Shown here one piece after another: positions 1 to 64,000 of a stretch of 64,000 nt of DNA (positions within the stretch are counted from its first letter, which is position 1; every line of letters starts with the position of its first letter). The notes under the pieces are model-generated. The model did not search any database. It was not told where the DNA came from and saw only the letters and a program-made list of their open reading frames with translations. The stretch lies in sequence record MH460460.1. The stretch is one strand, 5' to 3'. The position numbers and the translations under genes were made by a program.

Positions 1-106
1 GTGGTGTTTCAAATTCATCAAGACACCGAAAGGGAAAGATTTACTGCGTAAGAGCATTATCTCAAAAGGTAAATCTTCTTCTGACGATGACGGTGATGAT
101 GATTAA
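1..106 (+). CDS. 3' end of an upstream gene (partial, ends ...KGKSSSDDDGDDD*)
   Basis: Open frame from the window edge to TAA at 104-106, followed by a GC hairpin. Confidence 0.7.
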   Translation, partial: WCFKFIKTPKGKDLLRKSIISKGKSSSDDDGDDD

Positions 107-112
107 TTCTTT

Positions 113-134
113 GGCGGGGAAACCCGCCTTAGTT
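113..134 (+). terminator. Probable intrinsic terminator
   Basis: GGCGGG-GAAA-CCCGCC stem-loop followed by a T-rich stretch. Confidence 0.6.
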
Positions 135-147
135 TCAGGAGAAAGTA

Positions 148-549
148 ATGTCTGATTTTCTTCCATCCGATATTCGTCCCGGAACGCTGTTTGATAATCC
201 GGTTGAATATGTTCCGGAACTTTCACTTGCTCTTTTCAATCGCCTGTTGGTTGAACTCAAAAAGAATTCGGTATCCAGTAATCGCTTTGCGTTTATGGTT
301 GGCGATGCACTGCGCGAAAGTTTTGATGACTGTCGCCGTGGCGCGAGTGATATGTTGCTGTCGATGTATTTCGATCCGTACATGAAAGAACTTCCAAAAG
401 AATATTTGGGGGTTATTCTCGGTACTCCTATCTTCGCGAACTCTGATTTAAATCCCTATGCGCTTATTGCTGTAAGTTTCGCGCAATCCCGCGACGGCAA
501 ATATGATGCGCAATTTCAGACTGGTATTGATCTCACGCCAAATCTGTAA
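148..549 (+). CDS. Hypothetical protein
   Basis: 133-aa ORF with AGGAG RBS. Confidence 0.85.
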   Translation: MSDFLPSDIRPGTLFDNPVEYVPELSLALFNRLLVELKKNSVSSNRFAFMVGDALRESFDDCRRGASDMLLSMYFDPYMKELPKEYLGVILGTPIFANSDLNPYALIAVSFAQSRDGKYDAQFQTGIDLTPNL

Positions 550-552
550 ATA
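544..552 (+). promoter_or_regulatory. CTGTAAATA motif copy (candidate phage promoter core)
   Basis: The 9-mer recurs at 544, 4743, 52351, 53901, 59731 and 59776, all at gene ends or intergenic. Confidence 0.45.
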
Positions 553-602
553 GGTATTGAAGAATTGCTGTGTGTAGTCTTGCTCTCATAAAGAGCATTT
601 TC

Positions 603-628
603 GGGGCGCTTCGGTGCCCCATTTTTTT
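603..628 (+). terminator. Intrinsic terminator
   Basis: GGGGCGC-TTCG-GTGCCCC followed by a T run. Confidence 0.85.
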
Positions 629-666
629 TAACTCTCGATAGCCCAATGCGGGCAGGAGAAAATCAA

Positions 667-1446
667 ATGTCAAACTTCATTGAAGTGACCGTTATCCGCG
701 ATACTCAGGTATTAGACGGAATCATTCATGGCGCATACCGCCGCAATCGTGACGCAATGAAATCCGTTAAGGAAGCGTCAAAATTTAATAACACGCAAGA
801 AGTCGAATCTCTCAAGATGATGGTAAATCAAAACTTCTTCGCGTATGTCGATGTTACGAAAAAAGCTGCGGAGTCTGCAATCTTCTCTGCGCTCAAACGC
901 GATGACTCAGGTTTCATTACTACCGGTATTCATGTTTGCCAAAATGATTTTCGTGGAAGGTCTGCGCAAAGTCCTTCCATTATTTTCTCTGATAATCTCG
1001 AAGTGATTTCAGATCAGGATTTATCGTCGGCACTGCGCTCGATGTTTATAACGCTTTTCCGAAGCGGTGCGACATTCAAAAAGGCTTTCCGTTTTTATTG
1101 TTCCGGAAACTTTTCAGAAAAATTCTGCCGCTGTTTAGCCGAAGCATATTACAATTTTAAAATCGACGGTGTGGGTCATATCCATCCGTACACCGGAACG
1201 AAGTCGATGCCTATTCCGGCGCAGGATCTTCACTCGCTGTTCATTGAGAATCGTACACCAAATAAAGAACTGGATAGTGCGAAATATATTGTTGTCGGCG
1301 AAGACCACGCAATTTATTATTCAGACCAGTTAATTGATCGTCTGATTCGCTACTGCACTTCTCGCGATATTCCTTTGTACATTCCGGAACAGCGCTATCG
1401 TCAATTCGTGATTGGAACTCAAATTCATTTTGGAGTAATCGCGTGA
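667..1446 (+). CDS. Hypothetical protein
   Basis: ORF; ATG at 667 preferred because of the upstream AGGAG RBS. Confidence 0.8.
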   Translation: MSNFIEVTVIRDTQVLDGIIHGAYRRNRDAMKSVKEASKFNNTQEVESLKMMVNQNFFAYVDVTKKAAESAIFSALKRDDSGFITTGIHVCQNDFRGRSAQSPSIIFSDNLEVISDQDLSSALRSMFITLFRSGATFKKAFRFYCSGNFSEKFCRCLAEAYYNFKIDGVGHIHPYTGTKSMPIPAQDLHSLFIENRTPNKELDSAKYIVVGEDHAIYYSDQLIDRLIRYCTSRDIPLYIPEQRYRQFVIGTQIHFGVIA

Positions 1447-2021
1447 AAATAAATTTTGTGAACGACACGAACCCTAAAGCGTATCGTGTCGGCTTGTCTG
1501 TGTTTAGCGATTCTCCGGAAATGGAAAAACGCATTACGGACAATTTTAACAAGCAGCCAGACACGTTGCATTATTCTCGCCTTACTCAAATCGTTCGTGA
1601 TCGCCTGTGTGAGTTTGGCGTCAATATTCCTTTTGAGTGCGGCGCTGTTTTAAATCCTGTTTATGTGATTGCGTTTCGTAGCAGCTTTCTTGCCGTGCCT
1701 CTTCGCTTAGTTCAATTTATTGCGGAAGCGCATAGAGAAGTCTACGATCAGGCAGAGGCTTTTGCAGGTTGTCCTCGGCAAGAACTTGCGGCCTCTGTTA
1801 CTGCAACGCTTCAAGTTCGCGCCATAGAGCTTGGATATTTGAATCTTGATTTCCGCATTAGCGATTCTATGGATCTGAATATTCTGGCTGGATCGTATTC
1901 GGTGCATGTTGATTTTTCTAATCAGGTTTTGGAAATCACGCACGAAAAAGTTCGGCATGTCGGAACGATTGATTATATTCTGTTGGATTTATTTGGAGAA
2001 CATCATGACTGTAGCCACTGA
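1443..2021 (+). CDS. Hypothetical protein
   Basis: GTG start overlaps the upstream stop (GTGA). Confidence 0.8.
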   Translation: MKINFVNDTNPKAYRVGLSVFSDSPEMEKRITDNFNKQPDTLHYSRLTQIVRDRLCEFGVNIPFECGAVLNPVYVIAFRSSFLAVPLRLVQFIAEAHREVYDQAEAFAGCPRQELAASVTATLQVRAIELGYLNLDFRISDSMDLNILAGSYSVHVDFSNQVLEITHEKVRHVGTIDYILLDLFGEHHDCSH

Positions 2022-2538
2022 AATCGTTCAAAATTTTATTTCGCATATCTCTGAAAAACTTAACGGTACTCCTGATTATAGCAACACCGATCAGGGCGTC
2101 ATGGTTCAAATTGAAATCAAAGCGTCGCAGAATCTATCGGGGAAAATTGATTTGTCTATCGCGAATGAAGACGAAATCAAAAAATCTTATCCCCACGGTT
2201 TTCATATTCTGCGTGTCTTCGATACGCAATCGTTCCTGATCGCTTCCGGTTATGGCCGACCTGAGCATATGTATGTTTTGCAATTTGAAGTTTTGGCAAA
2301 GCAAGAAAATGAAATGTCGGCAGAAGAAAAAGCCGATGAGAAAGAGCGTATTAAAAATCTCAAAGCGCAGCAACAAGTCGAGGCAGATTCTCTGGTTCTT
2401 ACTTCTCTGGAAAATGGAATCGTCGATCTGATTCGTGCTAGTGATGATAAAATTCAGGCGTATGATGAAATGACGGATGCGAAAAAGAAAGTAATCCGCT
2501 CTCATTTGAACACCTTGCTGGCGCTGATGCGTTTGTAA
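2005..2538 (+). CDS. Hypothetical protein with central coiled coil
   Basis: GGAG RBS before ATG 2005; charged helical segment EEKADEKERIKNLKAQQQ. Confidence 0.8.
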   Translation: MTVATEIVQNFISHISEKLNGTPDYSNTDQGVMVQIEIKASQNLSGKIDLSIANEDEIKKSYPHGFHILRVFDTQSFLIASGYGRPEHMYVLQFEVLAKQENEMSAEEKADEKERIKNLKAQQQVEADSLVLTSLENGIVDLIRASDDKIQAYDEMTDAKKKVIRSHLNTLLALMRL

Positions 2539-2618
2539 AAACTTAGCCCACCAACGATTTCCTCCATAATTTATTTTGGTAGCATAGATTTGTTACTACA
2601 ATAATAAGAGGACACGTT

Positions 2619-2867
2619 ATGGCGAATCGCGGTGAAATTAGACTCGCATATAATCAGCGTCGTGATCAGTGGTTCTCTAAGGAGGAAGAAATTTCTTCTG
2701 CGAAAACCGTTGCATTCGTTGACTGCCGTATGTTTGTCCAATGCACATCCGATTGTGTTTCCGAACAATCCACCGATAAGAAAGTAATTTCTTACTACCG
2801 TGAGAATGCGCTTGTTGGTCAAGTCGTGTGGGTCGAAGAGGAAGTTCACTTTCGACTTATGATCTAA
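2619..2867 (+). CDS. Hypothetical protein
   Basis: 82-aa ORF with GAGGA RBS. Confidence 0.8.
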   Translation: MANRGEIRLAYNQRRDQWFSKEEEISSAKTVAFVDCRMFVQCTSDCVSEQSTDKKVISYYRENALVGQVVWVEEEVHFRLMI

Positions 2868-2873
2868 AAAACC

Positions 2874-2915
2874 AAAGGCTACTTTTTCTCTGGGGAAAGT
2901 AGCCTTTTTTATTTT
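2874..2915 (+). terminator. Intrinsic terminator
   Basis: AAAGGCTACTTT...AAAGTAGCCTTT stem followed by a T run. Confidence 0.8.
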
Positions 2916-2930
2916 CCGTGAGGATTCCAT

Positions 2931-4748
2931 ATGTCTACTATTTCTTTGTCGCAGAAGAGTCAAGAGATTGCCTCTCTGTCGGCATCTGTTGCGCAAAAGG
3001 AAGCTGCAAAGTTTCTTTTTGGCAAAAACTATTTGAAGATCCTTGAGACAATCGAGAAACTTGCGAAGTCGAAAGTGGTTGTATCGCCTCAATTGCGTGG
3101 TCTGCTTCTGATGATGCGCGATGCAGAAGACGCAGAGATCATTAAGTTTCAGAAATCCGTGCCGGGTAAAGCAACCATCAAAGCCGCGCAGGATCTGCTT
3201 AAAGCAAAAACTCTGGATGCAAGTTTGAAAGCATTCCGTGGAATAAAGGTTGCGAAGAAATGGACGCAGGAGGCAGGCAAAACAAAAGACGTGACGAAGC
3301 CTGTTCCGAAAGTTAAACCTGCTCGCCAGCCTAAACCTGCGCCGGAAGAAAAACCTGTTCTGAAAGTTGGTGAACAAGTTAAGTCTGCACCGAAAATTGG
3401 AACGCCTCAAATTCCTGATCTCACCAATAAACCAAATCCGGATACCAAATTCGGCAAACTGGTTAATGACACCGTTCGCGTTATCGTGAATGCTGCATAC
3501 CTGATCGATGATTCAATGATCATGCTGACCAAAAACGGCGGCTATCAAATTCGTATCTATCCAAAAGTTACTGACAACCCGCGTGAAGATCTCGCTTATG
3601 GGATCATTGTTCATAAAGACGAAACTTTCAGTTACGGTGTTTATGACAAAAACGGTATCGGTAAAACTGTCGGCAGTGATACCAACATGCGCAAAGCAGT
3701 GTCGCGCATTATTCACGAAATCGAAACCAACAACCCGACCAATGCTAACGCGTTTCAGGTTGCTTTCGGTAGAGGCAAAGCAAAAGACGATCATAAATCT
3801 GAAACCGTTCTGGTTGATGAAATTTCTGATGTGTTGCCGCAAACTCTGGATAAAAAGTTTGAGAACTATACCGATCACGTTAAAGCGATTGGCGATAACC
3901 TCAAACGAAATATTCCCGGCCTGAAAACTAAATTGCTTCCTCGCGGTCTGGAATTGATCATGGGGCAGGATGAATTCGGCACGCTGAAATTCGGTGATGG
4001 GCGTTGGTTACTCACGCCTTATAAACGCGTACACAAGACGGTTGATATCGGGCAGAACTATGACGCAGGCTACGTGATTCAAACACTGAAAGATATGTTT
4101 GAGGCTGATCGTAAACGTGCTGCGCGTAAAGAAAAAACTCACGGCGTAACAGATAACCTGATGTTGAAATACAAACAGGATATGATGAGCGCACTGGCAA
4201 GTAGCGATCTGAAACTGTTCGACGAAGTTCATAACGGAAAAGAAACCAACGACGATAATCTTGTTTGGGATATGTCGTATCGTATGCCTGAAACTGGAAT
4301 CTCGTTGCCTGTTTCTATTCGCTATAATCGCCGTCGTGGTTACAGCTTTGGATTGAATGGCGCACCTTACACGATGATTCAACCGGGCGTAGCTCAGAAC
4401 ATTGGTAAGTTTGTTCGCGCTCTCAAATCCACTATTGCCGCTGTTGTGAAAGGTAGCAGTAAAAAATATGCGCTTGTTGATGGGCGTCCGTTTACTCCGG
4501 GAACTGGCGTGCTGCACGCGAAAGCGAAAGCGGTTGATATTCGCTGCACGCAAACAGCAATTTTCCTTACTGGTAATCCTGCGGCGGTTTCGACTTTGTT
4601 CGACGGAAGTTTCAAACAGCCTCTGCTGGATTCTAAAGGTACGGCAACCGTGAACCGTGCGGCACCGAACAACTATCGCATTCTCTGCAATAATGAGGAA
4701 GTGCGTGATCAAATCCTGATGGGTGCAAACATCATCCGGAAACTGTAA
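2931..4748 (+). CDS. Large basic multi-domain hypothetical protein
   Basis: 605 aa, GAGGA RBS, Lys-rich N-terminal part and a Pro/Lys linker (KPVPKVKPARQPKPAPEEKP). Confidence 0.85.
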   Translation: MSTISLSQKSQEIASLSASVAQKEAAKFLFGKNYLKILETIEKLAKSKVVVSPQLRGLLLMMRDAEDAEIIKFQKSVPGKATIKAAQDLLKAKTLDASLKAFRGIKVAKKWTQEAGKTKDVTKPVPKVKPARQPKPAPEEKPVLKVGEQVKSAPKIGTPQIPDLTNKPNPDTKFGKLVNDTVRVIVNAAYLIDDSMIMLTKNGGYQIRIYPKVTDNPREDLAYGIIVHKDETFSYGVYDKNGIGKTVGSDTNMRKAVSRIIHEIETNNPTNANAFQVAFGRGKAKDDHKSETVLVDEISDVLPQTLDKKFENYTDHVKAIGDNLKRNIPGLKTKLLPRGLELIMGQDEFGTLKFGDGRWLLTPYKRVHKTVDIGQNYDAGYVIQTLKDMFEADRKRAARKEKTHGVTDNLMLKYKQDMMSALASSDLKLFDEVHNGKETNDDNLVWDMSYRMPETGISLPVSIRYNRRRGYSFGLNGAPYTMIQPGVAQNIGKFVRALKSTIAAVVKGSSKKYALVDGRPFTPGTGVLHAKAKAVDIRCTQTAIFLTGNPAAVSTLFDGSFKQPLLDSKGTATVNRAAPNNYRILCNNEEVRDQILMGANIIRKL

Positions 4749-4753
4749 ATATT

Positions 4754-4783
4754 AGGGAGTGGGCGAAAGCTCATTCCCTTTTT
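4754..4783 (+). terminator. Intrinsic terminator, identical 30-bp copy at 14557-14586
   Basis: AGGGAGTGGGC-GAAA-GCTCATTCCCT followed by Ts. Confidence 0.85.
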
Positions 4784-4800
4784 CAATTCTGGAGCCAAAA

Positions 4801-5394
4801 ATGTCCTCTGTTTCATGTCTGGTGATTCGCTGTAATCAAAAACAATTCGAAGCGAAAGAAATCTTTTCGTATCTTCGAATCAAAGCAAAACTTTCTACCG
4901 TCTCTGCTGTTATGCTCGCTGTTGAAGACGCAGGACGCTATTCGTTTTATATCCTGCGCGATCTGTTTTATTTCCGTAACGTGTCGAAAACGAAAACTGA
5001 CAAGCCGTTTACTATCAAGTGGACAGAACATCCGGAACCGGTAACGCAAAACCAATTGCTTGATGGCAACCGCTGGCACCTGACGCAGTTTTTTAATTCC
5101 GACCGTGGTTTGGATTCCGGATATATGGTTTCAGAATTGCAGACCGCAACCAATGTTAGCCTGACGCATTGCCAACGTTTCTTTGTTGATCCGGAAACCA
5201 CTGTTCCGCGCAATCGCGTTAAGCGTGTTGTTGAGCGCAATCCGTTTTTGAAATCTGCTACGGTTGGTGAAATCATTCGCGAAATGAATCGCCGTGGCTA
5301 TGAAATGACTTACGCACCGAAAGAGAACAGCAATGAAAAAGATGGGAACGGTAACGGTTCTGTCGTTGAAGGACAAAGCGCCGAAGAACGTTGA
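4801..5394 (+). CDS. Hypothetical protein
   Basis: ATG 4801 with GGAG RBS; the track's earlier GTG lies inside the terminator. Confidence 0.8.
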   Translation: MSSVSCLVIRCNQKQFEAKEIFSYLRIKAKLSTVSAVMLAVEDAGRYSFYILRDLFYFRNVSKTKTDKPFTIKWTEHPEPVTQNQLLDGNRWHLTQFFNSDRGLDSGYMVSELQTATNVSLTHCQRFFVDPETTVPRNRVKRVVERNPFLKSATVGEIIREMNRRGYEMTYAPKENSNEKDGNGNGSVVEGQSAEER

Positions 5395-5974
5395 TTTGGA
5401 TATCACTCCAGTTTCTACTGATGACGAGTGGAGCGCGTTAAGCCCTTTTAAACTCGGCCCTTGTCGAACGGCAGGCGGTACTTTATTTTTCAATTTCGAA
5501 AATCTCTGGCAGTACAGTAAAGTTTATCCGGAACATCTGGAATCAGATAACGATCTTCTTTGCGGAGAAGTTGCTTCGGAATGGTTTCGCTGGCACATGA
5601 GCGGCGCACGCGAAAGAAGAGGCATTCGCTATCCTATGGGGAAAGGAGCAAAAGCAAAATTCTCCGTTTGGGGAAACCTGCGCCTTTCCTATATCTCAGC
5701 ACGTAAAATGATTTACGTTCCTGAATATTCAAAACTGCTTTTGGCTAACACGAAGTTCCGAAAACTTTTAAGGCAGTACAATAAAGGCGCTAACATTGTC
5801 ATTCGTGATTACGATACTTACGATGCTTTGAAAGCGTATGCGAATAAAAAAGAACATCATCCGTTTCTTTATGCGTTGAATAATCCTGATAAGAAATTCG
5901 GTCATGGTTTCGTTATTGGCATGGCGCTGATGTTGAACCCTGTTCCCGGATGGTACGATCAATGGGTGCTGTAA
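5333..5974 (+). CDS. NADAR-superfamily-like / DUF6939-like protein
   Basis: Motifs FENLWQYSKVY, SARKMIYVPEY and GHGFVI recall NADAR-related phage proteins; recognised from memory only. Confidence 0.45.
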   Translation: MKKMGTVTVLSLKDKAPKNVDLDITPVSTDDEWSALSPFKLGPCRTAGGTLFFNFENLWQYSKVYPEHLESDNDLLCGEVASEWFRWHMSGARERRGIRYPMGKGAKAKFSVWGNLRLSYISARKMIYVPEYSKLLLANTKFRKLLRQYNKGANIVIRDYDTYDALKAYANKKEHHPFLYALNNPDKKFGHGFVIGMALMLNPVPGWYDQWVL

Positions 5975-6663
5975 TGTATAACGTAAACGAACCTCTAAGC
6001 CCAATGTTGAGAGATATAAAAATGCGTTCAATGCCTATGAAAACTTTATTTATCAGCGTCACCGATTCTCAGTTTGGTACTCATGCCGCTCGTATCTCCA
6101 ATGAACTGGCTAAAGTTCTTCTTGCTGATCCGGTTGAGTCCGTTTGTGTTCTGCGCAAAACCAATTCTAATCTGCACGTTTTCGAAATCTATTTCTGCAA
6201 ATCGGCGGAGATTGATTTCAACGGCGCAGAATACCACGTTCGTTTTGTTCCGCTCTCGCGCCCGGTAGCAACTTATCCCGGCACCGGAATGTTCGATCCG
6301 TCGATTCTGAATAGCGCTATTGAAAACGGTTCGCTGCTGAACGATCAGCTTTTCACTTCTGAAATGCAACGTGCTTCCAGACAAACGCTCTCGCCTGTTG
6401 TGATGAATGCCTCTGTTCGTCACCGCATCGGTGATTACTCTGCGCATCTGACTGCGAAAGATAACACGATTAAGGCGCTCAACGACGAACTGAATTTACA
6501 TCGCGCCGTTCTGCGCAAAGACTATTGGATTTGGGAGGACGATTTTAAATCTAATGGTTTGGACTCATTGAACTGCCCAATCTTAATTTCTCCGGAACAG
6601 TTACGCAGTCTGATTCTCGCTGCAACGCGAAGTTCAGAACTTGCTTTGGAGATTAGTGAGTAA
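5974..6663 (+). CDS. Hypothetical protein
   Basis: TAATG overlap with the previous gene. Confidence 0.8.
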   Translation: MYNVNEPLSPMLRDIKMRSMPMKTLFISVTDSQFGTHAARISNELAKVLLADPVESVCVLRKTNSNLHVFEIYFCKSAEIDFNGAEYHVRFVPLSRPVATYPGTGMFDPSILNSAIENGSLLNDQLFTSEMQRASRQTLSPVVMNASVRHRIGDYSAHLTAKDNTIKALNDELNLHRAVLRKDYWIWEDDFKSNGLDSLNCPILISPEQLRSLILAATRSSELALEISE

Positions 6664-6980
6664 TGTTCAGCACAATGATGTTTATTCGTGTCTTCGGATC
6701 TAGTTACATGATCAATCCTACTCTGATTGATGCCGGACGAAAAACTGTCGTAGTAGATCCGAAAGATTTTGTTCCACTGATTCCCGGCTTTGTTGTCGGT
6801 GCGCCTTACGCTATTTGCCCGTTGCCTAAAATCTTGAAAAAGGTTGGGTGTGATTGGCGAGTAAAATCTTTCGAGCGCCTCGAATCGGGCAAATGGCGCT
6901 ACTTGTTTCATTACCTTAATACGGAATGGACAGTAGAAATGATCGTGGGAAAAGATTATGGGAAAGTTATCAAAGGCTGA
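6663..6980 (+). CDS. Hypothetical protein
   Basis: TAATG overlap; 105 aa. Confidence 0.75.
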   Translation: MFSTMMFIRVFGSSYMINPTLIDAGRKTVVVDPKDFVPLIPGFVVGAPYAICPLPKILKKVGCDWRVKSFERLESGKWRYLFHYLNTEWTVEMIVGKDYGKVIKG

Positions 6981-8127
6981 TCAGATTCGTCATGCGCAGG
7001 CGATGGATCTAATCAATAGTGATAAACCTCTCACGTTCGATCAGAAACTTTTTGTGTATGAAAACTATTTCGAAAGCGCTACCAGTAACGTGCGTGAACT
7101 CGGAAGTTTTCATACACCTCTTTCTTACGCGTGGGATTTTGAATTAGATATTCAAGGATATGGATCGCTCGTTGACCTGTGCGCAGGCACGGGCATTTTG
7201 TCGTTCTGCTACAGACACCGCATGAAATACTATCATCCGGATGAAGTGCCTACGATTGTTTGCGTGGAAATAAATAAAGAATACTGCGACATAGGCAAGA
7301 GACTTTTGCCCGAAGCAATTTGGGTAAACGATGATGCGTTGACTCATGATGTTTTGCAGTATCTTGATCCGTGTACGAAATTTAAGAATGCGATAAGCAA
7401 TCCACCATTCGGATATTTGAAAACGTCCGAACATATGGGAAAATATCGCGGGAAAGATTTTGAATTTCGAATCATAGAGCGTGCCTCACAAGTAGCGGAA
7501 TATGGTTCGTTCATTATCCCACAACAAAGCGCCCCGTTCACATATTCTGGAACGAGACACTATCAGGAACGAGATAGCAAAAAATATATCAACTTCCACA
7601 AAGATACCGGCATCGAATTAACAGCGGGTATCGGCGTAGATAGTTCCGTCTACAAAGATGAATGGAAAAATACTTCGATACTCTGCGAAGATGTACAAGC
7701 AGACTTCACGAAGGAGCCAAACAGAATGAAGCAACGATTGAAATTGATGCACGGCGACACGCTGGAAAAAATCAGAACGATTCCTGATACCAGTGTGGAT
7801 CTGATCGTGTTCAGTACCGTTAATAAACGTTGGACTGATCCGATTCAAATGCAGGAACTCTATGAAGAGTTTATGCGCGTGAAAACTGATAACGGAATCA
7901 TCATCGTTACAACCGGGCATCGTTTAGATCCTAAAACATATCATGCGCTGATCAAAAAGCACTGTCCTAAAAATGGAGTGGTGTTAGATCCTTATATGCT
8001 GCGCGGATACACCGGATACATTTGCGCGAAACTCCAACTCAAGTATATAGGCATCGAGCAAGATCCTCTCTTTTACTCGGTTTGTAAAAGTTACATTGTT
8101 GATGCGTATAAAAAGTTCAGTCAATAA
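6958..8127 (+). CDS. DNA N6-adenine methyltransferase (gamma-type motif order) fused to a degenerate MTase-like C-terminal domain
   Basis: SAM-binding VDLCAGTG precedes catalytic NPPF; C-terminal LMHGDTLEKI...SVDLI...VVLDPY...YIGIE lacks a (D/S)PPY motif. Confidence 0.85.
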   Translation: MGKLSKADQIRHAQAMDLINSDKPLTFDQKLFVYENYFESATSNVRELGSFHTPLSYAWDFELDIQGYGSLVDLCAGTGILSFCYRHRMKYYHPDEVPTIVCVEINKEYCDIGKRLLPEAIWVNDDALTHDVLQYLDPCTKFKNAISNPPFGYLKTSEHMGKYRGKDFEFRIIERASQVAEYGSFIIPQQSAPFTYSGTRHYQERDSKKYINFHKDTGIELTAGIGVDSSVYKDEWKNTSILCEDVQADFTKEPNRMKQRLKLMHGDTLEKIRTIPDTSVDLIVFSTVNKRWTDPIQMQELYEEFMRVKTDNGIIIVTTGHRLDPKTYHALIKKHCPKNGVVLDPYMLRGYTGYICAKLQLKYIGIEQDPLFYSVCKSYIVDAYKKFSQ

Positions 8128-8140
8128 TTAGAGGAAACGT

Positions 8141-8329
8141 ATGAGGAAAACTCCAGTAGCCGTTTGCGTAAACTCTGCGTTGATGCGCGGTGCAACTATA
8201 GCTGCCTATTCAGAAGAATATAACTGGCATTACGTTCCAATCTCTGACGAAGAATTTTTGCGTCGCGTAGTAGCAAACGGCAAGTCTGCATTAATAAAGG
8301 ATCGACAATGGGAAAGCTCAAAGTTTTAG
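8141..8329 (+). CDS. Small hypothetical protein
   Basis: GAGGA RBS; fills the gap between the two MTases. Confidence 0.7.
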   Translation: MRKTPVAVCVNSALMRGATIAAYSEEYNWHYVPISDEEFLRRVVANGKSALIKDRQWESSKF

Positions 8330-9531
8330 TTGGCGACTGCAAAAGGAGTTTGAAAAAGATTCCTGACGCCAGTGTTCAAATGTGCGTAACAAGTCCTCCT
8401 TATTACGGTCTGCGTGATTACGGAAACCCTGCGCAGATCGGATTGGAGGAAACGCCGGAACAGTACATTGAATCTTTGGTAGAAGTTTTTCGTGAAGTGA
8501 AGCGCACGCTTAAAGATGATGGCGTGTTGTGGTTGAACATCGGCGATAGCTACTACAATCCTTCGAAAAAGAAACACAAAAATCTTAAAGGAAAAGATTT
8601 GATCGGCATTCCGTGGATGCTCGCTTTCGCATTACGTGAGGACGGTTGGTATTTACGGCAAGATATCATCTGGCAGAAAACATCGCCTATGCCTGAAAGC
8701 GTTCGTGACCGCTGCACCGGAAGCCACGAATACATGTTTCTTCTCGCTAAGTCTCCGAAATATTATTTCGATAACGAGGCGATCAAAACTCCTGTTAAGC
8801 AGGATTGGGGAACACGTAATCGCAAGGATGGGAAGTATCACAACGAAGGAACCGGATTGCAGCCACATTCCGGATTAGAAAAAAGTTATTCCAAAGCGAA
8901 CAAGCGAAGTGTTTGGACGCTCGCGCCTCAGCCGTTCAAAGGCGCACACTTTGCAGTCTATCCACCGGATTTAATTCTGCCTTGTATTCTCGCAGGATCG
9001 AGAAAAGGCGATACCGTTTTAGATCCGTTTGGCGGTTCCGGAACAACGGCGGCAGTAGCGAAATATTTAAATCGCAATGCAATCCTTTGTGAGTTGAATC
9101 CTGAATACGCAAAAATAATGCCGCAGCGTGTCGAGAGTGTTCTCGCAAACTATGCTGCAAAGAAAAAATCCCCACTTACTTTATTACGCGAACCTAAAAA
9201 CTTGCGAAAAGTTAAGAAGGGAAGTGCTGATCTGATAGTTGTTGAAAAATTCGATCTGCCTATCTCTGAAATCTCACGAATCAAATCTGACAATGGTTCT
9301 GCTTTTGTCTTGGATAGAAAACTTTCGGTGAAAGAACTTACTGAACTTATTCTGTCGAACACAACGGAAGGCCAAACAGTTTTCTCACCAAACATCCGGA
9401 AAGGAAGAATCGGTGTTGTGTGCGCTAAACTGAATCGTCGTCTGATAGGAATCGGTCATAAACATTATGACGAGGCCAAAGAGAAGATCGTTAAGAGCTA
9501 TCGCAAGCACTATAAAGAACAATCCGCGTAA
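8308..9531 (+). CDS. Beta-class N4-cytosine/N6-adenine DNA methyltransferase fused to a degenerate MTase-like C-terminal domain
   Basis: Catalytic TSPPY precedes SAM-binding VLDPFGGSGTT; also HFAVYPPDL and ELNPEY. Confidence 0.92.
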   Translation: MGKLKVLVGDCKRSLKKIPDASVQMCVTSPPYYGLRDYGNPAQIGLEETPEQYIESLVEVFREVKRTLKDDGVLWLNIGDSYYNPSKKKHKNLKGKDLIGIPWMLAFALREDGWYLRQDIIWQKTSPMPESVRDRCTGSHEYMFLLAKSPKYYFDNEAIKTPVKQDWGTRNRKDGKYHNEGTGLQPHSGLEKSYSKANKRSVWTLAPQPFKGAHFAVYPPDLILPCILAGSRKGDTVLDPFGGSGTTAAVAKYLNRNAILCELNPEYAKIMPQRVESVLANYAAKKKSPLTLLREPKNLRKVKKGSADLIVVEKFDLPISEISRIKSDNGSAFVLDRKLSVKELTELILSNTTEGQTVFSPNIRKGRIGVVCAKLNRRLIGIGHKHYDEAKEKIVKSYRKHYKEQSA

Positions 9532-9588
9532 GTCTCCCGGCGGGGAAATGGAATGCCCCGCAAAACTCCCTTCTCTTTGTCCTTTGAA

Positions 9589-9645
9589 GTCTACAAATCG
9601 CTGTCCAAAATACCGCTCGAAACTCCCCTATTTTCTTGATATCCT
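9589..9645 (+). promoter_or_regulatory. Bipartite-box promoter, copy 1
   Basis: GTCTACAAA-N4-TGTCCAAAA-N29-TATCCT. Confidence 0.75.
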
Positions 9646-9707
9646 AAACCCTCTAGGGCGCATTGCGTCCACATACTGTCAATAACCCAAATAAAGGATT
9701 CATCTAT

Positions 9708-10043
9708 ATGTCTACTATCTCTGACGTGAAAGGTATTGTTGCTTGTGTACTGGCTAACCCGGTTACGCTTCCTCTTACTGTTGCGTTTGGTAGCGCTCAC
9801 GTCGATCCGGAATACCAACTCGAAATAACCGAGCGCGATATGCAGGATGTAACGCCGCTCGATCTGGAAGAACAGACAGTGCTTCTTAATGCACGCATCG
9901 ACGCTAATAAAAACGTGCGTTACATTTTAATCGGCGAGTGGAATGCGCTCGAATCTTTCATGAAAGAAAATTTCCGCGTCGGTAGTTATCATTCGTACAT
10001 GCAGAAACTTGAAGCCGAAGATAAATACCGCAACAAGATTTAA
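9708..10043 (+). CDS. Hypothetical protein
   Basis: AAGGA RBS, ATG 9708, directly downstream of promoter copy 1. Confidence 0.8.
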   Translation: MSTISDVKGIVACVLANPVTLPLTVAFGSAHVDPEYQLEITERDMQDVTPLDLEEQTVLLNARIDANKNVRYILIGEWNALESFMKENFRVGSYHSYMQKLEAEDKYRNKI

Positions 10044-10105
10044 ATAAAAGCTCATGCGCTCAAACAAGGGCGCATTTCTCTCAAAATCGTTTAAGGATAA
10101 ATTTT

Positions 10106-10585
10106 ATGTACACGTTAAATCAAATCGTTCAGAAGATCATTAACCACGTTCCGGACGTGGCAGAAATCAGTCACATCGAATTCATTCATAAAAGCGGTTG
10201 TGATTATGTTTACTTCCAACTGCACGGCATTACTTATCGTGTTGATGCTGGCTTGTCTGTTGAAGAGAAAGACGGTTCGTTTTTAGTTTCTTCTCAGGCC
10301 GCACGAAATATTCAGGCTGTTCTCCGTGGCGAACGTAAAACGCTTATCAATACAGAAGCGCGTAACAAAGCGGTTGACGATATCGTTAACAACGCATCGC
10401 ACATTGAATTGCAGGAAGTTCTGATCGGTATTGGCGAGCCGGAAGAAGGTTCGTTAGAAGAGTTGCAGAAAGCGGTGCGTGATTGGCTGCACGGCGATAG
10501 CAAAATGCTGATCGAGAAAATGGAAATCATCTGGCTGTTCTTCGGTCATGATAAAGCAACTGCATTCAATGAGGCGTTTCGCTAA
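10106..10585 (+). CDS. Hypothetical protein with HeH/SAP-like C-terminal module
   Basis: SHIELQEVLIGIGEPEEGSLEELQKAVRDWL resembles the SAP/LEM/Rho-N pattern. Confidence 0.75.
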   Translation: MYTLNQIVQKIINHVPDVAEISHIEFIHKSGCDYVYFQLHGITYRVDAGLSVEEKDGSFLVSSQAARNIQAVLRGERKTLINTEARNKAVDDIVNNASHIELQEVLIGIGEPEEGSLEELQKAVRDWLHGDSKMLIEKMEIIWLFFGHDKATAFNEAFR

Positions 10586-11100
10586 TGGACATTCAAACGA
10601 TTTTGAAATACACGCCGGAACAGTACAAAGAAAAAGTAACTGTTGCCCTCAACAACTACGCGCCGATTGTTGAACAATTTCAGGAAGAGATTTTCACGCG
10701 ACTTAGAGAAGTGTCAAACAAGCCATACATCACGGCAGCAAGTGAATATCTCTTTCCGGTGAAAAACATTTCTATTTATATGCGCTACGGCGCTGGTCGT
10801 GCTGGTCGCTACGGTCATGATACATTGTGCATTGCGAACATCGAAGTTCCAAAACGTCTGGAACACAAAGGCTTCTTTACTGCGCTGATCTTTTCTCTGA
10901 TTGCAGAATGCCAGCAACGCAAAATCATTCTTATGGTGGAGAATCCGCTGGAAAGATTCTTTCAGGATTTTCTTTTGCGTATTGGTTTTATCTGTCCGAA
11001 CCGAAATGGTTTAGGGATCGGCACTTTCCATCGTCCGATTGACGAAGGCCAGATTAGCCTTTACCCGTTCTACAATATGGATAAAGAACATGCAGAATAA
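10585..11100 (+). CDS. GNAT-fold acetyltransferase-like protein
   Basis: IANIEVPKRLEHKGFF resembles motif A; FLLRIGF resembles motif B. Confidence 0.55.
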   Translation: MDIQTILKYTPEQYKEKVTVALNNYAPIVEQFQEEIFTRLREVSNKPYITAASEYLFPVKNISIYMRYGAGRAGRYGHDTLCIANIEVPKRLEHKGFFTALIFSLIAECQQRKIILMVENPLERFFQDFLLRIGFICPNRNGLGIGTFHRPIDEGQISLYPFYNMDKEHAE

Positions 11101-11515
11101 TTACGCTGTTAATATGGTCGCTGGTTTCATTCGTGAGATAGCGCGAGCGCCGCATCGAATCTTTAACGAAGTTCCAATTCGTTTTGGTTCCGGCGAAACT
11201 GTTGTGTCAGTAGAAAAAGAATCGCACGCAGTTGTTGCAACGTTAGTTGATTGTCCGATTGAATCGCACGAAGAACTTTTAGCATTCGTTAATGCTACGT
11301 TCAAACAGCTTTCCGGATATCGCGCTACGTTGCGTTTTCTTGGCGGTACGGATCTGAATCAATACGCCGACGATCATTTGCATGAACTCACTGAACACTG
11401 GCAATGCAAATATGATGTTGTGCGAACTGGTTATTATTCTCTGGAAGTGTTTCGTTGTCTTCCATACAAAGAAGGGCGAAAAAGTGAAATTTCGCAAACT
11501 GCTGACCCGCAATAA
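11090..11515 (+). CDS. Hypothetical protein
   Basis: ORF overlapping the upstream stop; start approximate. Confidence 0.7.
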   Translation: MQNNYAVNMVAGFIREIARAPHRIFNEVPIRFGSGETVVSVEKESHAVVATLVDCPIESHEELLAFVNATFKQLSGYRATLRFLGGTDLNQYADDHLHELTEHWQCKYDVVRTGYYSLEVFRCLPYKEGRKSEISQTADPQ

Positions 11516-11759
11516 AAACAGGCGCTCCATTTCCGCAAGCTGTTTTATCGGACGTTTGTTTTTCGAAATTGGCGTAGGGCGTGAGTTATGGTACTTCACG
11601 CGCTTTGGTAAAAATAACGATCATCGCATTTATCATTTGGTTCATGTGGGTGTTACGCGTCTGGTGAATCCTAGCGGCGAAGCGCACACTGATATGTTGG
11701 TGATCTCATTTCTCCTGCTGAATATTAAATTTGGCTGGATGACAATTAAGGATAAGTAA
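11484..11759 (+). CDS. Hypothetical protein
   Basis: Fills the gap; GTG 11484 chosen; TAATG overlap with the next gene. Confidence 0.5.
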   Translation: MKFRKLLTRNKNRRSISASCFIGRLFFEIGVGRELWYFTRFGKNNDHRIYHLVHVGVTRLVNPSGEAHTDMLVISFLLLNIKFGWMTIKDK

Positions 11760-11977
11760 TGGCTGATTACACCAAAGAAGTGCTTGAGCAAATGAACATT
11801 GCTCAACTCACTGACATTGCCGACGAGTTTCGTTTGTATGAGGATATGCACGACGACGATGACGCTCCTGATCAATCGGAAATGATTGAAGATATTCTGG
11901 CAGAACAAGAACGTTTGAGTCGTGCTAACGAATATTCTTTGAACCGTCTGAAAAATTCTATTCTTACGCGAGACTAA
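11759..11977 (+). CDS. Small acidic protein, stand-alone HeH/Rho-N-like module
   Basis: LEQMNIAQLTDIADEFRL...DQSEMIEDIL. Confidence 0.7.
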   Translation: MADYTKEVLEQMNIAQLTDIADEFRLYEDMHDDDDAPDQSEMIEDILAEQERLSRANEYSLNRLKNSILTRD

Positions 11978-11978
11978 A

Positions 11979-12737
11979 ATGCCGAAACCTAAAAAACAAA
12001 CTCTGTTCGATTCGCTGCACGCCAAATTCTTCACAAAGAATCCGTGCGCACAAATGCAAGATATTCTGCGCATCGTTGTGGTGAAGCCTGTTAACTCTCT
12101 TCACTTCAAATTGGTTGTGCGTCCTGCTGCATGGAATCAACACGAAGAAAACTTTCGTGAGATTTCTATTAGACGTGCCGAACTGCATTACGTCGATATA
12201 ATCTGCACGCAGGGAACTTTCGCTGATAGCACTCACGCCGAAACAATGGAACAGGCGATGGATGCAATCTATAAATATCTTTCGGCACGAAGCATAGCCC
12301 GAACAAAACTTTTCGACGCTGCTGCTGTTTACGCGCACACGTTGAGAAATAGCGGTGCCGCTGGCGTTTCAGTTTCTGATTGTATTGACCGGATCATCAT
12401 TCGTGATTTATCTGTAAACTACTCTACAGAACTGCACATAACGCAGAAAAGCAACGGCAGAATTACAATGTCGTTGTATGCGAACGGCGAACTTTCATTT
12501 TGTACCGAACCACAAACGGAACAGCAACTAATAGACAAAGCAACTTACGTTTTGTTTGGCGGTGGTCCGGTTGAGGACGCGCTACCTAAATTGCTTCGCC
12601 ACGAAGTTAAAGCCGTGACTCAAATGTTGGAGAAATACAATGTCAATCTTAACGAGGACACAATCACTTTTAAGAAGGAAGATTTTTTCTCCTTTGTTGG
12701 CGATCTTGTTCAGCACAAAGCGCCGGGCAAGAATTAG
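11979..12737 (+). CDS. Hypothetical protein
   Basis: 252-aa ORF in operon context. Confidence 0.8.
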   Translation: MPKPKKQTLFDSLHAKFFTKNPCAQMQDILRIVVVKPVNSLHFKLVVRPAAWNQHEENFREISIRRAELHYVDIICTQGTFADSTHAETMEQAMDAIYKYLSARSIARTKLFDAAAVYAHTLRNSGAAGVSVSDCIDRIIIRDLSVNYSTELHITQKSNGRITMSLYANGELSFCTEPQTEQQLIDKATYVLFGGGPVEDALPKLLRHEVKAVTQMLEKYNVNLNEDTITFKKEDFFSFVGDLVQHKAPGKN

Positions 12738-12897
12738 TTTAGCCGTAGCGTTTGCCCTGTACATTTGCTTTATCCTGTTTGACGCGTTTGTTTATCACGT
12801 CTCACAACCTGTTCGCATGTTCGTTATTTTCATTGCGAGCGTATTCTTCGGTCACGCTTTGTTTCAGGCGTTTCCGATCAGGAGTCGTCGGTCATGA
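12640..12897 (+). CDS. Small two-TM membrane protein (start uncertain)
   Basis: Hydrophobic segments ISLAVAFALYICFILF and MFVIFIASVFFGHALF. Confidence 0.5.
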   Translation: MSILTRTQSLLRRKIFSPLLAILFSTKRRARISLAVAFALYICFILFDAFVYHVSQPVRMFVIFIASVFFGHALFQAFPIRSRRS

Positions 12898-12989
12898 TTG
12901 AGTACGGCGACATAAAATTCCATATGTCAAACCGTCGATTCTGGTTTTGGATCGCGGTTGCACTATTTCTTATAATCTCTCTTAATTGA
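12894..12989 (+). CDS. 31-aa membrane peptide (below the ORF-track cutoff)
   Basis: GGAG RBS, ATGA overlap, MIEYGDIKFHMSNRRFWFWIAVALFLIISLN. Confidence 0.55.
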   Translation: MIEYGDIKFHMSNRRFWFWIAVALFLIISLN

Positions 12990-13003
12990 GGAAAGGTACT
13001 AAA

Positions 13004-13597
13004 ATGAAAAACTTCTTTGCAAAATTCTTCGACCTTCGCGCTTACGACAATTGGAATCTCGGCGCGTTTTTCATTCTCTTCATTGTCTACGCTGTTATGG
13101 ATGTTTTCATTCCGGACGGTTACGAGACTCTGTATCTGATTCTCGCAATCGGGCTTAACATTGCAGTGCTTGTTTTTGATCAGAATGAATTGCGTAAAGC
13201 CGAAGCCAATGTGCCGTCTGCGTGGTGGATTCTTTTGATGCCTGTTTACGTTTATATGCGTGAGAAAAAGAATGGCAAAAAGAATCTGCGCGTCGCTCAT
13301 GCGTATCTGCTGCTTATGCTTGCCTCAATGCTTTTCGGTTTCAGTGCTGATAACGCTCGCAATCCGGAACGCGTTGCCGCCGATGTGTGTCCTATTGTTG
13401 ACACGATTGATCTGTATCGTAACGCTCGCATTACCTGCACGCGTGCATACAACTTCACCGAACAGTATGACGGTTTCTGGAAAGGCCGTGTCCATCTTTC
13501 GAATAACATGATTGTGTCTGTCACTGCTGATTACAATCAGAAAGATGGTTCTGTTTACGTTCAGACTCAGGGGATCTCGGATGACGCAGGTTACTAA
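13004..13597 (+). CDS. Multi-pass membrane protein with a soluble C-terminal domain
   Basis: Four hydrophobic segments in the N-terminal half; RBS before ATG 13004. Confidence 0.8.
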   Translation: MKNFFAKFFDLRAYDNWNLGAFFILFIVYAVMDVFIPDGYETLYLILAIGLNIAVLVFDQNELRKAEANVPSAWWILLMPVYVYMREKKNGKKNLRVAHAYLLLMLASMLFGFSADNARNPERVAADVCPIVDTIDLYRNARITCTRAYNFTEQYDGFWKGRVHLSNNMIVSVTADYNQKDGSVYVQTQGISDDAGY

Positions 13598-13931
13598 GAA
13601 ACGCTACTGCCCGGAAACGGGAGTTGAGTTGCGCGAGGCGCTTGGAATTCCGCGTGTCGTGATCGTATGCCATATGATCGAACGCGAACGCGGTAGCGGT
13701 AAACGTCCTGATGGTTTCGTTTACTGCGAGAGCAAAGAGAACTTGCAGAAGTTTTCAGAGTTTATCTATCAGCAAAAAGTTTCTTCGCGTGGTGAGTGTT
13801 ACTCTGAAATCCTCAACACTGAATTGGTTCAGGTCAGTGAAGAATATCTCAAAGAACTTTCCAAACATCGTGATGATCTTCATCGTCCGTGGATTTGGGA
13901 AAACTCCAGCAAGCACAATGTTATTGTGTGA
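13581..13931 (+). CDS. Hypothetical protein
   Basis: ATG 13581 with purine-rich RBS. Confidence 0.75.
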   Translation: MTQVTKKRYCPETGVELREALGIPRVVIVCHMIERERGSGKRPDGFVYCESKENLQKFSEFIYQQKVSSRGECYSEILNTELVQVSEEYLKELSKHRDDLHRPWIWENSSKHNVIV

Positions 13932-13939
13932 GGTGAGCT

Positions 13940-14290
13940 ATGAAAATTGACAGCACGGTAATACGAGAACTTGTGTTGAAGCAACACGAATTCCGTTCAG
14001 AGTTGTCTAACGCCGACGCGCTGTTGTGTGTATCGCAATTTGCGGCGCTGGCTGCAACTGGTTTTCCGGTTGTTGCTGGTTTTACTATGGAAGAAGTGCC
14101 GGACGGTCAAAAGGGAATTCAAGTTGTATTCCCTGATTACGGAATTCTTTCTCAAGTCACAAAAGAAGATATGCGTGAAGTTGAAAAGCGTCTCGTCGCA
14201 GATTACGATTGGGGAAGTGCTGCAATTGAACGCGGAAGTTTTTACAGCGGATTTAAAGGCCGTTCGTTCCGTTTGATTCTCCTGTATTAA
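13940..14290 (+). CDS. Hypothetical protein
   Basis: GAGGTG RBS. Confidence 0.8.
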   Translation: MKIDSTVIRELVLKQHEFRSELSNADALLCVSQFAALAATGFPVVAGFTMEEVPDGQKGIQVVFPDYGILSQVTKEDMREVEKRLVADYDWGSAAIERGSFYSGFKGRSFRLILLY

Positions 14291-14301
14291 GGAAACAAAA
14301 A

Positions 14302-14550
14302 ATGCCAATGTCATTTCCAGATTTTGATTCACTGAAACGTCGTGCAACTCAACGCAATTTTCGTCAACCTAATCCTGACGAAACTGAACAGGAATTCCGC
14401 GCCGCTTTTGCTGATTACATGTTGGAAGTTGATCGCGTCGAAAGCGCAGAAATCCGAACGGGAAAAGGTTGGGATGAAATGCAAGATGATCCTGCCGCCA
14501 TGTTGCGAGCGATGGGATTAGGCGACGTTGTGGATTCGATTCGCAACTAA
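14302..14550 (+). CDS. Hypothetical protein
   Basis: AAGGA RBS, followed by a terminator. Confidence 0.8.
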   Translation: MPMSFPDFDSLKRRATQRNFRQPNPDETEQEFRAAFADYMLEVDRVESAEIRTGKGWDEMQDDPAAMLRAMGLGDVVDSIRN

Positions 14551-14556
14551 AATAAA

Positions 14557-14587
14557 AGGGAGTGGGCGAAAGCTCATTCCCTTTTTT
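14557..14587 (+). terminator. Intrinsic terminator, identical to 4754-4783
   Basis: Same GAAA-tetraloop hairpin followed by Ts. Confidence 0.85.
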
Positions 14588-14626
14588 GGCTTCTCCTACC
14601 GGATTCATAGGAAGCGGATAAGGCAA

Positions 14627-14683
14627 ATACACAAATCCTTGTCCAAAATCTAGCTGGTTTTGGCTCCAGTTTTCAGGCATACT
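14627..14683 (+). promoter_or_regulatory. Bipartite-box promoter, copy 2
   Basis: ATACACAAA-N4-TGTCCAAAA-N29-CATACT. Confidence 0.7.
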
Positions 14684-14714
14684 AAAAGGGCACCAACTAC
14701 ACCAATATAAGGAA

Positions 14715-14993
14715 ATGAATATGACCACTTTAACCCCGCTCGACCGCAAGAATGTTCAGACCGTGCTTACTGTTCTTTTCGAGGAAAAAGAATCCGAACG
14801 GAAGAGAAAGAACTTACGTGTAAGCACACGGCAGTTTTTGAAACTGGCGCATATTCCTTCTGTACGAAAAACGGAAGCACTTGATATGATCAAAACGGTT
14901 TCACGTTCTGCCAAATTCAGATCGACGTTTGGCAAATGGATAATGACAATCGATCAGGCAAACAGAGATAGCATTTTATTCATGCAGCCTTAA
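14715..14993 (+). CDS. Small basic hypothetical protein
   Basis: AAGGA RBS, downstream of promoter copy 2. Confidence 0.75.
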   Translation: MNMTTLTPLDRKNVQTVLTVLFEEKESERKRKNLRVSTRQFLKLAHIPSVRKTEALDMIKTVSRSAKFRSTFGKWIMTIDQANRDSILFMQP

Positions 14994-15001
14994 ACATTGT
15001 G

Positions 15002-15026
15002 AAGGGCATTCGAAAGAGTGCTCTTT
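15002..15026 (+). terminator. Probable terminator hairpin
   Basis: AAGGGCATTC-GAAA-GAGTGCTCTT. Confidence 0.6.
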
Positions 15027-15057
15027 GAAATGTTAACAACCCAATAAGGAAATAGTT

Positions 15058-15486
15058 ATGACTCGTCGCATTTACCCACGTCGCAATGAAGTTTATACGC
15101 TGGCTCAAATTCAAAACGAACTGGCATTGCGCGATGGCCCTTCGCTAAACTTTGTTGTGCGTGCGAAAGACGGCTCAAAAATTGAAGCCTGCTTGCAAGA
15201 TTCGCATGTAACGGAAGCGGAACTTTTATCGGTTCCCGGTTTCGCTGATTCGAAATGGCGCTACCACTACGAAACCCACGAATGGATTCCGGTGTTCTAC
15301 TACTCCGATGAAAACGAAAAACCGATTACGGATTTCATCGACTTTGAAGAACATATCGATCCATATCGCAAGGAACCGGATCTGTGGTGTACGCCGAAAG
15401 GTTTTCCACGCGAACAGTATTACTATCGCGATGAGCATGGTGTGATTCGCCGCCGTCATGATGGTAAGCGTCACAACGAATACTAA
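15058..15486 (+). CDS. Hypothetical protein
   Basis: AAGGA RBS. Confidence 0.8.
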   Translation: MTRRIYPRRNEVYTLAQIQNELALRDGPSLNFVVRAKDGSKIEACLQDSHVTEAELLSVPGFADSKWRYHYETHEWIPVFYYSDENEKPITDFIDFEEHIDPYRKEPDLWCTPKGFPREQYYYRDEHGVIRRRHDGKRHNEY

Positions 15487-15546
15487 AAGATGGATGGGGG
15501 ATCATCAAATCCCCCTCCTTTGGTTTAAGAATAGGGAAAAACGGTA

Positions 15547-15894
15547 ATGGCTTTTCAATCCTTAAAATCTGCGCGTGTTGATATTTCCAAATCCAAAGAA
15601 GTTCAAAAAGACTTTGCAAGCCTTTGCTATACCGGGGCGTTGCGTCTAGCTGTCCGTAAAGATATTCGCGATGAAATAGAAGTTGATTTTGAAACCCTAT
15701 CTCTGCGTTTTCCTGTCAAATATTACTGCCCCGGAAGCCCGAAACTGAGTCTATCTATCGGGCAGTCAGTCGCACAACAATTTTTAAAAGATCCGCGATT
15801 AGTTTCTAGTTCAAACCGCACGTTGCGTACCACAAACATAACCCGCGACGGTGCTTACGCTATTCTCCACTTTTTACAGGAAGAAAAATCATGA
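15547..15894 (+). CDS. Hypothetical protein
   Basis: 115-aa ORF. Confidence 0.75.
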   Translation: MAFQSLKSARVDISKSKEVQKDFASLCYTGALRLAVRKDIRDEIEVDFETLSLRFPVKYYCPGSPKLSLSIGQSVAQQFLKDPRLVSSSNRTLRTTNITRDGAYAILHFLQEEKS

Positions 15895-16184
15895 GTGCAA
15901 TATCCGATGATATGAAAAAACACAACGGCTCTTTCACACGCACGGCAAGCAGTACACATTGCTGTTCGTTGTGGCACATTCCGGGAATGTGTGATTATCA
16001 TCTTGCAAAGTCTGTTGTTGTTTTCTTTGACAACAAAGATGATGCAGAAAATTTCTGCCGTCCTAATTCCATGCCTCCGGAAATGTGCGAGGTTTACGAT
16101 TTCTCAAATAAAATTTGGGATGATCATTTCTCAATGGGTAAGTACGGCGAGTACGGAATCTTCACCCACGAAAATCACTGTTAA
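15891..16184 (+). CDS. Hypothetical protein (Cys/His-rich)
   Basis: ATGA overlap, AGGA RBS. Confidence 0.75.
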   Translation: MSAISDDMKKHNGSFTRTASSTHCCSLWHIPGMCDYHLAKSVVVFFDNKDDAENFCRPNSMPPEMCEVYDFSNKIWDDHFSMGKYGEYGIFTHENHC

Positions 16185-16193
16185 GGAATTGCT

Positions 16194-16979
16194 ATGAACA
16201 GCAAACTTGCTCTTATTGCCGCTATTTGTGTTGAAGCATTTACTAAGAACGAAACTGATAACATCGCAACGATTACCGTTCGTGCTCTCCTGCAATCTGC
16301 GAACATCACAATCCAACCAAACAAAATCATTTTTGAAAGCGAAGACTTCGCTGATGATTGCGCTGTCGTTGCCGAACTTACTTGCGCTGGTGAAAACATT
16401 CGCATTGAATCCAAAATGTACGACGATTCTTTTATGGATGCGTCGGATTTTGAGGATGCGCGTACCGTTGTTTTCTCCGAAGCAACTCACTCCCTCCAAT
16501 TTGTCTGCTCTCAATTGGCGAGTCTAACTCTCGATCCGGAATTCTCAATCGTTCCTCTGGAAGACACTCGCGTATGTGGTGTGAAAAATTCTTATGCCGC
16601 AGACAACGAAGACGTGCTGGACGAGTACGACGATTTTGAAGAACGCGATCCTGTTCAGCTTAAAGCAAAACGCATTGCTTTCTTGGACAAGCATTTCGGT
16701 ACTCCTGAATTTATTCGTATGTGCGAAGAGATTGACGTGCCTGCCTTTGAAAACAAAAAGCAAGCTATTTCCTATTTCGAGCATACGGAAGATGATCCAG
16801 AATCGACAATGAATATTGTTGATACGTTTGAAACGTACATGGAACTTGATACTTCCAGTTACGATTGGGATGACCGTTACGATTTGATGGAATCAATCAT
16901 TGAAAAGATTGATAAAGATATCAAATCGAAAAATGATCGTAAGTCTCTTCTGTCAAAAATCCGCGAGTGGATAAAATGA
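16194..16979 (+). CDS. Acidic hypothetical protein
   Basis: AAGGA RBS, 261 aa, D/E-rich. Confidence 0.85.
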   Translation: MNSKLALIAAICVEAFTKNETDNIATITVRALLQSANITIQPNKIIFESEDFADDCAVVAELTCAGENIRIESKMYDDSFMDASDFEDARTVVFSEATHSLQFVCSQLASLTLDPEFSIVPLEDTRVCGVKNSYAADNEDVLDEYDDFEERDPVQLKAKRIAFLDKHFGTPEFIRMCEEIDVPAFENKKQAISYFEHTEDDPESTMNIVDTFETYMELDTSSYDWDDRYDLMESIIEKIDKDIKSKNDRKSLLSKIREWIK

Positions 16980-17584
16980 ATACTTTCAACGATTATCTTG
17001 CTGCATTAACCTGTCTGCTCGCTGCGATTCTTGTTATCAATATTCTCAATCCGGAAGTGCGCTACGGCTTGCTGCGTTTCTTCACTGGAGATTATACAGA
17101 TGCGGTTGAAGAGGCGTTGAGAACGAAAAAGTTCCCGACGCAATTTCAATATAAGACGGTGACTTTTTCTGGCGATCTTGTTAGCGCTGTTTGGCGTGCG
17201 ACACTATCAAAATCTGAACACAAAGATATCGTTGTGATTCGTATTGGCGATGACCGGATCGCAGATTGGATTCATTCAATCTATAAGTTTCCTGCGTGGC
17301 TTGGTTCACGTCGCATTCGTCTTGGCAGATGTTTTTACGAAGTGGTTCGCGTCGAAAGAAAAGATGATGGCTTGTATATGCACATCTTGCACAAAAAATT
17401 GAATCCAATGTTTCGTTTTTACGTGGCAATTCAGATTCTGGCTATTGTTGGAATGTTTGGCATTTTGATCTACGCGGCATTCAAACACCAGAATCCGGAA
17501 TTCTTCGAACCCGTGATCTACGGATCATTTATTCTTATGGCATTATCGTATCTCTCACTTCACATCAAAGGATCAAGTAAATGA
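16967..17584 (+). CDS. Membrane protein (one N-terminal and two C-terminal TM segments)
   Basis: YLAALTCLLAAILVINIL; FYVAIQILAIVGMFGILIYAAF; VIYGSFILMALSYLSL. Confidence 0.8.
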   Translation: MDKMNTFNDYLAALTCLLAAILVINILNPEVRYGLLRFFTGDYTDAVEEALRTKKFPTQFQYKTVTFSGDLVSAVWRATLSKSEHKDIVVIRIGDDRIADWIHSIYKFPAWLGSRRIRLGRCFYEVVRVERKDDGLYMHILHKKLNPMFRFYVAIQILAIVGMFGILIYAAFKHQNPEFFEPVIYGSFILMALSYLSLHIKGSSK

Positions 17585-18300
17585 AATCAATGACTCGCGT
17601 TATCTCAATTCTTGCTGGAACTGATGAACTGTCAGAGGCGTTTATTTCTGTTCTGCATAAAGCAGATGTAGACGTTAACGTAGATATCGACCGCGTTATT
17701 CTGCTCAACGATTATGGCTCTGCGACGTTGGTTCCAAACGATAACGCCGTTGAAATCGAATCATCCAATCTGCACGGCAGTCGCGTTATCATTAATGATC
17801 CTGTTAGCGCGTTGTTGTTTGCGCTGTATCGTTTGAATCTGCGTCTTGACGTTGAAGATGAAGATCAGATTGGTGTTCTGCCTACCGGGTATCCGGTGCT
17901 TCCGGAACCGCGCTGCACGTTTGCCGATCATAGCGCGAAAGCGTACACCAAAGAACAGATGCTTGAATATGCGCGTGATGCTGTTGTGCGTTTCACTGGC
18001 ATGGCACCGTTTGAAATTGAAGCCGATCCTGTTCCATTCGATGACATGTATAAAGAACATGCCGTTGAATGGTGCGATACTTGCGGCGGTCAGATCGGTG
18101 ATGACTGTTCGTGTGAAGATGAAGAGGGAGACGAAGACGAAGAATGGGAAGACGCTGATTGCGAACATTGCGGCTGCACAAATTGCGATTGCGACATTGA
18201 CGAAGATTCTATTTGTTCAAAATGTCATTCCGCGTCTTGCCAGTGTTTGCCGGATTTCGACGGGCAAGAAGATCCTGAACAGGTGAAGGAGGAACGCTAA
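17581..18300 (+). CDS. Hypothetical protein with an acidic Cys-rich C-terminal tail
   Basis: Three CxxC...CxC units within D/E-rich sequence. Confidence 0.8.
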   Translation: MKSMTRVISILAGTDELSEAFISVLHKADVDVNVDIDRVILLNDYGSATLVPNDNAVEIESSNLHGSRVIINDPVSALLFALYRLNLRLDVEDEDQIGVLPTGYPVLPEPRCTFADHSAKAYTKEQMLEYARDAVVRFTGMAPFEIEADPVPFDDMYKEHAVEWCDTCGGQIGDDCSCEDEEGDEDEEWEDADCEHCGCTNCDCDIDEDSICSKCHSASCQCLPDFDGQEDPEQVKEER

Positions 18301-18962
18301 TGCAGCCTCTCGAACATTTTCGCCTTACAAAAAATCTGAACACTTCTTACTTCGCGTTGAGTGGTCATTGTATTGGCGTGCGTTTGTTTTGGATGCCGAT
18401 GATTACCGAAAAGGGCAGTGAGATTAAATTGCCTGTGATTGCAGATGCAAAAACTTTTGGCACTCACGTAAAAGATTACACAAAAATTCCTGTGCTGCGC
18501 GTTGAGCACGTTACAGAAGATATTGTGAATCGCTCTATCGGTATTCTTTCCATTTTCACTACAAACGTTCTGCGAATTATTTCCGATGAGAGTCCGATGG
18601 CTTACGCGGGAATTATTCCAAATGTGCGCTCCGCAAAAGAAGATGATAGGTTTATTGTTCCTATCGCTGTCGATGTTCAGCCTCGGTTTAATCAGGCTCT
18701 CAACCGAAACATCGACGTTTATGTTTTACACATGAAAGCTCAAGTGAAACTTGCATCGTCTTACATTGACGCACTCCAAAAAGAATTTTGGGATCATGCG
18801 TTGAATGTTCCTGCTGGAATGCGTTGGGGTGAACTTTGCGAACAGGTTGCGGAGGGAAGACTTTCTTTCCCGATCAAACTCAATCCTATCTACATTGATA
18901 CGAATCTTGAATCCGTTCCTCAAGAGGTTGTCGATAAGATTAACGAAAGAAAATTTCGATAA
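18300..18962 (+). CDS. Hypothetical protein, paralog of the next gene
   Basis: Shares the blocks AYAGIIPNVR and WGELCEQVAEG with 19033..19704. Confidence 0.8.
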   Translation: MQPLEHFRLTKNLNTSYFALSGHCIGVRLFWMPMITEKGSEIKLPVIADAKTFGTHVKDYTKIPVLRVEHVTEDIVNRSIGILSIFTTNVLRIISDESPMAYAGIIPNVRSAKEDDRFIVPIAVDVQPRFNQALNRNIDVYVLHMKAQVKLASSYIDALQKEFWDHALNVPAGMRWGELCEQVAEGRLSFPIKLNPIYIDTNLESVPQEVVDKINERKFR

Positions 18963-19032
18963 ACAAGATCCGGAACCACTGATTAAAACTGCGCAGGTTT
19001 CGGCCTGCGTAAAACTGAAATGGAGATTTATT

Positions 19033-19704
19033 ATGATTCCTCGTATCAAGACGCCAACAACCGAAGGTAAATTTTTCAACATTGATAATCGTTGGTGTGA
19101 GCGGTACAGATTTTTTCTTCCTGTTAGAGTTTATAAAGAAGGATCTGAACCTAAAAGTATTTTCGTTTTTGTCAAAGCAGACAAAGATACTCCACGCGCA
19201 ATTCATGAATATGTTTTTCCTTGTCTGCACGCGCATTATTCTGATGACGGTATCACGAATGTCGAAGCTGTTCGTTTTGCTGTCCGTACTGATCGCTTTC
19301 TTCCGCTGTCACATCTGACAAGCCATTATGCTTATCTCGGTATGCTTCCTGATGTTCGTGTTGCTCAAGATGGCGAACATTTCCTTGTGCCGTTTCTCTG
19401 CAAAGAAACAGGCGTAATCAATCCTCGACACAATCCCCGTCCGTTGATTGAAGTTTTCGCAGACGTGAATACACGTTTGTATTCTCCAGAAGTTGATCGT
19501 TTCTATTCTGAAACGCTTCCTCTTTGGGAAGATCCTTTTGAGAATTCTTGGAGTGAGATCTGTAAATCTATTTCTGAGGGAAGCCTTGAATTGGATTTTG
19601 CTTGCAATATTCCTTCTGAATTGCTGCGACCAGAAAACGATGTGATTCCTCGTGAACTTCTCGATCACGTTTTTACAGAACGTAGAAATAGGAACACTCG
19701 ATGA
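19033..19704 (+). CDS. Hypothetical protein, paralog of the previous gene
   Basis: GGAG RBS before ATG 19033; AYLGMLPDVR and WSEICKSISEG. Confidence 0.8.
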   Translation: MIPRIKTPTTEGKFFNIDNRWCERYRFFLPVRVYKEGSEPKSIFVFVKADKDTPRAIHEYVFPCLHAHYSDDGITNVEAVRFAVRTDRFLPLSHLTSHYAYLGMLPDVRVAQDGEHFLVPFLCKETGVINPRHNPRPLIEVFADVNTRLYSPEVDRFYSETLPLWEDPFENSWSEICKSISEGSLELDFACNIPSELLRPENDVIPRELLDHVFTERRNRNTR

Positions 19705-19919
19705 ATCCACTACATGCAAGTCAGACCGCTTTCTATGTTCTTGGTTCCATCACGCTTCTCGCACATCTTCTTTCTTTGGTCTACCGTTATATGAAGATTG
19801 TTGAAATGCGTCAGAAGCGACGGGCAAAAATTGCGAAACAGAAAACGCCTCTCGATAAAATTCGTGCCCGTTTGAAACAGGCAAAGCGCGAGGCGATCTA
19901 TCGACCGAAGAAACTCTAA
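19701..19919 (+). CDS. Small single-TM protein with a basic tail
   Basis: FYVLGSITLLAHLLSLVY followed by an R/K-rich tail; ATGA overlap. Confidence 0.75.
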   Translation: MNPLHASQTAFYVLGSITLLAHLLSLVYRYMKIVEMRQKRRAKIAKQKTPLDKIRARLKQAKREAIYRPKKL

Positions 19920-19927
19920 GGATAAAT

Positions 19928-20137
19928 ATGAGAACAAGTTTGACTGTTGCGATCATGGCGCTTGTTGCCAAACAGCATAACATTGAAGTTGTGTGTAGTC
20001 AGAGCATTGAAAATGATGCAACGTGCGGTTGGTTTGAGCGCGAGCGTGAACAAAGATCTGCACCGCATTGGCAGACGCGTGCGCAATACAAGAAACTTGT
20101 TCTTCCTAAGAGGTCACGTAAATCTAAACGGAGATAA
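19928..20137 (+). CDS. Small basic hypothetical protein
   Basis: AAGGA RBS. Confidence 0.7.
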   Translation: MRTSLTVAIMALVAKQHNIEVVCSQSIENDATCGWFEREREQRSAPHWQTRAQYKKLVLPKRSRKSKRR

Positions 20138-20139
20138 CC

Positions 20140-20346
20140 ATGAAACAGTACGGAGATAAAATTCTCGGATTACTTTGGTTTTTCGCTGCTCTTGCTGCTG
20201 GACTATTTTTTATTTTCTGGCTGAAAGAAAATCCCCCTGTTCGCACCGCTCGCTATGTTGCGATCTGTGTAGGCTTTATCGCGCTCTTGGTTATGACAAG
20301 CCAGCGCTCTTATTTCTATTTCAGAAAAGAGAGAAATCGCAGATGA
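20140..20346 (+). CDS. Small two-TM membrane protein
   Basis: GGAG RBS; two hydrophobic segments. Confidence 0.75.
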   Translation: MKQYGDKILGLLWFFAALAAGLFFIFWLKENPPVRTARYVAICVGFIALLVMTSQRSYFYFRKERNRR

Positions 20347-20843
20347 ATACTTTGGCAACTCTGCTTTCAAGCATGGCTGAAATTGTCGCTAATCATGAAA
20401 CCATGAGCGAAGATGAAGCACGCAATTTGTATTTCCGTCGCATTGCAAACGTGCGTGCCAAACTGTCTCGCAATTTAGATAGCACTTGGGATGATGACTC
20501 GCGTTCCTTGTTCGAGAGTTTGGAATCTGCTCGCACTCTTTCTGAGAACATAAAAGATTTTATCGCGTATCGAATCATTTTCTTTTGCGAAAAACGATTC
20601 AAAGATTTTGATTGGTCTTCAATGTCTGTAAGAGATCTACAGGCTTGGGGTTTTGTTCCTGCTGGTTTCACGCAGAACACAAATTTTCCGATGATGCGCA
20701 TTCCGCTTTATCTGGTTCCTGTTTTTCCAAAAGGCGTCGTGGTCATGAAAGAATCTATGGACGTTGGTTATCCGTGGACAGGCAACGAAGACTTCTCTTA
20801 TTCAAACGGCACGATTGATTATCGTCTGGTGCTAAGGAATTAA
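20343..20843 (+). CDS. Hypothetical protein
   Basis: ATGA overlap at 20343. Confidence 0.75.
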   Translation: MNTLATLLSSMAEIVANHETMSEDEARNLYFRRIANVRAKLSRNLDSTWDDDSRSLFESLESARTLSENIKDFIAYRIIFFCEKRFKDFDWSSMSVRDLQAWGFVPAGFTQNTNFPMMRIPLYLVPVFPKGVVVMKESMDVGYPWTGNEDFSYSNGTIDYRLVLRN

Positions 20844-20844
20844 A

Positions 20845-21561
20845 ATGGCTAACATGCTCAAACAGAGTGAACGTAAATTCATTTTCGCAGCCAACGCCGA
20901 ATCTATGTCGGCAATGAGCTATACAATTCACACTGCCGAAAAAGTAGAATCAGGCAACAAAGAAATTTATGTTGGCCTGCATTTTCAGCACGAATCGAAA
21001 GTAACTATTCATAACGAGGCAGCAATTCCTCTGAATGGTTTCGTGCGCAAGCTACAATTGCTGCATACCAAACTGATAGAGATCGTCGATGCTATGCGCG
21101 ACGAGAAGCCTGTTTGTTTTCGCGTGTGGCTCGATCAAGATGTGAAGTATTTCACCTCTTCTATTTGCGCGATGATTGGCGACAACGAATATGGTTTTGT
21201 TGAACTGGCATCCTGCACAAAAACGATTCGTTTTAATCTCGATAATCGTGAAGAAGTGCGCCTCGGTTTTATCAACATGGCAGTGTTCATTGCCGATCTT
21301 ATAGGCGTGCTGCAAACTCGCTACAGCAAATACTTTATCGACGTAGAAAAACTGCGCAAAAGTATTCCGCGATTGAAGCGTGTTTTCGCAGAGCATGTTT
21401 CAACCTACAACATTCAGACGAAAGATGAATTCGACAAAGCATTGGAGAAGTTCATCGCAAAAGAATCACGCGGCGACAACGATGCTACTTCTTTCCTGTA
21501 TGCTGAGTTGGAACAGTACGCCGAAGATCTTCGTCTCGATAACGAACAGTGGGAACTCTAA
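20845..21561 (+). CDS. Hypothetical protein
   Basis: AAGGA RBS, 238 aa. Confidence 0.8.
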   Translation: MANMLKQSERKFIFAANAESMSAMSYTIHTAEKVESGNKEIYVGLHFQHESKVTIHNEAAIPLNGFVRKLQLLHTKLIEIVDAMRDEKPVCFRVWLDQDVKYFTSSICAMIGDNEYGFVELASCTKTIRFNLDNREEVRLGFINMAVFIADLIGVLQTRYSKYFIDVEKLRKSIPRLKRVFAEHVSTYNIQTKDEFDKALEKFIAKESRGDNDATSFLYAELEQYAEDLRLDNEQWEL

Positions 21562-21803
21562 TGGACAGACACTGCCGCGCTTTTGATTTGATAGTTCAGG
21601 AACTCAAGCGAGAACTTCGCAGCGAAGATATTGCGCCTGAGAAATTCGCACGTATTGAAAAAGCACTAACCGATCTGCGCGACCTGCATATCTATCAGGC
21701 GGTAGAATCTGGCCTTGAGCATAAAAATATTGCGCTTGGCTACAGCATGAGTACCGGGCGCGTTACTCAAACGCACAACGCAATGAAAAGGAAGTTCCCG
21801 TGA
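21561..21803 (+). CDS. Small helical hypothetical protein
   Basis: TAATG overlap. Confidence 0.7.
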   Translation: MDRHCRAFDLIVQELKRELRSEDIAPEKFARIEKALTDLRDLHIYQAVESGLEHKNIALGYSMSTGRVTQTHNAMKRKFP

Positions 21804-22261
21804 ACACTTTTCTAATGTTACCTACTGAGCATAATCTGGCTTACGCTTTTGGACACAAACAATTCAATAAGACAGATTCTGATTTAAATTTCTGGCGAGC
21901 GCATTTTAGTTCCCCTCGGCTTATGGATGTTCGCTCTCATAAAAGTTTAGGCGCTCCGCAAGTTGGTTATTCGTTTTTGAGCGAGCATTCTATGCTCTGC
22001 GACAACCGATTTAAAACTGAGGCCATCACATACACAAATATGATGTGGCACAACTCGCTTGATAGTTTTCGCACCGATGATCCGAACTTCCCCTACGCAA
22101 TTCAGATCTGGAGTGTGGAACCTAAAGAAATGTCTGAGCGCTTCTTAGCTGCTGCCGTTATTCTTTCGTTCACGGATTATGATCTCTCCGATCCGCGCAC
22201 TGGAATTGCTGTTAATGAAATGGCGTTGGAGTTTGACCTGCCTTTAAAACCTTTGGAGTGA
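21800..22261 (+). CDS. Hypothetical protein
   Basis: GTGA overlap, AGGA RBS. Confidence 0.75.
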   Translation: MNTFLMLPTEHNLAYAFGHKQFNKTDSDLNFWRAHFSSPRLMDVRSHKSLGAPQVGYSFLSEHSMLCDNRFKTEAITYTNMMWHNSLDSFRTDDPNFPYAIQIWSVEPKEMSERFLAAAVILSFTDYDLSDPRTGIAVNEMALEFDLPLKPLE

Positions 22262-22884
22262 TTATGTCTCACCTGTTCACGCTGGCGCACCGTAAACAAA
22301 AACAGAAACCTTCTGATCACGAACACTACCACGGCGATTTCTGTGAGAAACAATATCTGATGGGTATGCGCCTTTCTGCTCGCGCAAAAGAACTGCGCAA
22401 ATTGATCAAGTTTAAACGCAACTCTATTGAAACGTTGCGTAGGCATCTGTGCAAAAGTGATAACCACGAACTTTACTGGAAAGAAGTGCGCGACACCAAA
22501 AACAATCCTGTAACTCTCGCTGAGTTGCGTGCTGAGTTGGCGCAGACAGAAGCAATGCTCCGCACGGTTAAAGTTAACTATGAACTTGCCTTCATGGTTT
22601 CTCGGTCATTTGATCGCACGCATATTCAGAACAGAATCGTGTGGGAATCTCATCGCCTCGGAAAGAAAGTTTTCGATCCTGAGTTTCAAACAGATTTGAT
22701 AATCGGAATTGCGAGCGCTAAAGATTCAGAATGCGCTGAGGTTCAATCCAAAATTCTGAAAGGTCGTGAAGTTCACTGTTCGAGTGGCGCATTCTTTTCG
22801 CTGCCTCCCGAAAATGAATTCGGAAAGCATTTGCAGTTTCCCGTAACTCACACAATTCGCATGACAGCTAAAGGTGAAAAATGA
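22258..22884 (+). CDS. Hypothetical protein with coiled coil
   Basis: GTGA overlap; alternative ATG at 22264. Confidence 0.75.
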   Translation: MIMSHLFTLAHRKQKQKPSDHEHYHGDFCEKQYLMGMRLSARAKELRKLIKFKRNSIETLRRHLCKSDNHELYWKEVRDTKNNPVTLAELRAELAQTEAMLRTVKVNYELAFMVSRSFDRTHIQNRIVWESHRLGKKVFDPEFQTDLIIGIASAKDSECAEVQSKILKGREVHCSSGAFFSLPPENEFGKHLQFPVTHTIRMTAKGEK

Positions 22885-23423
22885 AAGGCAGAAGTGTTGG
22901 CGTAACTTTAACTTATTTTCTTCGACACAATCCTGCGCAGATCGGATTGGAAATGGATTCGCAGGGTTGGGTTGATGCACGCGATTTGGTGAACAAGTGC
23001 GATAAGCTGGTTGATATGGATCAGCTAATCTCTGTTGTGAAAAATGACGAGAAACGTCGCTTCGAATTTACAGACGATTTTAAAAAGATTCGTTGCGCAC
23101 AAGGTCACTCGCTCGACTTCGTGAAAATTGATTATGAGTCTTTAGTGCCTCCGGATATTCTTTATCACGGAACCAACATCAATAACGTTAACGATATTCT
23201 GATTAACGGCGTGCGCAGTATGAATCGAAATCTGGTTCATCTTTCTCACGATTGGGTAACGGCTGAAAATGTCGGTTCGCGGAAGAAAGCTGTTTGCCGT
23301 GTTCTCTACATTAGTGCGCGTGCGATGCACGATGCTGGCTATAAGCTGTATCGCTCAAACAACGGCGTATGGCTAACGGATTTCGTGCCGCCTGAGTTTA
23401 TCCGGGCAGATAAACCCGCATAA
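22881..23423 (+). CDS. kptA: RNA 2'-phosphotransferase, Tpt1/KptA family
   Basis: LRHNP...LEMDSQGWV, KRRF, IRCAQGHS, LYHGT, VHLS, SNNGVWL. Confidence 0.95.
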   Translation: MKGRSVGVTLTYFLRHNPAQIGLEMDSQGWVDARDLVNKCDKLVDMDQLISVVKNDEKRRFEFTDDFKKIRCAQGHSLDFVKIDYESLVPPDILYHGTNINNVNDILINGVRSMNRNLVHLSHDWVTAENVGSRKKAVCRVLYISARAMHDAGYKLYRSNNGVWLTDFVPPEFIRADKPA

Positions 23424-23480
23424 CTCCGCAAATCCCTGTCCAAAAATCCGCTGTCTTTTCGCAAGCCTTTCCTGTATCCT
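23424..23480 (+). promoter_or_regulatory. Bipartite-box promoter, copy 3
   Basis: CTCCGCAAA-N4-TGTCCAAAA-N29-TATCCT. Confidence 0.8.
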
Positions 23481-23525
23481 AAAGGGGAAGGCTTTTCCGT
23501 TTAAACCCAAACTAAAGGATTATAT

Positions 23526-23918
23526 ATGAAACCGTTAACTACTCCCGTTGAACTTCCTGAATACCTGCGTGCTGCTTACTCGGATATGACTGACGCTCTT
23601 TCCGATCAGTTTGAGAAGCACGGTTTAGACCAGCAAGAAATTGCAACTTATCTTGCGGCGCAATTAGTTTCTTTGCTTCCGGATCTCGGCGTGACAAGTT
23701 TAACTCCGATCCTGCATACAACTCTTCCGGTTCGTGTCGGTCTTTTAGATGCGCATGAAAATTCTGTAGCGCTGATGGAAAAGATCGAACAGTTGGATGA
23801 CGATTCTGTTGATGAATACATTCAACAACTGCGCAAAAGTAATCTCGCGCCTGAGAAGTTTTCTTGCAAAAACATTGCGCGTAAATGGTTACGTCTTTTC
23901 ATGGCAACAAATAAGTAA
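23526..23918 (+). CDS. Hypothetical helical protein
   Basis: AAGGA RBS, downstream of promoter copy 3. Confidence 0.8.
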   Translation: MKPLTTPVELPEYLRAAYSDMTDALSDQFEKHGLDQQEIATYLAAQLVSLLPDLGVTSLTPILHTTLPVRVGLLDAHENSVALMEKIEQLDDDSVDEYIQQLRKSNLAPEKFSCKNIARKWLRLFMATNK

Positions 23919-23927
23919 GGAATAGAA

Positions 23928-24185
23928 ATGGCAGTTGGTTTCACAAAAGATGATGGTGTGCATGACACTATCGAAAGCAACACTCAAAACGAAATTGATT
24001 ATGCTCGCGCACAACTTATGGGCGCTGGAAGCAAACACTGTTTAGAGTGTGGTACGAAAATTCCAGAGGCGCGACGTAAAGTAATGCCTAACGCAAAATA
24101 CTGCGTCGCTCATCAAGCTGAACATGACGGTTCATCTTACACTTACTACAACCGTCGCGGTTCGAAAGACTCTCAACTGAGGTGA
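23928..24185 (+). CDS. ybiI: DksA/TraR-family zinc-finger protein, YbiI-like
   Basis: CLECGTKIPEARR...YCVAHQ and C-terminal YNRRGSKDSQLR, as in enterobacterial YbiI. Confidence 0.9.
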   Translation: MAVGFTKDDGVHDTIESNTQNEIDYARAQLMGAGSKHCLECGTKIPEARRKVMPNAKYCVAHQAEHDGSSYTYYNRRGSKDSQLR

Positions 24186-24496
24186 ATATGGAATGGTTTC
24201 TAGTTGCGTTTGGTCTGCGTTATCCTTCGGCAGAATACGCACTGAATATGTCTAAGGCGTGCGTGCAAATTTCTCCAACGTCCTATGTTGTCAAAAGCAA
24301 AACAGGATTTGCAGACGCAGTAAACAAAGAGACTGCCAGACTCTCTATTACGCACGCGATTCCGGACACGTTGAAAAAACGTGAAGCACATTTAAAACAA
24401 GCGTCGGATATTAGATATCCGTGCATGATTTTCTTTTCCGACGATTCAATGCAGATCGTAAATATTGATTACGATCAATCTGACGCTATGGAGTGA
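24182..24496 (+). CDS. Hypothetical protein
   Basis: GTGA overlap; alternative ATG at 24188. Confidence 0.7.
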   Translation: MNMEWFLVAFGLRYPSAEYALNMSKACVQISPTSYVVKSKTGFADAVNKETARLSITHAIPDTLKKREAHLKQASDIRYPCMIFFSDDSMQIVNIDYDQSDAME

Positions 24497-24498
24497 TT

Positions 24499-24639
24499 AT
24501 GGCCGACAAAGAAGAACAGCCTTATTCTCGCTGCACTGATTGCGGTGAAGATCTTGAAGAAGGCGAAGTGTATGGTGAGTGGGATGATTTATGCGAGTCC
24601 TGCTTTTATCAACGCGAACGTGAAGGAAGGGGATCGTAA
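24499..24639 (+). CDS. 46-aa acidic C4 zinc-finger peptide (below the track cutoff)
   Basis: GGAG RBS; CTDC...CESC; TAATG overlap with the next gene. Confidence 0.7.
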   Translation: MADKEEQPYSRCTDCGEDLEEGEVYGEWDDLCESCFYQREREGRGS

Positions 24640-25073
24640 TGTATCATAGCGCTCTCGATCAGGAGGAACCAATCTCTCCTGTTCAGTTTGAAGAAATAAA
24701 GAAAGACCAAAAGAAACAGCAACGCAATTTTATTCGCAATGCAATCAAGCGCATCAATTTATGCTTGGTTGAAATTGCAGGCGGCGAAACTCCTACGCCG
24801 TTCTACGGACGGCATCGCGGTAGTGGTGGCGATTACATGAAACAGTATCAAGAATACTGCGAATGGCTCGAAGGTGAATACGCCCAAAAAGAATTGGATC
24901 TGGTTCCCGGTTTAATTCATTTGGAATTGTGCCACTGCGATTGTGTAGATCCTCCTGCGCTGTACAAAGAACTTCGTGATCGTCTTATCGCTTCCGGTTG
25001 GGGCGAAAGCACGCGAGTGCATAAACGTGCTGGCCCAGAAAATATGGTTTGGGTTAGTCTGGACGAAATCTAA
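24639..25073 (+). CDS. Hypothetical protein
   Basis: 144-aa ORF in operon context. Confidence 0.75.
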   Translation: MYHSALDQEEPISPVQFEEIKKDQKKQQRNFIRNAIKRINLCLVEIAGGETPTPFYGRHRGSGGDYMKQYQEYCEWLEGEYAQKELDLVPGLIHLELCHCDCVDPPALYKELRDRLIASGWGESTRVHKRAGPENMVWVSLDEI

Positions 25074-25092
25074 AAGCAGAAGAGGAAGAAAA

Positions 25093-25542
25093 ATGATCCC
25101 AAATCATTTTAAACTAAAAACGATTGGCTGTGACACAATCACTCCAATCGTTCTGCGCGAACTCCATTTGCAGATGGAGAAAAATGTTAAAGTCGATCTT
25201 GCTGAGGCGTTCACTCTGCTGATGGAAGCGCAAGCGTTGTACATTGATTTGCGCCAGCAAGAATCGGGTCAGTCTGCTGATTACTATTATGCTGAGATCG
25301 GCAGAGGCATCGAAAACCTTCTCATTAAATATTCGCTTGAGTGGGTACTCGATCCAAACAAACTGGAAGAATACGTTCTGAAATTTATTACTGAACGTAA
25401 CTTCAAAAAAGTAACGGATACCGTTTATGAAAACACTTGTCCGGATGCGCAGTATTCTTTTTATGAGGCGCGTATCTTCTCTGCAATCTTCACTGACAGT
25501 TTTGCAGCAAGTGATTTCGGAAGTATCATTGTAGAGCATTGA
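25093..25542 (+). CDS. Hypothetical protein
   Basis: GAGGA RBS before ATG 25093. Confidence 0.75.
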   Translation: MIPNHFKLKTIGCDTITPIVLRELHLQMEKNVKVDLAEAFTLLMEAQALYIDLRQQESGQSADYYYAEIGRGIENLLIKYSLEWVLDPNKLEEYVLKFITERNFKKVTDTVYENTCPDAQYSFYEARIFSAIFTDSFAASDFGSIIVEH

Positions 25543-25550
25543 GGTAGTAA

Positions 25551-26513
25551 ATGCGCGTAGGGTTCGCTTGTAAATATATGGGGAAAGACGGCAAACAGCC
25601 TTTCCCGTCTCGCACCGTCACGGCTTCTCGTTTATCGCTTTTGCAGCGCGACGAGCAAATAGAAAAACTGATTGAGATCGGCTTACACAATATTCGTTCC
25701 GTTCATGCAATGGCACGTATGTTAGCGATACGATCTGAAATGAAACGCATGATGCGAATCACAAGCGAACTCCTACCGCTTTTTACTCACAAAGATTTCA
25801 GTGCTATTAGTCGCAAGTATGTTTTGCCTGCGGTTGAAAAGCCTTTGCGTGAGTTAGGTGACTTTGCTCGACTGCATCGCATTAGACTTTCATTTCATCC
25901 GGGTCAGTTTACCGTGCTTGCTAGTGATAGGCCGGAAGTCGTAGAAAACTCCATTCGCGATCTTGAGTATCACACTCTGATTGCTTCGCTCATGGGTTAC
26001 GGCAAAAAATTTCAAGATTTCAAAATCAACATTCACCTGAGCGGCAAACTCGGCGCAGACGGATTCAGAAAGAATTTTAAAAGACTTTCTCCTGAGTGCC
26101 GCCGCATGTTGACAGTTGAGAATGACGAGCTTACAAGCCATGTTGAGGACTGCTTACGTCTCTCTGATCTTTGCCCGGTGGTGTTAGACATTCATCACCA
26201 TTGGGTTATGACGAACGAATACATTCAACCAAATGATCCACGCGTGCAACTGGTTATCGAAAGCTGGCGCGGCGTTCGTCCTACTATGCACTATTCTGTT
26301 TCACGTCCTGAATTCGTTCCTTCTGATGTTTTTCCGGATCAGAACAAACTATCTGTTCCAAAAACTAAGTTGCGTGCGCATTCAGATTATTTTCACAATC
26401 AACTTGTAAACGCGTGGGCGCTGTCCTTCGACTCGTTCGATATTATGTGCGAGTCGAAAGCTAAAAACCTAGCGGTAGTTGATTTGTTGCAGAGGCAAAA
26501 AGTATGTCCTTAA
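25551..26513 (+). CDS. uvsE: UV DNA damage endonuclease (UVDE/UvsE family)
   Basis: MMRITSELLP, RLSFHPGQFTVL, INIH, LTVENDE, VVLDIHHH, HYS, RAHSD, DIMCESKAK. Confidence 0.95.
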   Translation: MRVGFACKYMGKDGKQPFPSRTVTASRLSLLQRDEQIEKLIEIGLHNIRSVHAMARMLAIRSEMKRMMRITSELLPLFTHKDFSAISRKYVLPAVEKPLRELGDFARLHRIRLSFHPGQFTVLASDRPEVVENSIRDLEYHTLIASLMGYGKKFQDFKINIHLSGKLGADGFRKNFKRLSPECRRMLTVENDELTSHVEDCLRLSDLCPVVLDIHHHWVMTNEYIQPNDPRVQLVIESWRGVRPTMHYSVSRPEFVPSDVFPDQNKLSVPKTKLRAHSDYFHNQLVNAWALSFDSFDIMCESKAKNLAVVDLLQRQKVCP

Positions 26514-26605
26514 AGAAATTTATTCGTACCGTTCGTTTTCGTTTCAACAACTGGCGTATGCGTCGCCTGCATAAGCAGTGCGATAAGCTAATGACTAAAA
26601 AGTGA
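26504..26605 (+). CDS. 33-aa basic peptide
   Basis: GAGG RBS; MSLKKFIRTVRFRFNNWRMRRLHKQCDKLMTKK fills the gap exactly. Confidence 0.55.
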   Translation: MSLKKFIRTVRFRFNNWRMRRLHKQCDKLMTKK

Positions 26606-27423
26606 GGCTTACCGTGAAAAACTATGCGACTCTTTCTGAGTTAGTATCTGGCGTTCGATTCGCTCTTGTGGTGGAACGTATGAACGTCTCTGAACTTAAT
26701 CCGGACTTTGTGAACGAGCTTGAAAAAGCAGAGGCCAGCGCTCATCCAAAAGAATTGCAGAACTACGCAATCGCTGCTCTGCAAAACTGTAAATTCTCCA
26801 TAACCAAAACTGTTCTGAATCAGGTTAGCAGTATGGCGGCAGAACATCCATTGTTTGATCGTCCGTTTGAAATCATTTCTGACGCCGACATTAAACAGTT
26901 TCTGATTTCTCTCCCTAGTGAGAAATTGGTTACTGCGTGCCGCGCCTGTAACGTTCTTGTAGACCACGGACACCTTCGCGATAGCGCGGAAGAGTTAGCA
27001 CGTCTCTCTTCGATTCGTCTGCTTACCTTCATGCCGTCTGCTGAGTTGTCAGAAGTGGAATCTCTGAACCGTCTGGAACTCTTTGCATTCGCTGTCGAAC
27101 ATTTTGTATGGGTTCGCCACGTTCAGAAGATCGATGACTTTTTGAAAACAGCGCTGAGTGAAAAACAGCGTGATGATCTTATGGCAAGTCTCGGCGTCGA
27201 TATTACCGACGAAGATTATGAAACAGATATCGACGAAAACATATCTGCGGAACTCGTCGCAACCGGACTCGACGTATTGCAAGACGATGCTGATTGGGTC
27301 GATTGGTCAAGCTGGACTCCAGAAGATCCGACGCTCGATGTTTTCGAAGCGCTCAAATACTCGTATGAAAAACTTACGCCCGAAACCGCAAAGTCTGCGC
27401 GTGATGCGTTAAAGGATAACTAA
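26602..27423 (+). CDS. Acidic helical protein with HeH-like modules
   Basis: GTG start; repeated S/T-xx-E/Q-L-xx-L...G pattern. Confidence 0.75.
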   Translation: MRLTVKNYATLSELVSGVRFALVVERMNVSELNPDFVNELEKAEASAHPKELQNYAIAALQNCKFSITKTVLNQVSSMAAEHPLFDRPFEIISDADIKQFLISLPSEKLVTACRACNVLVDHGHLRDSAEELARLSSIRLLTFMPSAELSEVESLNRLELFAFAVEHFVWVRHVQKIDDFLKTALSEKQRDDLMASLGVDITDEDYETDIDENISAELVATGLDVLQDDADWVDWSSWTPEDPTLDVFEALKYSYEKLTPETAKSARDALKDN

Positions 27424-27430
27424 GGCAACT

Positions 27431-28042
27431 ATGATGAAACAGATCACTTCCGAAGCAGTAATTGGTCGTTTGCTTAATGAGGGTGAATGGTGGTACGCGC
27501 TGGCTTTGTTCTCGGACAAAGATCTGATGGCGCTGTTGCAGTCAATGGGAATTGAAAACGTAGCCAATCAACCGCGAACTAAAATAGTTCTGGTGCTTTC
27601 GCAGCGTCTTTCAGAGAGCGGTAAATACATTGATTTGATCCGCGATTACTTCAATCAGAATTTCCTTGTGCCGTTTGAAATCCCTACGCACAAATCTGAA
27701 TTGTGGTTTAACTTCGGCGACTGCGAAGCGATGGTATCTCAACGGCTGATTAACAGCGAATACGATATCAATATCGATCCGCAAATTCACAAAGATTTTG
27801 TTCTCGACGCGCTCACCATTGAGCAACTTCGCGAAGTGTATAACATCAACAACATCGCTGATGAAGACTTCAAAGATAAAGATCGTGAATGGCTGATTGA
27901 ACAAATCAACCAAATTGATTTTGTCGAAGAGTACGATAACTTTTTGCGTGACTCCGGCGAACTGTCTCACATCAAAACTGAACACGGTGCAATCATTGAA
28001 TTCTTGTTCGGTTCCGCAATCGTAGAAGAGGATGAAGAATAA
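27431..28042 (+). CDS. Acidic protein with two HeH/Rho-N-like modules
   Basis: SDKDLMALLQSMGI...PRTKIV; TIEQLREVYNINNI...DREWLIEQI. Confidence 0.8.
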   Translation: MMKQITSEAVIGRLLNEGEWWYALALFSDKDLMALLQSMGIENVANQPRTKIVLVLSQRLSESGKYIDLIRDYFNQNFLVPFEIPTHKSELWFNFGDCEAMVSQRLINSEYDINIDPQIHKDFVLDALTIEQLREVYNINNIADEDFKDKDREWLIEQINQIDFVEEYDNFLRDSGELSHIKTEHGAIIEFLFGSAIVEEDEE

Positions 28043-30019
28043 ATGTTAGACTTCAATTTGCAGCTTCCGAAAACTGGTGCGCAGCGTCAAAACGCAATCA
28101 AACAAATTGCGACGCTGTTCGGTTCCCTGATTTCTTCGGAAACAAGTCTGGTAGAAGATCAGACTCCGGAACAAACCGTTCACGCTTTCATGAAAAAGCA
28201 ATTGCGTGCGCCGGAATACCCGATGTTCTTAGCCGTCATTTTTGATGATGGTGAAATTCCGGAAGAGTTTGCAGAATACAATATCGTAACGCTGCAAAAT
28301 GTTTTGGATGATGCCACTTCCGGACGGATGCTTGAGTTGAATGATCTGTTCGCGTTGGAGAGCGATGAGTCGATGATTAAACTGGCTCGCGCAATCGGCA
28401 TTAAAAATCAGATGAGCGGCGTTACTTTCCGTATGGATATCCTGAAAAGGATTTACGAAAACCTGCAAACCTTCGAAAGATTGTATCCGACTACGGAAGC
28501 GTTATCCGAATTTTTCGGTGCGCGTTATGCGTTTGACCGTCAGGCCGAATCTATTCGCTGGCAGCAACTCACTACACGTTTGGACGCCTCGCGTATTATT
28601 GCAGAGAACCGTTCAATGTACGCGAAACTGAGTGGCATGTTCGGACGCTGGTATAACGAAGCGGTGCAATATTTCGCTACTTCTATTTTGGAAGTGGAAT
28701 CATCAACAAGACCTCATATGCTTTCTTCGCGTGTAGCGCAAATCGGGCCACAAAATATTCTGCGTAAACTTTTCGATCTCGGTCTGCTGTCTCGCGAAAA
28801 ATTCGAAGAGTTTATTAAATTCGAAAACATCGAATTCGATGCCGTGTTGAAAGCAATCGTGCAAGGTTGGTTCGATGCGTTCGACGGCAAAGAACAGGAT
28901 ATCGTTTCCGTTGATAGTATGAGCAATGATGCTCGCACTATCATGGAACAGTTTGTCTCTGAATATCGTTGCGACGATGAAGAAGACGACGAAGACGACG
29001 AAGATGATTACGATGAAGAGGAAGAAGAGGAGGACGACGAAGACGAAGAAGACGACGAAGATGACGCGCCTCCCGTCAAAAAAGTCGCTCGCCGTAAAGT
29101 TCTGAACGAAGAAGACGACGACGAAGACGACGAAGACGACGAAGAGGACGAAGAGGACGAAGAGGATGATGAAGAAGAATCCGGCGCGGCTACGCAAAAA
29201 GAATTACTCGGACTTCTGAGCGAAGATATCGACGTTAACGAGCATAGCCTTTCCTACTGGCTCAATGCGAAGACCGAAGATGTTCGCCGTGCGCTGATCG
29301 ATTCCGGAACTGCTGCGTCTCATATCGTAAAAAGTATGCGCCATTATCAACTGCTGGAAGTTATGTCAGAAGAAGCGGATTTGTGCATGGATGAAGTTTT
29401 CTCGTATTCCGATATAGCGAGCGCTGCATACAAAAACTGGATGGAGAACTGGCGTAGTCGTTTCGAAACTTCCGGCTATAAACTGAAAGTTCTTTCTGCC
29501 GTTGTTCGCGAACTGGTTTCCGGAATGGAACTTGCCGACTACACAACGGAAGAAATGGAGAATCAGATCGAGTCTTACATTGAGTGCATCGAATCTGTTA
29601 GCGGTCTGTATACGTTTGCCGATAAGTTTATCGCTGCGGTAGACAAATACAAAATGCAATCGGGGTTCAATATCGATCCGGTTTCCAACGTACCTTATCC
29701 GGCTCCTGCGTCAGAGCAACACCGCAAACTGATGGTAGATGCGGTCGCCTCCAAAGTTGTCGATCCGTATCGCGCACGTAACATGAGCGAATCTGAACTC
29801 CGCGCTGCAATGGCAGAAGCGGAAGCGATGAAAGAAGAAACTCCGGTTGCGAAAGTAACTAACGAAAACTTTCGTGAAGTGATTCCTACTCTTTCGCGTC
29901 AGAGTCTGATCGCAGAACTGGCGGCGCGTGGCTATAGCGATAACAGCCTGCGTAAACTCGGTGCTCCGCGCCTCGCAGAAATGTTCTTGAATGCTATGGA
30001 ACGTCTCGTTAATAAATAA
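28043..30019 (+). CDS. Large acidic protein with two D/E tracts and HeH-like modules
   Basis: 658 aa; tracts such as DDEEDDEDDEDDYDEEEEEEDDED; C-terminal LSRQSLIAELAARGY...LGAPRLAEMF. Confidence 0.9.
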   Translation: MLDFNLQLPKTGAQRQNAIKQIATLFGSLISSETSLVEDQTPEQTVHAFMKKQLRAPEYPMFLAVIFDDGEIPEEFAEYNIVTLQNVLDDATSGRMLELNDLFALESDESMIKLARAIGIKNQMSGVTFRMDILKRIYENLQTFERLYPTTEALSEFFGARYAFDRQAESIRWQQLTTRLDASRIIAENRSMYAKLSGMFGRWYNEAVQYFATSILEVESSTRPHMLSSRVAQIGPQNILRKLFDLGLLSREKFEEFIKFENIEFDAVLKAIVQGWFDAFDGKEQDIVSVDSMSNDARTIMEQFVSEYRCDDEEDDEDDEDDYDEEEEEEDDEDEEDDEDDAPPVKKVARRKVLNEEDDDEDDEDDEEDEEDEEDDEEESGAATQKELLGLLSEDIDVNEHSLSYWLNAKTEDVRRALIDSGTAASHIVKSMRHYQLLEVMSEEADLCMDEVFSYSDIASAAYKNWMENWRSRFETSGYKLKVLSAVVRELVSGMELADYTTEEMENQIESYIECIESVSGLYTFADKFIAAVDKYKMQSGFNIDPVSNVPYPAPASEQHRKLMVDAVASKVVDPYRARNMSESELRAAMAEAEAMKEETPVAKVTNENFREVIPTLSRQSLIAELAARGYSDNSLRKLGAPRLAEMFLNAMERLVNK

Positions 30020-30028
30020 ATCAAGAGT

Positions 30029-30057
30029 TGGCCTGATCATTCAGGCCACTTTTATTT
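30029..30057 (+). terminator. Intrinsic terminator
   Basis: TGGCCTGA-TCAT-TCAGGCCA followed by Ts. Confidence 0.75.
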
Positions 30058-30071
30058 AAAAGGCAAATTTT

Positions 30072-30731
30072 ATGGAAGCGCAAATTTTAGAACTGGCGTC
30101 ATTCACTGATAGCGAGATTGACGCACTGCATAATGTTCTTAGCGATCAAGAAGCGAAGACTCGCGAAGAGAAGATTAAGTTTCTTCTCTCCTATCAAAAA
30201 TCCTCCCCGACGATTAAATCGTTTCGTCCGTTCCTTGAGAATGGAATCAAACCTGCGAAACCAAAACCTGAAAAGGATTTGCCTGATCCGAAAATAATTC
30301 GAATGTACACGCGCCATAATAATCCAACGCCTTTGATTTTATATCTGGCGAGTTATGGATTGAGCGCAGATTTTATTGCAAGTGCAATCGTCGAACATTT
30401 CGAAGAAGGGCGTTTTGATTTTCCTTCGCAGATTCAAGTTGAGCAAATCATCGCCGCCGGAAAATACGAATTGGAACCTGTTGCATATCATATGCAGTAT
30501 ATTCGAATCTGCGAAGTTGCACGCCGATTCAGATTCAGCGGATACAATCTTTTCTATTCTCCGCTCTATTTCGATGGGTATCATGAATCACAAGGCGGTT
30601 GGGGAATGACGCTTTCAGAGAAGGATTCCCAAAAGTTCGGCTATGCCCTGTTAAGCGGCGATACGGTGCATTGCATTATTGACACCATAACGCATACTGC
30701 CAGATTCGACACTAATAAACTCCGCAAATAA
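30072..30731 (+). CDS. Hypothetical protein
   Basis: 219 aa; N-terminal HeH-like segment TDSEIDAL...TREEKIKFLL. Confidence 0.8.
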   Translation: MEAQILELASFTDSEIDALHNVLSDQEAKTREEKIKFLLSYQKSSPTIKSFRPFLENGIKPAKPKPEKDLPDPKIIRMYTRHNNPTPLILYLASYGLSADFIASAIVEHFEEGRFDFPSQIQVEQIIAAGKYELEPVAYHMQYIRICEVARRFRFSGYNLFYSPLYFDGYHESQGGWGMTLSEKDSQKFGYALLSGDTVHCIIDTITHTARFDTNKLRK

Positions 30732-30776
30732 GTGTCCAAAATTTCGGTAGAAATCTGGCTTAAATTTGGCTAAACT
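30720..30776 (+). promoter_or_regulatory. Bipartite-box promoter, copy 4 (overlaps the upstream stop)
   Basis: CTCCGCAAA-TAAG-TGTCCAAAA-N29-TAAACT. Confidence 0.8.
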
Positions 30777-30866
30777 TTTGAGACGGGCAGGCAATACCGC
30801 TTGTCCGTTGGGAAGCGGCATAGGCGTCTTTCCAAAGTAGGTGGTAACTTTAGAAAGGAGTCTTAC

Positions 30867-31046
30867 ATGACAATCGCGAATCGGGTAGATCCCATTCAGG
30901 CTGTTCGCTATTACGAATCAAATCAGGAAACCGAATCGGCGAAACGTCGCGCCGAATTAAATCATAGTCACGCAAGTTCAGTCTCATGCAAAGTTTCTTT
31001 TTCCGATCTTTATCACAACGCAATTGCTAAATGTAAAGGGGAATAA
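30867..31046 (+). CDS. Small hypothetical protein
   Basis: AAGGAG RBS before ATG 30867. Confidence 0.75.
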   Translation: MTIANRVDPIQAVRYYESNQETESAKRRAELNHSHASSVSCKVSFSDLYHNAIAKCKGE

Positions 31047-31049
31047 GTC

Positions 31050-31298
31050 ATGCCACATTTTTCCGTTGTTAACGCTCACGTAGAATATGTTGGCGTGGGC
31101 TATTCTGGCCCGTTCATGCGTCAGATTGGACGGCCTCACGAAATTGCATCATACCCAACTTGTGAAGAAGCAATTCGAGTCGCGTGTGAATTGAAAACCG
31201 CAAGCGGCGATCAAACGGATTGGAAAGTAGTAAATGAATTTTCAGAACGTGTCATGTACGACACAACCAAACAACCTACGGAAAACTTAACGGAGTAG
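31050..31298 (+). CDS. Hypothetical protein
   Basis: 82-aa ORF with RBS. Confidence 0.75.
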   Translation: MPHFSVVNAHVEYVGVGYSGPFMRQIGRPHEIASYPTCEEAIRVACELKTASGDQTDWKVVNEFSERVMYDTTKQPTENLTE

Positions 31299-31301
31299 TA
31301 A

Positions 31302-31760
31302 ATGAAAATTTCTAGCATTGTGTTATCTGCAATTCTGTTTGCAACGGTACAGCAATCTTATGCTAGTGAGTCTGTTCCCAAAATCTTTACTCAGGATCTG
31401 GCATTGACGAAATCTGTTGATGCTCGCTGTCAGAAAACTTATGCAGGTTTTGAGTTTCTGCAAGGCGCTGATTTAGATTTTGGCGTTAGTTCTTCTCGGT
31501 ATGAAACTCGCCCTATGTGGCCTCTGATTTGCTCGTTGTCTGAAAAGGCAGTCTCGACCAAAATCACTAAAGAGTCATATGGGGTGCGTGTGGTTTACGT
31601 GTTGGAAAACGGAAGCACGAATGAATATGATTTCGTGAACACGATTGAAAACGCTTTTGAAGTTGCTGCATTCAACGGCAACATGATGGACAACTATAAA
31701 TCGCAGAATGCTTTGCTTGACGTAATGACTGTTCTGTATAAAGAAGTGATGGAGAAATAA
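31302..31760 (+). CDS. Putative exported protein
   Basis: Sec-type signal peptide MKISSIVLSAILFATVQQSYA. Confidence 0.75.
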   Translation: MKISSIVLSAILFATVQQSYASESVPKIFTQDLALTKSVDARCQKTYAGFEFLQGADLDFGVSSSRYETRPMWPLICSLSEKAVSTKITKESYGVRVVYVLENGSTNEYDFVNTIENAFEVAAFNGNMMDNYKSQNALLDVMTVLYKEVMEK

Positions 31761-31762
31761 TT

Positions 31763-32059
31763 GTGGCAAAGATGAACCGTAAGAAAGCACTGGATGCAAT
31801 GGTTAAAGCCCACAACGAAGTACAGTCAAATACTCTCGTTCGTTTTCAAGCCGAAGGCATGGAAAGTTCTGCGTTGTTCCCACATCGGGAAGAAATCATA
31901 AATAAGATTATGCGCGGCGTTGATCCTGCTGTTGCGATTGACGATGCGATTGGCGCTGCAATTCGTTTGCACCGCATTAGCCTCACCTCAAATACAAAGG
32001 TTCCTTCCTTCCGCGATTTGATGGATGCCGAAGACCTCGAACTTTTAAAATCCTTATAA
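31763..32059 (+). CDS. Hypothetical protein
   Basis: GTG start after GGAG; operon context. Confidence 0.7.
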   Translation: MAKMNRKKALDAMVKAHNEVQSNTLVRFQAEGMESSALFPHREEIINKIMRGVDPAVAIDDAIGAAIRLHRISLTSNTKVPSFRDLMDAEDLELLKSL

Positions 32060-32071
32060 GGTAAAACGAAA

Positions 32072-32365
32072 ATGAGTTATCAAGCAACTGATACTGCACC
32101 TCGTAAACTGGAACTGAATAAATCCTCACTCCAGTCTTTGACGCTCTATGCCCACGGTCTGATTAGTTTGTCCGATCTTATCCATCTGCTCGGTGGGGAA
32201 AAAATAACTATCTCGCATGTGAGTACAACTTTCACTAGCGACTGTATCACGATCTCGAACGGTATTAAGCAGACTGATCTTTTCTTCCATTTGGCGAGAC
32301 TGTCCGGCGAAGAAGATGAGCGCGGCTTCCCAATCAACGACGAAACTTGTGTCGTCAATCTGTAA
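32072..32365 (+). CDS. Hypothetical protein
   Basis: AAGGT RBS. Confidence 0.7.
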   Translation: MSYQATDTAPRKLELNKSSLQSLTLYAHGLISLSDLIHLLGGEKITISHVSTTFTSDCITISNGIKQTDLFFHLARLSGEEDERGFPINDETCVVNL

Positions 32366-32419
32366 ACAAAATATAGGCGTGGCATAGGCTGCGCCTTTCT
32401 ACGTTATGGGGAATTATTT

Positions 32420-32863
32420 ATGGGCGTTGTTTCTACTGTAGGCTACGACTTCTTTCCGAAACAAAATGAAGAAGCGCTGAACTCTCGCGTTGAGTTTAAA
32501 ATCCAGTTGGCTGATAGCAAAACCGTAACTCTGCGCGGTGTTGTTGTTCGCAGTGATGCAGAAATGCCTTTCCGTGAAATCGTTCGTCTTGATGACGATC
32601 TGTTTGACGATGGCACTACGCACTATTTCGATTCGCGCACCTTCAAAAACTATCCGGGTAATGACAGTTTCATGAAACCTGTTGAATCTGCCTTCTGTTT
32701 TGAAGGTAAAGAAATGGGCGTGTGCTATCGTTACGACACGAAAAATACTGTACGTGGTAAAGTTATTTTCGACCGTGGCCCTTTAACTCTGATTCAGATT
32801 CTCGAAGGCGCAAACGAAAACAAAATCGTTCATGCTGGCGAATGCCAATACACGCAGATTTAA
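32420..32863 (+). CDS. Hypothetical protein, possibly two tandem small beta-barrel domains
   Basis: Internal similarity: SKTVTLRGVVVR vs TKNTVRGKVIF. Confidence 0.75.
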   Translation: MGVVSTVGYDFFPKQNEEALNSRVEFKIQLADSKTVTLRGVVVRSDAEMPFREIVRLDDDLFDDGTTHYFDSRTFKNYPGNDSFMKPVESAFCFEGKEMGVCYRYDTKNTVRGKVIFDRGPLTLIQILEGANENKIVHAGECQYTQI

Positions 32864-32865
32864 TC

Positions 32866-33156
32866 ATGAGAAAAATCCCGGCTAAATCTAAACGGAAGTC
32901 TGTTGAGAAAAATTCTCTTCAACTTTTGAAGGCAGGCAAAACGTTCTATGTGAGTATTTCTTCTGGCGACAAGAGCGAAGAAATCAAGATGACTAACGAT
33001 TACAAATACGTTAAGACTTGCATGGTTGCTGTTGCCCATATCTCCGGCAATCCAGAAGTGCGCCTGCATTTAGGCCGCAACCTTATGGATGACACGCCGG
33101 ATACATACATCTTCGAAATCGAAATTTCGATCAAACGTAAAAAAGGAAAAAATTAA
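32866..33156 (+). CDS. Small basic hypothetical protein
   Basis: ATG 32866 just after the upstream stop; TAATG overlap with dut. Confidence 0.7.
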   Translation: MRKIPAKSKRKSVEKNSLQLLKAGKTFYVSISSGDKSEEIKMTNDYKYVKTCMVAVAHISGNPEVRLHLGRNLMDDTPDTYIFEIEISIKRKKGKN

Positions 33157-33722
33157 TGGAACAAGTATTCACTCCGGCTCTGGCAGAAATTCATTTCAAC
33201 ATTCTGCCTGATGAAAAGTACAAAGCAAATTTCATCCCGCCGTCATATGGCACTCCGTTTAGCGCGGCACTGGATGTTTTTGCGCAGGAAGATTTTCATA
33301 TCACGCATGAAACTCAACTTGTGCCGTTAGGTTTCCGCGCTGAATTCCCTACTGGTACGGCGTGCATTTTACTTCCGCGTTCTGGTTTCGGTGCGAAGTT
33401 CGGCGTTGCTTTGGCAAACACTCTCGGCCTGATCGATCCTGATTATCGTGGCCCGTGGATGGCGGCGGCATGGTTGAACGGAAGTGGTACGCGCGTTAAA
33501 GAAACGCAATTCCCGATCAATGAAGAATTTGAACAGAACGGGCAGAAGTACGCACGCGACACTGGCGAAACTGGTCGCCGTCTTTTGATTCCTCGCGGCG
33601 AAGCATTTGCTCAATTGCTGTTTGTGAAAACCGAAAGACCGCTTCCTATGATTGTCTCAGAATTGTCTGAAACAGTGCGCGGTGAAGGCGGTTTCGGTAG
33701 TACCAATAAGATCGCCAAATAA
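33156..33722 (+). CDS. dut: Trimeric dUTPase with a ~30-aa insertion
   Basis: SAALDV, ILLPRSGFG, GLIDPDYRG, GEAFAQL, RGEGGFGST. Confidence 0.95.
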   Translation: MEQVFTPALAEIHFNILPDEKYKANFIPPSYGTPFSAALDVFAQEDFHITHETQLVPLGFRAEFPTGTACILLPRSGFGAKFGVALANTLGLIDPDYRGPWMAAAWLNGSGTRVKETQFPINEEFEQNGQKYARDTGETGRRLLIPRGEAFAQLLFVKTERPLPMIVSELSETVRGEGGFGSTNKIAK

Positions 33723-33731
33723 TTTTACTGT

Positions 33732-34013
33732 ATGGGTCGCCACATGAGACGAGACACGCCGCTTAAAAACTTGCGTGCTGTTCTATTGTATCTGGCTCGC
33801 AATGAGTACGAGGCGAACGAGAAATTCTTTCGTCTGCATTGTGAAAAAGCATTGCGTAAAATGCGCAGTGAAAGATTCTTTCTAGGGCGCTTATATCTCT
33901 ACAAGATTGGTCGATGGCAAATCCTTTGGATCGATCCATACAACTACGATTGTCTTGTACGTGATAGGAGGGGTATAGCAAAATATAAAAACCTTTACGG
34001 TCTGTTATTATGA
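33732..34013 (+). CDS. Small basic hypothetical protein
   Basis: 93-aa ORF; weak RBS. Confidence 0.6.
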   Translation: MGRHMRRDTPLKNLRAVLLYLARNEYEANEKFFRLHCEKALRKMRSERFFLGRLYLYKIGRWQILWIDPYNYDCLVRDRRGIAKYKNLYGLLL

Positions 34014-34051
34014 CGGCCTAGCGCAAAACAACTAGGAGAAAATAAATTCCA

Positions 34052-34618
34052 ATGAACCTAAAACTTATTGAGGTGATCAAAAGAGGTTCCCTTGCCAGAA
34101 TGTGCGCGGGACTGATCCTATCTCTAGCAATTCCTTTGACTGTAGATGCTTCCGTTTCATCTTCACAGCACATACAAGGAGAAAAACTTTTAAAGACTTC
34201 CGTTCAGAAAAAATCTGCTACGAAACGTCTGCAAAAGTTGTACGCACATTTACCGCAGCCAGAAGATCTCGGTGACGTGTTTGATAGCGCTGCTAAAAAA
34301 CACGGAATTGATACACGACTTTTGGTTTCGTTATGTGTAACTGAATCCCAACTTCGAAAGTCTGTCGTTAATCGCGGTGCAATTGGTATGTGTCAGGTTG
34401 TTCCTCGCTACCATTCCACAACGCGAAAAGAAATGATGAACTATCGCAAGAATGTGGATAAGGCAGCGGAAATCGTAGCCGACTTGAAAGCTACTTGTCG
34501 AAACAATGTTAGGTGCATCGTGCATTCTTACAACGTGGGCAAAACAGCTTACAAGAAAGGCGCTCGTTCTCCGCAGTATTACGCTAAGGTTATGAAGCAG
34601 TACCATCGAGACGTGTAA
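34052..34618 (+). CDS. Lytic transglycosylase (SLT domain) with N-terminal signal/anchor
   Basis: LCVTESQL (catalytic Glu), GAIGMCQV, SYNVG; hydrophobic N-terminus. Confidence 0.85.
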   Translation: MNLKLIEVIKRGSLARMCAGLILSLAIPLTVDASVSSSQHIQGEKLLKTSVQKKSATKRLQKLYAHLPQPEDLGDVFDSAAKKHGIDTRLLVSLCVTESQLRKSVVNRGAIGMCQVVPRYHSTTRKEMMNYRKNVDKAAEIVADLKATCRNNVRCIVHSYNVGKTAYKKGARSPQYYAKVMKQYHRDV

Positions 34619-34623
34619 CACTA

Positions 34624-34663
34624 AGGGAACCTGTAGGAATAACTTATAGGTTCCCTTTCGTTT
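34624..34663 (+). terminator. Intrinsic terminator
   Basis: AGGGAACCTGTAG...TTATAGGTTCCCT followed by Ts. Confidence 0.7.
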
Positions 34664-34665
34664 AT

Positions 34666-34722
34666 CTCTGCAAATTTGTGTCCAAAATAATGCTTGTTTC
34701 TGCCGCTTCGTTAGTTTAAGAT
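34666..34722 (+). promoter_or_regulatory. Bipartite-box promoter, copy 5
   Basis: CTCTGCAAA-N4-TGTCCAAAA-N29-TAAGAT. Confidence 0.8.
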
Positions 34723-34764
34723 AAGGGCAGGGCGCAGTATACACACATTTGCATAGGTAAACTT

Positions 34765-35058
34765 ATGAACAAGCTAAGGACTCAAGCGCAAGCGCGTAAA
34801 CTCTGGTTAGACTTCATCGCGTTTAAACTCGAACTCGACCGCGTTAAAAGACCTAACGCAGCCATTACAGAAATGTCCGACAAGATTTGCGCAATGTATC
34901 GCGCAATCTCGTCAGAGAAATACAAAACTGCTTTAAAACTCGGTGAGGAAGTTTTAGCAGTTAGTATCCAGTACAAAGCGCGTTATGAAAAAGACGCACT
35001 TCAATTTTTAAAACTTTGCAATCTCGCGGGAGAAGTTGTACGCGGTCTTAAAAAATAA
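34765..35058 (+). CDS. Hypothetical helical protein
   Basis: AGGT RBS, downstream of promoter copy 5. Confidence 0.75.
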   Translation: MNKLRTQAQARKLWLDFIAFKLELDRVKRPNAAITEMSDKICAMYRAISSEKYKTALKLGEEVLAVSIQYKARYEKDALQFLKLCNLAGEVVRGLKK

Positions 35059-35073
35059 ATGAGGAATTAGATT

Positions 35074-35586
35074 ATGAACGTAAATGCTTTACTTGATTTC
35101 CAAAACGAACTGTTAAAGCCTTTCGCTCCGTCTCAGGAATTCGCATTGATAACTCTCATCGTTCCACACACGGACGAAGAAACTGTCGTTGATTACTGTA
35201 CTGAAATTCAGTACCGCTTTCCGCATGTTGCTTCGCTGTACGATGCCTATGCAATTAAGCGCCCCGAAAATGCGATTCCTCTCATTGTTCCTGTCGCCGA
35301 CAAAACAAACGTGCGTGAAGAACTGTTTGAATTGAAAGCTGGCTCTGTTGGCTTGAGCGAAGATTTTTATCTTCTCCTTTCCACGTATGTTTCTCGCGTG
35401 CCGGAACACGTAAGCTCTCCTGATGAACTGCACTTAGGTGCAAGTGATCGAATTGCGAGATTAACGCTGGATGATTTATCCGCTGCTATCATGCACGGTT
35501 TTTATTCTGGCGTACCGCCTATTGTTGGCGAAACGAAACGAAAAAGCGCTGGTTTCTGGCGCACACTTTTTCCATCTGCTGCATAA
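35074..35586 (+). CDS. Hypothetical protein, probable paralog of 36492..37016
   Basis: GAGGA RBS; shared blocks described under findings. Confidence 0.8.
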   Translation: MNVNALLDFQNELLKPFAPSQEFALITLIVPHTDEETVVDYCTEIQYRFPHVASLYDAYAIKRPENAIPLIVPVADKTNVREELFELKAGSVGLSEDFYLLLSTYVSRVPEHVSSPDELHLGASDRIARLTLDDLSAAIMHGFYSGVPPIVGETKRKSAGFWRTLFPSAA

Positions 35587-35592
35587 GGAGAA

Positions 35593-35742
35593 ATGATCAT
35601 GTCAGAGCGGGAAGAGTTTGAAATTTGGTTCGCACGAGAAAAAGCGCCGAAGATTGATCCGTCGCAGATATTTCTTATGCGAGAAATAATGTGGGAAGGC
35701 TGGCAAGGGAAAGCCAGCAATCTCGATCCAGATAAAAAGTGA
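35593..35742 (+). CDS. 49-aa peptide (EREEFEIW...MWEGWQ type)
   Basis: AAGGAG RBS; fills the gap. Confidence 0.7.
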   Translation: MIMSEREEFEIWFAREKAPKIDPSQIFLMREIMWEGWQGKASNLDPDKK

Positions 35743-35784
35743 TCGATGGTGAGCAAAATTCTGTCTCGCCGTTAGGAGAATAAA

Positions 35785-36492
35785 ATGGAACTGCTAACCG
35801 GTATTGAGTTTGAAGCTCGTTTAAAAAGTTTAACTGATCAGTACAATCTCGTTGAGTATCACGAATGGATTCAGAAAAACAATTCTGTTCGTGGCACTGC
35901 ATTCTATCATTCGAACCTGCACATGGATGGCGTTGCGATGTTGTGTATGGATCTTCTTCCCGAAGAAGCGCATGATGATCGCGATGCAGTTTTTTGTTTG
36001 CTCGCCGCTGCTTTGATTCACGATATGGATCATACGCTCGGTGAATATAGCGATAACGTTAATATCCAAAATGCAATTGCGGCACTCAGAGATTGGACGT
36101 GGGCTTCTCCTGCCGATTCCGATTTCAAACGTCTGTTACCTGAAATCGAAAAGCTGATTCATATTACGGAATTTCCGTATACGCCGGATCGTGAACCTCA
36201 AACGGTTTATGAAAAAGTTCTGCGTGACTCCGATATCTTGTGGGGAATTTTGCCCGGTCGCGCCGTAACGATTGTGGAAGGGTTACGAACTGAATTGCTG
36301 CATTCGTTCCCGCAATATACAAGCGACGGCTTTCGCTTAGTCAACTTCATTTATGATCGAATCGACTTCCTTCGTTCGCTGAATTGGGCGACGGAAAAAG
36401 GAAAGAAACTTTTTGATCGTTTTATCATTCAACATAAACTGGAAATGTTGGATTACATTAACTCAGTTAAATCATACGAGGACAGAAAATAA
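35785..36492 (+). CDS. HD-domain phosphohydrolase
   Basis: FYHSNLH...AALIHDMDH...VLRDSDI, the H...HD...D metal-binding pattern. Confidence 0.85.
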   Translation: MELLTGIEFEARLKSLTDQYNLVEYHEWIQKNNSVRGTAFYHSNLHMDGVAMLCMDLLPEEAHDDRDAVFCLLAAALIHDMDHTLGEYSDNVNIQNAIAALRDWTWASPADSDFKRLLPEIEKLIHITEFPYTPDREPQTVYEKVLRDSDILWGILPGRAVTIVEGLRTELLHSFPQYTSDGFRLVNFIYDRIDFLRSLNWATEKGKKLFDRFIIQHKLEMLDYINSVKSYEDRK

Positions 36493-37016
36493 TGTTCCCC
36501 ATCACCAATGTAGTTGAGATTGTAGATCTTGCCGCAATTCAAAACAAACTTTGCGATGTAGCAATTCAGCGCGGAATGTTACCGCACCGAAAATCAAAAT
36601 ACAGCGTGTTCTTTATCCCGGTTCATCGTTCCTCAAATGAGAACGAAGTATTGGATGTGTACACTCAGGCGCTGGATCGCTTCTCGCTCAAACTGGTTAC
36701 TTCAATTGCGAAATACAAGAAGCATTTTCTCCCGCTCGTTGTGCCGATTGCATATTCAGAAGATCCGTTCTTCATCCATTTGGACGGAGACGTGGTGAAG
36801 ATTGAAATGCAACCATACTACAGCGAGTTAATTGGTGGTGCGGCTAACAGTAACCTCGTCTCTAAATCCCTTGTTGGTGCAATCGTGGCTAGTCATCACC
36901 GATATGATATTCCTGTCGATGAGTTTGATGGTTACTTGGAAGGAAATTTCCTACACACGATTCGCGCCAGCTTGAACCGAATAAGTTGGCCTAGAGCGGC
37001 TAAGGAGTCCAAATGA
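36492..37016 (+). CDS. Hypothetical protein, probable paralog of 35074..35586
   Basis: TAATG overlap. Confidence 0.8.
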   Translation: MFPITNVVEIVDLAAIQNKLCDVAIQRGMLPHRKSKYSVFFIPVHRSSNENEVLDVYTQALDRFSLKLVTSIAKYKKHFLPLVVPIAYSEDPFFIHLDGDVVKIEMQPYYSELIGGAANSNLVSKSLVGAIVASHHRYDIPVDEFDGYLEGNFLHTIRASLNRISWPRAAKESK

Positions 37017-37468
37017 TTTACGATCCTAAAAACGGATTGTTAAATGTGGGTGACGTTGAAATGCGCACTCGTCCTGTTTTGTTTCAGCACAAACTCTGGC
37101 AGAACATGGAAGAGTATTTCAAGCAGGCTGAACACAATTTTGTTGACCGCTACAACGCGCTGAATGGAACCTCGCGTTCTGTTCTGCCTATCTCTTTCGT
37201 GTACGTTATTTCGAAAGGCGGTCATCGCGTTCGTACTTCAACGCTACTGGAAAAGTTTGGCTACGATGGCGATAAATTTAATCCAGTAGATCCGGATTAC
37301 AAGTTTCTGCTTGGTGAGTTATTTTCTCGCTACACAAAAATTCCGGCTGAACAGTGTTTTGTTCAAAGTTTCAAACTGCCTGAAAGTCGGCTGTTACTTG
37401 AAACAATCAATTTTCTCATCCTGCCTTGCGAAGATTTCTTCGTCGGCATTGTTAGCTTAGAGGGTTAA
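37013..37468 (+). CDS. Hypothetical protein
   Basis: AAGGAG RBS, ATGA overlap. Confidence 0.8.
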   Translation: MIYDPKNGLLNVGDVEMRTRPVLFQHKLWQNMEEYFKQAEHNFVDRYNALNGTSRSVLPISFVYVISKGGHRVRTSTLLEKFGYDGDKFNPVDPDYKFLLGELFSRYTKIPAEQCFVQSFKLPESRLLLETINFLILPCEDFFVGIVSLEG

Positions 37469-37675
37469 ATGGAAACGATCTCTATTCGTGTAAAGCGTGC
37501 GGAAGTTCTTGTTGGGAATGGCGTTGATAAAGTATTGCTGGTTACTGAACTTCCGCTCGGTGTTGCTCCCTTCAACGATGAAGGGCAGACACTTGAATTT
37601 AAAGTTGCTGCTGGCAAGGGCGTTCTTTATGTCCAGAAGCATTTCAATCTGAATCCAAAAGTCACAAGGGTATAA
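37469..37675 (+). CDS. Small hypothetical protein
   Basis: GAGGG RBS. Confidence 0.75.
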   Translation: METISIRVKRAEVLVGNGVDKVLLVTELPLGVAPFNDEGQTLEFKVAAGKGVLYVQKHFNLNPKVTRV

Positions 37676-37681
37676 GCGATC

Positions 37682-38086
37682 ATGAGTAAGAATAAATCAG
37701 TTTATGATGTTCTTCTGCAACGCACACTTTCAAGCCTGTTGAATCTTAGTCAGGCTGACACGGCTACGAAGGTTTCTATCACCGTCGCCGGAAACGCGTA
37801 TAAGTTTTCTCTGCCTTTTGAAAAAGAAAAAGTGCTTCGCGTTGTTGTGCGCGTAAGCGATAAAGGCAATCTGAAAATCAAAGCAACGTTAGACAAACCT
37901 GTTAAACGTTTTATCTCTGGCCTCGTTGCGATTGCTAAAGATAATATGGTTTCTTCTAACGATGGTCTACGCGACTTCACCAAAGTAAAAGACAAACTTT
38001 GGAAAGCGTATGTGAAGAAAGCCGAAGCTGAATTGCGTAGCAAGATTATTCGTTCAGCGCTGGCTTCCTACCAGTGGACAAAATAA
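37682..38086 (+). CDS. Basic hypothetical protein
   Basis: 134 aa, followed by a hairpin and Ts. Confidence 0.75.
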   Translation: MSKNKSVYDVLLQRTLSSLLNLSQADTATKVSITVAGNAYKFSLPFEKEKVLRVVVRVSDKGNLKIKATLDKPVKRFISGLVAIAKDNMVSSNDGLRDFTKVKDKLWKAYVKKAEAELRSKIIRSALASYQWTK

Positions 38087-38134
38087 CGCGCTCCTGTTGG
38101 GGCGCTTTTACTCTCTCTTTAGGAATTGCAAATC

Positions 38135-38758
38135 ATGCGTTACGAACTGAATAAGCCTTATGTTTTCTTTGCAGCACAAACCGTTTTTGAAGATGGTCGC
38201 GTTGTTGAAAAGATGCACGCGTACCAATCAACAAATCCGAACGATGAACTGCGCGATATTAAATTTGTTGTTGCGCAGTGCAAAGAGCACCACAAAGTTC
38301 CGTGGGATCAAGATCCGAAAGGCGAAAAGAAATACGATGGTTTTATTTTCGAACTGCCTGATGGTGAAAAAGCAACGAACCAGTATCCGCACGCCAGCTA
38401 CGGTCAAATGTCTGACACTGCTGATGGTGTTATTTCTCTGCTCTCACATTACTACGAAAAGTTCGACAAAGACTTTGATAAGATTTCCGAAGCCGATGTT
38501 TATATCGAATACTTTTCTTTCCAGCGCCATATGGAAGCATTGGAGTCGGCGATTTATAAGTTTTCGCCGGAAGGAGATCGAAGCGATCCGGAGTATCACG
38601 CCAAACTGGTTGAGCGTCGCAATCTGCTGATTTCAGAACTGGCGAAACAGCTTAATATGACAATCCAATTCTCGCAGTACAGCGTGACAACCAAAGACGG
38701 CAGCGTTATCGCGCCTCCCGGATTATATCGCTCAGAGTTGGCTCCACTCTGCAAATAA
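38135..38758 (+). CDS. Hypothetical protein
   Basis: AGGA RBS before ATG 38135 (TTG 38126 also possible). Confidence 0.8.
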   Translation: MRYELNKPYVFFAAQTVFEDGRVVEKMHAYQSTNPNDELRDIKFVVAQCKEHHKVPWDQDPKGEKKYDGFIFELPDGEKATNQYPHASYGQMSDTADGVISLLSHYYEKFDKDFDKISEADVYIEYFSFQRHMEALESAIYKFSPEGDRSDPEYHAKLVERRNLLISELAKQLNMTIQFSQYSVTTKDGSVIAPPGLYRSELAPLCK

Positions 38759-38803
38759 GTGTCTGAAATACCGCTGGTAACATATACGCCTTTTCTGTAA
38801 ACT
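38747..38803 (+). promoter_or_regulatory. Bipartite-box promoter, copy 6 (variant TGTCTGAAA; overlaps the upstream stop)
   Basis: CTCTGCAAA-TAAG-TGTCTGAAA-N29-TAAACT. Confidence 0.75.
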
Positions 38804-38858
38804 AAGGGAAAGGCGTTTCCTATCTCAAATCACATAATAGACTGCAAGGAGTTCTATA

Positions 38859-39464
38859 ATGTTCGCAATCAAAACCGTAACCGACCTGAACAACCTGATC
38901 GAACTGCAAGACGCTGTACTGTCCGAAGTGTTGGGGAAATCTTCCGATATGCGTTTGAACAAATACCAATGGAATTTGGATTTGTACAAACATAAATGGA
39001 CGATGATTAAAGTTCCGGTTGAGGTTTACGGTTTTCATGATGTTGAAGAAACAAATATGCGTTTGCATTTTGTTCGTCATTATCTGAAAAACTCACATTC
39101 GTTTTTGAAGAGTATTGTTTCGCCTCGCCGTGTTTCATTATCTGGAAAATGGATTCCGTTTTTCATGCCGGGAGGTTTTGATTTTAGCAATGCCGTTCGA
39201 TTGACGAACGACAACGAAAATATTTTGTCGGGCGTTTCCCCTGCGGGTCGTGCATTTCTCGAATGCAGTATCAATCCTCTTTTTCGTACAGAGTGGATGC
39301 TGGAAGATATCGTGAGCGCAATCGTGTGGGCGAAAGTTCAATACAACTTAACGCCTGAAACTTTTAATGTGGATGTGTTTAGCGCATCACATGCAATTCT
39401 TCATTACGTGCGCAAAGTCCTCTGGTCTTTCGCCAATCCAAAGTTTAAAAAGGCACACGCATGA
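38859..39464 (+). CDS. Hypothetical protein
   Basis: AAGGAG RBS. Confidence 0.8.
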   Translation: MFAIKTVTDLNNLIELQDAVLSEVLGKSSDMRLNKYQWNLDLYKHKWTMIKVPVEVYGFHDVEETNMRLHFVRHYLKNSHSFLKSIVSPRRVSLSGKWIPFFMPGGFDFSNAVRLTNDNENILSGVSPAGRAFLECSINPLFRTEWMLEDIVSAIVWAKVQYNLTPETFNVDVFSASHAILHYVRKVLWSFANPKFKKAHA

Positions 39465-39637
39465 GTATCTCGGAAAAACTTGCAGAACTGCAACGCAAAG
39501 GCAAGATTATTTTTCCTACCGGAATTGATTTAGGTGACTTCGAATTTGCTGCACGTATGCGCGGAATTCAATTCACAAAAACAAACGTAGAAACATCCAC
39601 ACGCACCGTCGTTCGATATAAGGTAACTGCACAATGA
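39461..39637 (+). CDS. 58-aa peptide
   Basis: ATGA overlaps at both ends. Confidence 0.7.
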   Translation: MSISEKLAELQRKGKIIFPTGIDLGDFEFAARMRGIQFTKTNVETSTRTVVRYKVTAQ

Positions 39638-40041
39638 AAGTTTTAGATTTAGATAAATTTAAAGGCACGTTGGCGCAATACGCAGCGGCTCGCAAGGTTG
39701 AAGAAATTTTCTCGCAGGTTGATCAACACATGCAGCGCAACGGCGCGATTGCTTTTACTGTTCCGATGGATGAGTTTTTCGCAAACGGTTCGGATGTTGA
39801 AATTGTTTGCGGTCAAGGTGCGATGGTTGATCACCTTTGGGATGAAGCTGAAACAACCGCGTGCATCAATCGCGTACTGGCTTCTCCTGAATTCGCCAAC
39901 TGGTTCGGCGGCTGGCTGGTAGCAGATGGAACGGAGTACATGAAGAAGCACGCTGTACTCAAATCAGAAATGCCGGATCAAAAAATCTTTGTCTTCATTC
40001 CAGAAATTCCGGTTCTTTCGTTGAAACAAATTTTGAGTTGA
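39634..40041 (+). CDS. Hypothetical protein
   Basis: ATGA overlap. Confidence 0.8.
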   Translation: MKVLDLDKFKGTLAQYAAARKVEEIFSQVDQHMQRNGAIAFTVPMDEFFANGSDVEIVCGQGAMVDHLWDEAETTACINRVLASPEFANWFGGWLVADGTEYMKKHAVLKSEMPDQKIFVFIPEIPVLSLKQILS

Positions 40042-40051
40042 GGGAAGTAAA

Positions 40052-40885
40052 ATGTCTGCTGTAACAAGTCAGAACGATTTTGATGCAGTGCGTACTGCGC
40101 TGGAGAGCATTTTAAAAGCTAATGAAGATGCTCGCCGTGGATTGTACGAGAAGGGTGAGTTGTTTAACGACAACTTTTTGAAGTTTTCCGTTTCTGATTT
40201 ACATAAAAGTTTGCAGAATACTCCGCGTAGAAAACTGCCTCAGATTGTTGAGAAAGTTTTAGGCGATTTCAACTTTAGAGCAATTCACGGAGATTGGGCG
40301 CTCGTTAAACACGATGCTCCCGACTTCACTTTAATTGAATTGCCTCACTCTGCAACGAATGTCGTTGGCGTTACTTTTTCAAAAGATTCTTATAAAGGAA
40401 AACTTGTCGAGTTAGGCGATACTGATTTTGCGGAACCTGTCGTTAAGGAGAAAGTAAAACCTCCTGCTAAACAGCGAACGAAAAAAGTTATCGCTAAGAA
40501 GGAAGAAGTAAAAAGTAATTCCGTTGTTCAGGAAGAAGTTGAACCTGAACATGTAGAGAATGCTCCTGCCTCTGTATTGGAAGTTAAAAAGAGAAGGGCG
40601 GCTGTTGAAAAACTTTCACCGGAAGATCGGCGTCAGTCTTCTGGCACTTATCAACAATTAAAATTCGTTTTGCTTTCTATGACAAAAGAAACGCTAGACG
40701 TTTTGGCAGAAACATTGAACATTGGCGAGTTGGAACCTACGGTGCGCGGGGCGGTAGAAGATATTCTCCGCTTCATGGATTTCGAATCTATTCGCGATGC
40801 AGCGGATAATATGGGAATCACACTGAAAGCTCGCAACAACGCAGACGCAGCATTGTTAGAATTTCTAATCGTCCAATCTAAATAA
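40052..40885 (+). CDS. Hypothetical protein, paralog of 42340..43083, with C-terminal HeH-like modules
   Basis: HGDWALVKHDAPDFTLIELPHSATN vs YGSWVFVDWDSPDCLFIQLPKTSTN. Confidence 0.85.
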   Translation: MSAVTSQNDFDAVRTALESILKANEDARRGLYEKGELFNDNFLKFSVSDLHKSLQNTPRRKLPQIVEKVLGDFNFRAIHGDWALVKHDAPDFTLIELPHSATNVVGVTFSKDSYKGKLVELGDTDFAEPVVKEKVKPPAKQRTKKVIAKKEEVKSNSVVQEEVEPEHVENAPASVLEVKKRRAAVEKLSPEDRRQSSGTYQQLKFVLLSMTKETLDVLAETLNIGELEPTVRGAVEDILRFMDFESIRDAADNMGITLKARNNADAALLEFLIVQSK

Positions 40886-40901
40886 ACCCGTGGAGAGAAT
40901 C

Positions 40902-41684
40902 ATGTTAACCATTCAGCGTAAAACCAGTTTCAGCGGCATCACCTTTTCTTTTATGCGCAACGGCAAACTGATTGCCGCGCATGTTTCCGGCCTGCTGCTT
41001 TCTCAGGCAATTGCAAAAATGTATGGCAGCTCAATGACCGTCTGCATTCAGTACAAAGACGGTCGCGAAGTTGAGGATCAAGTAATCATGCGCCGTGTGG
41101 TGCAAGCCGATCCTATGCAGGATTCCGAATCTTTTATTGATATGTGCTTGTGCTTGGATTTGGGTACAGCGTTCGCCGAAGTTCCGTTGATTGCTATGCG
41201 CAGCAAAACGAAACCGGAAGAGAAAGCTGTTAAGCGCGTTATTGTTCGCGATGCGGATCGCATGGAGAAATTTTTAATAGAACAGCGTGACGCGATTGAA
41301 TTGCAGTCACTCTACGAATTCCTCGTTGATAGCGAACTGCGAAACGTTCGCCATGTTGTTCGCTTCCTCGGCCTGACTGTTGAGGGCGGCACCGAAGTTG
41401 AAGATCACGCCGACGAGATTATCGAAGTTCCTCGCGCTGTATGGCATGAGCAATTCCTTGCCAACGAAATGAAGTTAGACGCAGACGCGCCTCTTGTTAC
41501 TCTGGCGCAGGAAGCAATCTTCTTCATGGAAAATAAACATCGCGTTGATGCGTCTCTGTCTTTTGACGATGACGAAGATTTTGACTTCGAAGATGAAACA
41601 GAAATTTTCTCCGAAGAGTTCGACGGCGACAACATCGAAGAAACAATTCTTTCCGACGATAGCAGTCTGGAAGAAGACGCGTAA
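40902..41684 (+). CDS. Hypothetical protein with an acidic C-terminal tail
   Basis: GGAG RBS before ATG 40902; tail FDDDEDFDFEDETE... Confidence 0.8.
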   Translation: MLTIQRKTSFSGITFSFMRNGKLIAAHVSGLLLSQAIAKMYGSSMTVCIQYKDGREVEDQVIMRRVVQADPMQDSESFIDMCLCLDLGTAFAEVPLIAMRSKTKPEEKAVKRVIVRDADRMEKFLIEQRDAIELQSLYEFLVDSELRNVRHVVRFLGLTVEGGTEVEDHADEIIEVPRAVWHEQFLANEMKLDADAPLVTLAQEAIFFMENKHRVDASLSFDDDEDFDFEDETEIFSEEFDGDNIEETILSDDSSLEEDA

Positions 41685-41702
41685 GAATTAGATTGTGCAT
41701 TT

Positions 41703-41808
41703 TAGAGCGAATTGCTCTAGGCTTGAATTTGGATTTCCCCTTACTGCGAAGGAATGCGGTGTTTAAATTCAAGCCAACTTTTTATGTTTCTTTGCGAGGG
41801 AACATAAA
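41703..41808 (+). other. Three consecutive intergenic hairpins (terminator, structured leader or ncRNA)
   Basis: TAGAGC/GCTCTA; GGCTTGAATTT/AAATTCAAGCC (11 bp perfect); TTTATGTTTC/GGAACATAAA. Confidence 0.5.
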
Positions 41809-41838
41809 CGGTTCAACCACACAAAGAGAGGCTACGCT

Positions 41839-42189
41839 GTGAAAACTATCAAATTCCATTTTGGCGCAAGCCAGTTAAACACACTCACGCTTAACCGCAA
41901 TGCGATTCAATCAGAATCGCAGGTTAAACAGATTCTGAATATCCTGATGTGTCCTGCTCGCGTTTGGGAAGCGATTGTCTCTAACGACAACGTAAAGCAG
42001 GTTACGCTTTTTAATAGTGCCTCTGAAATGGCTCCTTACGTTTCGCCGCATAAATCCATTCACCATTTGGACAGAAACAGCGATACCTTTATCGAAGATT
42101 TCCGGGCGCTGCTTTCTTCTCATAACGGCGTCTACCTAAACGGCACCGATATTCAAGTGCTGGCTTTAGGCGAAGATGAGATCGAATAA
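41839..42189 (+). CDS. Hypothetical protein
   Basis: GTG start after GAGG. Confidence 0.75.
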   Translation: MKTIKFHFGASQLNTLTLNRNAIQSESQVKQILNILMCPARVWEAIVSNDNVKQVTLFNSASEMAPYVSPHKSIHHLDRNSDTFIEDFRALLSSHNGVYLNGTDIQVLALGEDEIE

Positions 42190-42246
42190 CTCTGCAAAAC
42201 AGTGTCCAAAATAGCGATGGCATTTCGGCACTGAAATCTGTAAACT
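42190..42246 (+). promoter_or_regulatory. Bipartite-box promoter, copy 7
   Basis: CTCTGCAAA-N4-TGTCCAAAA-N29-TAAACT. Confidence 0.8.
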
Positions 42247-42339
42247 GTAGTCAGAGGCAAATGGCCTCAACAAGCGTGTAAGGATTTACGGGGTTTTCAC
42301 CTTACATGCTTTCAACGTAAATCCCAAAGGAAATAAATC

Positions 42340-43083
42340 ATGCCTAACGAAAAAACTTCTGTTCCTTCTCGCAAAGAATTCGCGGCATCTAGAGCGGCGG
42401 CAAAGAAAGTGAAATCTGCTCCTGCTTCTGTTCGTGCGAAAAATTCAACGAAAGATGTTAGTCGCGAAACTGACGCTGATCGTTTGGATAAATTTGTGAT
42501 TGCGGTTCTGGAAGAATGGCGTGTAGCCAAAGAGAATAATCTCGCTGGCTCCGATCAAAACATCATCAAAGTGAGTATGCGCGAAATCAAGTTGCTCATG
42601 TCTCGAACTTTGAAAAACACGCGTGTATCTCGGCTGCACGATCTGATTAACGATACGTTATCCGGATTGAACATCGCTGAGGTTTACGGTTCGTGGGTGT
42701 TCGTTGATTGGGATTCTCCAGACTGTCTGTTTATCCAACTGCCGAAAACATCGACCAACGCGATTCGTGTTCGCGTTGCCAGTAAAGCGGGAAGCGCTGA
42801 ATTCTCGCTCCAAAAATCCACTGAGCAATTGATTGAAGATCGATTCCGTGTGGAAGAGGACGAGGACGAAAATCAAACCGTTGTCGATGACGGAGACATT
42901 GATCGTGAATATGACGGTCGCCCTGAGAATGTTCGTAAGACAGAGAAGCAATTGCGGTCTTGGACGCTTGAGCAATTACAAAACTTCGTAATTGAAAACA
43001 AGATTGAAGTCTGGGCCGGTGCGGATTATAACTACGAGACACTTCTTGTTGCCGTGTTGGATTTCAAAACTAAACAGGCATAA
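42340..43083 (+). CDS. Hypothetical protein, paralog of 40052..40885, with basic N-terminal arm and C-terminal HeH-like module
   Basis: AAGGA RBS; C-terminal LRSWTLEQLQNFVIENKI...YETLLVAVL. Confidence 0.85.
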   Translation: MPNEKTSVPSRKEFAASRAAAKKVKSAPASVRAKNSTKDVSRETDADRLDKFVIAVLEEWRVAKENNLAGSDQNIIKVSMREIKLLMSRTLKNTRVSRLHDLINDTLSGLNIAEVYGSWVFVDWDSPDCLFIQLPKTSTNAIRVRVASKAGSAEFSLQKSTEQLIEDRFRVEEDEDENQTVVDDGDIDREYDGRPENVRKTEKQLRSWTLEQLQNFVIENKIEVWAGADYNYETLLVAVLDFKTKQA

Positions 43084-43091
43084 TTGATTAC

Positions 43092-43118
43092 GGGTGGCAC
43101 TTCGGTGCTGCCCTTTTT
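43092..43118 (+). terminator. Intrinsic terminator
   Basis: GGGTGGCAC-TTCG-GTGCTGCCC followed by TTTTT. Confidence 0.85.
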
Positions 43119-43138
43119 AAATTTCTGGAGAAATTTTT

Positions 43139-43669
43139 ATGAAATTCCGTAATGCCGAAAACGTTGCTGCTTTGCTTGTGTTGAATCTGAAAACATACAG
43201 CGACGAGAAAGAAAAAGATTTAAAACGCGTTCTTATCGGCGCAAGCAATCTCGCTGAACTGTTTGGCTACACAAACAACTATATTGAACCTGAGAAACTT
43301 AAAGAACTTGAGTTTCATTTGCGCCAGCGCGGTTATCTGTTCTTCGTTTTTGAAAGCGGTATATATGGAATGCTCCGTATCTCTACGCTGGCAAACTGGC
43401 CTCGCATTGCAATGTCACGCATTGAGGCGGCGTTAGATTTGCCGCTGGAAGATATTGAATCGCTAATCAATGCAGATTCAAATGATCAAGGTGTTCCGCT
43501 CGATAAAGAAAATGATCTCTATCCTAATACGTGGAGTTTTGATCGTATCCAACAATACTTTTTCAAACATCTTACTGATTTGGATATTAGCGCGTACACA
43601 ACTCGGCAAGCGGCCTGCTTAGTTCAAAGGCATATGCGCAAACACAATATCGTTCCGGCGAAGGGTTAA
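43139..43669 (+). CDS. Hypothetical protein
   Basis: GGAG RBS. Confidence 0.8.
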   Translation: MKFRNAENVAALLVLNLKTYSDEKEKDLKRVLIGASNLAELFGYTNNYIEPEKLKELEFHLRQRGYLFFVFESGIYGMLRISTLANWPRIAMSRIEAALDLPLEDIESLINADSNDQGVPLDKENDLYPNTWSFDRIQQYFFKHLTDLDISAYTTRQAACLVQRHMRKHNIVPAKG

Positions 43670-43674
43670 AAATC

Positions 43675-44052
43675 ATGGGATACATTGATCAGCTTGTTTC
43701 AAATCACAATCTGTCTGCGCAAGAGCGTCGCCAGAAATACAGCACGTTCGTAGCCAAAACCGCGCCTAAAAAATCCGGCGATGTTGTTCGTATTGATCTG
43801 ATTCGTGCGATGGCTTTTGTTGGTGAAACGAATTTTAGTGAAGAGGCGCAGTTGAAATTCGTTTCTGATTACAACTCGGTGCTTTCGTATGAAGAACATC
43901 CGTGCTTCATGTATCGCACAATCGAAGGTGAATACGCGCACCGCAATTGCAGACACGTCACTTACGTTGTTCGTTTACCGAAACGCGGTGATAAAATTTC
44001 AGAAGCGATGATTGATGACGGTTCGATCATCGTTGGTGGGAGTAAATTCTGA
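43675..44052 (+). CDS. Hypothetical protein
   Basis: 125-aa ORF; TGATG overlap with the next gene. Confidence 0.75.
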   Translation: MGYIDQLVSNHNLSAQERRQKYSTFVAKTAPKKSGDVVRIDLIRAMAFVGETNFSEEAQLKFVSDYNSVLSYEEHPCFMYRTIEGEYAHRNCRHVTYVVRLPKRGDKISEAMIDDGSIIVGGSKF

Positions 44053-44417
44053 TGCCAACAATCGAAGAAGTAAAAAACAGCGCAACCATTTATCAGTTTC
44101 TACACAATCCTTATGGTGTAGTTCGCGCCGGAACCTACAAGCCAAATCTTTTGGATTGTTGGGCGTTGGTTGTCGATACCATTCCGAAATGCTTTATCGC
44201 GCTTTGGGGAAAGATGTGTGAATTAAGCTGGCATATGTCGATTCGCCGTCTGCTTATTTGGTTGCTGTTTATGCCGTTCTGGATTCTGATTGTTGTGCCA
44301 ATGCCGCTCACTTTCTGGATTTGGGGAACGTATGTTTATTTCTACATGCGCGGCGAACCTGAGCGCCATAAGAAAGTTCAGGAACGTCTTAACCGGAAGT
44401 TAGATTCTCTAGTGTAG
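44052..44417 (+). CDS. Membrane protein
   Basis: LLIWLLFMPFWILIVVPMPLTFWIWGTYVYF. Confidence 0.8.
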   Translation: MPTIEEVKNSATIYQFLHNPYGVVRAGTYKPNLLDCWALVVDTIPKCFIALWGKMCELSWHMSIRRLLIWLLFMPFWILIVVPMPLTFWIWGTYVYFYMRGEPERHKKVQERLNRKLDSLV

Positions 44418-44473
44418 TCTGCAAAATAGTGTCCAAAATTTCGGTGGTTTTTGCCGCCTCGTTTTGATACACT
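44417..44473 (+). promoter_or_regulatory. Bipartite-box promoter, copy 8
   Basis: GTCTGCAAA-ATAG-TGTCCAAAA-N29-TACACT. Confidence 0.8.
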
Positions 44474-44479
44474 ATTTGG

Positions 44480-44553
44480 ACAGGGCAGCAATGCCCTACA
44501 AGATTCAACGTGAAGTGGAAACTTTTTGTAGGCAGGGAAGCCTACACTTTTTT
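44480..44553 (+). ncRNA. Putative ~73-nt small RNA
   Basis: Between promoter copy 8 and a terminator; 5' GCAA-tetraloop hairpin; no RBS-bearing ORF. Confidence 0.55.
44527..44553 (+). terminator. Intrinsic terminator
   Basis: TGTAGGC-AGGGAA-GCCTACA-C-TTTTTT. Confidence 0.8.
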
Positions 44554-44578
44554 GCAAAGTCTCCTACTAAGGGGGGAA

Positions 44579-44635
44579 CTCTGCAAAATAGTGTCCAAAA
44601 TTGCGATTGATAATATCGCTACTTTCCATCACTAT
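44579..44635 (+). promoter_or_regulatory. Bipartite-box promoter, copy 9
   Basis: CTCTGCAAA-ATAG-TGTCCAAAA; TTGATA at the -35 position; CACTAT at N29. Confidence 0.75.
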
Positions 44636-44701
44636 TTAATCTCACTCGGCGCAGTGCCGAAACAAACAAGCCTTAACTAATATTTCTTAGGAGAAATAAT
44701 C

Positions 44702-46315
44702 ATGGCAATTGCAACCTCTACCAAACTGATCGGCAAAAACATCGTTCTGCTGGACGGCACCAAAACCAAAATCACTGACGCAATGGCAACTGGTTATAAA
44801 GTTGCTGATCGTACTGTTCGCGTTGCGTCAAAGCAAGTTGCTAAGAAAGGCGCTTGCTATTACGAAATCCCGGTTACGTCTCTGCGTGAACTGATCGATT
44901 CCGGTGAAGGTTATGTTTCTTTCGCTGACAAAGCGATGCAGAAAAAAGTCGGCACTGATGCTTTCCTTGAAAAACCTGCTAAAACTTCTGGCCGCAAACC
45001 GAAAGAAGAGAAAACTTCTGGCCGCAAACCGAAAGAAGAGAAAACTTCTAACGTGCGTCCGAAACGTGGTAGCAAACCTACCAAAGAAGAAGACGAAGCC
45101 GAAGAAAAATCATCACGTCGCGTTAAACGTCGCGGCAATAGCGATGCAGGTTTCGGCGCTCTCGCTGACTTCCTGATCAACGGCGGTAACAGCAAGAAGA
45201 AAGTTTCTCTCTCCACAATCGATCAGGATCTGGCGACTGTTCTTACTGAACGTCTGGTTAGCACGGTTAAAGATACCTCGCTGGCTAAATTCGACCGCAA
45301 CAATGCGCTGATCGAAAACGCATTTGATGTTGGCTACTCAACTGAATTCGATGCGACTGGCGGTGACGTTCGCGTAACGCTCAATATCAAATACGCGCTG
45401 GAACAACCGGAACCGGAAGAAGTAAGCGGCGGTTTCGAAATCTCTCCGGAACTGGCGAAGAAAATCAAAGCGCGTGTTGGTAAAACTGTTGGCAAAAAAC
45501 TGGCTGCGGCAATCGCTGGACACCTCGGCGTTGAAGCAAGCGATATGACAGCGGGAACTCTGCTGGTTCGTGAAGGTGAGGATGGTCAGTTTGTTTTCTG
45601 CGGCGCAAGCAGCGAAGACAATAACAAAGCTGTTCTGTTCAACACTGAAAGCGAAAAATTCCGTACTGTAGGCGGCGCGTCTCTGGCTAACTACTCCATC
45701 GTCGAAGAAGACGAAGAGGAAGAGGAAGACGAAGAAGACGAAGACGAAGAAGAAATTGAAGAGGAAGAGGACGAAGACGAAGACGACGGCGAAGCCGAAG
45801 ACGACGATGCCGAAGACGATTCCGAAGAAGGCGAAGATGACGCGGAAGGTGAAGACGACGATTCCGAAGATGCTTTCGAATACGCTTCCGTAAATAAAAA
45901 GCAACTGGCGAACGTAGACAAAAAGATCACGGCTAAAAATCTGCCGATGCTGTCTAAACTTTGGGGCGTGCCGCAAAGCGCTCTGATTACTGGTCTGAAA
46001 CTGACAGACGGCGATGATACTTTTGTGTTTATCGGTATGGACGAAGACGGCGATCTGCTGGTTGTCGAAGAAGGCGCGAAGGAAGTTGTAGCATTTGACG
46101 CTGACGATATCTCAAGCCTGTCTGGTTACTCTCCGGTTGTTGGTGAAGCCGAAGACGACGCAGAAGAAGATGGCGAAGATTTCGAAGATGACGGCGAAGA
46201 CTACGACGATATGGACATTGACGAACTGCGCGATGTTGTAGTTCAGAAAGGTCTGGCAAAAGTTCGCGCCGCCGAAAACATGACGGAGAAAAAACTCCGC
46301 GCTCTGCTGAAATAA
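44702..46315 (+). CDS. Modular protein: basic N-terminal region, two repeated domains, D/E tracts, C-terminal HeH-like module
   Basis: AGGAG RBS; 537 aa; C-terminal DDMDIDELRDVVVQKGL...MTEKKLRALLK. Confidence 0.9.
   Translation: MAIATSTKLIGKNIVLLDGTKTKITDAMATGYKVADRTVRVASKQVAKKGACYYEIPVTSLRELIDSGEGYVSFADKAMQKKVGTDAFLEKPAKTSGRKPKEEKTSGRKPKEEKTSNVRPKRGSKPTKEEDEAEEKSSRRVKRRGNSDAGFGALADFLINGGNSKKKVSLSTIDQDLATVLTERLVSTVKDTSLAKFDRNNALIENAFDVGYSTEFDATGGDVRVTLNIKYALEQPEPEEVSGGFEISPELAKKIKARVGKTVGKKLAAAIAGHLGVEASDMTAGTLLVREGEDGQFVFCGASSEDNNKAVLFNTESEKFRTVGGASLANYSIVEEDEEEEEDEEDEDEEEIEEEEDEDEDDGEAEDDDAEDDSEEGEDDAEGEDDDSEDAFEYASVNKKQLANVDKKITAKNLPMLSKLWGVPQSALITGLKLTDGDDTFVFIGMDEDGDLLVVEEGAKEVVAFDADDISSLSGYSPVVGEAEDDAEEDGEDFEDDGEDYDDMDIDELRDVVVQKGLAKVRAAENMTEKKLRALLK
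44981..45049 (+). repeat. Perfect 30-bp coding tandem repeat, 2.3 copies (KTSGRKPKEE)
   Basis: AAAACTTCTGGCCGCAAACCGAAAGAAGAG at 44981 and 45011, partial copy at 45041. Confidence 0.95.
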
Positions 46316-46381
46316 AAATTAACGGAATGGCGCGGTAACACTGCCGCGCTTCCTCAACCTATTTAAAAGTTTTAAGGAAAA

Positions 46382-47314
46382 ATGAAAATGGCTATCACTC
46401 CTAACAAAGATTTGGTTAACGTTGTTGTTCGTCTGCTGGATGGCAAAACTTCTCGCATCACTGGCATTACTAAAACTGGTTACACGGTTGAAGGTTCTGA
46501 TAAGCAAATTCCGATGACGGAACTTGTGCGTAAAGGCCGCGTGTTGCAGCAACTCGATCCGGCGAAGCTGAAAGAAATTCCGGCTGAACAAACTTATCTG
46601 ATGAGCGACGGCTATCTGCATATCCATACCCGCGATGCAATGCGCCGCATCAAGAAAGGCGAGACGGTTGATATCCCGCCGTCAAATTCTGAATGGCTGC
46701 GCAAAACCAAAACGGTGAAGGTTGTGAAAGTGAAAGGCGAATCTAAGCCTAAAAAGATTACGCCGAACAAACCTGTTCGCGCTGACGCTTCTAAAGTTAA
46801 GGCTCCGAAGCGTCTTAAAACTGACGCGCAGAAAACTAAAAAGGTTGTGGCAAAAGCTGCGCCTAAATCAACTCCGGTTGATCGTAGCGCCGAAACTGCT
46901 GAGACGTTGTTCCTAGTAATCGAAAACGCTCGCACGAATCGCAAAGCGTTTAAAGAGTTTAAAGCGATTGTCTCGGCTGCGATGGGTGTTACGGCAAAAG
47001 ATCTGCCGGATACTGCAAGCGAGATCATCGAAAAATTCGGCGCTGCGAAAGTACGCAAAGGTCTGGCGGCTCTGTCTGAGCATTTCAATCGCCGCCGTGC
47101 GGAACTGAGTTTGCCTCGTAGCTTGAAAGCGTTTATCTCAAGCGGTCGCTTAACTCTGACTCCTGCGCAATTCCGTCAAGTGCTGGAAGTAATCGCTCCG
47201 ACGATTCCGAAAGAGATTGTTGCTGACGTTGCTAAGTATTATTTCAACGGCGAATTCGTTATCAGCAAAACCCCGGATCGCAACACCACGAAAAAATCTA
47301 ACGGTGGCAATTAA
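46382..47314 (+). CDS. Basic (Lys-rich) protein whose N-terminal domain is homologous to that of 44702..46315
   Basis: RLLDGKTSRITGITKTGYTV vs VLLDGTKTKITDAMATGYKV. Confidence 0.85.
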   Translation: MKMAITPNKDLVNVVVRLLDGKTSRITGITKTGYTVEGSDKQIPMTELVRKGRVLQQLDPAKLKEIPAEQTYLMSDGYLHIHTRDAMRRIKKGETVDIPPSNSEWLRKTKTVKVVKVKGESKPKKITPNKPVRADASKVKAPKRLKTDAQKTKKVVAKAAPKSTPVDRSAETAETLFLVIENARTNRKAFKEFKAIVSAAMGVTAKDLPDTASEIIEKFGAAKVRKGLAALSEHFNRRRAELSLPRSLKAFISSGRLTLTPAQFRQVLEVIAPTIPKEIVADVAKYYFNGEFVISKTPDRNTTKKSNGGN

Positions 47315-47676
47315 TGGAAAAATCTGACGTGATCGTAAATGGAATCTTCGGTCAGGTTTATTCCCGCCTTGTTCTCGCCGCAACGCAACGCGTTCTTGTT
47401 TACTACAATGAATTGTGTCCTGTTGTTTTCGGCATTCAGTTTTCAAAAATGAATAAAGAACAGGCCGATGTGATTTGGGATATTCTGATCGAAACAATGC
47501 GTATGGATGCGAAGGCGGGGCGGCTTCCTCTCGCCGCTCTTTATATCTCGCGCAAGTATGAAAAGAAACCCGGCGCAGGCTTCTGGTCTGCATATCACAC
47601 ATTTTACGGCTCTGAAATCTCGGAAGATGAGTGGTCTGAACTTGTGGAAAAAATCTGGAATTCATATTCCATGTAG
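47314..47676 (+). CDS. Hypothetical protein
   Basis: TAATG overlap. Confidence 0.8.
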   Translation: MEKSDVIVNGIFGQVYSRLVLAATQRVLVYYNELCPVVFGIQFSKMNKEQADVIWDILIETMRMDAKAGRLPLAALYISRKYEKKPGAGFWSAYHTFYGSEISEDEWSELVEKIWNSYSM

Positions 47677-47684
47677 GAACGATC

Positions 47685-48161
47685 ATGAAAAAGAAATTTA
47701 CTCCGAAAATCCCGCGCTCGAAGGTTGTGCCGCCTAGCGAGCGTGCCGAAATGGATCAGCTTGTCGCCTATTATCTTTCATCGGTAGGTAACAGCATGAC
47801 GATGGTAACGCAACTGACGTTCTTCAACGTCACGAACTACTGGCACATGACAGACGTTCACGATCCCGAAGCGTCCACGCAGAAGAATCACAAACTTCTG
47901 CGTGAGATAACGCAAAAGCTGAACAAATACTGTAAAGATAATGGGAAGCCTCTTTCTTTGCTTCCTTTGCCCGATCAGCCCGGCGTTGAATTGAACGGCG
48001 AAACTGTTGTGGTAATTCCGTGGGAATTTTTAAATACCACGGAATCGCGTCAAGCTGTTGATGCGTTATTCGAAATGGTATCTGCGAATGGTAATACAGA
48101 TCTGGTTGCAGATGCTGATCTGAGGGATAAATATGTTTTTAGGGCACCTACTGACGTTTGA
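47685..48161 (+). CDS. Hypothetical protein
   Basis: AGGA RBS. Confidence 0.8.
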   Translation: MKKKFTPKIPRSKVVPPSERAEMDQLVAYYLSSVGNSMTMVTQLTFFNVTNYWHMTDVHDPEASTQKNHKLLREITQKLNKYCKDNGKPLSLLPLPDQPGVELNGETVVVIPWEFLNTTESRQAVDALFEMVSANGNTDLVADADLRDKYVFRAPTDV

Positions 48162-49401
48162 AGATCGTCAAAAGCTGTTAAAACTTTATGGCTGGAAAAT
48201 CATTGATACCTCCCCAAAGTATCTTGAATCTTCCAAAATGGTTTGTGGCGTTCGCCATGTTCGAACTAAGTACGGTGCGCGTGAGCAAGTGTATGATATT
48301 TTGTTCCCGCGCATTCGTGCGAAAACGGTTCTGCGTTTGTTTAAAAACTTGCGCCGTGGTCAACGTGGAATGCTGTTAGAACAAATTTCAATTCTGTTCG
48401 AATTGGGATTGGGTGTTCCGAAGCAAAAACAAATCGCCGACTATATCCTGCATTTAGACAATGTGGACGATCAGGAAGTTGGAATCAAGTACATTGGTAA
48501 ACTGATAAAACAGTACATCGCCAATTACAAGTTTTCGATGGACGATCATGATTACATGTACTGCGCTCAATTCACTGAGCAATTGTTGCTGATGAAGAAA
48601 TTCATCGGGAAGACAAAACAGAACGTGAAAAAATCAGTGCGCGTTCCGGAAGGAAAGCCGTGTGTTATGGTTTATTCGCTGACTGACTTCAACGGTGCGA
48701 AATTCAGTTTGGTAGATGCTTACGCATTTTCATCGAACGGTTTTCCGATACCGATTTCAACATCTGTGATGCGAAAAGAGTTTGGTGCTGTCCCGCGCCA
48801 GTTTAACAGCTACGCGTTGAAGTCGCACGGACAGTATATGTTGGTTTTCGGTATTCTACATTGGAACGAAGACGGCGAAGAAAACTTCCAGCACATGCAA
48901 ACGCTGGACGATGATGAATACGAAGTTCTGGTTGACCATTACGATAAGTATTGTTCGAAAGAACTTCTTGCGATGCGCAAGTTCCGCGATGTTGATCGCG
49001 AAGTGCATAACGCACATCGTCACGCAATTGAAGTTCTGGCAGTTAAAGAAGATGCAACCAAAAAAGAAAGGCGTCTGGTTCGCGAAGCGGAAACATATTT
49101 CGCTGAACGTGAGAAAGCTGTAAAGCAACTATCACGATTAGAACGAAAGGCCGCGAGCAAACTTGCTGAATCTGGCCCGGTTGCTTCTGCTCAATTCTTC
49201 GCTCTCGATATCGGGGCAATTGGAATTAGCCGCAAGCTGCGTACATTGGTTAGCACACCGCCTGAAACTCTCGCGAAAAGTTTAACCGCGTGGGGATTCA
49301 CAACGGCGTTGAATGCGAATCCTAAATGTCTATCTTCTCGAATCTATTACGGCGTAACTTCTACGCGCCGTAGCTGGCAAATTGAAACGGAGAAAAAATA
49401 A
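48133..49401 (+). CDS. Basic hypothetical protein
   Basis: 422 aa; TAATG overlap with the next gene. Confidence 0.8.
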   Translation: MFLGHLLTFEDRQKLLKLYGWKIIDTSPKYLESSKMVCGVRHVRTKYGAREQVYDILFPRIRAKTVLRLFKNLRRGQRGMLLEQISILFELGLGVPKQKQIADYILHLDNVDDQEVGIKYIGKLIKQYIANYKFSMDDHDYMYCAQFTEQLLLMKKFIGKTKQNVKKSVRVPEGKPCVMVYSLTDFNGAKFSLVDAYAFSSNGFPIPISTSVMRKEFGAVPRQFNSYALKSHGQYMLVFGILHWNEDGEENFQHMQTLDDDEYEVLVDHYDKYCSKELLAMRKFRDVDREVHNAHRHAIEVLAVKEDATKKERRLVREAETYFAEREKAVKQLSRLERKAASKLAESGPVASAQFFALDIGAIGISRKLRTLVSTPPETLAKSLTAWGFTTALNANPKCLSSRIYYGVTSTRRSWQIETEKK

Positions 49402-52349
49402 TGAATTCCTCTCAAACTTTCGGAACCGCCGCACATGCGGCAACTGTTACGGAACAGAATCTGAATGCAGGTTCTCCGGCAACTAAAAGCACGGTAATTG
49501 TTGTGCTGTGTCCGACTGTAAACGGCAACCAAATTTTCCGTGCGGAAAATAGCGGCAATGTTTCTCAAACAGTCGCGCAGGGTAAAGCGCTTAATCGTCT
49601 GACTGATCTTCTGGCGATGGCAGGCGATAACGCTGGTCATGAACTGATGAGCGCTGCCGCTTCTATCGACGAGCGCTGCAAGCTGAAAGACAGTGCTGCG
49701 ATGATTCTTCGCTATACTGTAAATGGTAGTGTAGAACGTCTCCAGAAAACTTTGTCTGAGGCGTTGTTTAAGGTCGGCGAAAAAGCTGCAAATGATAATA
49801 CTACGTTAGCGTCGTATGCCAGTCGTTTTGGTGTTCACGCAATCGCGGTATCTGCGGAAAGTAATTCATACGCAATCGTTACAGCGATTCGTGATCAACT
49901 GGAAGCGTTCGACCGCAACGAAAGCAATTTTATCGTTGCGCAGAAAGCAAGTGTTGAGCAAATCAATGCTCCGGTTATCGACTGGTCTGCAACTTCCGCA
50001 AACGTTGTTCTGGAAGGTGCTGCGTTAAGTTTTGTAGTTCGCTCGGAAAAAACCCGCGTGAATTTCCTGATTAATCCTATTAAGGGGAATAATGTTGTGA
50101 GTAACGATCAGAAAGCTCTGTCTGTTTTCAGCCGCGAAAATCAGGCGTCCGTAACTATGGAAGAAAAAGTCGCTGCACTCGAAGCTCTCGGTTACGATCT
50201 CGGCGCTATGCCGGATGAAGAAATTGCGCTGTCCTACGATAGCGAGCGCGTTGATTTTCTGGAAGGCGCTGGCGTTGAAGTAAACTCCGGCGACGAAGGC
50301 GAAACTGACGACGCCGAAGAATCGGAAGAAGATTCCGAAGAAGGCGAAGAGGAAGAGGAAGAAGAGGAAGACGATTTCTCCGCTTCTGAAACTCTGGCAG
50401 AAATTCTGACTAACGCCCAACTGGATCGCGCTCAACTGAAAAAGCTGGTGTTCCTCGCAGGCGGTAAAGTGTTTACCTCCGACACCGAAGAAACTCTGAC
50501 GGTGAAACTGCTGGAACTGGTCGAAGATAAAGACTACAGCGAATTCTTCCAGTTTGCGCTGGACGCTAATGAACGTCTCGGCGGCGTTGAAGGTTTTGCT
50601 GATTTCCTTCACAACGAAAGTGTTCTCGCTACCGACGAAGAAGAATCTGAGGAAGAAGATTCCGAAGATGACGGCGACGAAGGCGACGATGCCGAAGGCG
50701 ACGACGATGATTCCGAAGATGAGGATGATTCGGAAGACGAAGATGGCGAAGATGAAGACGACGAAGACGAAGAAGATCTTTCCTTCAACTCTGTTGTCGA
50801 ATTCATCGAACTGATCGGCGGCGATCTGAATCGCGAAGTTATTCGCGCAATTGCTCGCTCCGAAAACTTCGGCCTGAAAACTTACAAGAACGAAGACGCT
50901 GCTGCAATCTTCGAACGTGTAGTTGAAGTGCTGAACAATAACGAACTTTCTCCGGAAGATTTCGAACAACTGATTCACGATCTCGCGCAGATCGAAGTTG
51001 TTGCCGCTGCCTATCCGGAATGGGCTGAGTACGAAGTCAATCCGACTGACTACACTGAACTGTTTAACTTCGAAGGCGGTTCCCTGTCTCACGAACAGCG
51101 CGTTGCCGCTCTCGAAGCTGCGGGTAACGATCTCGAAGGTATGGGCATGGTTGCCGTGCTGAAACTCTTCGAAGAGTATCGCCGCGAAAATGGTTACGGT
51201 CAGGAAAGCGAAGAAGCTGCTGACGAAACTTACGCGCTGGATTCTGATGCGGAAGACGAAGGCGAAACTGACGAAGGCGACAACGCCGACGAATCTTCCG
51301 ACGAAGAGGAATCCGAAGAGGAAGAATCTGAGGAAGAAACCGAAGAAGAAAACGACGAAGCGTTTGTTTCCGATTCTTCTGAAAGTGATATCGGTACTTT
51401 CCTGCGTGTTCGTCAGGAACAAATGCTGCTGGTCAACTTCACGCTGACTGATCGCAGTACGTTTGAAGATCTCGCCGAAGAACTGCGCGATCAAAACGGT
51501 GTTGATTACCGCGTACCAATCAACATGAACGACGAAGCCGAAGGTTCTATGTACCTGCCGCTGACTGTCGCGAGCGATCTGCTGTCTGGTTCTGCTGCGC
51601 TGCCGTTCATGTCTGATCGCAAAACTTTCAACGTGGAAGACTACGCTGAAAAACTGGCTAACACTATGCGCGGTCAAATTTCTGCGCTGCTGTATGAAGG
51701 CCGTCTGGAAGCTGGACAAGATCCGTACACTAGCGGTCTGGTGCTCGGTGATTTCGTTGAAGACGAAGACGAAGATCTGGATGAAGACGAACTGAGTTCT
51801 GACTATCTGAACGAACTGGTCGGCGATCACATTCCGATGGCGTCTCTGTACAACGCACATGTTGGCGTGCGTCCGGTTGTAGTTGATACCGAAAGCACTG
51901 TTCTGAATACCATCGTGCTTAACATTGCAATGCCTTGCATTTGGGGCATCGGCAAGAAGAAAGTAAAAGATCTGGTAATCAGCACTTACAACCGTGTGCT
52001 TGCGCACATCGGCGAAACCGATATTAAAGTTTATGTTGGTTTCACGCTGAATTCCGGTTCACTGGTTTCTGATGAAAACCTGCAATTGGTTGTTCGTTCT
52101 GTTGGCGAAATGGCAAGCGAAGAAATCGCGGTGCATTCTTTCTCTTCTAACGATGTTCAGCGCATCGAAGAAAGCGAAGATCTGGTTGAAGCCGCGCATT
52201 CTGTCGGCACCGAAAACCTGCCGCTGGCGCTGCTGTCCTCCGGTATCGCTGACGCTGCATTTGCGAACGGCGGTGATCTGATTGTGATTCTGTCTCCGGC
52301 GGGTGATAGCGAAGACTACTCCGACGACGAAGACGAATCCGAAGAGTAA
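49401..52349 (+). CDS. 982-aa very acidic modular protein
   Basis: Several D/E tracts alternate with duplicated helical modules. Confidence 0.9.
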   Translation: MNSSQTFGTAAHAATVTEQNLNAGSPATKSTVIVVLCPTVNGNQIFRAENSGNVSQTVAQGKALNRLTDLLAMAGDNAGHELMSAAASIDERCKLKDSAAMILRYTVNGSVERLQKTLSEALFKVGEKAANDNTTLASYASRFGVHAIAVSAESNSYAIVTAIRDQLEAFDRNESNFIVAQKASVEQINAPVIDWSATSANVVLEGAALSFVVRSEKTRVNFLINPIKGNNVVSNDQKALSVFSRENQASVTMEEKVAALEALGYDLGAMPDEEIALSYDSERVDFLEGAGVEVNSGDEGETDDAEESEEDSEEGEEEEEEEEDDFSASETLAEILTNAQLDRAQLKKLVFLAGGKVFTSDTEETLTVKLLELVEDKDYSEFFQFALDANERLGGVEGFADFLHNESVLATDEEESEEEDSEDDGDEGDDAEGDDDDSEDEDDSEDEDGEDEDDEDEEDLSFNSVVEFIELIGGDLNREVIRAIARSENFGLKTYKNEDAAAIFERVVEVLNNNELSPEDFEQLIHDLAQIEVVAAAYPEWAEYEVNPTDYTELFNFEGGSLSHEQRVAALEAAGNDLEGMGMVAVLKLFEEYRRENGYGQESEEAADETYALDSDAEDEGETDEGDNADESSDEEESEEEESEEETEEENDEAFVSDSSESDIGTFLRVRQEQMLLVNFTLTDRSTFEDLAEELRDQNGVDYRVPINMNDEAEGSMYLPLTVASDLLSGSAALPFMSDRKTFNVEDYAEKLANTMRGQISALLYEGRLEAGQDPYTSGLVLGDFVEDEDEDLDEDELSSDYLNELVGDHIPMASLYNAHVGVRPVVVDTESTVLNTIVLNIAMPCIWGIGKKKVKDLVISTYNRVLAHIGETDIKVYVGFTLNSGSLVSDENLQLVVRSVGEMASEEIAVHSFSSNDVQRIEESEDLVEAAHSVGTENLPLALLSSGIADAAFANGGDLIVILSPAGDSEDYSDDEDESEE

Positions 52350-52358
52350 TCTGTAAAT

Positions 52359-52392
52359 AAATGGTGTGGGGCAAATTGCTCTGCACCATTTT
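52359..52392 (+). terminator. Probable terminator
   Basis: AAATGGTGTGGGGC-AAATT-GCTCTGCACCATTT. Confidence 0.7.
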
Positions 52393-52403
52393 AAGGATTC
52401 CTA

Positions 52404-53156
52404 ATGTCTGATACGCAAATTGAAGTTTTACATCGGACACTGTTTTCAACGCGTCAGTCACTTGATGAAAACATCATGGCACGTCGCGCAACCGAAAAGG
52501 TGTTGGATGAGCGCCTGAGTGAATTAGGCCGCTGTCAGGTTCAATTAAGCATTGCTCAAGAGCGAATTCTGAATCTCCAGACTGAATATAATAATGTTGT
52601 GGAGAAATCGGAAAGCAAAGCGAAGGATATGGAAGAAACTTTCCGTACCTCCGAAGCAAAGCTGAAAGAAGAAATAGTAATTCTGAACGACAAGATTTCG
52701 GAACTGCGTGCGCTCTGCCGTGATATGCCGGAAACTCCTGCGGAACAACTGCTGGAAAACGTACTGCATAAAACGATGGCGTATCTGCATTCGACTGTGG
52801 TGTATTTCGCTGCCCTCACGTTGAATTCCAATCCGCAATCTCTGGCTGGTAAAGAGTTGCTTGCGCTGACGAAAAAGCAAACCCTGAATCCGGGCAAATT
52901 GTTTTCACTATCTGTAAAGGAAAAGCAGATAGTCTTAGAAAACATTCGTTCGTTTGTGCAAGCAGAACTTGATAATTCTGAATACACAAACATCCGGGCG
53001 GTAATTACTGCAATGACCGCTTCGGATAAATCGTGGAAGACGTTTCGCGATAGCCTGAAAAATTCTAAGGTGCTTTTCTCACTCGCATCTGACAAACTGG
53101 AATTTGACTCTGCGGTAAACGCGGTCGTTGAATTCATTCTTGAACAATTGAAGTAA
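52404..53156 (+). CDS. Coiled-coil hypothetical protein
   Basis: AAGGA RBS; long heptad-like N-terminal half. Confidence 0.8.
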   Translation: MSDTQIEVLHRTLFSTRQSLDENIMARRATEKVLDERLSELGRCQVQLSIAQERILNLQTEYNNVVEKSESKAKDMEETFRTSEAKLKEEIVILNDKISELRALCRDMPETPAEQLLENVLHKTMAYLHSTVVYFAALTLNSNPQSLAGKELLALTKKQTLNPGKLFSLSVKEKQIVLENIRSFVQAELDNSEYTNIRAVITAMTASDKSWKTFRDSLKNSKVLFSLASDKLEFDSAVNAVVEFILEQLK

Positions 53157-53178
53157 TGAACGGGAGTTCGAAATAATC

Positions 53179-53757
53179 ATGGCTAAATCAAAGTCCACCT
53201 CACTGGTTCCGAAACGCATTGAGCGTATCACGAAAAAAGCTGGTGCAATCGCGCAGGTCAAATCCAAACAAACCGATCTGGCGCACGATATCGAAATCTC
53301 GACTCGCGGCGCACACGAAGTTTCCGGTTTCGTGATCGAAGTTACCGCTGACGATAGCGTAACGATCCGCCACAAGAAAGGCGCTGGTAGTTCCAAACAG
53401 ATCGTAAGCACGTTTACCAAAAACCAGATCATTAGCTTTATCGGTGAAGCTGGCGGTATGGGGCAACTGCTGGTTGACGCGTACATGGTTGTTCAGGTAA
53501 TTCGCGGTCAAACTGTAAAAGTTAAAGACGATGTGATTATCGCAACTGATATTCAGACTGGCGAAGTCACTCGCATCGCAACCAACATTCCGGGCTACGA
53601 TGTTCGCGCAATTGTTGACGAAGCTGTTGCTTCTAAAAAGTACGGCACTCCGATTGCAGTTGAAAAGAAAAAAGGCGCGGGCAAGGTAGAAAAAATTGCC
53701 AAAGGCGGCAAAGATAAGTCCGGTAAAAAGAAAAAGAAGTCTGACGAAAACTTCTAA
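53179..53757 (+). CDS. Basic beta-rich protein, possibly Sm/SH3-like fold
   Basis: Lys-rich termini; EVSGFVIEVTADDSVTI...KNQIISF recalls Sm-fold spacing (weak). Confidence is for the ORF. Confidence 0.8.
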   Translation: MAKSKSTSLVPKRIERITKKAGAIAQVKSKQTDLAHDIEISTRGAHEVSGFVIEVTADDSVTIRHKKGAGSSKQIVSTFTKNQIISFIGEAGGMGQLLVDAYMVVQVIRGQTVKVKDDVIIATDIQTGEVTRIATNIPGYDVRAIVDEAVASKKYGTPIAVEKKKGAGKVEKIAKGGKDKSGKKKKKSDENF

Positions 53758-53772
53758 TTCGGTTCCGGCCTG

Positions 53773-53853
53773 AATCTGTAAAGTAACGTTGAAGGACAGA
53801 ATCTGTAAATCAATTCTGTCAGACAGAAACTGTAAACAGTTAATGTCAAACGC
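53773..53853 (+). repeat. Degenerate 27-bp tandem repeat x3, each unit starting AAWCTGTAAA
   Basis: CTGTAAA at 53776, 53803 and 53830; GACAG ends units 1 and 2. Confidence 0.75.
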
Positions 53854-53961
53854 CACTGATTAATTTCGGTGGCGTCAGTTAAAAACATTTTTCTCTTAAT
53901 CTGTAAATAGTAATTGAACAAAGCGTTCATTACTGAACTTTCCTAAAGGATAAAATGAATC

Positions 53962-54744
53962 ATGGCTAAAGCAAAGAAAACCTCTAACGTAGCAATGGAA
54001 ACTCTGGCTAAAATGGCTGGCCTGCTTGTAGAAGCGGCTGCCGATGCAGAAGTTGCAGAACTTCTCGCCGAAGCCGGTCTGACCGTTGCCGCTAAAGGTA
54101 AAGGCAAAGCTAAAGCTGCTAAAGCTGAACCGAAAGCAAAAGGCGGCAAGAAAAAGAAAGTAACTGCCGCACAAATCGTTGAAGCCATCGAAGATGGTGA
54201 GTCCATCGAACTCGAAGGCACCGACGAAGAAGTTCTGCGCGAAGCCGTGGTCAAAGCGAAACTGACCAGTAAGAAAAAAGCGGCGAGCCTTGATGAAGAG
54301 GAACTGCTGGAACTGATTCAGGAAGCGTTGGGTTCTTCTGATGACGAAGAAGAAGACGACGAAGACGAAGACGACGAGGATGATTCTGATGAAGATGATT
54401 CCGACGACGAAGACGACGAAGACGAAGACGACGAGGATGATGAAGACTCGGACGACGACGAAGACGACGAAGACGGCGACGACGAAGATGATGAGGACGA
54501 CGAGGACGACGAAGACGAGGACGAAGATGACGAAGATGAAGATCGTGATCTGGAAGACCTCGACGAAGACGAACTCCGCGCGTTAGCCATCGAAGAAGGC
54601 GTGTTCACCAAAGCGCAGGCCAAAAAGAAAGACGAAGATGCACTCCGCGAAGCGCTGGAAGCTCACTTCGCTGGTGACGAAGATGAAGACGAAGACGACG
54701 AAGACTTCGACGACGAAGACGACGAAGACGAAGACGACGAGTAA
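53962..54744 (+). CDS. Bipolar protein: K/A-rich segment, two HeH-like modules, very long D/E tracts
   Basis: ~65-70 nearly pure D/E residues; modules DEEVLREAVVKAKL...DEEELLELI and DEDELRALAIEEGV...DEDALREAL. Confidence 0.9.
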   Translation: MAKAKKTSNVAMETLAKMAGLLVEAAADAEVAELLAEAGLTVAAKGKGKAKAAKAEPKAKGGKKKKVTAAQIVEAIEDGESIELEGTDEEVLREAVVKAKLTSKKKAASLDEEELLELIQEALGSSDDEEEDDEDEDDEDDSDEDDSDDEDDEDEDDEDDEDSDDDEDDEDGDDEDDEDDEDDEDEDEDDEDEDRDLEDLDEDELRALAIEEGVFTKAQAKKKDEDALREALEAHFAGDEDEDEDDEDFDDEDDEDEDDE

Positions 54745-54826
54745 TTAATCTTCAACTGCGGCACGCCCCGCTAAGTTGTATGACGAGCGCGGGGCAAAAA
54801 ATCTTCAAAAAACTTTGAAGAAAATT

Positions 54827-54863
54827 TTGTAGAAGTATGTTGAACATGCTAATGTACTTCTAC
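54827..54863 (+). promoter_or_regulatory. Sigma70-like promoter overlapped by an inverted repeat
   Basis: TTGTAG-N17-TAATGT with TG extension; GTAGAAGTA/TACTTCTAC inverted repeat. Confidence 0.55.
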
Positions 54864-54921
54864 GCAGAAAACGAATTCTGTTTTTACTCCACAACGAACA
54901 AATTGAATTTAAGGATTTATC

Positions 54922-55440
54922 ATGTCTAAGAAAGTAATCTCCGGCCTGAACAAACAAATCAAATCCATCGAAAAATCCGATGCCGCTCTGGTGAAGACCA
55001 TCGAAGGTTTGCAGAAACAGCGCGAAAATCTGGCGTCTACCAAAGACGGTCTGACCGAACAGGTTGCCGCTCTGTCCGGCGAAGCTGCTGCTCCGGCTGC
55101 TAAAGGCAAAGCGAAAGCTGAACCGAAAGCGAAAGCTGCTAAAGCTGATCCGAAAGGCAAAGGCAAAAAAGCCGCCGAAGAAAAACCGGCTAAAGCCAAA
55201 AAAGAAAAAGCTGCTAAAGCTGAGAAGCCTGCTAAGGCTGACAAGAAAGCGGCTAAAGGCGAAGGCAAAAAAGCCAAAGCTGAAAAGCCCGCCAAAGCTG
55301 ATAAAAAAGCTGCGAAAGGCGAAGGCAAAAAAGCCAAAGCTGAAAAGCCTGCTAAGGGCAAAAAAGTGAAAGGCGAAAAAGCCAGCAAGAAAAAAGGTAA
55401 AAACGCCGACGCAGGTTTTGAATTCGAACTGGACGATTAA
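54922..55440 (+). CDS. Histone H1-like (AlgP/Hc2-type composition) K/A/P-rich protein with N-terminal coiled coil
   Basis: AAGGA RBS; KAEKPAKADKKAAKGEGKKA repeats; assigned on composition only. Confidence 0.85.
   Translation: MSKKVISGLNKQIKSIEKSDAALVKTIEGLQKQRENLASTKDGLTEQVAALSGEAAAPAAKGKAKAEPKAKAAKADPKGKGKKAAEEKPAKAKKEKAAKAEKPAKADKKAAKGEGKKAKAEKPAKADKKAAKGEGKKAKAEKPAKGKKVKGEKASKKKGKNADAGFEFELDD
55216..55356 (+). repeat. 60-bp coding tandem repeat, ~2.3 copies, with synonymous divergence
   Basis: 20-aa period KAEKPAKADKKAAKGEGKKA. Confidence 0.85.
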
Positions 55441-55466
55441 TAGTTCCCTGCGCTGATTAAGTTGAT

Positions 55467-55499
55467 ACGGGTTAGGGATTATCTCCCTAGCCCGTTTTT
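55467..55499 (+). terminator. Intrinsic terminator
   Basis: ACGGGTTAGGGA-TTATC-TCCCTAGCCCGT followed by TTTT. Confidence 0.85.
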
Positions 55500-55533
55500 C
55501 GTTTCTGGTCGATTTTTCTCGATAGGTTTCCAA

Positions 55534-55875
55534 ATGGATCTTCACTCACGTTTCAAAAAACTTAACGAAGACTTGCTCGAACTTCAACAAGCTGTTCATC
55601 GCGTCGTTCGTATCTCTCCTTCAAAGTTCGCCGTTTGTTTTTATGATCGTCATGAGCAATCGCTTCGAACCAACGTTATTGATTCTCGTACAGCACACGA
55701 AATAAAACTCATTCAAGAAATGTCTGGCGCTGAGTTGCAATCCTATGGCGCTTTCGTTTCAGCCATTCAAGAATGGTGTGAAGCTGAATCCCCCGGTGAA
55801 TTCCCTATTCCATTAGACAAAGCAGACTCTGATAGCTACCGCACGCTAATTGATGCGATGACGATCCGGGAATAG
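55534..55875 (+). CDS. Hypothetical protein
   Basis: ATG 55534 after AGGT. Confidence 0.7.
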   Translation: MDLHSRFKKLNEDLLELQQAVHRVVRISPSKFAVCFYDRHEQSLRTNVIDSRTAHEIKLIQEMSGAELQSYGAFVSAIQEWCEAESPGEFPIPLDKADSDSYRTLIDAMTIRE

Positions 55876-55878
55876 CAA

Positions 55879-55935
55879 CTCTGCAAATCTGTGTCCAAAA
55901 CGTCGATAGCTTATCTAATACTTTCGTGCTAGAAT
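55879..55935 (+). promoter_or_regulatory. Bipartite-box promoter, copy 10 (drives the topoisomerase operon)
   Basis: CTCTGCAAA-N4-TGTCCAAAA-N29-TAGAAT with TG extension. Confidence 0.8.
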
Positions 55936-55993
55936 AGGCGGCGGGGAAATCCGTACATTAGACGTGTGAGGGAATCACGTTCGGAGAAAAATC

Positions 55994-58054
55994 ATGGCGA
56001 AGAAAGCCGAAGTAAAAGTTCTAAAAAAGAAAGTAGTAGCCAAAGCGGTTGGAAAAGAAATCAAGAGCAAGAAAAATGCTCAAGAGGGATTCACCGCTCT
56101 TTCTGTAATGGAAGGCTTGCGTAAAAACCCCGGTATGTATCTCGGCGAACCGGGCGAAGATATGGCATATCGTTGCGTCAAAGAAGTTACCGACAACGCA
56201 TACGATGAAGCCGTGGCAGGACGAAATAAATTAATCGAAGTGATCTTCAACGAAGACAAAGATATTTATATCGTTGCTGATGGTGCTGGCGGCATTCCGA
56301 CAACTGTTAAAAAGATTTACGATGGATCTTCCGAAGCGATCATGACTTCCGCATTTACGCGTGTTCACGCTGGCGGTAAATTTGATAACGCTGCATACAA
56401 AACTTCTGCTGGTACGCATGGTGTTGGTGTTACTGCTGTTAACGCCGTGTCAGAAAGAATTCGTGTGTGGTCGAACTTCGAAAAGAAAACAAAAGGCATG
56501 GAGTATTCCAAAGGCGAATGCGTAACAGCAATCAAGAATTGGGAAGTCGATGCTGATGTTGTGAAGCTGCTGCAAGATCCGGCGAAAAAATACGGAACGA
56601 TTGTCGCGTGGACTCTCGACCAAACTGTTGTGAGTATCGACTCGCGCCGTGGTAAAAAACTGCCGAAGGATTACACTCACGCAAAACTTAACGTTGAGCG
56701 TACTCGCGAATGGTTGCAGGCAATGTCTGATCTCAATCCGGGATTAGAGATTCGCTTTACGCACATCAAAGATAAAAAAGGTAAGCGCACTGTTTTCTTA
56801 AACAAGAAAACTATGAGCGATGTAGTTAAACGCATTGCAGACGAGCGCGAATTGGTTTTGGACGGCAAGCCGTTCGAACTGAAAACTGATTACGTTTCTA
56901 TCGCGATCAGTTGGGCTGATTATCCGGATACCGATTTGTTGCGCACGTTCGTAAACACGTCTCCTACTCTGGATCATGGCTGGCACGTAACAGGTTTCAG
57001 AAGCGCTCTCGAAGCTGCATTGAAACCGTATCTGCCGAAAGCGAAGAAAGGCGGCAAAACATTTACGGCAAGTGATTTGCTTGTCGGTGTTATTGGCATG
57101 TTCGACTGGCGTATGCACGGCGCACAATATACATCGCAGGTAAAAGATAAACTTGCTAGTCGTGTTGAAAAAGAAGTTCAGGCGATCATTGAAAAACCGT
57201 TGACCGATTTCTTTGCGAAAAATAAATCTCTCGCGAAGAAAATCATCAAACGCGCAGAAGCAATGATGAAAGGCCGTGATGAGTTGAGCGCTGTTATTCG
57301 TTCGATGGCTGACACGAAGAAAAAAGTTGCTGGTAATTCGTTGCCTCCGTTCCTCGAAGCTGCGCCGCGTTGTAAACCGTTTGAGCGTGAATTGGTTGTG
57401 GTGGAAGGTGACTCCGCAGGCGGTACAGGTAAGAACGCTCGCGATCCTTACTATCAAGAGATCATGAAAGCTGGCGGTAAACCTCTTAACGGTTTGAAAG
57501 CGCCGCTGGCAAAAGTGCTTGTGCATAAACAGGTGCAAGGTTTGTTGGTGAGTATTGGCGCGGATTTAAAAACACTCGATCCCAAAGCAGAGAATCCAAC
57601 TCTGAGCACGGAAAAATTACGCATTGGTAATCTGCTGTTCCTCGCAGATGCTGACCCGGATGGCAGTCACATTAACACGCTGTTCCTCGCTGTTATCTAT
57701 CGACTGTTGCCGGATATGATGCGCGAAGGCCGTGTATGGGTTGTCGATGCTCCACTCTATAACGTGATGTACAAAGGCAAACATTATGGCGGCATGACGT
57801 TTGAAGAGTGTCGTGCGATTGCGCCTAGCGCCGTTAAGGATAGCGAAATCGTTCGTGCGAAAGGTTGGGGTGAAGTTAACCCTGATGTTCTGCGTGCGAT
57901 TGCATTCGATCCGGAAACGCGCCGACTCATTCGAATCAATCCGTTTGAGAACGCAGAGCAAGAACGTTTCTTCCGTGGTGTCGTTGCGGAGGACGCGATC
58001 TATCGCCGCCGTTTGTTAGGTCTGGTTGAAGTAAATGCAGGGGATGAAGAATAA
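55994..58054 (+). CDS. gyrB: Type IIA topoisomerase subunit B (GyrB/ParE-like)
   Basis: GHKL ATPase: [41 protein letters not shown]: [20 protein letters not shown]. Confidence 0.95.
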
Positions 58055-59736
58055 TGGCAACCATTAAGCCGAAGAAAAACGCGAAGCCAGAAAAAACGAA
58101 AGTTAAACCTGCTGCGAAATCGAAAGCCGTTGCGAAGAAATCCAAAGGCATTGAAGTTGCCGATATCAAGCCGGGTAAAAAACTCAAAAAGAAAACTGAT
58201 ACTGCAATCACTACCGCAGTAGAAAGTAAGTATCCGCTCAAAGGACAGAAGCCTGAAAACATTCGTGACGAAGGTTTGGCTGCGTTTACTGAGCGTGAGT
58301 TGCGTAAGTATGGATCTTACGTTGTGGAAGATCGCGCCATTCCAGATTTTCGTGATGGTTTGAAACCTGTTCACCGTGCGATCATTTGGGCAATGTCGGA
58401 TCTCAATCTGTTGCCGTCCGGTGGTTTTAAAAAGAGTGCGCGTGTTGTTGGTGATGCTCTCGGTAAATATCATCCTCATGGTGATGGTGCGTGTTATGGC
58501 GCAATGGTTACGGTTGCTAACACCGTGCCCCCTGCTGTAGATGGTCAAGGCAATTGGGGAACGCCAACTGATCCATTTGCTGCGATGCGTTATACCGAAG
58601 CAAAACAAAGCCGCTTCACGCAAATGTTTTTGCTCGATAAAAACTATTTGCAAGTTACGCCGATGGTTAGCAACTTCTCTAACGATATGAAGTTGCCTCT
58701 TCACCTTCCGGCGCTGTTACCGTTCATGTTGTTTGCTGGTACGGTTCCGGCTCCGGCGTATGGTGTGAAGTGCGGAAACCCAACGTTCACTTTCGCCAGC
58801 GTTGCGCGTGTCGTAATTGATATGCTTAACGGCGTTGAATACGATCACAAAAAACTCGCGAAGACATTAGTTATTCAGCATGAGTTTGGTTGTAAGAACA
58901 TTACTTCCAGTAGCGAAATGTTGAACCTGATGCGAACCGGGCGCGGCAAAGTAACTTACGAACCGGAAATGAAAATTGATCTGAAACGCAAAACGATTGT
59001 GATTCAGACGTTCGTTCCTCTCGGATTCGCGTCGGAAGACGGCATTGAAAAAATGCTGACGAAGTTCGCTTCTATTCAGGGCGTATCAACTGCGCATTCT
59101 GTTGGCGGCGAGCGAAATCCGGATGCGGGTACTTATGGTTGTGCTGTTGAAGTTGTGATCGGTCGCGGTGTTGATGAAGATCGTTTCTATGAGATCGCGC
59201 AGGAAGTTCAAAAGCTCGTTACCAAATCCGTTTCGTATATTCTCGGTGTCACTGTTCGTCATGCAGATAAGCCGAATAGCTTTAAGTATCTCGATTATCT
59301 CTCCTACTTCAAAGCGTGGGTGACGTATCGTAAGAAACTCGAAGTGCGTATGTTGGATTGGTTGATTACGCGTGCGCAGAAAGAACTCCACTTGCAGGAA
59401 GTTTATTTATTCGCAGTAGAGAACAAAGACAAGTTGCTTAAAGCGCTGCCTAAAGTTCTGGCTTCGAAGACTCCTGATGAGGCGCTCGCGAAAGCAATCA
59501 AGCTCCCGGTCGAAGATGCAAAAATCATTTTGGATCGTCAGGTGCGTAAACTGGCGACGCTTGAGAAAGCCGATCTGGTTGCGAAAATTAAATCGTTGAA
59601 ATCCGATATCGCTGGCTGGCAGAAAGGCTTGAAGGCTCCGGGCAAGTATGCAGGGAAAGACACGGAAGATCGTGTTGTTCGTTACTTGAAAAATCCGGAT
59701 GAGAACAAGCCTAAACTCGGCTACGGAAAACTGTAA
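58054..59736 (+). CDS. gyrA: Type IIA topoisomerase subunit A (GyrA/ParC-like), lacking the C-terminal pinwheel domain
   Basis: [37 protein letters not shown] (catalytic Tyr); only 560 aa. Confidence 0.95.
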
Positions 59737-59817
59737 ATACTAATTGGGATCTGTAGACTAGGAATATTCCTAATACTGTAAATAATAGTAATTAGGAACT
59801 GTAAACAGATCCCTTTT
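59731..59817 (+). other. Nested inverted repeats with four CTGTA(A/G)A copies
   Basis: Outer GGGATCTGT/ACAGATCCC; inner TTCCTAATAC/GTAATTAGGAA; palindrome TAGGAATATTCCTA. Confidence 0.7.
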
Positions 59818-59889
59818 CCGCATACCAGAATGTTTTGTGGTATGCTTAGAGTCAAAGACGGCTCTCACTCTCGTTACGAGGTTATTTGA

Positions 59890-61080
59890 ATGAACTCTCC
59901 AGTTGTTGCACTACGCAACCGTATTGATGATGTTGTTGAAGCATTAACTCTCATCAAGAATGGCTCCCTGTTGAAGCGCTCCGATGTTGTTGGTGCGTTG
60001 CATGAAGCTGATGTTGAATCGGCAAAGGTTGTCAAAGAGGTGCGTAGTAGTGTCTATAAATCCTATCCTGATGTGCTCGAATGTAAAAGCGGATTCACTG
60101 CCGCGCTTACAACCTGCGTATCGCTGGCGGGAATGCTGAAATCAAAATCAATTTCACGTCCTGCTTTCTTGAAGAAAATTTCTTCGGTACTCGAAAATCT
60201 GCGTGGTATTCGCACTGACGTTGAGCGAGCGTTGACCTATCTGCCAGAAGACGAGAACAGCGATGTAGAAGACCGGGCAATCTCTCGACGTGAAGCGCGT
60301 GAGCGTGCGGCATCGTCAAAAACTTCCCGACTGTTAGAACAAATGCACGCGAAATATTCGCACAAAGTTCCGACCAAACTGAAAGGCGCGATCTATCTGA
60401 CCACGCTTCCTCTTATGGCGCGGTTTGGAACGTTTTCGATGAATCCGGACAATCTCTCAAAGCTCGGCTTTAAAGTTCACAACGCTGGCCTGCATTCCGC
60501 TCCTAGTTCCGATCTCGGAATCGTGCTAGAGGAACAGCTTGTGATGTTTTTCCGCATGAGTGATGCGCTGGAGAATTCAGAGGAGGCGTCAAAGAAATTT
60601 AAAACTGGCGGCGTAAACAAAGAGCGAACCGATCTGCAAAAGCGTCGCAATGCAGAACGTCGCGAGTTACGATTGCTCAATCAAAATTTGGAGGGCGTGA
60701 CAAACATCAATCTCAAGAAAGCGATCAACAAACGAATTGAGAAAACGCAGAAAGCGATTGATGAACTGACAGCAAAAATTGATAACCTGAATGAAAGTGT
60801 GAAACAGCACAATTCAACTGCGCGTGTGGTGCGGCAAATGAATAACACCACGGAGATTAGCATACTCAATTACGCTGCGCCGATTCTGGACAGCCTGAAC
60901 GCTAAGGCAAGCTCCGACTACGGATTGTTTACGACTAAGCCGTTGTCTGGACTCATGGCTGATAGCGATGTGTTTGCGCTCTGGTTAATGCCGAAGCCCA
61001 CGATTAAGATGTTACTCAAACTAACGAACGGGGATACCAAATTGGATACGTGGTTCCTGCCGTGGTCTAATGGCCGCTGA
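59890..61080 (+). CDS. Hypothetical protein with coiled-coil segments
   Basis: GAGGT RBS, 396 aa. Confidence 0.85.
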   Translation: MNSPVVALRNRIDDVVEALTLIKNGSLLKRSDVVGALHEADVESAKVVKEVRSSVYKSYPDVLECKSGFTAALTTCVSLAGMLKSKSISRPAFLKKISSVLENLRGIRTDVERALTYLPEDENSDVEDRAISRREARERAASSKTSRLLEQMHAKYSHKVPTKLKGAIYLTTLPLMARFGTFSMNPDNLSKLGFKVHNAGLHSAPSSDLGIVLEEQLVMFFRMSDALENSEEASKKFKTGGVNKERTDLQKRRNAERRELRLLNQNLEGVTNINLKKAINKRIEKTQKAIDELTAKIDNLNESVKQHNSTARVVRQMNNTTEISILNYAAPILDSLNAKASSDYGLFTTKPLSGLMADSDVFALWLMPKPTIKMLLKLTNGDTKLDTWFLPWSNGR

Positions 61081-61612
61081 AAATAGATTGTATGCGAATG
61101 AACGTAATGGATTAACGCAGTGTTGTATTTGTGGAACGTTCACGAAAGCAATTCACTGGCACCATACGATTCCGCAATCTCTCGGAGGCAAGGACAGTCT
61201 CCAGATTCCGTTGGATGGAAATTGCCACACTGCATTGCACGCTAAAGCGAGCGCGGTTGTGAGCAAGATGCACGGAAAAAGAAAAACTCCCGTTGGTGAA
61301 TTTTGGGATGATCCGAAAGCTGAACAGGCCGCCGAAGTATGGTTAAAAATCCTTGTCGATGCGATGCTTGTACCACCTGTCGATCCATCATCCAAAATGA
61401 TTTTGCTCCCGTCAATTCAGGTTGATGTGGAGACAAGACTCGCACTTGAATTGTTGAAGCGTGATACTCCCGGCATAACATCAATGTCGCAAGTTCTCCG
61501 CTTCTGCATAGAAGTAACACTTAAAATAAAGGGTTTGAGAAACGATGAGCAGCAAGAATTTTCGCACAGTAGATCTGAAAGAAATGGTAAAAAGCACCGT
61601 GACTTGTGGTGA
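61070..61612 (+). CDS. HNH-like zinc-binding domain fused to a ribbon-helix-helix-like domain
   Basis: CCICG...HWHHTIPQSLGG...LDGNCHTALH; C-terminal IQVDVETRLALELL...SMSQVLRFCI. Confidence 0.7.
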   Translation: MAAENRLYANERNGLTQCCICGTFTKAIHWHHTIPQSLGGKDSLQIPLDGNCHTALHAKASAVVSKMHGKRKTPVGEFWDDPKAEQAAEVWLKILVDAMLVPPVDPSSKMILLPSIQVDVETRLALELLKRDTPGITSMSQVLRFCIEVTLKIKGLRNDEQQEFSHSRSERNGKKHRDLW

Positions 61613-62423
61613 TTGCCGTGGTCTGAATCGTGATGTTCTTATTCCTTCTGCTACGAAGCCGTGTGAAAGTCTCGGCAAGTTGGAAGACAGTAAGATGTGC
61701 AAACATTTCCGCACGAACACTTACGATCTGCGTCGGCTGATGGAAGAAGGCGGTGATGGTCTTGTCGCTCTGTTCCAACTGTTCGGGAATATGGAAGAGA
61801 AAGATCTGCGCATCATTTCTATGATGCTGTTGCGTGAAGCAAACACGCGTAAGCATGGCGTGAAGATGGGGCAACCTGTTTTCATTCGTTACCGTGGGCG
61901 TGAGTCTCGCAATTATCTGAACAACTTTATGGCGGCACGTATTCTGGATATCGACGACAAAGAAATTCGTTTGATTTCTGAAACAGGCAATATCGTGCTT
62001 ACTTACCCTAACACCGGATTGGCTGGCCCGTCTGTTTATTCGAAGTCAGAATTTAAAACGCTGGCGAAGAAAATGAAAGCGGAAGGCAAGATTAACGATC
62101 CAGAACGCGAGATCAAAACCGTTAAGAAATATTTGCCAGAAGAAGATGTGAAATTTAAAGTTCCAACTATTCTGGATGGATTCTCTGTTCCCAACATGGA
62201 CGAAGTTGTGAAAGGCAAGGGCGGCAAGAAGAAACGTAAGACGAACACTCTCATTGATATCGTAAGCATGATTGATAGTGGTAGTCTGATGGGCGCTCAC
62301 GCTGATGACGAAGATGGTGCATTGGAGTTAGGCGAAGACCAATACCAAAGCACAACGAAAACTAAGGTCAAGCCTAAGAAGAAAAAACGTAAGGCTGGCC
62401 CGATTGAGTTAAGTGATTATTGA
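61545..62423 (+). CDS. Hypothetical protein with N-terminal Cys cluster and Lys-rich tail
   Basis: CGDC...C...CKHF; KVKPKKKKRK. Confidence 0.8.
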   Translation: MSSKNFRTVDLKEMVKSTVTCGDCRGLNRDVLIPSATKPCESLGKLEDSKMCKHFRTNTYDLRRLMEEGGDGLVALFQLFGNMEEKDLRIISMMLLREANTRKHGVKMGQPVFIRYRGRESRNYLNNFMAARILDIDDKEIRLISETGNIVLTYPNTGLAGPSVYSKSEFKTLAKKMKAEGKINDPEREIKTVKKYLPEEDVKFKVPTILDGFSVPNMDEVVKGKGGKKKRKTNTLIDIVSMIDSGSLMGAHADDEDGALELGEDQYQSTTKTKVKPKKKKRKAGPIELSDY

Positions 62424-62469
62424 TTTGATTCATTTTTGTTTTTAGCAAAATTCGTTAACAAAATCGCTC

Positions 62470-63618
62470 ATGGGGTTATTAGCAGTGAAACAAGATTCTT
62501 TGTCAAAATTTATTGAGACTAAACTTTTAATCAAACGGAATTCTTCTGCGTTTCGCGTTGTGTATGCGGCGACGGTGCGTTACTTAGCCTGCGGGTTTAA
62601 GTCCATCGCTGAGTATCACAGTATTCTGCAAAAGTACGTTGACTTTAATCAGTTTGAGTTCTCCGCTGCCGACTTCCGTATTCAGGTTGGATCGGTATGC
62701 CGTTTTGTCACGAACATTCGTTTTTATGCTCTATCCATTTGTCTTGCGAAGCAGGACAATTTAAAACGCGTTGTGCTTTCGTATAAAAAGTTTGGTGTGC
62801 GTCGCCGTGATGCGCAACTGATCTGGAAGCTGATGCTGGCAGATATTCGCTGCCGTAAAATGCTCTTGAAGACAGCAAAGCAAAAACACAAAACGTTGTG
62901 TGCTGCGCAAGTTAATCATCACGAATTGCAACTGCGAATGAATCAGATAAACGAACTGACAGAGGTTCTAAATAAAAACATCAAGTCGCGGGTGAAGAAG
63001 CAATTGCGTTGGGTAATGACTGCGCACAACATTACGTGGCAAGATATTGTGTGTGACGTTACGTGTAAGCTAATCGTGAGCTACTATAACAGCTTGCCGA
63101 ATGCGTACTCGTTCCAGCACCAACTGAACTATCTGCGCCGCTCGTTGGAAAATATAATTCATAACATGAACCACTATTACGCGGCGGATTGTCGCAAGCG
63201 TATGCAAAAATCTGGTGACGGTTTTGAATTGATCGTTATGTCAGACAATCAACTCAACCGCAATGTGGGTTTGGGTGATTCTGAAAATGAACGAAGCTAT
63301 GAAGATCTTGCGGAACCAACATCGGCTCCTGTAGAACAACTGGAAACTAATATCGCCATTGAACGTCTGCTTGAGAAAAATGCAGGCAAGAAGCGCGGTA
63401 AACTTTACAGTGTTGTTCTCGGACGCGATGAACACGGCTTCTCTGAATATCTGGCGCACAATAACTTATTAGGAAAACGTCTGAGTAACGGAACGGAATG
63501 GCTCGTAGCAAAACCAATCGCAACCGTGCGTAAGGTGTTGGCTAAGTGGCTTAACGTTTCGGTAGAGGCAGTGGAAAGCGGCCTCAATACTCTGAGAACT
63601 GCGTTACAGATTGCATGA
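62470..63618 (+). CDS. Divergent sigma70-like RNA polymerase sigma factor
   Basis: Region-2-like TWQDIVCDVTCKL...SF...YLRRSLENIIHN; region-4-like HTH LAKWLNVSVEAVESGLNTLR. Confidence 0.6.
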   Translation: MGLLAVKQDSLSKFIETKLLIKRNSSAFRVVYAATVRYLACGFKSIAEYHSILQKYVDFNQFEFSAADFRIQVGSVCRFVTNIRFYALSICLAKQDNLKRVVLSYKKFGVRRRDAQLIWKLMLADIRCRKMLLKTAKQKHKTLCAAQVNHHELQLRMNQINELTEVLNKNIKSRVKKQLRWVMTAHNITWQDIVCDVTCKLIVSYYNSLPNAYSFQHQLNYLRRSLENIIHNMNHYYAADCRKRMQKSGDGFELIVMSDNQLNRNVGLGDSENERSYEDLAEPTSAPVEQLETNIAIERLLEKNAGKKRGKLYSVVLGRDEHGFSEYLAHNNLLGKRLSNGTEWLVAKPIATVRKVLAKWLNVSVEAVESGLNTLRTALQIA

Positions 63619-63982
63619 GGTTACAATGTATCGTTGTCTTGATTCCGAACTTGAAAAAGCAGCTTTTACTTTATTCCCGCGCACGCTTGATACTGAATAT
63701 AAACGTGCGTTGTGTTATGTAGTTTTTCATCACGTTAAAAAGTCTAATATTGCGCAGGTGAGTCGCCTCGTTCACGATATCCATTCTAAATATGCGTACA
63801 ATCGCGAGGATATCAAAGCGGCTCTCTCTGTTTTAAAAAGTCCTTATGCGTTTCGTGCGGTTGATATGTTCATGGACAGGGATCAGAAAAATCGTCTCGT
63901 CCGTGTGGCTCGCGATGCTAATATTGCAGAGTGGCTGTCAGAAGTTGAAGAAAAATATCCGCACGTAACTTGCATGATGTAG
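63611..63982 (+). CDS. Hypothetical protein (possible winged helix)
   Basis: ORF overlapping the sigma-like gene; start may be 63626. Confidence 0.75.
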   Translation: MHEVTMYRCLDSELEKAAFTLFPRTLDTEYKRALCYVVFHHVKKSNIAQVSRLVHDIHSKYAYNREDIKAALSVLKSPYAFRAVDMFMDRDQKNRLVRVARDANIAEWLSEVEEKYPHVTCMM

Positions 63983-63989
63983 GGAACAT

Positions 63990-64000
63990 ATGGAACTTTA
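63990..64000 (+). CDS. Start of the next gene (partial)
   Basis: AGGGA RBS, then ATG GAA CTT. Confidence 0.5.

Follow-up and report, generated by a model that had tools for sequence, protein, structure and literature searches.

The late promoter of phage T4, TATAAATA, is read by gp55, a truncated phage sigma factor on the host core enzyme, with gp33 and the sliding clamp gp45, and transcription starts a few bases downstream of it. The promoters of phages phiEco32 and 7-11, tAATGTAtA, are over-represented in intergenic regions, are recognized by a divergent phage sigma factor and serve the middle and late classes (PMC4331800). In the GenBank record of the jumbo phage Lu11 (JQ768459.1), 16-nt features at 107991, 114217, 124262 and 124340 are marked as putative middle/late promoters, and these begin with CTGTAAAT. 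Orthologues of gp33 have been reported in this phage group (Iyer et al.).

The window analyzed here is the last 64 kb (64,000 nucleotides) of Dickeya phage vB_DsoM_JA13 (MH460460.1), whose whole genome was rebuilt from the public record. Exact copies of CTGTAAATA were found in the window at 544, 4743, 52351, 53901, 59731 and 59776, all of them (6/6) on the plus strand, which is the strand of the genes. The initial annotation had described these six copies as lying only in intergenic DNA or at gene ends and as being far more numerous than chance would give, and both statements held: 0.30 copies were expected, and none of 100 dinucleotide shuffles of the window reached six. It was also correct that three of the boxes, at 544, 4743 and 59731, supply with their TAA the stop codon of the preceding gene, and that the box precedes the genes at 52–54 kb and the operon containing JA13_322 (Table 1). 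In the whole genome, 17 exact copies were found, 17/17 in gene orientation, and the number of sites rose to about 32 when the match was relaxed. Sixteen exact copies fall in the ~17 kb of intergenic and gene-end DNA, and the ~237 kb inside coding regions hold one; the ratio is 148-fold. Since genes were called as the longest open reading frames (ORFs), some “interior” sites truly lie upstream of the real starts, and the intergenic counts are therefore conservative.

The exact 9-mer is just part of the signal. The full consensus is AAWCTGTAAATA, with the conserved word AAWCTGTAAA(T)A, and relaxed matching added seven copies in the window (32360, 42238, 53776, 53803, 53830, 59799, and a weak one at 38795). 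In the sequence logo, nothing upstream of the box is conserved past AAW and a -35 box is absent. In five genomes, position +15 counted from the C, which lies 6 nt past the box, holds a purine at 26/28 to 29/32 sites. The distance from the box to the annotated start codon corresponds to a 5' leader of ~20 to 60 nt. Judged from these sequence features, the arrangement fits a promoter in which TAAATA would be the -12 to -7 element, with CTG just upstream, and in which the conserved purine is the predicted +1 and the most likely start. The earlier proposal of a lone -10-type element thus stands. At the site at 544 and at the three copies at 53773–53838, transcripts would be short or attenuated, because hairpins come next.

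Table 1. Copies of the box in the window, and the two genes for sigma-like proteins
Feature	Position	Strand	Context
Box AATCTGTAAATA	541..552	+	TAA (547-549) is the stop of JA13_224 (ORF 148..549); predicted +1 near 559; hairpin and strong terminator downstream, ahead of the JA13_225 start at 667
Box AAACTGTAAATA	4740..4751	+	TAA is the stop of JA13_229 (ORF 2931..4748); adjoined by terminator hairpin 4754-4779, with predicted +1 (4758) within its 5' arm; JA13_230 starts at 4801
Relaxed box AATCTGTAAACA	32357..32368	+	TAA is the stop of JA13_282; 52 nt to JA13_283
Relaxed box AATCTGTAAACT	42235..42246	+	Upstream of JA13_302
Box AATCTGTAAATA	52348..52359	+	2 nt past the stop of JA13_311; adjoined by terminator hairpin 52360-52390, with predicted +1 (52366) within its 5' arm; JA13_312 starts at 52404
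Three relaxed boxes AATCTGTAAAGT, AATCTGTAAATC, AAACTGTAAACA	53773..53838	+	27-nt period; between JA13_313 and a hairpin
Box AATCTGTAAATA	53898..53909	+	Hairpin upstream; 52 nt to JA13_314 (start 53962)
Three boxes AAACTGTAAATA, ATACTGTAAATA, GAACTGTAAACA	59728..59807	+	Ahead of the JA13_319-323 operon (start 59890); TAA of AAACTGTAAATA at 59731 is the stop of topoisomerase subunit A (ORF 58054..59736)
JA13_322 (“62470 protein” of the initial annotation)	62485..63618	+	Sigma-like through predicted fold only
JA13_221	2.7 kb before the window start		Clear sigma70-family gene; box conserved directly upstream

Orthologues of the same genes have the box upstream in JA29, Y3, AD1, Yoloswag and Lu11, and in PaBG it takes the form [G/C]TGTAAA. 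Exact copies of the 9-mer number 31 in Y3, 28 in AD1, 29 in Yoloswag and 19 in JA29, compared with 1–5 for the reversed control, and their strand tracks the gene strand; in Lu11 the count is 48 for CTGTAAAT versus 6. The association of the box with shared orthologues gave odds ratios of 28–64 in Y3, AD1 and Yoloswag (p 2e-9 to 1e-11), and p was about 1e-4 for Lu11 and for PaBG. The box stands out as a footprint, as the sequence flanking it is otherwise unrelated between phages (identity ~0.3). The public runs found to contain this DNA were all wastewater “RNA-Seq” data stored as contigs, which are probably DNA, and they contain near-identical phages. The genes downstream of the box encode DNA polymerase I, ligase, SSB, primase, the pol III beta clamp and a recombination endonuclease, and replication and recombination genes carry it upstream in seven phages. 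It also precedes the sigma70-family gene JA13_221 and a gene annotated as ssDNA-binding protein.

Given how the box is enriched, oriented, placed and conserved, and which class of genes follows it, we read AAWCTGTAAATA, with a probability of roughly 70%, as a single-element promoter of replication (“middle”) genes, in JA13 and in the whole Lu11/PaBG/Y3 jumbo-phage group. Such a promoter would switch on the DNA polymerase, ligase, SSB, primase, clamp and recombination nuclease genes, JA13_221, and several genes of the window. Where a box adjoins a terminator in JA13 and JA29 (see below), incoming transcripts would stop at the hairpin, and those begun at the box would start within its 5' arm and escape. 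No RNA polymerase is annotated in these phages, and the host core enzyme must therefore transcribe them. The box is most likely read by a phage-encoded sigma-like protein on this host core RNA polymerase, and the candidates for the reader are JA13_322, JA13_221, and a combination of host sigma70 and a cofactor from the phage.

JA13_221 is a sigma70-family region 2 protein, by sequence and by fold. It contains Sigma70_r2 at 17.8 bits, its homologues carry PF04542 and RpoD names, all of its PDB profile matches (18/18) are sigma factors, and PHROG 17569, to which it corresponds, is named sigma factor; its structure model, folded from a 97%-identical database protein, superposed on 1SIG with a Z of 12.3 over 220 aa. 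As the reader, JA13_221 would need another first source of transcription, because it carries the box itself. For JA13_322, the earlier description as sigma-like stood at the level of predicted fold and found no counterpart in sequence. Residues 143–240 of its model (pLDDT 74) superpose on sigma domain 2 of RpoE (5uxx_C; Z of 9.9 and rmsd of 2.1 A over 82 aa), the comparison with FliA gave a Z of 9.0, and sigma2-like superpositions overall had a Z of 9–10 and an rmsd of 2–3 A. The top 50 Foldseek matches were nearly all sigma chains, at weak scores (E of at least 0.17, TM-scores near 0.2), and Sigma70_r2 is present in the ESM look-alike cluster of this protein. Searches with Pfam, with phmmer against the PDB and with profiles, as well as an hhalign comparison with the JA13_221 family, all failed to match its sequence to region 2 or region 4 of sigma. 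Helical folds easily reach middling Z scores, which is a caveat on the superposition of JA13_322. The idea that JA13_221 and JA13_322 are related families was dropped, as hhalign gave no relation.

It is rather unlikely that the box is instead an early promoter with an odd extended -10, read by unmodified host sigma70. Such a promoter would account for the T at -12 and the A at -11 kept in TAAATA and for the TG nearby, and a host reader would avoid the chicken-and-egg problem posed by having both sigma-like genes behind the box. Canonical sigma70 promoters are nearly absent from the phage (2 intergenic matches at >=10/12 and no enrichment in the whole genome, with the window also scanned), so a starter for the programme is needed, which speaks for such a promoter. 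However, the key T at -7 is an A, the TG lies one position nearer to the hexamer than it should and the -35 is missing, so that the box differs from the host extended -10, TGnTATAAT with T at -7. The hosts of PaBG and Lu11 belong to the same genus, Pseudomonas, yet their box variants differ. Moreover, the small-gene region has a separate class, in which a AACTCTGCAAA..TGTCCAAAAT box lies exactly 38 nt upstream of sigma70-like TAnnnT hexamers, and this class looks more like an early class than the CTGTAAATA box does. The TAAACT of the box at 42235..42246 is also found at this fixed 38-nt distance downstream of a TGTCCAAAAT box, at 42203. Rfam and tRNA scans gave no match. With A at -7 and TG adjoining the hexamer, the box departs from host sigma70 rules, which counts against the middle promoter reading as well, although the rules of a phage sigma may differ.

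The initial annotation had viewed the box as a T4-type late promoter of virion genes, read by the sigma-like protein JA13_322. The promoter with a lone -10 element survives from this view; the “late” class does not, since replication genes and not virion genes follow the box. A late role would agree with the similarity to TATAAATA described below, with the sigma-like fold of JA13_322 and the box ahead of its operon, and with the wording “middle/late” chosen by the Lu11 authors. However, no copy was found directly upstream of annotated capsid, portal, terminase, sheath, tube or baseplate genes, and virion genes bear another box, aCGCTAATTT, which is conserved in four genera. With replication genes behind the box in all seven phages, a late promoter is unlikely. 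Under the preferred reading of a middle promoter, the virion genes would run from their separate box.

Some boxes of JA13 and JA29 adjoin a terminator hairpin that starts 0–3 nt past the box. The hairpins previously noticed right after the boxes at 4743 and 52351 were confirmed by their folding energies, -18.9 kcal/mol (z -4.5) and -18.8 kcal/mol (z -5.1), respectively. Both end in a U-run, and both lose more than half of this energy when folding begins at the predicted +1. Adjacency of box and hairpin was also looked for in AD1 and Yoloswag and was absent, which rules out terminator fusion as a general property of the box. The box might instead be no polymerase element but a site at which a phage regulator binds DNA or RNA (an operator for translation, a site of processing or a signal for 3' ends), a reading that draws on hairpins, stop codons and tandem copies: in JA13 the box often overlaps the upstream stop and adjoins hairpins, and it occurs in tandem copies. 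We regard such a site as very unlikely, as the hairpin link is limited to JA13 and JA29, the constant spacing of the conserved purine agrees with a start site, and the box lies either after the terminator of a shared spacer or so near before it that the predicted start falls in the stem, which suits a DNA signal rather than a single RNA element.

As a tentative extension of the middle promoter reading, less likely than not, the box and intrinsic terminator of JA13 and JA29 may form one “stop-and-restart” module, along with a sigma cascade that would link the two sigma-like proteins to the three promoter-like classes. In such a module, transcripts coming from upstream would end at the terminator. 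Transcripts begun at the box would start inside the 5' arm, the hairpin could then not form, and the polymerase would escape. At the head of the cascade, JA13_322 would be produced from early class 1 and would read CTGTAAATA and turn on the replication genes and JA13_221. JA13_221 would in turn read CGCTAATTT for the virion genes.

The counts in JA13 and AD1 refute the idea, to which we give almost no credence, that the box simply reflects a preference for Leu-stop (CTG TAA) codons where genes end: CTG-TAA does end 13 JA13 genes against 4.2 expected, but AAW precedes the CTG in 10/13 and A(T/C)A follows the TAA in 9/10 of those, so that the box causes the Leu-stop excess and not the reverse, most box copies are out of frame with any stop, and in AD1, with its 28 boxes, only 5 genes end in CTG-TAA where 6.2 would be expected.

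The paper on JA13 is without promoter analysis, and a literature search for the box word returned unrelated matches only. The sites described here provide a first transcription-unit map for JA13, a candidate biocontrol phage against a potato pathogen. About 85% of its genes are “hypothetical”, and against this background stand three promoter-like classes, each sharply defined, and two proteins that look sigma-like. The box would place JA13_225, 230, 283, 302, 312, 314 and 319–323 in a replication-time regulon, and, being compact, portable and specific to the phage, could be of use as a promoter in engineering. A phage sigma factor with a single-box promoter is a textbook principle; what is gained is annotation and a cascade that can be tested, and the mechanism is not new.

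Compared with the T4 late promoter, TGTAAATA of the box matches 7/8 positions, and the box likewise lacks a -35 and would be a single -10 element with its predicted start a few bases downstream. In contrast to T4, which has A at the second position, the box has an invariant G there, carries in addition the upstream C and AAW, and lies ahead of replication genes and not virion genes. The phiEco32 and 7-11 promoters are likewise 9-bp single elements containing TGTA, but the word is another one, the phage group is unrelated, and experimental proof comes from phiEco32 only (PMC4331800). Lu11 and JA13 share the core word CTGTAAAT, the gene orientation, the placement in intergenic spacers, and orthologous DNA polymerase, primase and recombination nuclease genes downstream. 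The two phages, in both of which the sites are predicted, differ in that AAA is preferred before the box in Lu11 and AAT in JA13, in that the box is annotated in Lu11 but not in JA13, and in the terminator fusion, which is seen only in JA13 and JA29. In conclusion, the JA13 box joins a promoter class that was already predicted in Lu11 in 2012.

The window matches positions 190062-254061 of MH460460.1 (Dickeya phage vB_DsoM_JA13, 254,061 bp, genus Salmondvirus) at 100% identity and consists of a plus-strand block, chiefly of small hypothetical genes, that closes with genes for two topoisomerase subunits and with the JA13_319-323 operon. The promoter-like word with core CTGTAAATA, here termed the box, occurs six times in exact form, on the plus strand only and at the positions claimed in the initial annotation, against 0.30 expected. 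The three overlaps with an upstream stop codon and the hairpins adjoining boxes 4743 and 52351 were likewise recovered from the ORFs and by folding. The whole JA13 record has 17 copies, each oriented as the local genes: 13 on the plus strand in plus blocks and 4 on the minus strand in the minus block. When intergenic and coding k-mers of the JA13 genome were compared, 16 copies fell in intergenic or gene-end zones and one in a coding interior (a 148-fold ratio), and AATCTGTA, ATCTGTAAA and CTGTAAATA were the top-enriched intergenic 8- and 9-mers.

Nucleotide similarity between JA13 and its relatives is almost nil (in a megablast search with 20 kb as query, 4% aligned, at 71% identity). Exact 9-mers numbered 31 in Y3, 28 in AD1, 29 in Yoloswag and 19 in JA29, compared with 1-5 for the reversed control, and their strand followed the gene strand. 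In Lu11, CTGTAAAT occurs 48 times versus 6, and the GenBank record has 16-nt features marked 'putative middle/late promoter' exactly on these sites; PaBG has few exact copies, and AAGTGTAAAC ranks among the intergenic words most enriched there. Box-bearing JA13 genes had box-bearing orthologues far above chance in Y3, AD1 and Yoloswag (odds ratios 28-64, p 2e-9 to 1e-11), and also in Lu11 and PaBG (p ~1e-4). Core-anchored flank identity between JA13 and the other genera was ~0.3, increasing only at -3, -2, +7 and +15; upstream of the sigma gene, AATCTGTAAATA is the same in four phages, with all surroundings divergent. The initial annotation had proposed a T4-type late promoter, and on this comparative evidence the promoter part of that proposal is well supported. 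Promoters are not discussed in the JA13 paper. Separately, wastewater metagenome contigs from three studies are 95-100% identical to window 52300-58299; phages closely related to JA13 thus circulate in wastewater.

The true word is longer and looser than CTGTAAATA. The 32 gene-sense intergenic CTGTAAA sites of JA13 gave the consensus AAWCTGTAAA-T-A, and since nothing further upstream was conserved among them, the box appears to lack a -35 element. The 10 bases after the consensus are poor in C, and a purine, usually preceded by T, stands at +15 from the C in 30 of the 32 sites. The logo, including this purine, was recovered independently in JA29, Y3, AD1, Yoloswag and Lu11. If TAAATA is taken as -12 to -7, the purine becomes the predicted +1, and predicted leaders to the annotated starts measure 21-32 nt at sites without a hairpin and 33-57 nt where a hairpin lies between box and start.

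At about six JA13 sites a hairpin starts 0-3 nt past the box, an arrangement that would fit a signal acting in RNA. That reading is unlikely: the link to hairpins is confined to JA13 and JA29, and the box is found either 3' of a terminator or immediately at the terminator's foot. For 4743 and 52351, which are the box-hairpin sites of this kind in the window, the folding energy weakens from -18.9 and -18.8 kcal/mol for the complete hairpin to -7.4 and -9.2 kcal/mol when folding begins at the predicted +1; these residual values are indistinguishable from shuffles, and the remaining stem no longer adjoins the U-run. Box and terminator may together form a putative stop-and-restart module. Leu-stop codon bias was rejected as the source of the box: JA13 has 13 CTG-TAA gene ends versus 4.2 expected, but this surplus comes from genes in which the box flanks are present as well, and AD1 has 28 boxes without any excess of such ends. 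About one third of boxes supply a stop codon, as is expected in a compact genome whose ORFs extend to a word with TAA in one frame.

Several spacers around boxes are more complex. Past box 544, window 559-645 holds a small hairpin and a strong terminator (-25.8 kcal/mol, z -2.8; no Rfam match) ahead of the following gene at 667; if box 544 is a true promoter, it would yield an RNA of ~75 nt or an attenuated leader. The tandem arrangement at 53773-53838 is shared by JA29, and AD1 has two copies. Window 59746-59846 is a complex control region ahead of JA13_319, with a second hairpin, GCATACCA...TGGTATGC, 3' of its inverted repeat.

Promoter-like words and associated elements in JA13 (window or MH460460.1 record positions)
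Feature	Position	Strand	Context
Exact box CTGTAAATA	window 544, 4743, 52351, 53901, 59731, 59776	+	
Three relaxed box copies, 27-nt tandem repeat	window 53773-53838		5' of hairpin preceding a fourth, exact copy
9-bp inverted repeat GGGATCTGT / ACAGATCCC	window 59746-59846		surrounds box copies 2 and 3; TTTTCC after
Class-1 sites	window 9602, 14640, 23437, 30733, 34679, 42203, 44430, 44592, 55892	+	ahead of small genes and topoisomerase genes
aCGCTAATTT(T/A), outside window	record 68317, 76199, 95261, 100845, 111913, 124965, 146129, 159251, 165172	-	virion-module genes including tail sheath
Exact T4-style TATAAATA, single case	record ~175170-175180	-	divergent JA13_202/JA13_203 spacer
Gene-free gaps of 0.7-1.2 kb, outside window	record 76168-76859, 77172-77907, 172221-173463		minus-strand block; box copies in two (76692, 77795, 77900); no tRNAs found

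The box marks a replication-time gene class. Conserved genes behind it encode DNA ligase, DNA polymerase I, an HNH endonuclease, a recombination endonuclease, SSB and a pol III beta-like protein, together with JA13_152, 199, 200 and 205, the sigma gene JA13_221 and JA13_222, annotated as ssDNA-binding protein. The primase gene, which stands alone on the opposite strand, belongs to this set too, with a box turned to match the gene. No box lies directly upstream of annotated capsid, portal, terminase, sheath, tube or baseplate genes. Because virion genes lack the box, which the initial annotation had itself named as a refuting result, and carry another conserved word, aCGCTAATTT(T/A), the label 'late' is rejected. 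This second word stands 21-42 nt ahead of virion-region start codons, upstream of the sheath gene in 5/5 phages and of several other virion-module genes; it is kept in JA29, Y3, AD1 and Yoloswag, with TAATTTAA enriched in Lu11, and is probably a late promoter.

A third class (class 1) precedes small genes in the window and is likely the early class. It comprises AACTCTGCAAA-n-TGTCCAAAAT exactly 38 nt 5' of a TAnnnT hexamer, laid out as (AA)CTCTGCAAA, a few bases and TGTCCAAAAT, the 38 nt being counted from the T of TGTCCA. Its hexamers are sigma70-like (TATCCT, CATACT, TAAACT, TAAGAT, TACACT, TAGAAT), and Y3 has the variant AACTCTGCATATAATAGGCTAAAATAG. Canonical sigma70 promoters were almost absent from the scan.

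A sigma70-family protein is encoded outside the window by JA13_221 (record 186322-187359). It has a weak Sigma70_r2 match, homologues with RpoD-like names and PF04542, and membership in PHROG 17569 ('RNA polymerase sigma factor'); sigma factors were the only PDB matches of its family profile. The model of a 97%-identical homologue fits the E. coli sigma70 fragment 1SIG (Z 12.3, 220 residues), its C-terminal part being short and poorly resolved. For JA13_322, the '62470 protein' that the initial annotation called sigma-like, no sequence-level match was found, but the predicted fold agrees: residues 143-240 of the model (pLDDT 74) fit sigma domain 2 of RpoE/FliA (Z 9-10, rmsd 2-3 A), the top Foldseek matches are nearly all sigma chains with weak E-values, and a cluster of its ESM look-alikes carries Sigma70_r2. 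The box lies directly 5' of JA13_221 in every genus, and the operon containing JA13_322 lies behind the box, as had been claimed, with three copies ahead of it; in JA13 this operon also lies 3' of the class-1 promoter at 55892. A candidate cascade in which JA13_322 would read the box and JA13_221 the virion-gene word is coherent.

With TAAATA at -12 to -7, the predicted geometry of the box matches the -10 element of the sigma70 family. The phage group is reported to encode sigma factors without an RNA polymerase, and the two sigma-like proteins of JA13 echo the two sigma candidates reported for PaBG.

Follow-up and report, generated by a model that had tools for sequence, protein, structure and literature searches.

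The last 64 kb of the 254-kb genome of the Dickeya jumbo phage vB_DsoM_JA13 (this whole stretch of 64,000 nucleotides is called the window here) carries ten copies of a 22-bp bipartite box, STCYRCAAA-N4-TGTCCAAAA, all on the + strand and all at gene boundaries. What is this box for, and what reads it? No RNA polymerase gene is annotated in JA13 or was found among the JA13 proteins scanned, and the phage clade has been described as redirecting the host polymerase (PMC7824862). Besides the ten box sites, no other canonical sigma70 promoter class was found in the JA13 genome.

The box is not a product of chance. Eight copies are exact and two carry 2 mismatches, whereas chance would give 0.00 exact copies and 0.54 copies with 3 or fewer mismatches. 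An earlier note on the window had described a ten-member regulon, and this number proved exact for the whole genome: a scan for TGTCCAAAA over all 254 kb recovered the bipartite box in these ten copies only, and with a scoring profile built from 29 sites the ten scored 35-51 bits, while the next best match anywhere in the genome reached 8.4 bits. Read directly from the sequence, the box is asymmetric (cTCTGCAAA-N4-TGTCCAAAA, -63 to -42, extending into C(-38) and G(-37)), shows no potential to form a dyad or a stem, and bears two A-tracts, one spanning -45 to -42 and the other -57 to -55. Every copy is intergenic or overlaps the last codons of the gene 5' of it. The two overlaps that the earlier note had read as LRK* and LCK* were found as described: CTCCGCAAATAA encodes LRK* and ends at 30731, the stop of JA13_277, and CTCTGCAAATAA encodes LCK* and ends at 38758, the stop of JA13_295. 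The targets it had named are likewise present, namely the topoisomerase II genes, a cluster of D/E-rich proteins and a terminated unit of ~75 nt between tandem boxes. The ten sites, all on the + strand, are as follows.

9589..9645, +: promoter 1; box 9589-9610, -35 slot 9617-9622 TCGAAA, -10 9640-9645 TATCCT; predicted start ~9652; predicted targets JA13_237-243, small orphan genes; ortholog in JA29; 5' hairpin GGGCGCAUUGCGUCC (z -2.2).
14627..14683, +: promoter 2; box 14627-14648, -35 slot 14655-14660 TGGTTT, -10 14678-14683 CATACT; the most degenerate member (distal half ATACACAAA; 35.3 bits, lowest of the ten); predicted targets JA13_248 onwards; ortholog in JA29.
23424..23480, +: promoter 3; box 23424-23445, immediately 3' of the stop of an RNA 2'-phosphotransferase gene, -35 slot 23452-23457 TGTCTT, -10 23475-23480 TATCCT; predicted targets JA13_266, JA13_267 and on to UvsE.
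30720..30776, +: promoter 4; box 30720-30741, which opens with the LRK-stop codons of JA13_277 (12 nt), -35 slot 30748-30753 TAGAAA, -10 30771-30776 TAAACT; 10-bp 5' hairpin; predicted targets JA13_278-285, dUTPase among them.
34666..34722, +: promoter 5; box 34666-34687, directly preceded by a terminator-like GGAACCT...AGGTTCC hairpin with a T-rich tail (read from the sequence), -35 slot 34694-34699 TTGTTT, -10 34717-34722 TAAGAT; predicted targets JA13_287-295.
38747..38803, +: promoter 6; box 38747-38768, which opens with the LCK-stop codons of JA13_295 (12 nt) and has TGTCTGAAA as proximal half, -35 slot 38775-38780 TGGTAA, hexamer 38798-38803 in a -10 region, TCTGTAAACT, that also fits a second motif class, CTGTAAA; predicted targets JA13_296-300.
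42190..42246, +: promoter 7; box 42190-42211, -35 slot 42218-42223 TGGCAT, hexamer 42241-42246 (-10 region ATCTGTAAACT); 5' hairpin (z -2.8); predicted targets JA13_302-305.
44417..44473, +: promoter 8, first of the tandem pair; box 44417-44438, -35 slot 44445-44450 TGGTTT, -10 44468-44473 TACACT; 51 bits, top score of the ten; predicted target only the short terminated unit 44480..44553.
44579..44635, +: promoter 9; box 44579-44600, -35 44607-44612 TTGATA, the best of the set, -10 44630-44635 CACTAT; predicted targets JA13_306-313, the D/E-rich "acidic" cluster.
55879..55935, +: promoter 10; box 55879-55900, -35 slot 55907-55912 TAGCTT, -10 55930-55935 TAGAAT; predicted targets the large and small subunit genes of topoisomerase II, JA13_317 and JA13_318; JA29 and Yoloswag have the orthologous box 5' of topoisomerase II.
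44480..44553, +: putative small RNA of ~75 nt, where no gene is annotated.

The architecture downstream of the box is fixed. A (T/C)AnnnT hexamer lies exactly 29 nt 3' of the box at all ten sites, as the earlier note had stated, with A at its second and T at its sixth position in every case. Its degenerate -35 was also borne out: at a 17-nt spacer the slot begins with T in 10/10 sites and carries G in third place in 9/10. Two positions absent from that description, C(-38) and G(-37), are conserved as well, and the core is read as C-G-n-T-n-G, with T-n-G as the "-35", then a 17-bp spacer and TAnnnT. The -35 is uniformly weak, keeping two of six consensus positions, T(-35) and G(-33).

The putative small RNA between the tandem boxes opens with a 5' hairpin (~44482-44497) whose GCAA loop is invariant; a variable stretch follows, and the unit closes with an intrinsic terminator (44527-44546) and its T-run. 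It has a fold z of -2.6 and is conserved in four other genomes, in which three pairs stay paired despite changes on both sides; no Rfam family matched the unit.

All ten sites are orthologously kept in phage JA29. Between the two phages the box has diverged by 5.4% and the hexamer by 5.0%, compared with 16.2% for the upstream flank and 15.9% for the -29 to -13 spacer; in this alignment the footprint shows purifying selection on box and hexamer, not on the spacer. The same layout of -10, -35, 17-bp spacer and 29-nt offset recurs in 47 sites from eight genomes (A(-11) 45/47, T(-7) 45/47, T(-35) 46/47, G(-33) 41/47), whose hexamers include TATAAT, TATACT and TACAAT. Across these related phages -48 and -47 are the only dimorphic positions of the box, and their state follows the phage lineage: JA13, JA29 and three uncultured relatives (Salmondvirus-type phages) carry TGTCC, whereas Yoloswag, pEa_SNUABM_5, pEa_SNUABM_33 (Alexandravirus being among the carriers) and AD1 carry TGGTC or TGGAC. 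Both positions are fixed per genome (10/10 in JA13) and conserved relative to JA29, yet orthologous promoters, such as those of topoisomerase II and the tandem pair before JA13_306 and its ortholog Yoloswag gp313, bear different variants in different lineages. Judged from these genomes, the half-site co-varies with phage lineage rather than with host, and this points to a phage protein as the probable reader. AD1 and JA13 share the host strain D. solani MK10, and among 185,579 species representatives scanned the exact box was found in no Dickeya, Pectobacterium or Erwinia genome, its 31 matches being scattered over unrelated taxa at about chance level. The reader is therefore most likely phage-encoded. 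Its identity was sought among 250 JA13 proteins (Pfam, with NCBIfam for 169 of them): no candidate DNA-binding activator was found, and no Mor/C-, Ogr- or Delta-type protein, no MotA or AsiA homolog and no AraC/XylS-type helix-turn-helix protein was detected among the proteins scanned.

The reading that best accommodates these observations, to which a probability of roughly 0.55 is given, is that the ten sites form one promoter class with a weak -35 that is read by host sigma70 and is under the control of a phage-specific factor at -63 to -42. Host RNA polymerase with sigma70 would bind the core, and a phage-encoded, lineage-specific DNA-binding protein would occupy the box, most likely as a class-I-type activator compensating for the weak -35; control through this factor is probably activation. 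The effect may pass through alpha-CTD docked on the adjacent A-tracts. Because these tracts resemble UP-element subsites, direct binding of the alpha-CTD could account for part of the effect. Activation would turn on early or delayed-early operons that run in one direction over ~46 kb and comprise the orphan genes, the TraR/DksA-like modulator, dUTPase, UvsE, the acidic proteins, the small RNA and topoisomerase II. If the box promoters are the earliest to fire, a phage-encoded activator would have to enter the cell along with the DNA or be expressed from promoters other than those found. The earlier note had proposed such a factor on weak -35 sigma70-type promoters, and all in silico tests favour it, from the 47-site architecture and the JA29 footprint to the lineage-wise half-site switch and the absence of the exact box from the Dickeya and Erwinia genomes scanned.

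The same factor might instead be a negative regulator, although this is doubtful. Here the A-tracts would form a UP-like element for the host alpha-CTD that makes early transcription strong, and an early phage protein would bind the specific G/C positions, displace the alpha-CTD and shut the class off. The A-tracts sit at positions that we take to be the UP subsites, by the UP consensus of Estrem et al. (1998/1999). Many -10 hexamers of the TGGTC lineage match or approach the consensus (TATAAT, TATACT, TACAAT), which makes basal activity without an activator plausible, and a phage factor would be on hand at the moment of infection only if injected. However, the operators of known repressors of phage early promoters usually overlap the core, whereas -63 to -42 is the classic position of activators, and a -35 with two of six consensus positions is typical of activator-dependent promoters.

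It is somewhat less probable that a phage sigma factor reads the class, with the box and CG-T-G as an extended upstream recognition element. Such a reader would be JA13_221, possibly together with JA13_322.

62485..63618, +: JA13_322, ortholog of PaBG gp112 (E 1e-26).

JA13_221 is a true RpoD-like sigma-family protein: its profile matches RpoD regions 1.2-2.4 (E 6e-5), the best structural matches of its AlphaFold model are all E. coli sigma70, and it retains the Y..WW melting motif (equivalents of Y430, W433 and W434). JA13_322 is similarly laid out, as a helical domain, a disordered linker and a helical domain; it occurs only in this phage clade and evolves fast. The class calls for a trans factor specific to the lineage, and the sigma-like proteins are clade-specific. 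PaBG gp112 has been reported as weakly sigmaE-like, but JA13_322 has no significant similarity to sigma factors in Foldseek, where its top matches are sigma70 chains at a probability of at most 0.18, or in hhalign (probability 0.1); it is a candidate sigma or box reader. Sigma region 4 lies at -35 and could not reach -63, and infection would have to begin from a genome in which no promoter readable by the host is visible. In front of JA13_221 itself stands not the box but another motif with a single element, CTGTAAA. Like the sigma (70% identity), this motif is kept from genus to genus, whereas the box half-site switches. JA13_221 might itself read TAnnnT.

A reading with no dedicated factor at all is improbable. 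It would make the box an unusual UP-type element read by the host alpha-CTD, perhaps after ADP-ribosylation by the phage, the lineage difference reflecting concerted drift or gene conversion among paralogous promoters. The A-tracts do occupy both UP positions, proximal and distal, the scan of JA13 proteins turned up no transcription factor, and JA13 encodes both a stand-alone ART-PolyVal ADP-ribosyltransferase (JA13_190, 96.8 bits) and a polymerase modulator from a family that binds the RNA polymerase secondary channel.

23928..24185, +: JA13_267, TraR/DksA-family zinc finger (zf-dskA_traR, E 1.7e-9), within a predicted box-driven operon.

The invariant C-58, G-49, C-46 and T-50 are nevertheless foreign to UP elements, and -48/-47, fixed within a genome, differ between phages with the same host alpha subunit. 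The altered alpha-CTD that the earlier note had offered as an alternative is less likely, because covalent modification of a host subunit does not explain a lineage-specific change at G/C positions. Gene conversion among promoters may lie behind the concerted half-site change, but the free divergence of the spacers that separate the elements makes recent copy-and-paste unlikely. Finally, it is very improbable that the box is an RNA-level signal at upstream operon 3' ends (processing or termination), or a recombination or packaging site, rather than a promoter: boxes at or over stop codons (right after them, twice overlapping) would be present in read-through RNA, but the box has neither dyad nor stem potential nor an Rfam match, and a promoter signature at the DNA level is seen in 47 sites, where TAnnnT keeps a strict 29-nt register and T-n-G a 17-bp spacer.

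Among known systems, a phage-activated sigma70 class comes closest to class I promoters (CAP at -61.5) and UP-element promoters, which share the sigma70-type -10, the 17-bp spacer, the weak -35 and a conserved element in -63 to -42, where the alpha-CTD and upstream activators act; A-tracts at ~-43 and ~-56 are a further shared feature. The JA13 box differs from a CAP site or the UP consensus in being an asymmetric 22-bp bipartite element with invariant G/C, neither dyad nor A/T-rich, in a register to the -10 that is invariant to the base pair, and in having an apparently phage-encoded reader. The middle and late promoters of phage Mu (Mor and C) and the late promoters of P2/P4 (Ogr/Delta) likewise combine an upstream-acting phage-encoded activator (proposed for JA13) with weak -35 sigma70 promoters and a small co-ordinated regulon. 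The sites of Mor, C and Ogr are dyad-symmetric at about -33 to -55, or TGT-N12-ACA at -55, whereas the JA13 box is asymmetric and direct-repeat-like. The comparison with Mu drawn in the earlier note thus stands as an analogy of position only, since no Mor/C-type protein was detectable among the JA13 proteins scanned. The marbox of MarA/SoxS/Rob presumably resembles the JA13 box as an asymmetric bipartite site of ~20 bp with a GCA distal half and a YCAAA proximal half, and in both the halves are taken to be separated by about one turn of the helix and the site to abut the -35 or lie upstream of it; the JA13 half-site spacing is 2 bp longer. Host MarA, SoxS and Rob are excluded as readers because the box co-varies with phage lineage. 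T4 and JA13 are both large phages that lack a polymerase of their own and redirect that of the host. JA13 has T4-like features in its sigma-like protein, ADP-ribosyltransferase, polymerase modulators and single-element motifs that look like late promoters (aATCTGTAAAta and CTAATTTT), to which the gp55 late promoters of T4 (TATAAATA) are the counterpart. The MotA box of the T4 middle promoters (MotA/AsiA), however, replaces the -35 at -30, whereas the JA13 box lies 12-33 bp further upstream and the T-n-G -35 is retained, and T4 early upstream elements are plain A-tracts, unlike the JA13 box. If the preferred reading is true, JA13 and its relatives would use a familiar type of switch with a precisely placed 22-bp box that tracks the phage lineage, not the host.

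The bipartite box proposed in the earlier note, STCYRCAAA-N4-TGTCCAAAA, is a solid observation. The pattern has eight exact matches (0.00 expected) and ten matches at ≤3 mismatches (0.54 expected), all on the + strand, and the ten sites lie exactly where they had been placed, with boxes starting at 9589, 14627, 23424, 30720, 34666, 38747, 42190, 44417, 44579, and 55879. The two halves of the box are indeed 12 bp apart and are direct-repeat-like (T-S-T-S-C-AAA), and no dyad symmetry is seen when the box is read directly from the sequence. That boxes overlap the JA13_277 stop (LRK*) and the JA13_295 stop (LCK*) is also correct, as is the assignment of T-n-G to the first three bases of the -35 hexamer slot at a 17-bp spacer. 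When the ten sites are aligned with the hexamer numbered -12 to -7, the conserved positions exceed those originally listed.

Conserved positions in the alignment of the ten JA13 sites
-65 and -64: conserved AA
-63 to -54: distal half-site, cTCtGCAAAt
-51 to -41: proximal half-site, gTGTCCAAAAT
-38, -37, -35, and -33: conserved C, G, T, and G, respectively
-18 and -17: T-rich patch
-12 to -7: TA..CT, with A(-11) and T(-7) in 10/10 sites

A scan of all six genome pieces revealed no bipartite box elsewhere in JA13. In a whole-genome profile scan (29 sites), the ten sites score 35-51 bits, while the next best match in 254 kb reaches 8.4 bits. Thus, the regulon comprises exactly ten members, all within the window.

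Its sequence matches the terminal 64,000 bp of vB_DsoM_JA13 without any difference (MH460460.1; 254,061 bp; species Salmondvirus JA11), and window positions equal record positions minus 190,061. Its genes are all on the + strand and are mostly small orphans. The + strand block of JA13 begins at about 175 kb, passes the record end at 254 kb, and continues to 41 kb, and the - strand block from 41 to 175 kb carries the structural and replication genes. Proteins annotated as hypothetical at record positions 1-41 kb (+) contain, as reported for the set rather than gene by gene, Tad2-like (anti-Thoeris), Acb1 (anti-CBASS), GNAT, 2′-5′ RNA ligase-like, and ABC/AAA ATPase Pfam domains. The annotation also leaves long gene-free stretches of 266 nt to 1.2 kb at window 12738-13003 and 33723-34099, and at JA13 record 172221-173463, 76168-76859, and 77172-77907, which may conceal unannotated genes or RNAs. 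CTGTAAA motifs occur in those at 77 kb and 173 kb, and a TTAGCA-16-TATAAT match in the stretch at 172.7 kb. Two palindromes are strongly enriched across the whole JA13 genome: TTCCGGAA, with 106 copies on the two strands together vs. 27.5 expected, and ATCCGGAT. The enrichment may stem from codon pairs or from a signal linked to a methylase or to restriction, and JA13 encodes several DNA methyltransferases.

The ten box-driven units span about 46 kb and include both orphan genes and genes of recognizable function.

Transcription units downstream of the ten boxes (window positions of box starts, all + strand)
Promoters 1, 2, 5, 6, and 7 (9589, 14627, 34666, 38747, and 42190): strings of orphan genes
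Promoter 3 (23424): JA13_266 via a TraR-like gene to UvsE
Promoter 4 (30720): gene string ending in dUTPase
Promoter 8 (44417): unit of ~75 nt at 44480-44553, between two box promoters and without an annotated gene; the only unit driven by this promoter
Promoter 9 (44579): D/E-rich protein cluster JA13_306-313
Promoter 10 (55879): topoisomerase II

The unit at 44480-44553 begins with a 5′ hairpin bearing an invariant GCAA loop and contains an intrinsic terminator at 44527-44546. It is kept in four other genomes, where three pairs maintain pairing through two-sided changes, and a whole-window Rfam search returned no match for it or for any other part of the window. Because this promoter-to-terminator unit is conserved with its pairs maintained through changes, its earlier description as a putative sRNA is reasonable. 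Small G+C-rich hairpins are found at six of the ten predicted 5′ ends, at about +3 to +25 (for example, 9656-9670, 30783-30808, 42254-42268, 44482-44497, and 44646-44660), and relatives are alike at most orthologous sites. Since a stable hairpin forms in only 6/10, it is a frequent trait of the class and not a defining one. These hairpins may be RNA-stabilizing, protein-binding, or nut-like sites. The proteins JA13_306-315 (window 44702-55440) and their Yoloswag counterpart are extremely D/E-rich, with runs of >60 acidic residues in JA13_306; they may mimic DNA or serve as histone-like decoys. No words of the JA13 genome are more over-represented than those of the GACGAAGA type.

The promoters are well conserved among relatives. 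All ten box sites have orthologous counterparts in JA29 (88-91% identical to JA13), and divergence across the ten pairs amounts to 16.2% in the upstream flank and 15.9% in the -29 to -13 spacer, vs. 8.3% at -41 to -30, 5.4% in the AA plus box, and 5.0% in the -10 hexamer. Searching viral contigs and fetched records with the box pattern added sites from three uncultured relatives, Yoloswag, pEa_SNUABM_5, and pEa_SNUABM_33 (Erwinia phages), and Dickeya phage AD1; the non-redundant set comprises 47 sites from eight genomes. The distance from box to hexamer is 29 nt in 45/47 sites, and in the two exceptions, both from AD1, the hexamer lies within 1 nt of register; the sequence in between varies freely. 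Such a fixed register with free intervening sequence is, as judged from these alignments, the signature of a composite promoter that would be read at the DNA level. PaBG was rejected as an independent replicate of the architecture. Its own box, AAACATAACCnCTA, followed by 29-30 nt and TATAAT or TATACT, has two exact copies only in 60 kb, and PaBG lends weak support because these copies are probably one duplicated module.

The core of the promoter is of the sigma70 type. The -10 feature TAnnnT is present with near-invariant A(-11) and T(-7) (45/47 each in the pooled set, with T(-12) in 36/47), and the hexamers include TAAACT, TACTAT, TATACT, TATAAT, and TACAAT. If T-n-G is taken as the -35 element, the spacer is exactly 17 bp, and the slot typically matches TTGACA at two to three of six positions, TTGATA being the best. 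Besides T(-35) (46/47) and G(-33) (41/47), the -35 positions are unconserved, and a generic sigma70 scanner misses the box sites. Canonical sigma70 promoters were also considered as an early class and rejected, as only 29 scattered weak matches, mostly intragenic, occur genome-wide. Between window positions 38000 and 57000, generic sigma70-like matches number 13 vs. 21.1 ± 3.9 in shuffled sequence, a deficit suggesting that spurious host promoters are avoided. Since the matches are few, weak, scattered, and below the shuffle expectation in this region, a canonical sigma70 class is absent from JA13.

Two further over-represented, oriented single-element motifs lie near start codons in JA13. The first is aATCTGTAAAta, the aATCTGTAAA class, whose 10-mer AATCTGTAAA occurs 23 times vs. 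1.2 expected and whose looser patterns have 39 copies, many of them intergenic. It is found on both strands, about 30-45 nt ahead of start codons, and precedes replication and recombination genes, the sigma-like gene, SSB, and DNA polymerase genes. No information was found outside the 10-nt core, and the class fits the definition of a T4 gp55-type single-element promoter, differing by one letter from the T4 late promoter TATAAATA. The motif is kept in Yoloswag, and its PaBG form is GTGTAAACA. A terminator-like hairpin directly follows several copies, which is odd for a promoter. The second motif, (a/g)CTAATTT(T/A), is located about 25-35 nt before structural-gene start codons on the - strand and is probably a late promoter class.

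Single-element motifs and the sigma-family gene
Window 544-553, 4743-4752, 32360-32366, and 52351-52357, also genome-wide: aATCTGTAAAta motif
Window 53776-53907 (four copies) and 59731-59805 (three copies): tandem clusters of the aATCTGTAAAta motif
JA13 record 50-166 kb, - strand, e.g., 68318, 76200, 95262, 146130, 159252, and 165173: (a/g)CTAATTT(T/A) motif
JA13 record 186322-187359 (L006:36322-37359), + strand, 2.7 kb upstream of the window: JA13_221, annotated hypothetical

The PaBG-like clade has been reported to encode an RpoD-like sigma (PMC7412058), and JA13_221 is the JA13 ortholog of this protein, PaBG gp118, by synteny and BLASTP (E 4e-64). Its family has >200 homologs, some with Pfam Sigma70_r2, and the family profile matches regions 1.2-2.4 of RpoD/SigA (E 6e-5). 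JA13_221 is a true sigma-family protein with sigma regions 1.2-2.4, a disordered linker, and a C-terminal domain of three helices, and the best structural matches of its AlphaFold model (pLDDT 80) are all E. coli sigma70. An RNA polymerase gene is not annotated in JA13, and none was found among the proteins scanned; a comparative study groups the clade with jumbo phages that have no polymerase of their own and use phage sigmas to redirect that of the host (PMC7824862). Three observations point to host sigma70 for the box class, namely the absence of any other canonical class, the two single-element motif classes, and the phage's own RpoD-like sigma. Unmodified host polymerase needs some promoter that it can read when infection starts, and no class but the box class combines a -10 and spacer of the sigma70 type with part of a -35. 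On the most economical view, the box class would thus be transcribed via host sigma70 and the single-element classes via phage factors.

Evidence on the factor that reads the box comes from its variants. Across all genomes, only -48 and -47 are dimorphic, 29 sites reading TC and the other 18 GT or GA, and the variant sorts by phage lineage.

Proximal half-site variants by genome
TGTCC: JA13, JA11, JA29, and uncultured contigs 3300014590_000001, 3300031419_000010, and 3300031370_000002
TGGTC or TGGAC: Yoloswag, pEa_SNUABM_5, pEa_SNUABM_33, AD1, and contigs 2974799593_000001 and 3300031370_000001

The variant is essentially uniform per genome (10/10 in JA13; 9/9 in the Yoloswag segment). Orthologous promoters differ in variant, as seen at the topoisomerase II promoter and at the tandem pair before JA13_306 and Yoloswag gp313 (35% identical, E 3e-45), and thus the half-site change was concerted at pre-existing sites. 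AD1 and JA13 have a common isolation host, Dickeya solani MK10, yet carry different half-sites, with zero copies of TGTCCAAAA in the fetched 50-kb syntenic segment of AD1. On this comparative evidence, a phage-encoded, co-evolving DNA-binding factor would be the parsimonious reader of the box and is well supported. The location of the box at -63 to -42 (center about -52) and the uniformly weak -35 favor an activator of the class I type, and the A-tracts adjoining each half-site could dock alpha-CTD. A serious alternative is a shut-off repressor, which would bind the box in competition with alpha-CTD.

Explanations that rely on the host fare less well than a phage-encoded reader. On the altered alpha-CTD of the earlier note, JA13 encodes an ADP-ribosyltransferase, JA13_190, possibly an Alt/Mod-like enzyme acting on host proteins, and modification of host polymerase is thus conceivable. 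ADP-ribosylation by itself would not make the reading of G/C positions lineage-specific. None of the Dickeya, Pectobacterium, and Erwinia genomes among 185,579 species representatives contains the exact JA13 box. Because the variants differ in one host and the box is absent from host genomes, the specificity cannot be explained by any host protein, including alpha-CTD. A host regulon is rejected, as the 31 exact-box matches in 596 Gb are scattered and about as many as expected by chance, five of them representing one Leclercia/Silvania locus, and sites at host promoters that follow the host, as in a host transcription factor regulon, were not found.

In its mode of working, the box class resembles activator- or UP-assisted sigma70 promoters, and it is analogous to the Mor/C, Ogr, and MotA phage regulons yet lacks the defining features of each family. 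The UP element consensus is A/T-rich from -59 to -38, with a distal AWWWWWTTTTT and a proximal AAAAAARNR. The box fits this consensus only at the A-runs of -57 to -55 and -45 to -42, and departs from it at the invariant C-58, T-50, G-49, and C-46 and the lineage-specific -48/-47. The T4 MotA box is centered at -30 and replaces the -35, whereas -29 to -13 in JA13 is unconserved and 16% diverged from JA29; no MotA or AsiA domains were detected in 250 JA13 proteins. Mu Mor/C and P2 Ogr sites are dyad-symmetric, in contrast to the box, and no Mor/C or Ogr/Delta Pfam family was found in the same 250 proteins. The T4 gp55 type has a single -10-like element with no -35 or upstream element, while the box class is tripartite.

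The search for the phage-encoded reader covered 250 JA13 proteins with Pfam (99 window, 70 other plus-strand, and 81 small minus-strand proteins), 169 of these with NCBIfam (the window and other plus-strand sets), and ten with PHROGs (the first genes of eight box-driven operons, JA13_307, and JA13_322). In these sets, the only transcription-related domain is the TraR/DksA zinc finger of JA13_267, in the promoter 3 operon. The AD1 "XRE regulator" and the PaBG gp148 "DNA-binding protein" were rejected as readers, as neither has a JA13 homolog.

Proteins considered as reader or modifier
Window 62485-63618: JA13_322, ortholog of PaBG gp112 (E 1e-26)
JA13 record 163859-164536, - strand: JA13_190, stand-alone ART-PolyVal ADP-ribosyltransferase (225 aa, 96.8 bits), annotated hypothetical

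PaBG gp112 has been reported earlier as weakly sigmaE-like. JA13_322 is composed of two helical domains joined by a disordered linker, and it is clade-specific and faster-evolving than the sigma, with 49% identity to Yoloswag vs. 70% for JA13_221. A role as a second sigma was rejected, given no PDB sequence match and an hhalign probability of 0.1 against the sigma-like family. Foldseek placed sigma70 chains as its top matches at probability ≤0.18. JA13_322 is a candidate only.

Taken together, we tentatively propose, at a probability of roughly 40%, that PaBG-like jumbo phages of Enterobacterales possess an undescribed, fast-evolving transcription factor without a recognizable DNA-binding domain, of which JA13_322 is a possible candidate. 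With this factor, host RNA polymerase would read a composite promoter of ~55 bp. The specificity would have switched from TGTCC to TGGTC jointly with about ten orthologous promoters, yielding natural orthogonal activator-promoter pairs in one host. A three-tier cascade would then lead from the box class to the CTGTAAA class, to which the phage sigma gene belongs, and on to the CTAATTTT class of structural genes.

In the literature, the motif words matched only unrelated primer sequences, and no published promoters, transcript maps, regulators, or transcription were found for the ~250-kb clade (Salmondvirus, Alexandravirus, Yoloswagvirus, and PaBG-like phages), several members of which are under consideration as biocontrol agents against Dickeya and Erwinia. 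The box class offers a concrete entry point and delimits ten transcription units, along with one small RNA candidate. If host polymerase alone reads the box, it would represent an upstream element unusual in containing G/C positions; should the factor come to light, box and factor would form a compact orthogonal promoter-activator system. The box class predicts that the phage encodes a regulator missed by standard domain searches, and the two variants in phages of one laboratory host make a clean test of factor-site co-evolution possible.

Follow-up and report, generated by a model that had tools for sequence, protein, structure and literature searches.

Sequence profiles identify one real, previously undescribed module of about 40 amino acids and two helices in three very acidic proteins of Dickeya phage vB_DsoM_JA13. 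Four copies were found: one in JA13_306 (g306), two in JA13_314 (g314) and, probably, one in JA13_276 (g276). The stretch analysed, referred to here as the window, comprises 64,000 nucleotides, matches positions 190062-254061 of MH460460.1 at 100% and forms the final 64 kb of the 254-kb genome. JA13 is a jumbo myovirus infecting the potato pathogen Dickeya. We consider the data explained best, with a little better than even confidence, by a set of orphan proteins built like beads on a string, which carry one portable core module besides unrelated helix pairs, would be tethered through that module, and are encoded in the early or DNA-metabolism arm of the genome.

The core consensus, LDLxDLDEDELRxxVVExxLxTxKKAKKLDEDELRELLEEHF, describes a family that aligns without gaps in sets of 15 and of 69 sequences. 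Copy 1 (46202..46312, +; coordinates refer to the window throughout) occupies aa 501-537 at the extreme C-terminus of g306, immediately after a poly-D/E tract; it obtains 54 bits from the core HMM, pairs with both g314 copies at hhalign probabilities of 97.7-98.1% and is conserved free of gaps in 20/20 related loci. Copies 2 (54211..54333, +; g314 aa 84-124) and 3 (54550..54672, +; g314 aa 197-237, flanked by two poly-D/E tracts) match each other at 98.7%; copy 3 reaches 59 bits, and copy 2 provides an independent cross-match to the g306 PHROG at its C-terminal end (phrog_33433 positions 517-559, E 0.005). Against the 54-59 bits of these three copies, the maximum in 40 shuffled proteomes was 8.9. 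Copy 4 (29714..29830, +; g276 aa 558-596) is probably a core copy too, judging from 10.0 bits over aa 567-593, a score reached in 0/40 shuffled proteomes, and from an hhalign probability of 86.2% (E 4.9e-6) between its nine-sequence family and the g306 C-terminal copy; its ARTMSxSELRA motif is kept in homologs of 40% overall identity. The core HMM found only these four copies in the 254-kb genome, and the family combines profile scores well above shuffled background with conservation in orthologs.

Twenty related jumbo-phage loci retain the module, in phages where identity between orthologs of the carrier proteins is only 30-40%. At E<=1e-3, its profile picks out a rare, phage-restricted family of 37 protein clusters among 1.84e9 proteins. 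Members carry one to four copies each, mostly C-terminal, and have a D+E content of 17-50%. In another phage a four-copy core protein follows PDDEXK_1 and AAA_24, near DNA pol A. No co-occurring enzymatic or known DNA-binding domain was seen in the distant core representatives, and no neighbour gene co-varying with the module was found. In JA13 the copies lie upstream of the topoisomerase II and DnaB genes.

The AF2 model of g314 is confident on the modules only, with disordered linkers. Helices span residues 89-98, 104-108 (short) and 112-124 in copy 2 (pLDDT 83-89), and 202-211, 217-221 (short) and 225-236 in copy 3 (pLDDT 85-88). The predicted architecture is an acidic N-cap, a 10-residue helix, a 13-residue basic connector and a 12-residue helix (DEDELRELL). 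The connector bears the conserved basic motif xTxKKAKK[LM] with one helical turn, modelled as the short helix; K/R frequency per column is 30-60% at five connector positions, and the flanks are rich in D/E. Whole modules have net charges of -5 to +2, those of g314 being net acidic. An earlier argument, made from the letters of the window alone, held that the copies are acidic and so bind a protein rather than DNA; it fails for the core, where acidity is confined to the flanks and the conserved connector (KKAKK) is basic.

Because its length and register resemble those of LEM and SAP, the module is most likely a divergent helix-extension-helix (HeH) unit, as far as the models go; since the connector holds a short helix, it could instead be a three-helix mini-domain. 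With LEM (PF03020; emerin, LAP2, MAN1) it shares a size of ~40 aa and a first helix ending in a hydrophobic/G turn, followed by a connector of ~11-13 residues and a second helix: the core lengths of 10, 13 and 12 (AF2) compare with LEM's two helices and ~11-12-residue loop, although Foldseek gives no LEM. Unlike in LEM, the connector is Lys-rich with a predicted helical turn, the second half does not align, and the proteins are phage-encoded and poly-acidic. The LEM domain binds a protein, BAF, which is not known to exist in bacteria. With SAP (PF02037; SAF-A, PIAS, Ku70, Tho1) the core shares, in register, the first-helix signature L..L...(R/K)G-L, and basic residues before helix 2, but its connector is about twice as long, 13 residues holding a short helix, and no SAP chain was returned by PDB profile search.

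The JA13 copies themselves have no Pfam match. In several of their orthologs, alignments in register run from module position 2 over SAP positions 1-21/26 and LEM positions 1-19, all below threshold: the best SAP score is 20.4 bits against a gathering cut-off of 23.9, and the best LEM score 16.9 bits against 24, over positions 1-19 of 40 only. LEM is the family matched most often (8/34 core ortholog segments), with the core alignments covering mainly helix 1 and the turn and the best SAP E-value of these orthologs combining, in part, two partial matches. Among 32 distant core representatives SAP is the sole recurrent family (best E 3.6e-4). Searching the PDB with the core profile returned no Rho, SAP or LEM, and Foldseek with the g314 model returned nothing.

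The sequence-only reading had proposed one HeH-like module repeated in eight otherwise unrelated proteins. Every peptide that it quoted is present within an ORF beginning at the position it gave (JA13_238, 242, 275, 276, 302, 306, 311 and 314, each annotated 'hypothetical protein'). Written as a loose regular expression ([DST]xx[EQ]Lxx[LIVM]...[STD]xxxL), the underlying pattern has 9 matches among the 101 window proteins, an approximately three-fold excess over the 3.1 +/- 1.6 found in 200 shuffles (P = 0.005); outside the window, in 235 proteins, 8 were found and 6.9 expected, and a strict form requiring G was found twice with 0.6 expected, neither being significant. What stands is a mild enrichment in the window and a true core of three listed copies, but no single module is repeated across the eight proteins. 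Pairwise identity among the ten listed segments averages 19%. When HMMs built from them, each leaving out one protein, were run against the proteome of 336 ORFs and against 20 shuffled proteomes, 1/8 proteins was recovered, g306 (7.8 bits; 0.15 expected per proteome), and the other seven scored at background. On ortholog-enriched profiles, hhalign grouped only the C-terminal g306 copy, the two g314 copies and the unlisted g276 aa 558-596; each other listed segment stayed below 17% to the three listed copies, and the sole further link between two listed segments joins the g302 tail to the second g275 segment, g275b (62%).

The likeness of the joint profile to SAP, LEM or Rho did not hold up either: the ten-segment profile matches an AAA+ lid in the PDB, and PDB profile searches and Foldseek returned no Rho, SAP or LEM for the segments. 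No Pfam match of any segment attains its gathering cut-off and the majority span helix 1 and the turn alone, but the segments with any match recurrently point to the SAP/LEM/Ish1/Rho_N group. For the four listed segments modelled, AF2 predicts two helices of 10-12 residues and a connector of 10-13 residues; Foldseek against the PDB yields no significant match for either model (g314, g275). The notion of a modular unit in otherwise unrelated proteins thus applies to the ~40-aa unit of g306, g314 and g276, which follows poly-acidic linkers and is frequently C-terminal, and not to the ten segments as one family; the idea of a shared address tag retains its plausibility for this core family alone. 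By profile comparison the remaining listed segments are not core copies and form five or more distinct small groups or stand alone: the g302 tail with g275b; the first g275 segment, g275a, with g276 aa 98-152 (weak); modules A and C, and modules B and D, of g311; and, singly, the g276 C-terminal segment (g276c), g242 and g238. All that they have in common is a generic feature, namely two amphipathic helices in succession, each with an N-cap. The lesson for method is that such a pattern mimics a repeated domain by eye, yet mixes one real family with unrelated helix pairs.

Poly-D/E tracts, defined as 15-aa windows with at least 70% D+E, separate the units of the acidic proteins. We located them in g314 (linker at 54328..54576, +, aa 123-205, AF2 pLDDT <60; second tract at 54667-54741), g306 (45692-45871 and 46145-46210), g276 (28958-29191) and g311 (50307-50390, 50628-50786 and 51288-51362). 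These four are 4/6 of the poly-acidic proteins of the whole genome and sit amid replication and nucleotide-metabolism genes, in a strand block opposite to that of the structural genes; the other two are encoded in the structural arm, adjoining capsid genes, and lack the core module. Poly-acidic orphan proteins often have a Lys/Ala/Pro-rich basic tract near the N-terminus. HMGB1, nucleoplasmin and DEK are eukaryotic chromatin proteins with acidic tails, and T7 Ocr is a folded phage DNA mimic. The combination of poly-D/E and basic tracts with small, DNA-associated helical domains recalls them as a general analogy only; unlike Ocr, which is folded, the JA13 tracts are predicted to be disordered (AF2).

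Several of the orphan proteins would be strings in which disordered poly-D/E linkers connect small helical units or domains, and the core module may tether the acidic protein to a common polyanionic or otherwise shared target. Nucleic acid would be the most likely target, with the basic connector making the contact by analogy with SAP and LEM-like domains, while the linkers may act as spacers, intramolecular competitors or DNA mimics. The features pointing to nucleic acid are just two, the conserved basic connector and the replication-gene neighbourhood, and a protein partner appears equally possible because of the net charge of whole modules.

If the core is real but serves as a protein–protein docking or oligomerisation unit instead of a nucleic-acid binder, it could recruit its carriers to, for example, a phage replisome or topoisomerase component or a host nucleoid protein. 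We regard this as possible, though clearly short of probable: it accords with the protein-binding function of LEM, the most frequent Pfam match, with the net acidic modules of g314, with the C-terminal and swappable position of the module and with the avidity that multiple copies per protein would give, whereas the context reveals no partner, the search for a co-varying neighbour gene gave none, and the conserved KKAKK connector seems to resemble the DNA-contacting loop of SAP/LEM-like domains. An expansion of a single SAP/LEM/Rho_N-like module over eight window proteins, as an address tag for one common protein, is improbable, the sequence evidence having largely refuted it already. Its merits are the window-restricted, three-fold excess of the pattern over shuffles, a helix, connector and helix in 4/4 AF2-tested segments, five separate segment families with best weak Pfam matches in the SAP/LEM/Ish1/Rho_N/Fan1_SAP group, and the swappable g302 tail. 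These are outweighed by the failure of leave-one-out profiles in 7/8 proteins, the low hhalign values of every other listed segment against the core, the AAA+ lid as top PDB match of the joint profile, the single globular domains of g238 and g275, and the basic core connector, which speaks against protein binding on grounds of acidity.

The opposite extreme, that all segments including the core are chance or compositional matches of amphipathic helices with an S/T/D-x-x-E capping box, we hold to be very improbable. The pattern indeed amounts, in essence, to a generic N-capping box of a helix with hydrophobic positions after it, an unrelated PDB helix-loop-helix is matched by the joint profile and most segments fail the leave-one-out test; for the core family, however, chance is already refuted by bit scores far above those of shuffled proteomes, hhalign probabilities of 98%, retention across phages with orthologs only 30-40% identical, and 37 distant clusters in which the core stands as a discrete unit. 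Chance matching is the best description of g238 as a core 'copy', and possibly of g276c and g311 module B. Equally hard to credit is a location of the poly-acidic module proteins inside the virion, or their ejection, with packaged DNA in the capsid, and not the infected cell, as the site where the modules bind: two further poly-acidic proteins are indeed encoded beside the capsid genes, but these lack the module, the four window proteins are encoded among replication and nucleotide-metabolism genes in the opposite strand block, and virion proteomics covering these genes was not found.

Under the favoured reading of a portable core module on poly-acidic strings, four 'hypothetical proteins' gain a defined architecture of basic tract, poly-acidic linkers and portable two-helix module, in a lineage of jumbo phages (Lu11/PaBG/Y3/Salmondvirus) whose genes are mostly of no known function. 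Were the module a tether to DNA or to a partner, it would offer a handle on where abundant acidic proteins act, possibly in nucleoid remodelling, DNA mimicry or replisome organisation. A bolder proposal, which we rate as unlikely, is that module plus poly-D/E linker define an undescribed class of phage proteins sharing one docking site in the infected cell (DNA, the phage topoisomerase or replisome, or a host nucleoid protein), a true address-tag system in which the tails of g302 orthologs are alternative addresses. If so, address tags would organise the replication compartment or remodel the nucleoid in jumbo phages that lack a phage nucleus.

The C-terminal tail of g302 (JA13_302), of type 1 (WTLEQLQNF...LLVAVLDF; 42955..43080, +), follows an acidic linker. 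Across 19 orthologs this tail is absent, of type 1, or of a core-like type 2 with an hhalign probability of 94% to the g306 C-terminal copy, variation that is as expected of a portable tag. Type-1 tails of orthologs match Ish1 (PF10281) below its cut-off only (positions 2-33, best E 0.0018, 19.0 bits against 26.6), and the JA13 tail itself has no Ish1 match. The g302 paralog g299 ends in a pair of helix-turn-helix-like units (40664..40882, +) that had not been listed, and one g299 ortholog matches Fan1_SAP with E 0.054.

Together with the g302 tail (Ish1), g242 (Rho_N) and g275a look HeH-like, all three being unrelated to the core by profile comparison. The segment in g242 (JA13_242, 72 aa; 11780..11908, +) has a first helix and turn resembling Rho_N, joined to a second helix by a very acidic connector. 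Rho_N (PF07498) is the top match of its family, and three members match in one register (E 0.017, 0.078 and 6.4e-4), with a best score of 20.1 bits against a cut-off of 24.9 and over profile positions 2-21 of 43 only. The 72 residues hold no further domain; the segment is not N-terminal to a Rho RNA-binding domain, the ATPase part is lacking as well, and hhalign gave no link to other segments. The segments of g275 and g238 are embedded in globular domains. AF2 folds g275 (JA13_275) into one compact 13-helix globule (pTM 0.71), and its family is conserved from end to end, without linkers. Inside the globule, g275a (27506..27610, +) is a helix, a 10-residue loop and a helix (H29-38 and H49-60, pLDDT 81-89) with an Ish1 match below the 26.6 cut-off (E 0.2, 12.4 bits), and g275b (27806..27916, +) a helix, short helix and helix (H130-139, H145-149 and H152-161) that matches no Pfam family of the HeH group. 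As a module, the g238 segment (10394..10489, +) is unsupported: it falls within one 150-aa PHROG domain covering aa 3-151 of 159 (phrog_14362, E 7.5e-21), lacks a Pfam match and stays below 4% to everything in hhalign.

The g276 segment of the sequence-only reading, distinct from core copy 4, lies within g276c (29858..30016, +; aa 606-658), a separate, near-invariant unit with 34/53 columns invariant across homologs only ~40% identical overall. It looks like SAP by eye; searches gave no profile link to any other segment, no match to the Pfam HeH group and no PDB match. In g311 the listed segment, module B (50415..50531, +; aa 339-377), is conserved in 20/20 orthologs and has no match to Pfam families of the HeH group. 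It pairs with module D (50778..50939, +; aa 460-513) at 66.6% and with everything else below 2%; D is an insertion confined to a Salmondvirus-like clade (6/21 orthologs). The unlisted module A (50157..50270, +; aa 253-290) is conserved in orthologs, and module C (51063..51188, +; aa 555-596) is its paralog, matching it at 92%.

The window corresponds to positions 190062-254061 of MH460460.1, Dickeya phage vB_DsoM_JA13 (100% identity; record of 254,061 bp, genus Salmondvirus). Its genes, almost all on the plus strand, comprise small orphan genes together with genes of DNA metabolism (methylases, UvsE, dUTPase and then topoisomerase II subunits), and the DnaB gene lies immediately beyond the record origin; no tRNA or tmRNA genes were detected by ARAGORN in the window (1-64000). 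The eight proteins considered here (JA13_238, 242, 275, 276, 302, 306, 311 and 314, hereafter g238 to g314) are all annotated as hypothetical and match only unknown-function families in PHROGs, and no published description of them was found in the literature on these phages or on helix-extension-helix (HeH) and SAP domains in phages.

We have identified in poly-acidic phage proteins a portable, conserved and rare two-helix module of ~40 aa, with four copies in the window, one of them probable. The copy that forms the very C-terminus of g306 (aa 501-537) and the two in g314 (aa 84-124 and 197-237) align without gaps, are related at 97.7-98.7% in hhalign and are kept across phages whose g306 and g311 orthologs are only 30-40% identical to those of JA13. 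Independently, g314 aa 78-120 matched the C-terminal end of the g306 PHROG (E 0.005). A core HMM built from 69 sequences scored these three copies at 54-59 bits, versus 8.9 bits for the best hit in 40 shuffled proteomes. The next matches were the C-terminal end of JA13_014/015, rejected as a fifth copy because helix 1 alone is present, and g276 aa 567-593 (10.0 bits). The family of the latter segment, with eight homologs, was linked to the g306 family by hhalign (86.2%, E 4.9e-6), and its sequence probably represents a fourth copy, distinct from the g276 stretch picked in the sequence-only reading.

Orthologs were taken from AD1, Y3, SNUABM_5 and 20 IMG/VR loci reached with a g311 alignment as query; those of g302, g306, g311 and g314 occur in 20/20 IMG/VR loci, and related-locus searches with the single proteins g306 or g276 reached JA11 and JA29 only. 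The 50-kb syntenic regions of AD1, Y3 and SNUABM_5 contain no orthologs of g238, g242, g275 or g276. Three IMG/VR metagenome contigs (L015, L016 and L017, 111-257 kb) derive from uncultured relatives with g311 ~60% identical to that of JA13, so the Salmondvirus-like clade is broader than the four isolates.

The module had come to attention through the claim that ten segments in all eight proteins are copies of one HeH module of the SAP/LEM/Rho-N type. Each of the peptides quoted for it was found in its ORF, and the underlying pattern, which in essence combines a pair of helix N-capping boxes with the hydrophobic positions after them, is mildly over-represented in the window, as its loose regular expression matched 9 times in 101 window proteins versus 3.1 +/- 1.6 in shuffles (P = 0.005; 8 observed versus 6.9 expected in the rest of the genome); the strict form with G was not enriched. 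The ten segments share a mean identity of 19%. In a leave-one-protein-out analysis, with an HMM from the segments of the other proteins searched against 336 ORFs and 20 locally shuffled proteomes, g306 alone was recovered, at 7.8 bits (0.15 such hits expected per proteome), the remaining seven proteins scoring at background. The joint ten-segment profile is generic, since its best PDB match was a helix-loop-helix in the lid of an AAA+ protein (FtsHi4, E 0.005), with no Rho, SAP or LEM chain, and Pfam gave nothing above cut-off for the whole proteins or the ten segments alone. The leave-one-out and joint-profile results thus show no significant similarity across the whole set, and the segments do not form one family; what remains of the observation are the peptides themselves, the mild enrichment and a real core module.

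Portability of the module is seen in g302, the orthologs of which consist of a conserved globular part and an acidic linker followed by one of three endings: none, a type-1 tail (WTLxQLQxF...LIAxI), as in JA13, or a type-2 tail, the last being a member of the core family (94% to the g306 copy in hhalign). When 1.84 billion representative proteins were scanned in full by HMMER, with the core alignment as query, only 37 clusters were returned at E<=1e-3. The module-bearing proteins contain 1-4 copies each, mostly at or near the C-terminus, and are rich in D+E (17-50%); in 32 distant ones no co-occurring domain, and no enzymatic one, was found, the only recurrent Pfam family being SAP (2/32, E 3.6e-4). 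One match corresponds to g306 in a jumbo-phage contig of 222 kb with conserved synteny, and a four-copy protein in a 20-kb phage contig has PDDEXK_1 and AAA_24 genes immediately preceding its own, with those for DNA polymerase A and dUTPase nearby. Another match (E 1.5e-4) is the N-terminus (aa 15-54) of a Gag-like protein with DUF1759 (P0050, L037:3081-4181), whose neighbours have RVT_1 (weak) and integrase-type Pfam matches, as in a eukaryotic LTR retroelement; this is probably an unrelated SAP-like helix pair that arose by convergence.

The AF2 model of g314, based on a 21-sequence alignment, is confident (pLDDT 83-89) only at aa 66-125 and 197-237, where each module is predicted as a helix of 10 residues, a loop of 5, a helix of 5, a loop of 3 and a helix of 12; disorder is predicted for the poly-D/E tracts and for the N-terminal tract rich in Lys. 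Across 104 module instances, column frequencies revealed acidic flanks (DLxDLDEDEL, DEDEL) around a basic connector, xTxKKAKK, with K/R at 30-60% in five positions. Neither the whole g314 model (Foldseek) nor the core profile had a match in PDB, and the JA13 core copies had none in Pfam. Among 34 ortholog segments the most frequent Pfam families were LEM (8, best E 0.0023), SAP (6, 3.8e-4) and Ish1 (3, 0.0018), the Ish1 matches being type-1 g302 tails. Those to SAP and LEM fall on g306-type modules, all below gathering cut-offs; module position 2 is aligned with the first position of either profile, and the alignments end at position 21-26 in SAP and 19 in LEM. They place helix 1 and the G-L turn in the correct register and leave the second half of the module unaligned; the connector of 13 residues is nearer to the 11-12 of LEM than to the about 6 of SAP. 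Given these half-length, sub-cut-off matches and the connector length, we term the module HeH-like, outside SAP and LEM; as judged from alignments and model, it would be a new variant of this known kind of small domain.

We infer that the core module is a divergent HeH unit with a tethering role: it may use the basic connector to attach its proteins to nucleic acid, or may link them to a single common partner, and the acidic linkers could act as spacers or competitors. The nearby genes for topoisomerase and for replication and recombination fit a role on DNA without proving it. The proposal of a shared address tag can be retained for the core family only, and the basic core connector weakens the case for a protein target made from acidity. 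The relevance lies mainly in the annotation of jumbo-phage proteins of unknown function.

Several further small helical units in the window are unrelated to the core module. The two segments of g275 have a local shape that fits HeH in the AF2 model (helix, 10-residue loop, helix in g275a; helix, short helix, helix in g275b) but are pieces of one larger fold rather than modules: g275 and 11 homologs are conserved end to end, without linkers, and the model (pLDDT 76, pTM 0.71) is a single compact 13-helix globule. Foldseek with this model found no significant match in PDB and BFVD besides g275 itself, and Pfam no HeH-group family in the 11 homologs. By hhalign, g275b reached 62% with the type-1 g302 tail and g275a 29% with g276 aa 98-152; the profile combining the g302 tail and g275b matched nothing in PDB. 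In g276, the best-conserved part (aa 606-658) is nearly invariant in homologs 40% identical overall and resembles SAP on visual inspection; profile comparison linked it to none of the other segments, neither Pfam nor PDB gave support, and Pfam found no HeH-group family in the c, x and n segments of g276. The acidic region of the JA29 ortholog (L034:10001-12163) carries three tandem 'DEDEDEDVTPPSK.PR.KPLP' copies versus one in JA13 (window 28958-29191); linker evolution proceeds by repeat expansion. Further g275 and g276 homologs (40-65% identity) occur in the Logan and JGI protein sets.

Four conserved small units (A-D) lie between acidic linkers in g311; by hhalign, A is related to C (92%) and B, the segment originally noticed, to D (67%), without a link of any unit to the core module or HeH-group Pfam families, none of which was found in 38 g311 module segments. 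Compared with JA13, the JA11 ortholog (L013:10001-12970) has eight residues (VDFLEGAG) duplicated in tandem immediately after module A. Three members of the family of g242, itself a 72-aa protein, have Rho_N as top match in one register, the best (E 6.4e-4, 20.1 bits versus a cut-off of 24.9) covering the first helix and turn only. The g238 segment sits within a single 150-aa PHROG domain, and neither Pfam nor profile comparison supports it as a module.

Additionally, g299 (window 40052-40885) is a paralog of the g302 central domain (BLASTP E 2e-11), and its tail (40664-40882) contains two conserved helix-turn-helix-like units, absent from the original ten, which have no profile link to any other family; one g299 ortholog weakly matches Fan1_SAP (E 0.054). 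An N-terminal domain of ~64 aa is common to g306 (44702-46315) and g307 (46388-47314; E 3e-5), and g306 has an internal duplication of ~85 aa (aa 245-335 versus 392-480; 32% identity, E 5e-4). Lys/Ala/Pro-rich basic tracts precede the acidic linkers in g314 (aa 44-66, window 54091-54159), g306 (aa 92-150, 44975-45151) and g302 (aa 9-40, 42364-42459), a basic-acidic-module layout that recalls histone-H1-like tails. Outside the window, JA13_130 (MH460460.1 98841-100799) and JA13_140 (109914-111878), in the structural arm, are poly-acidic without the core module, and the 'putative ssDNA-binding protein' JA13_222 (187420-188607) ends in alternating poly-D and poly-K blocks.
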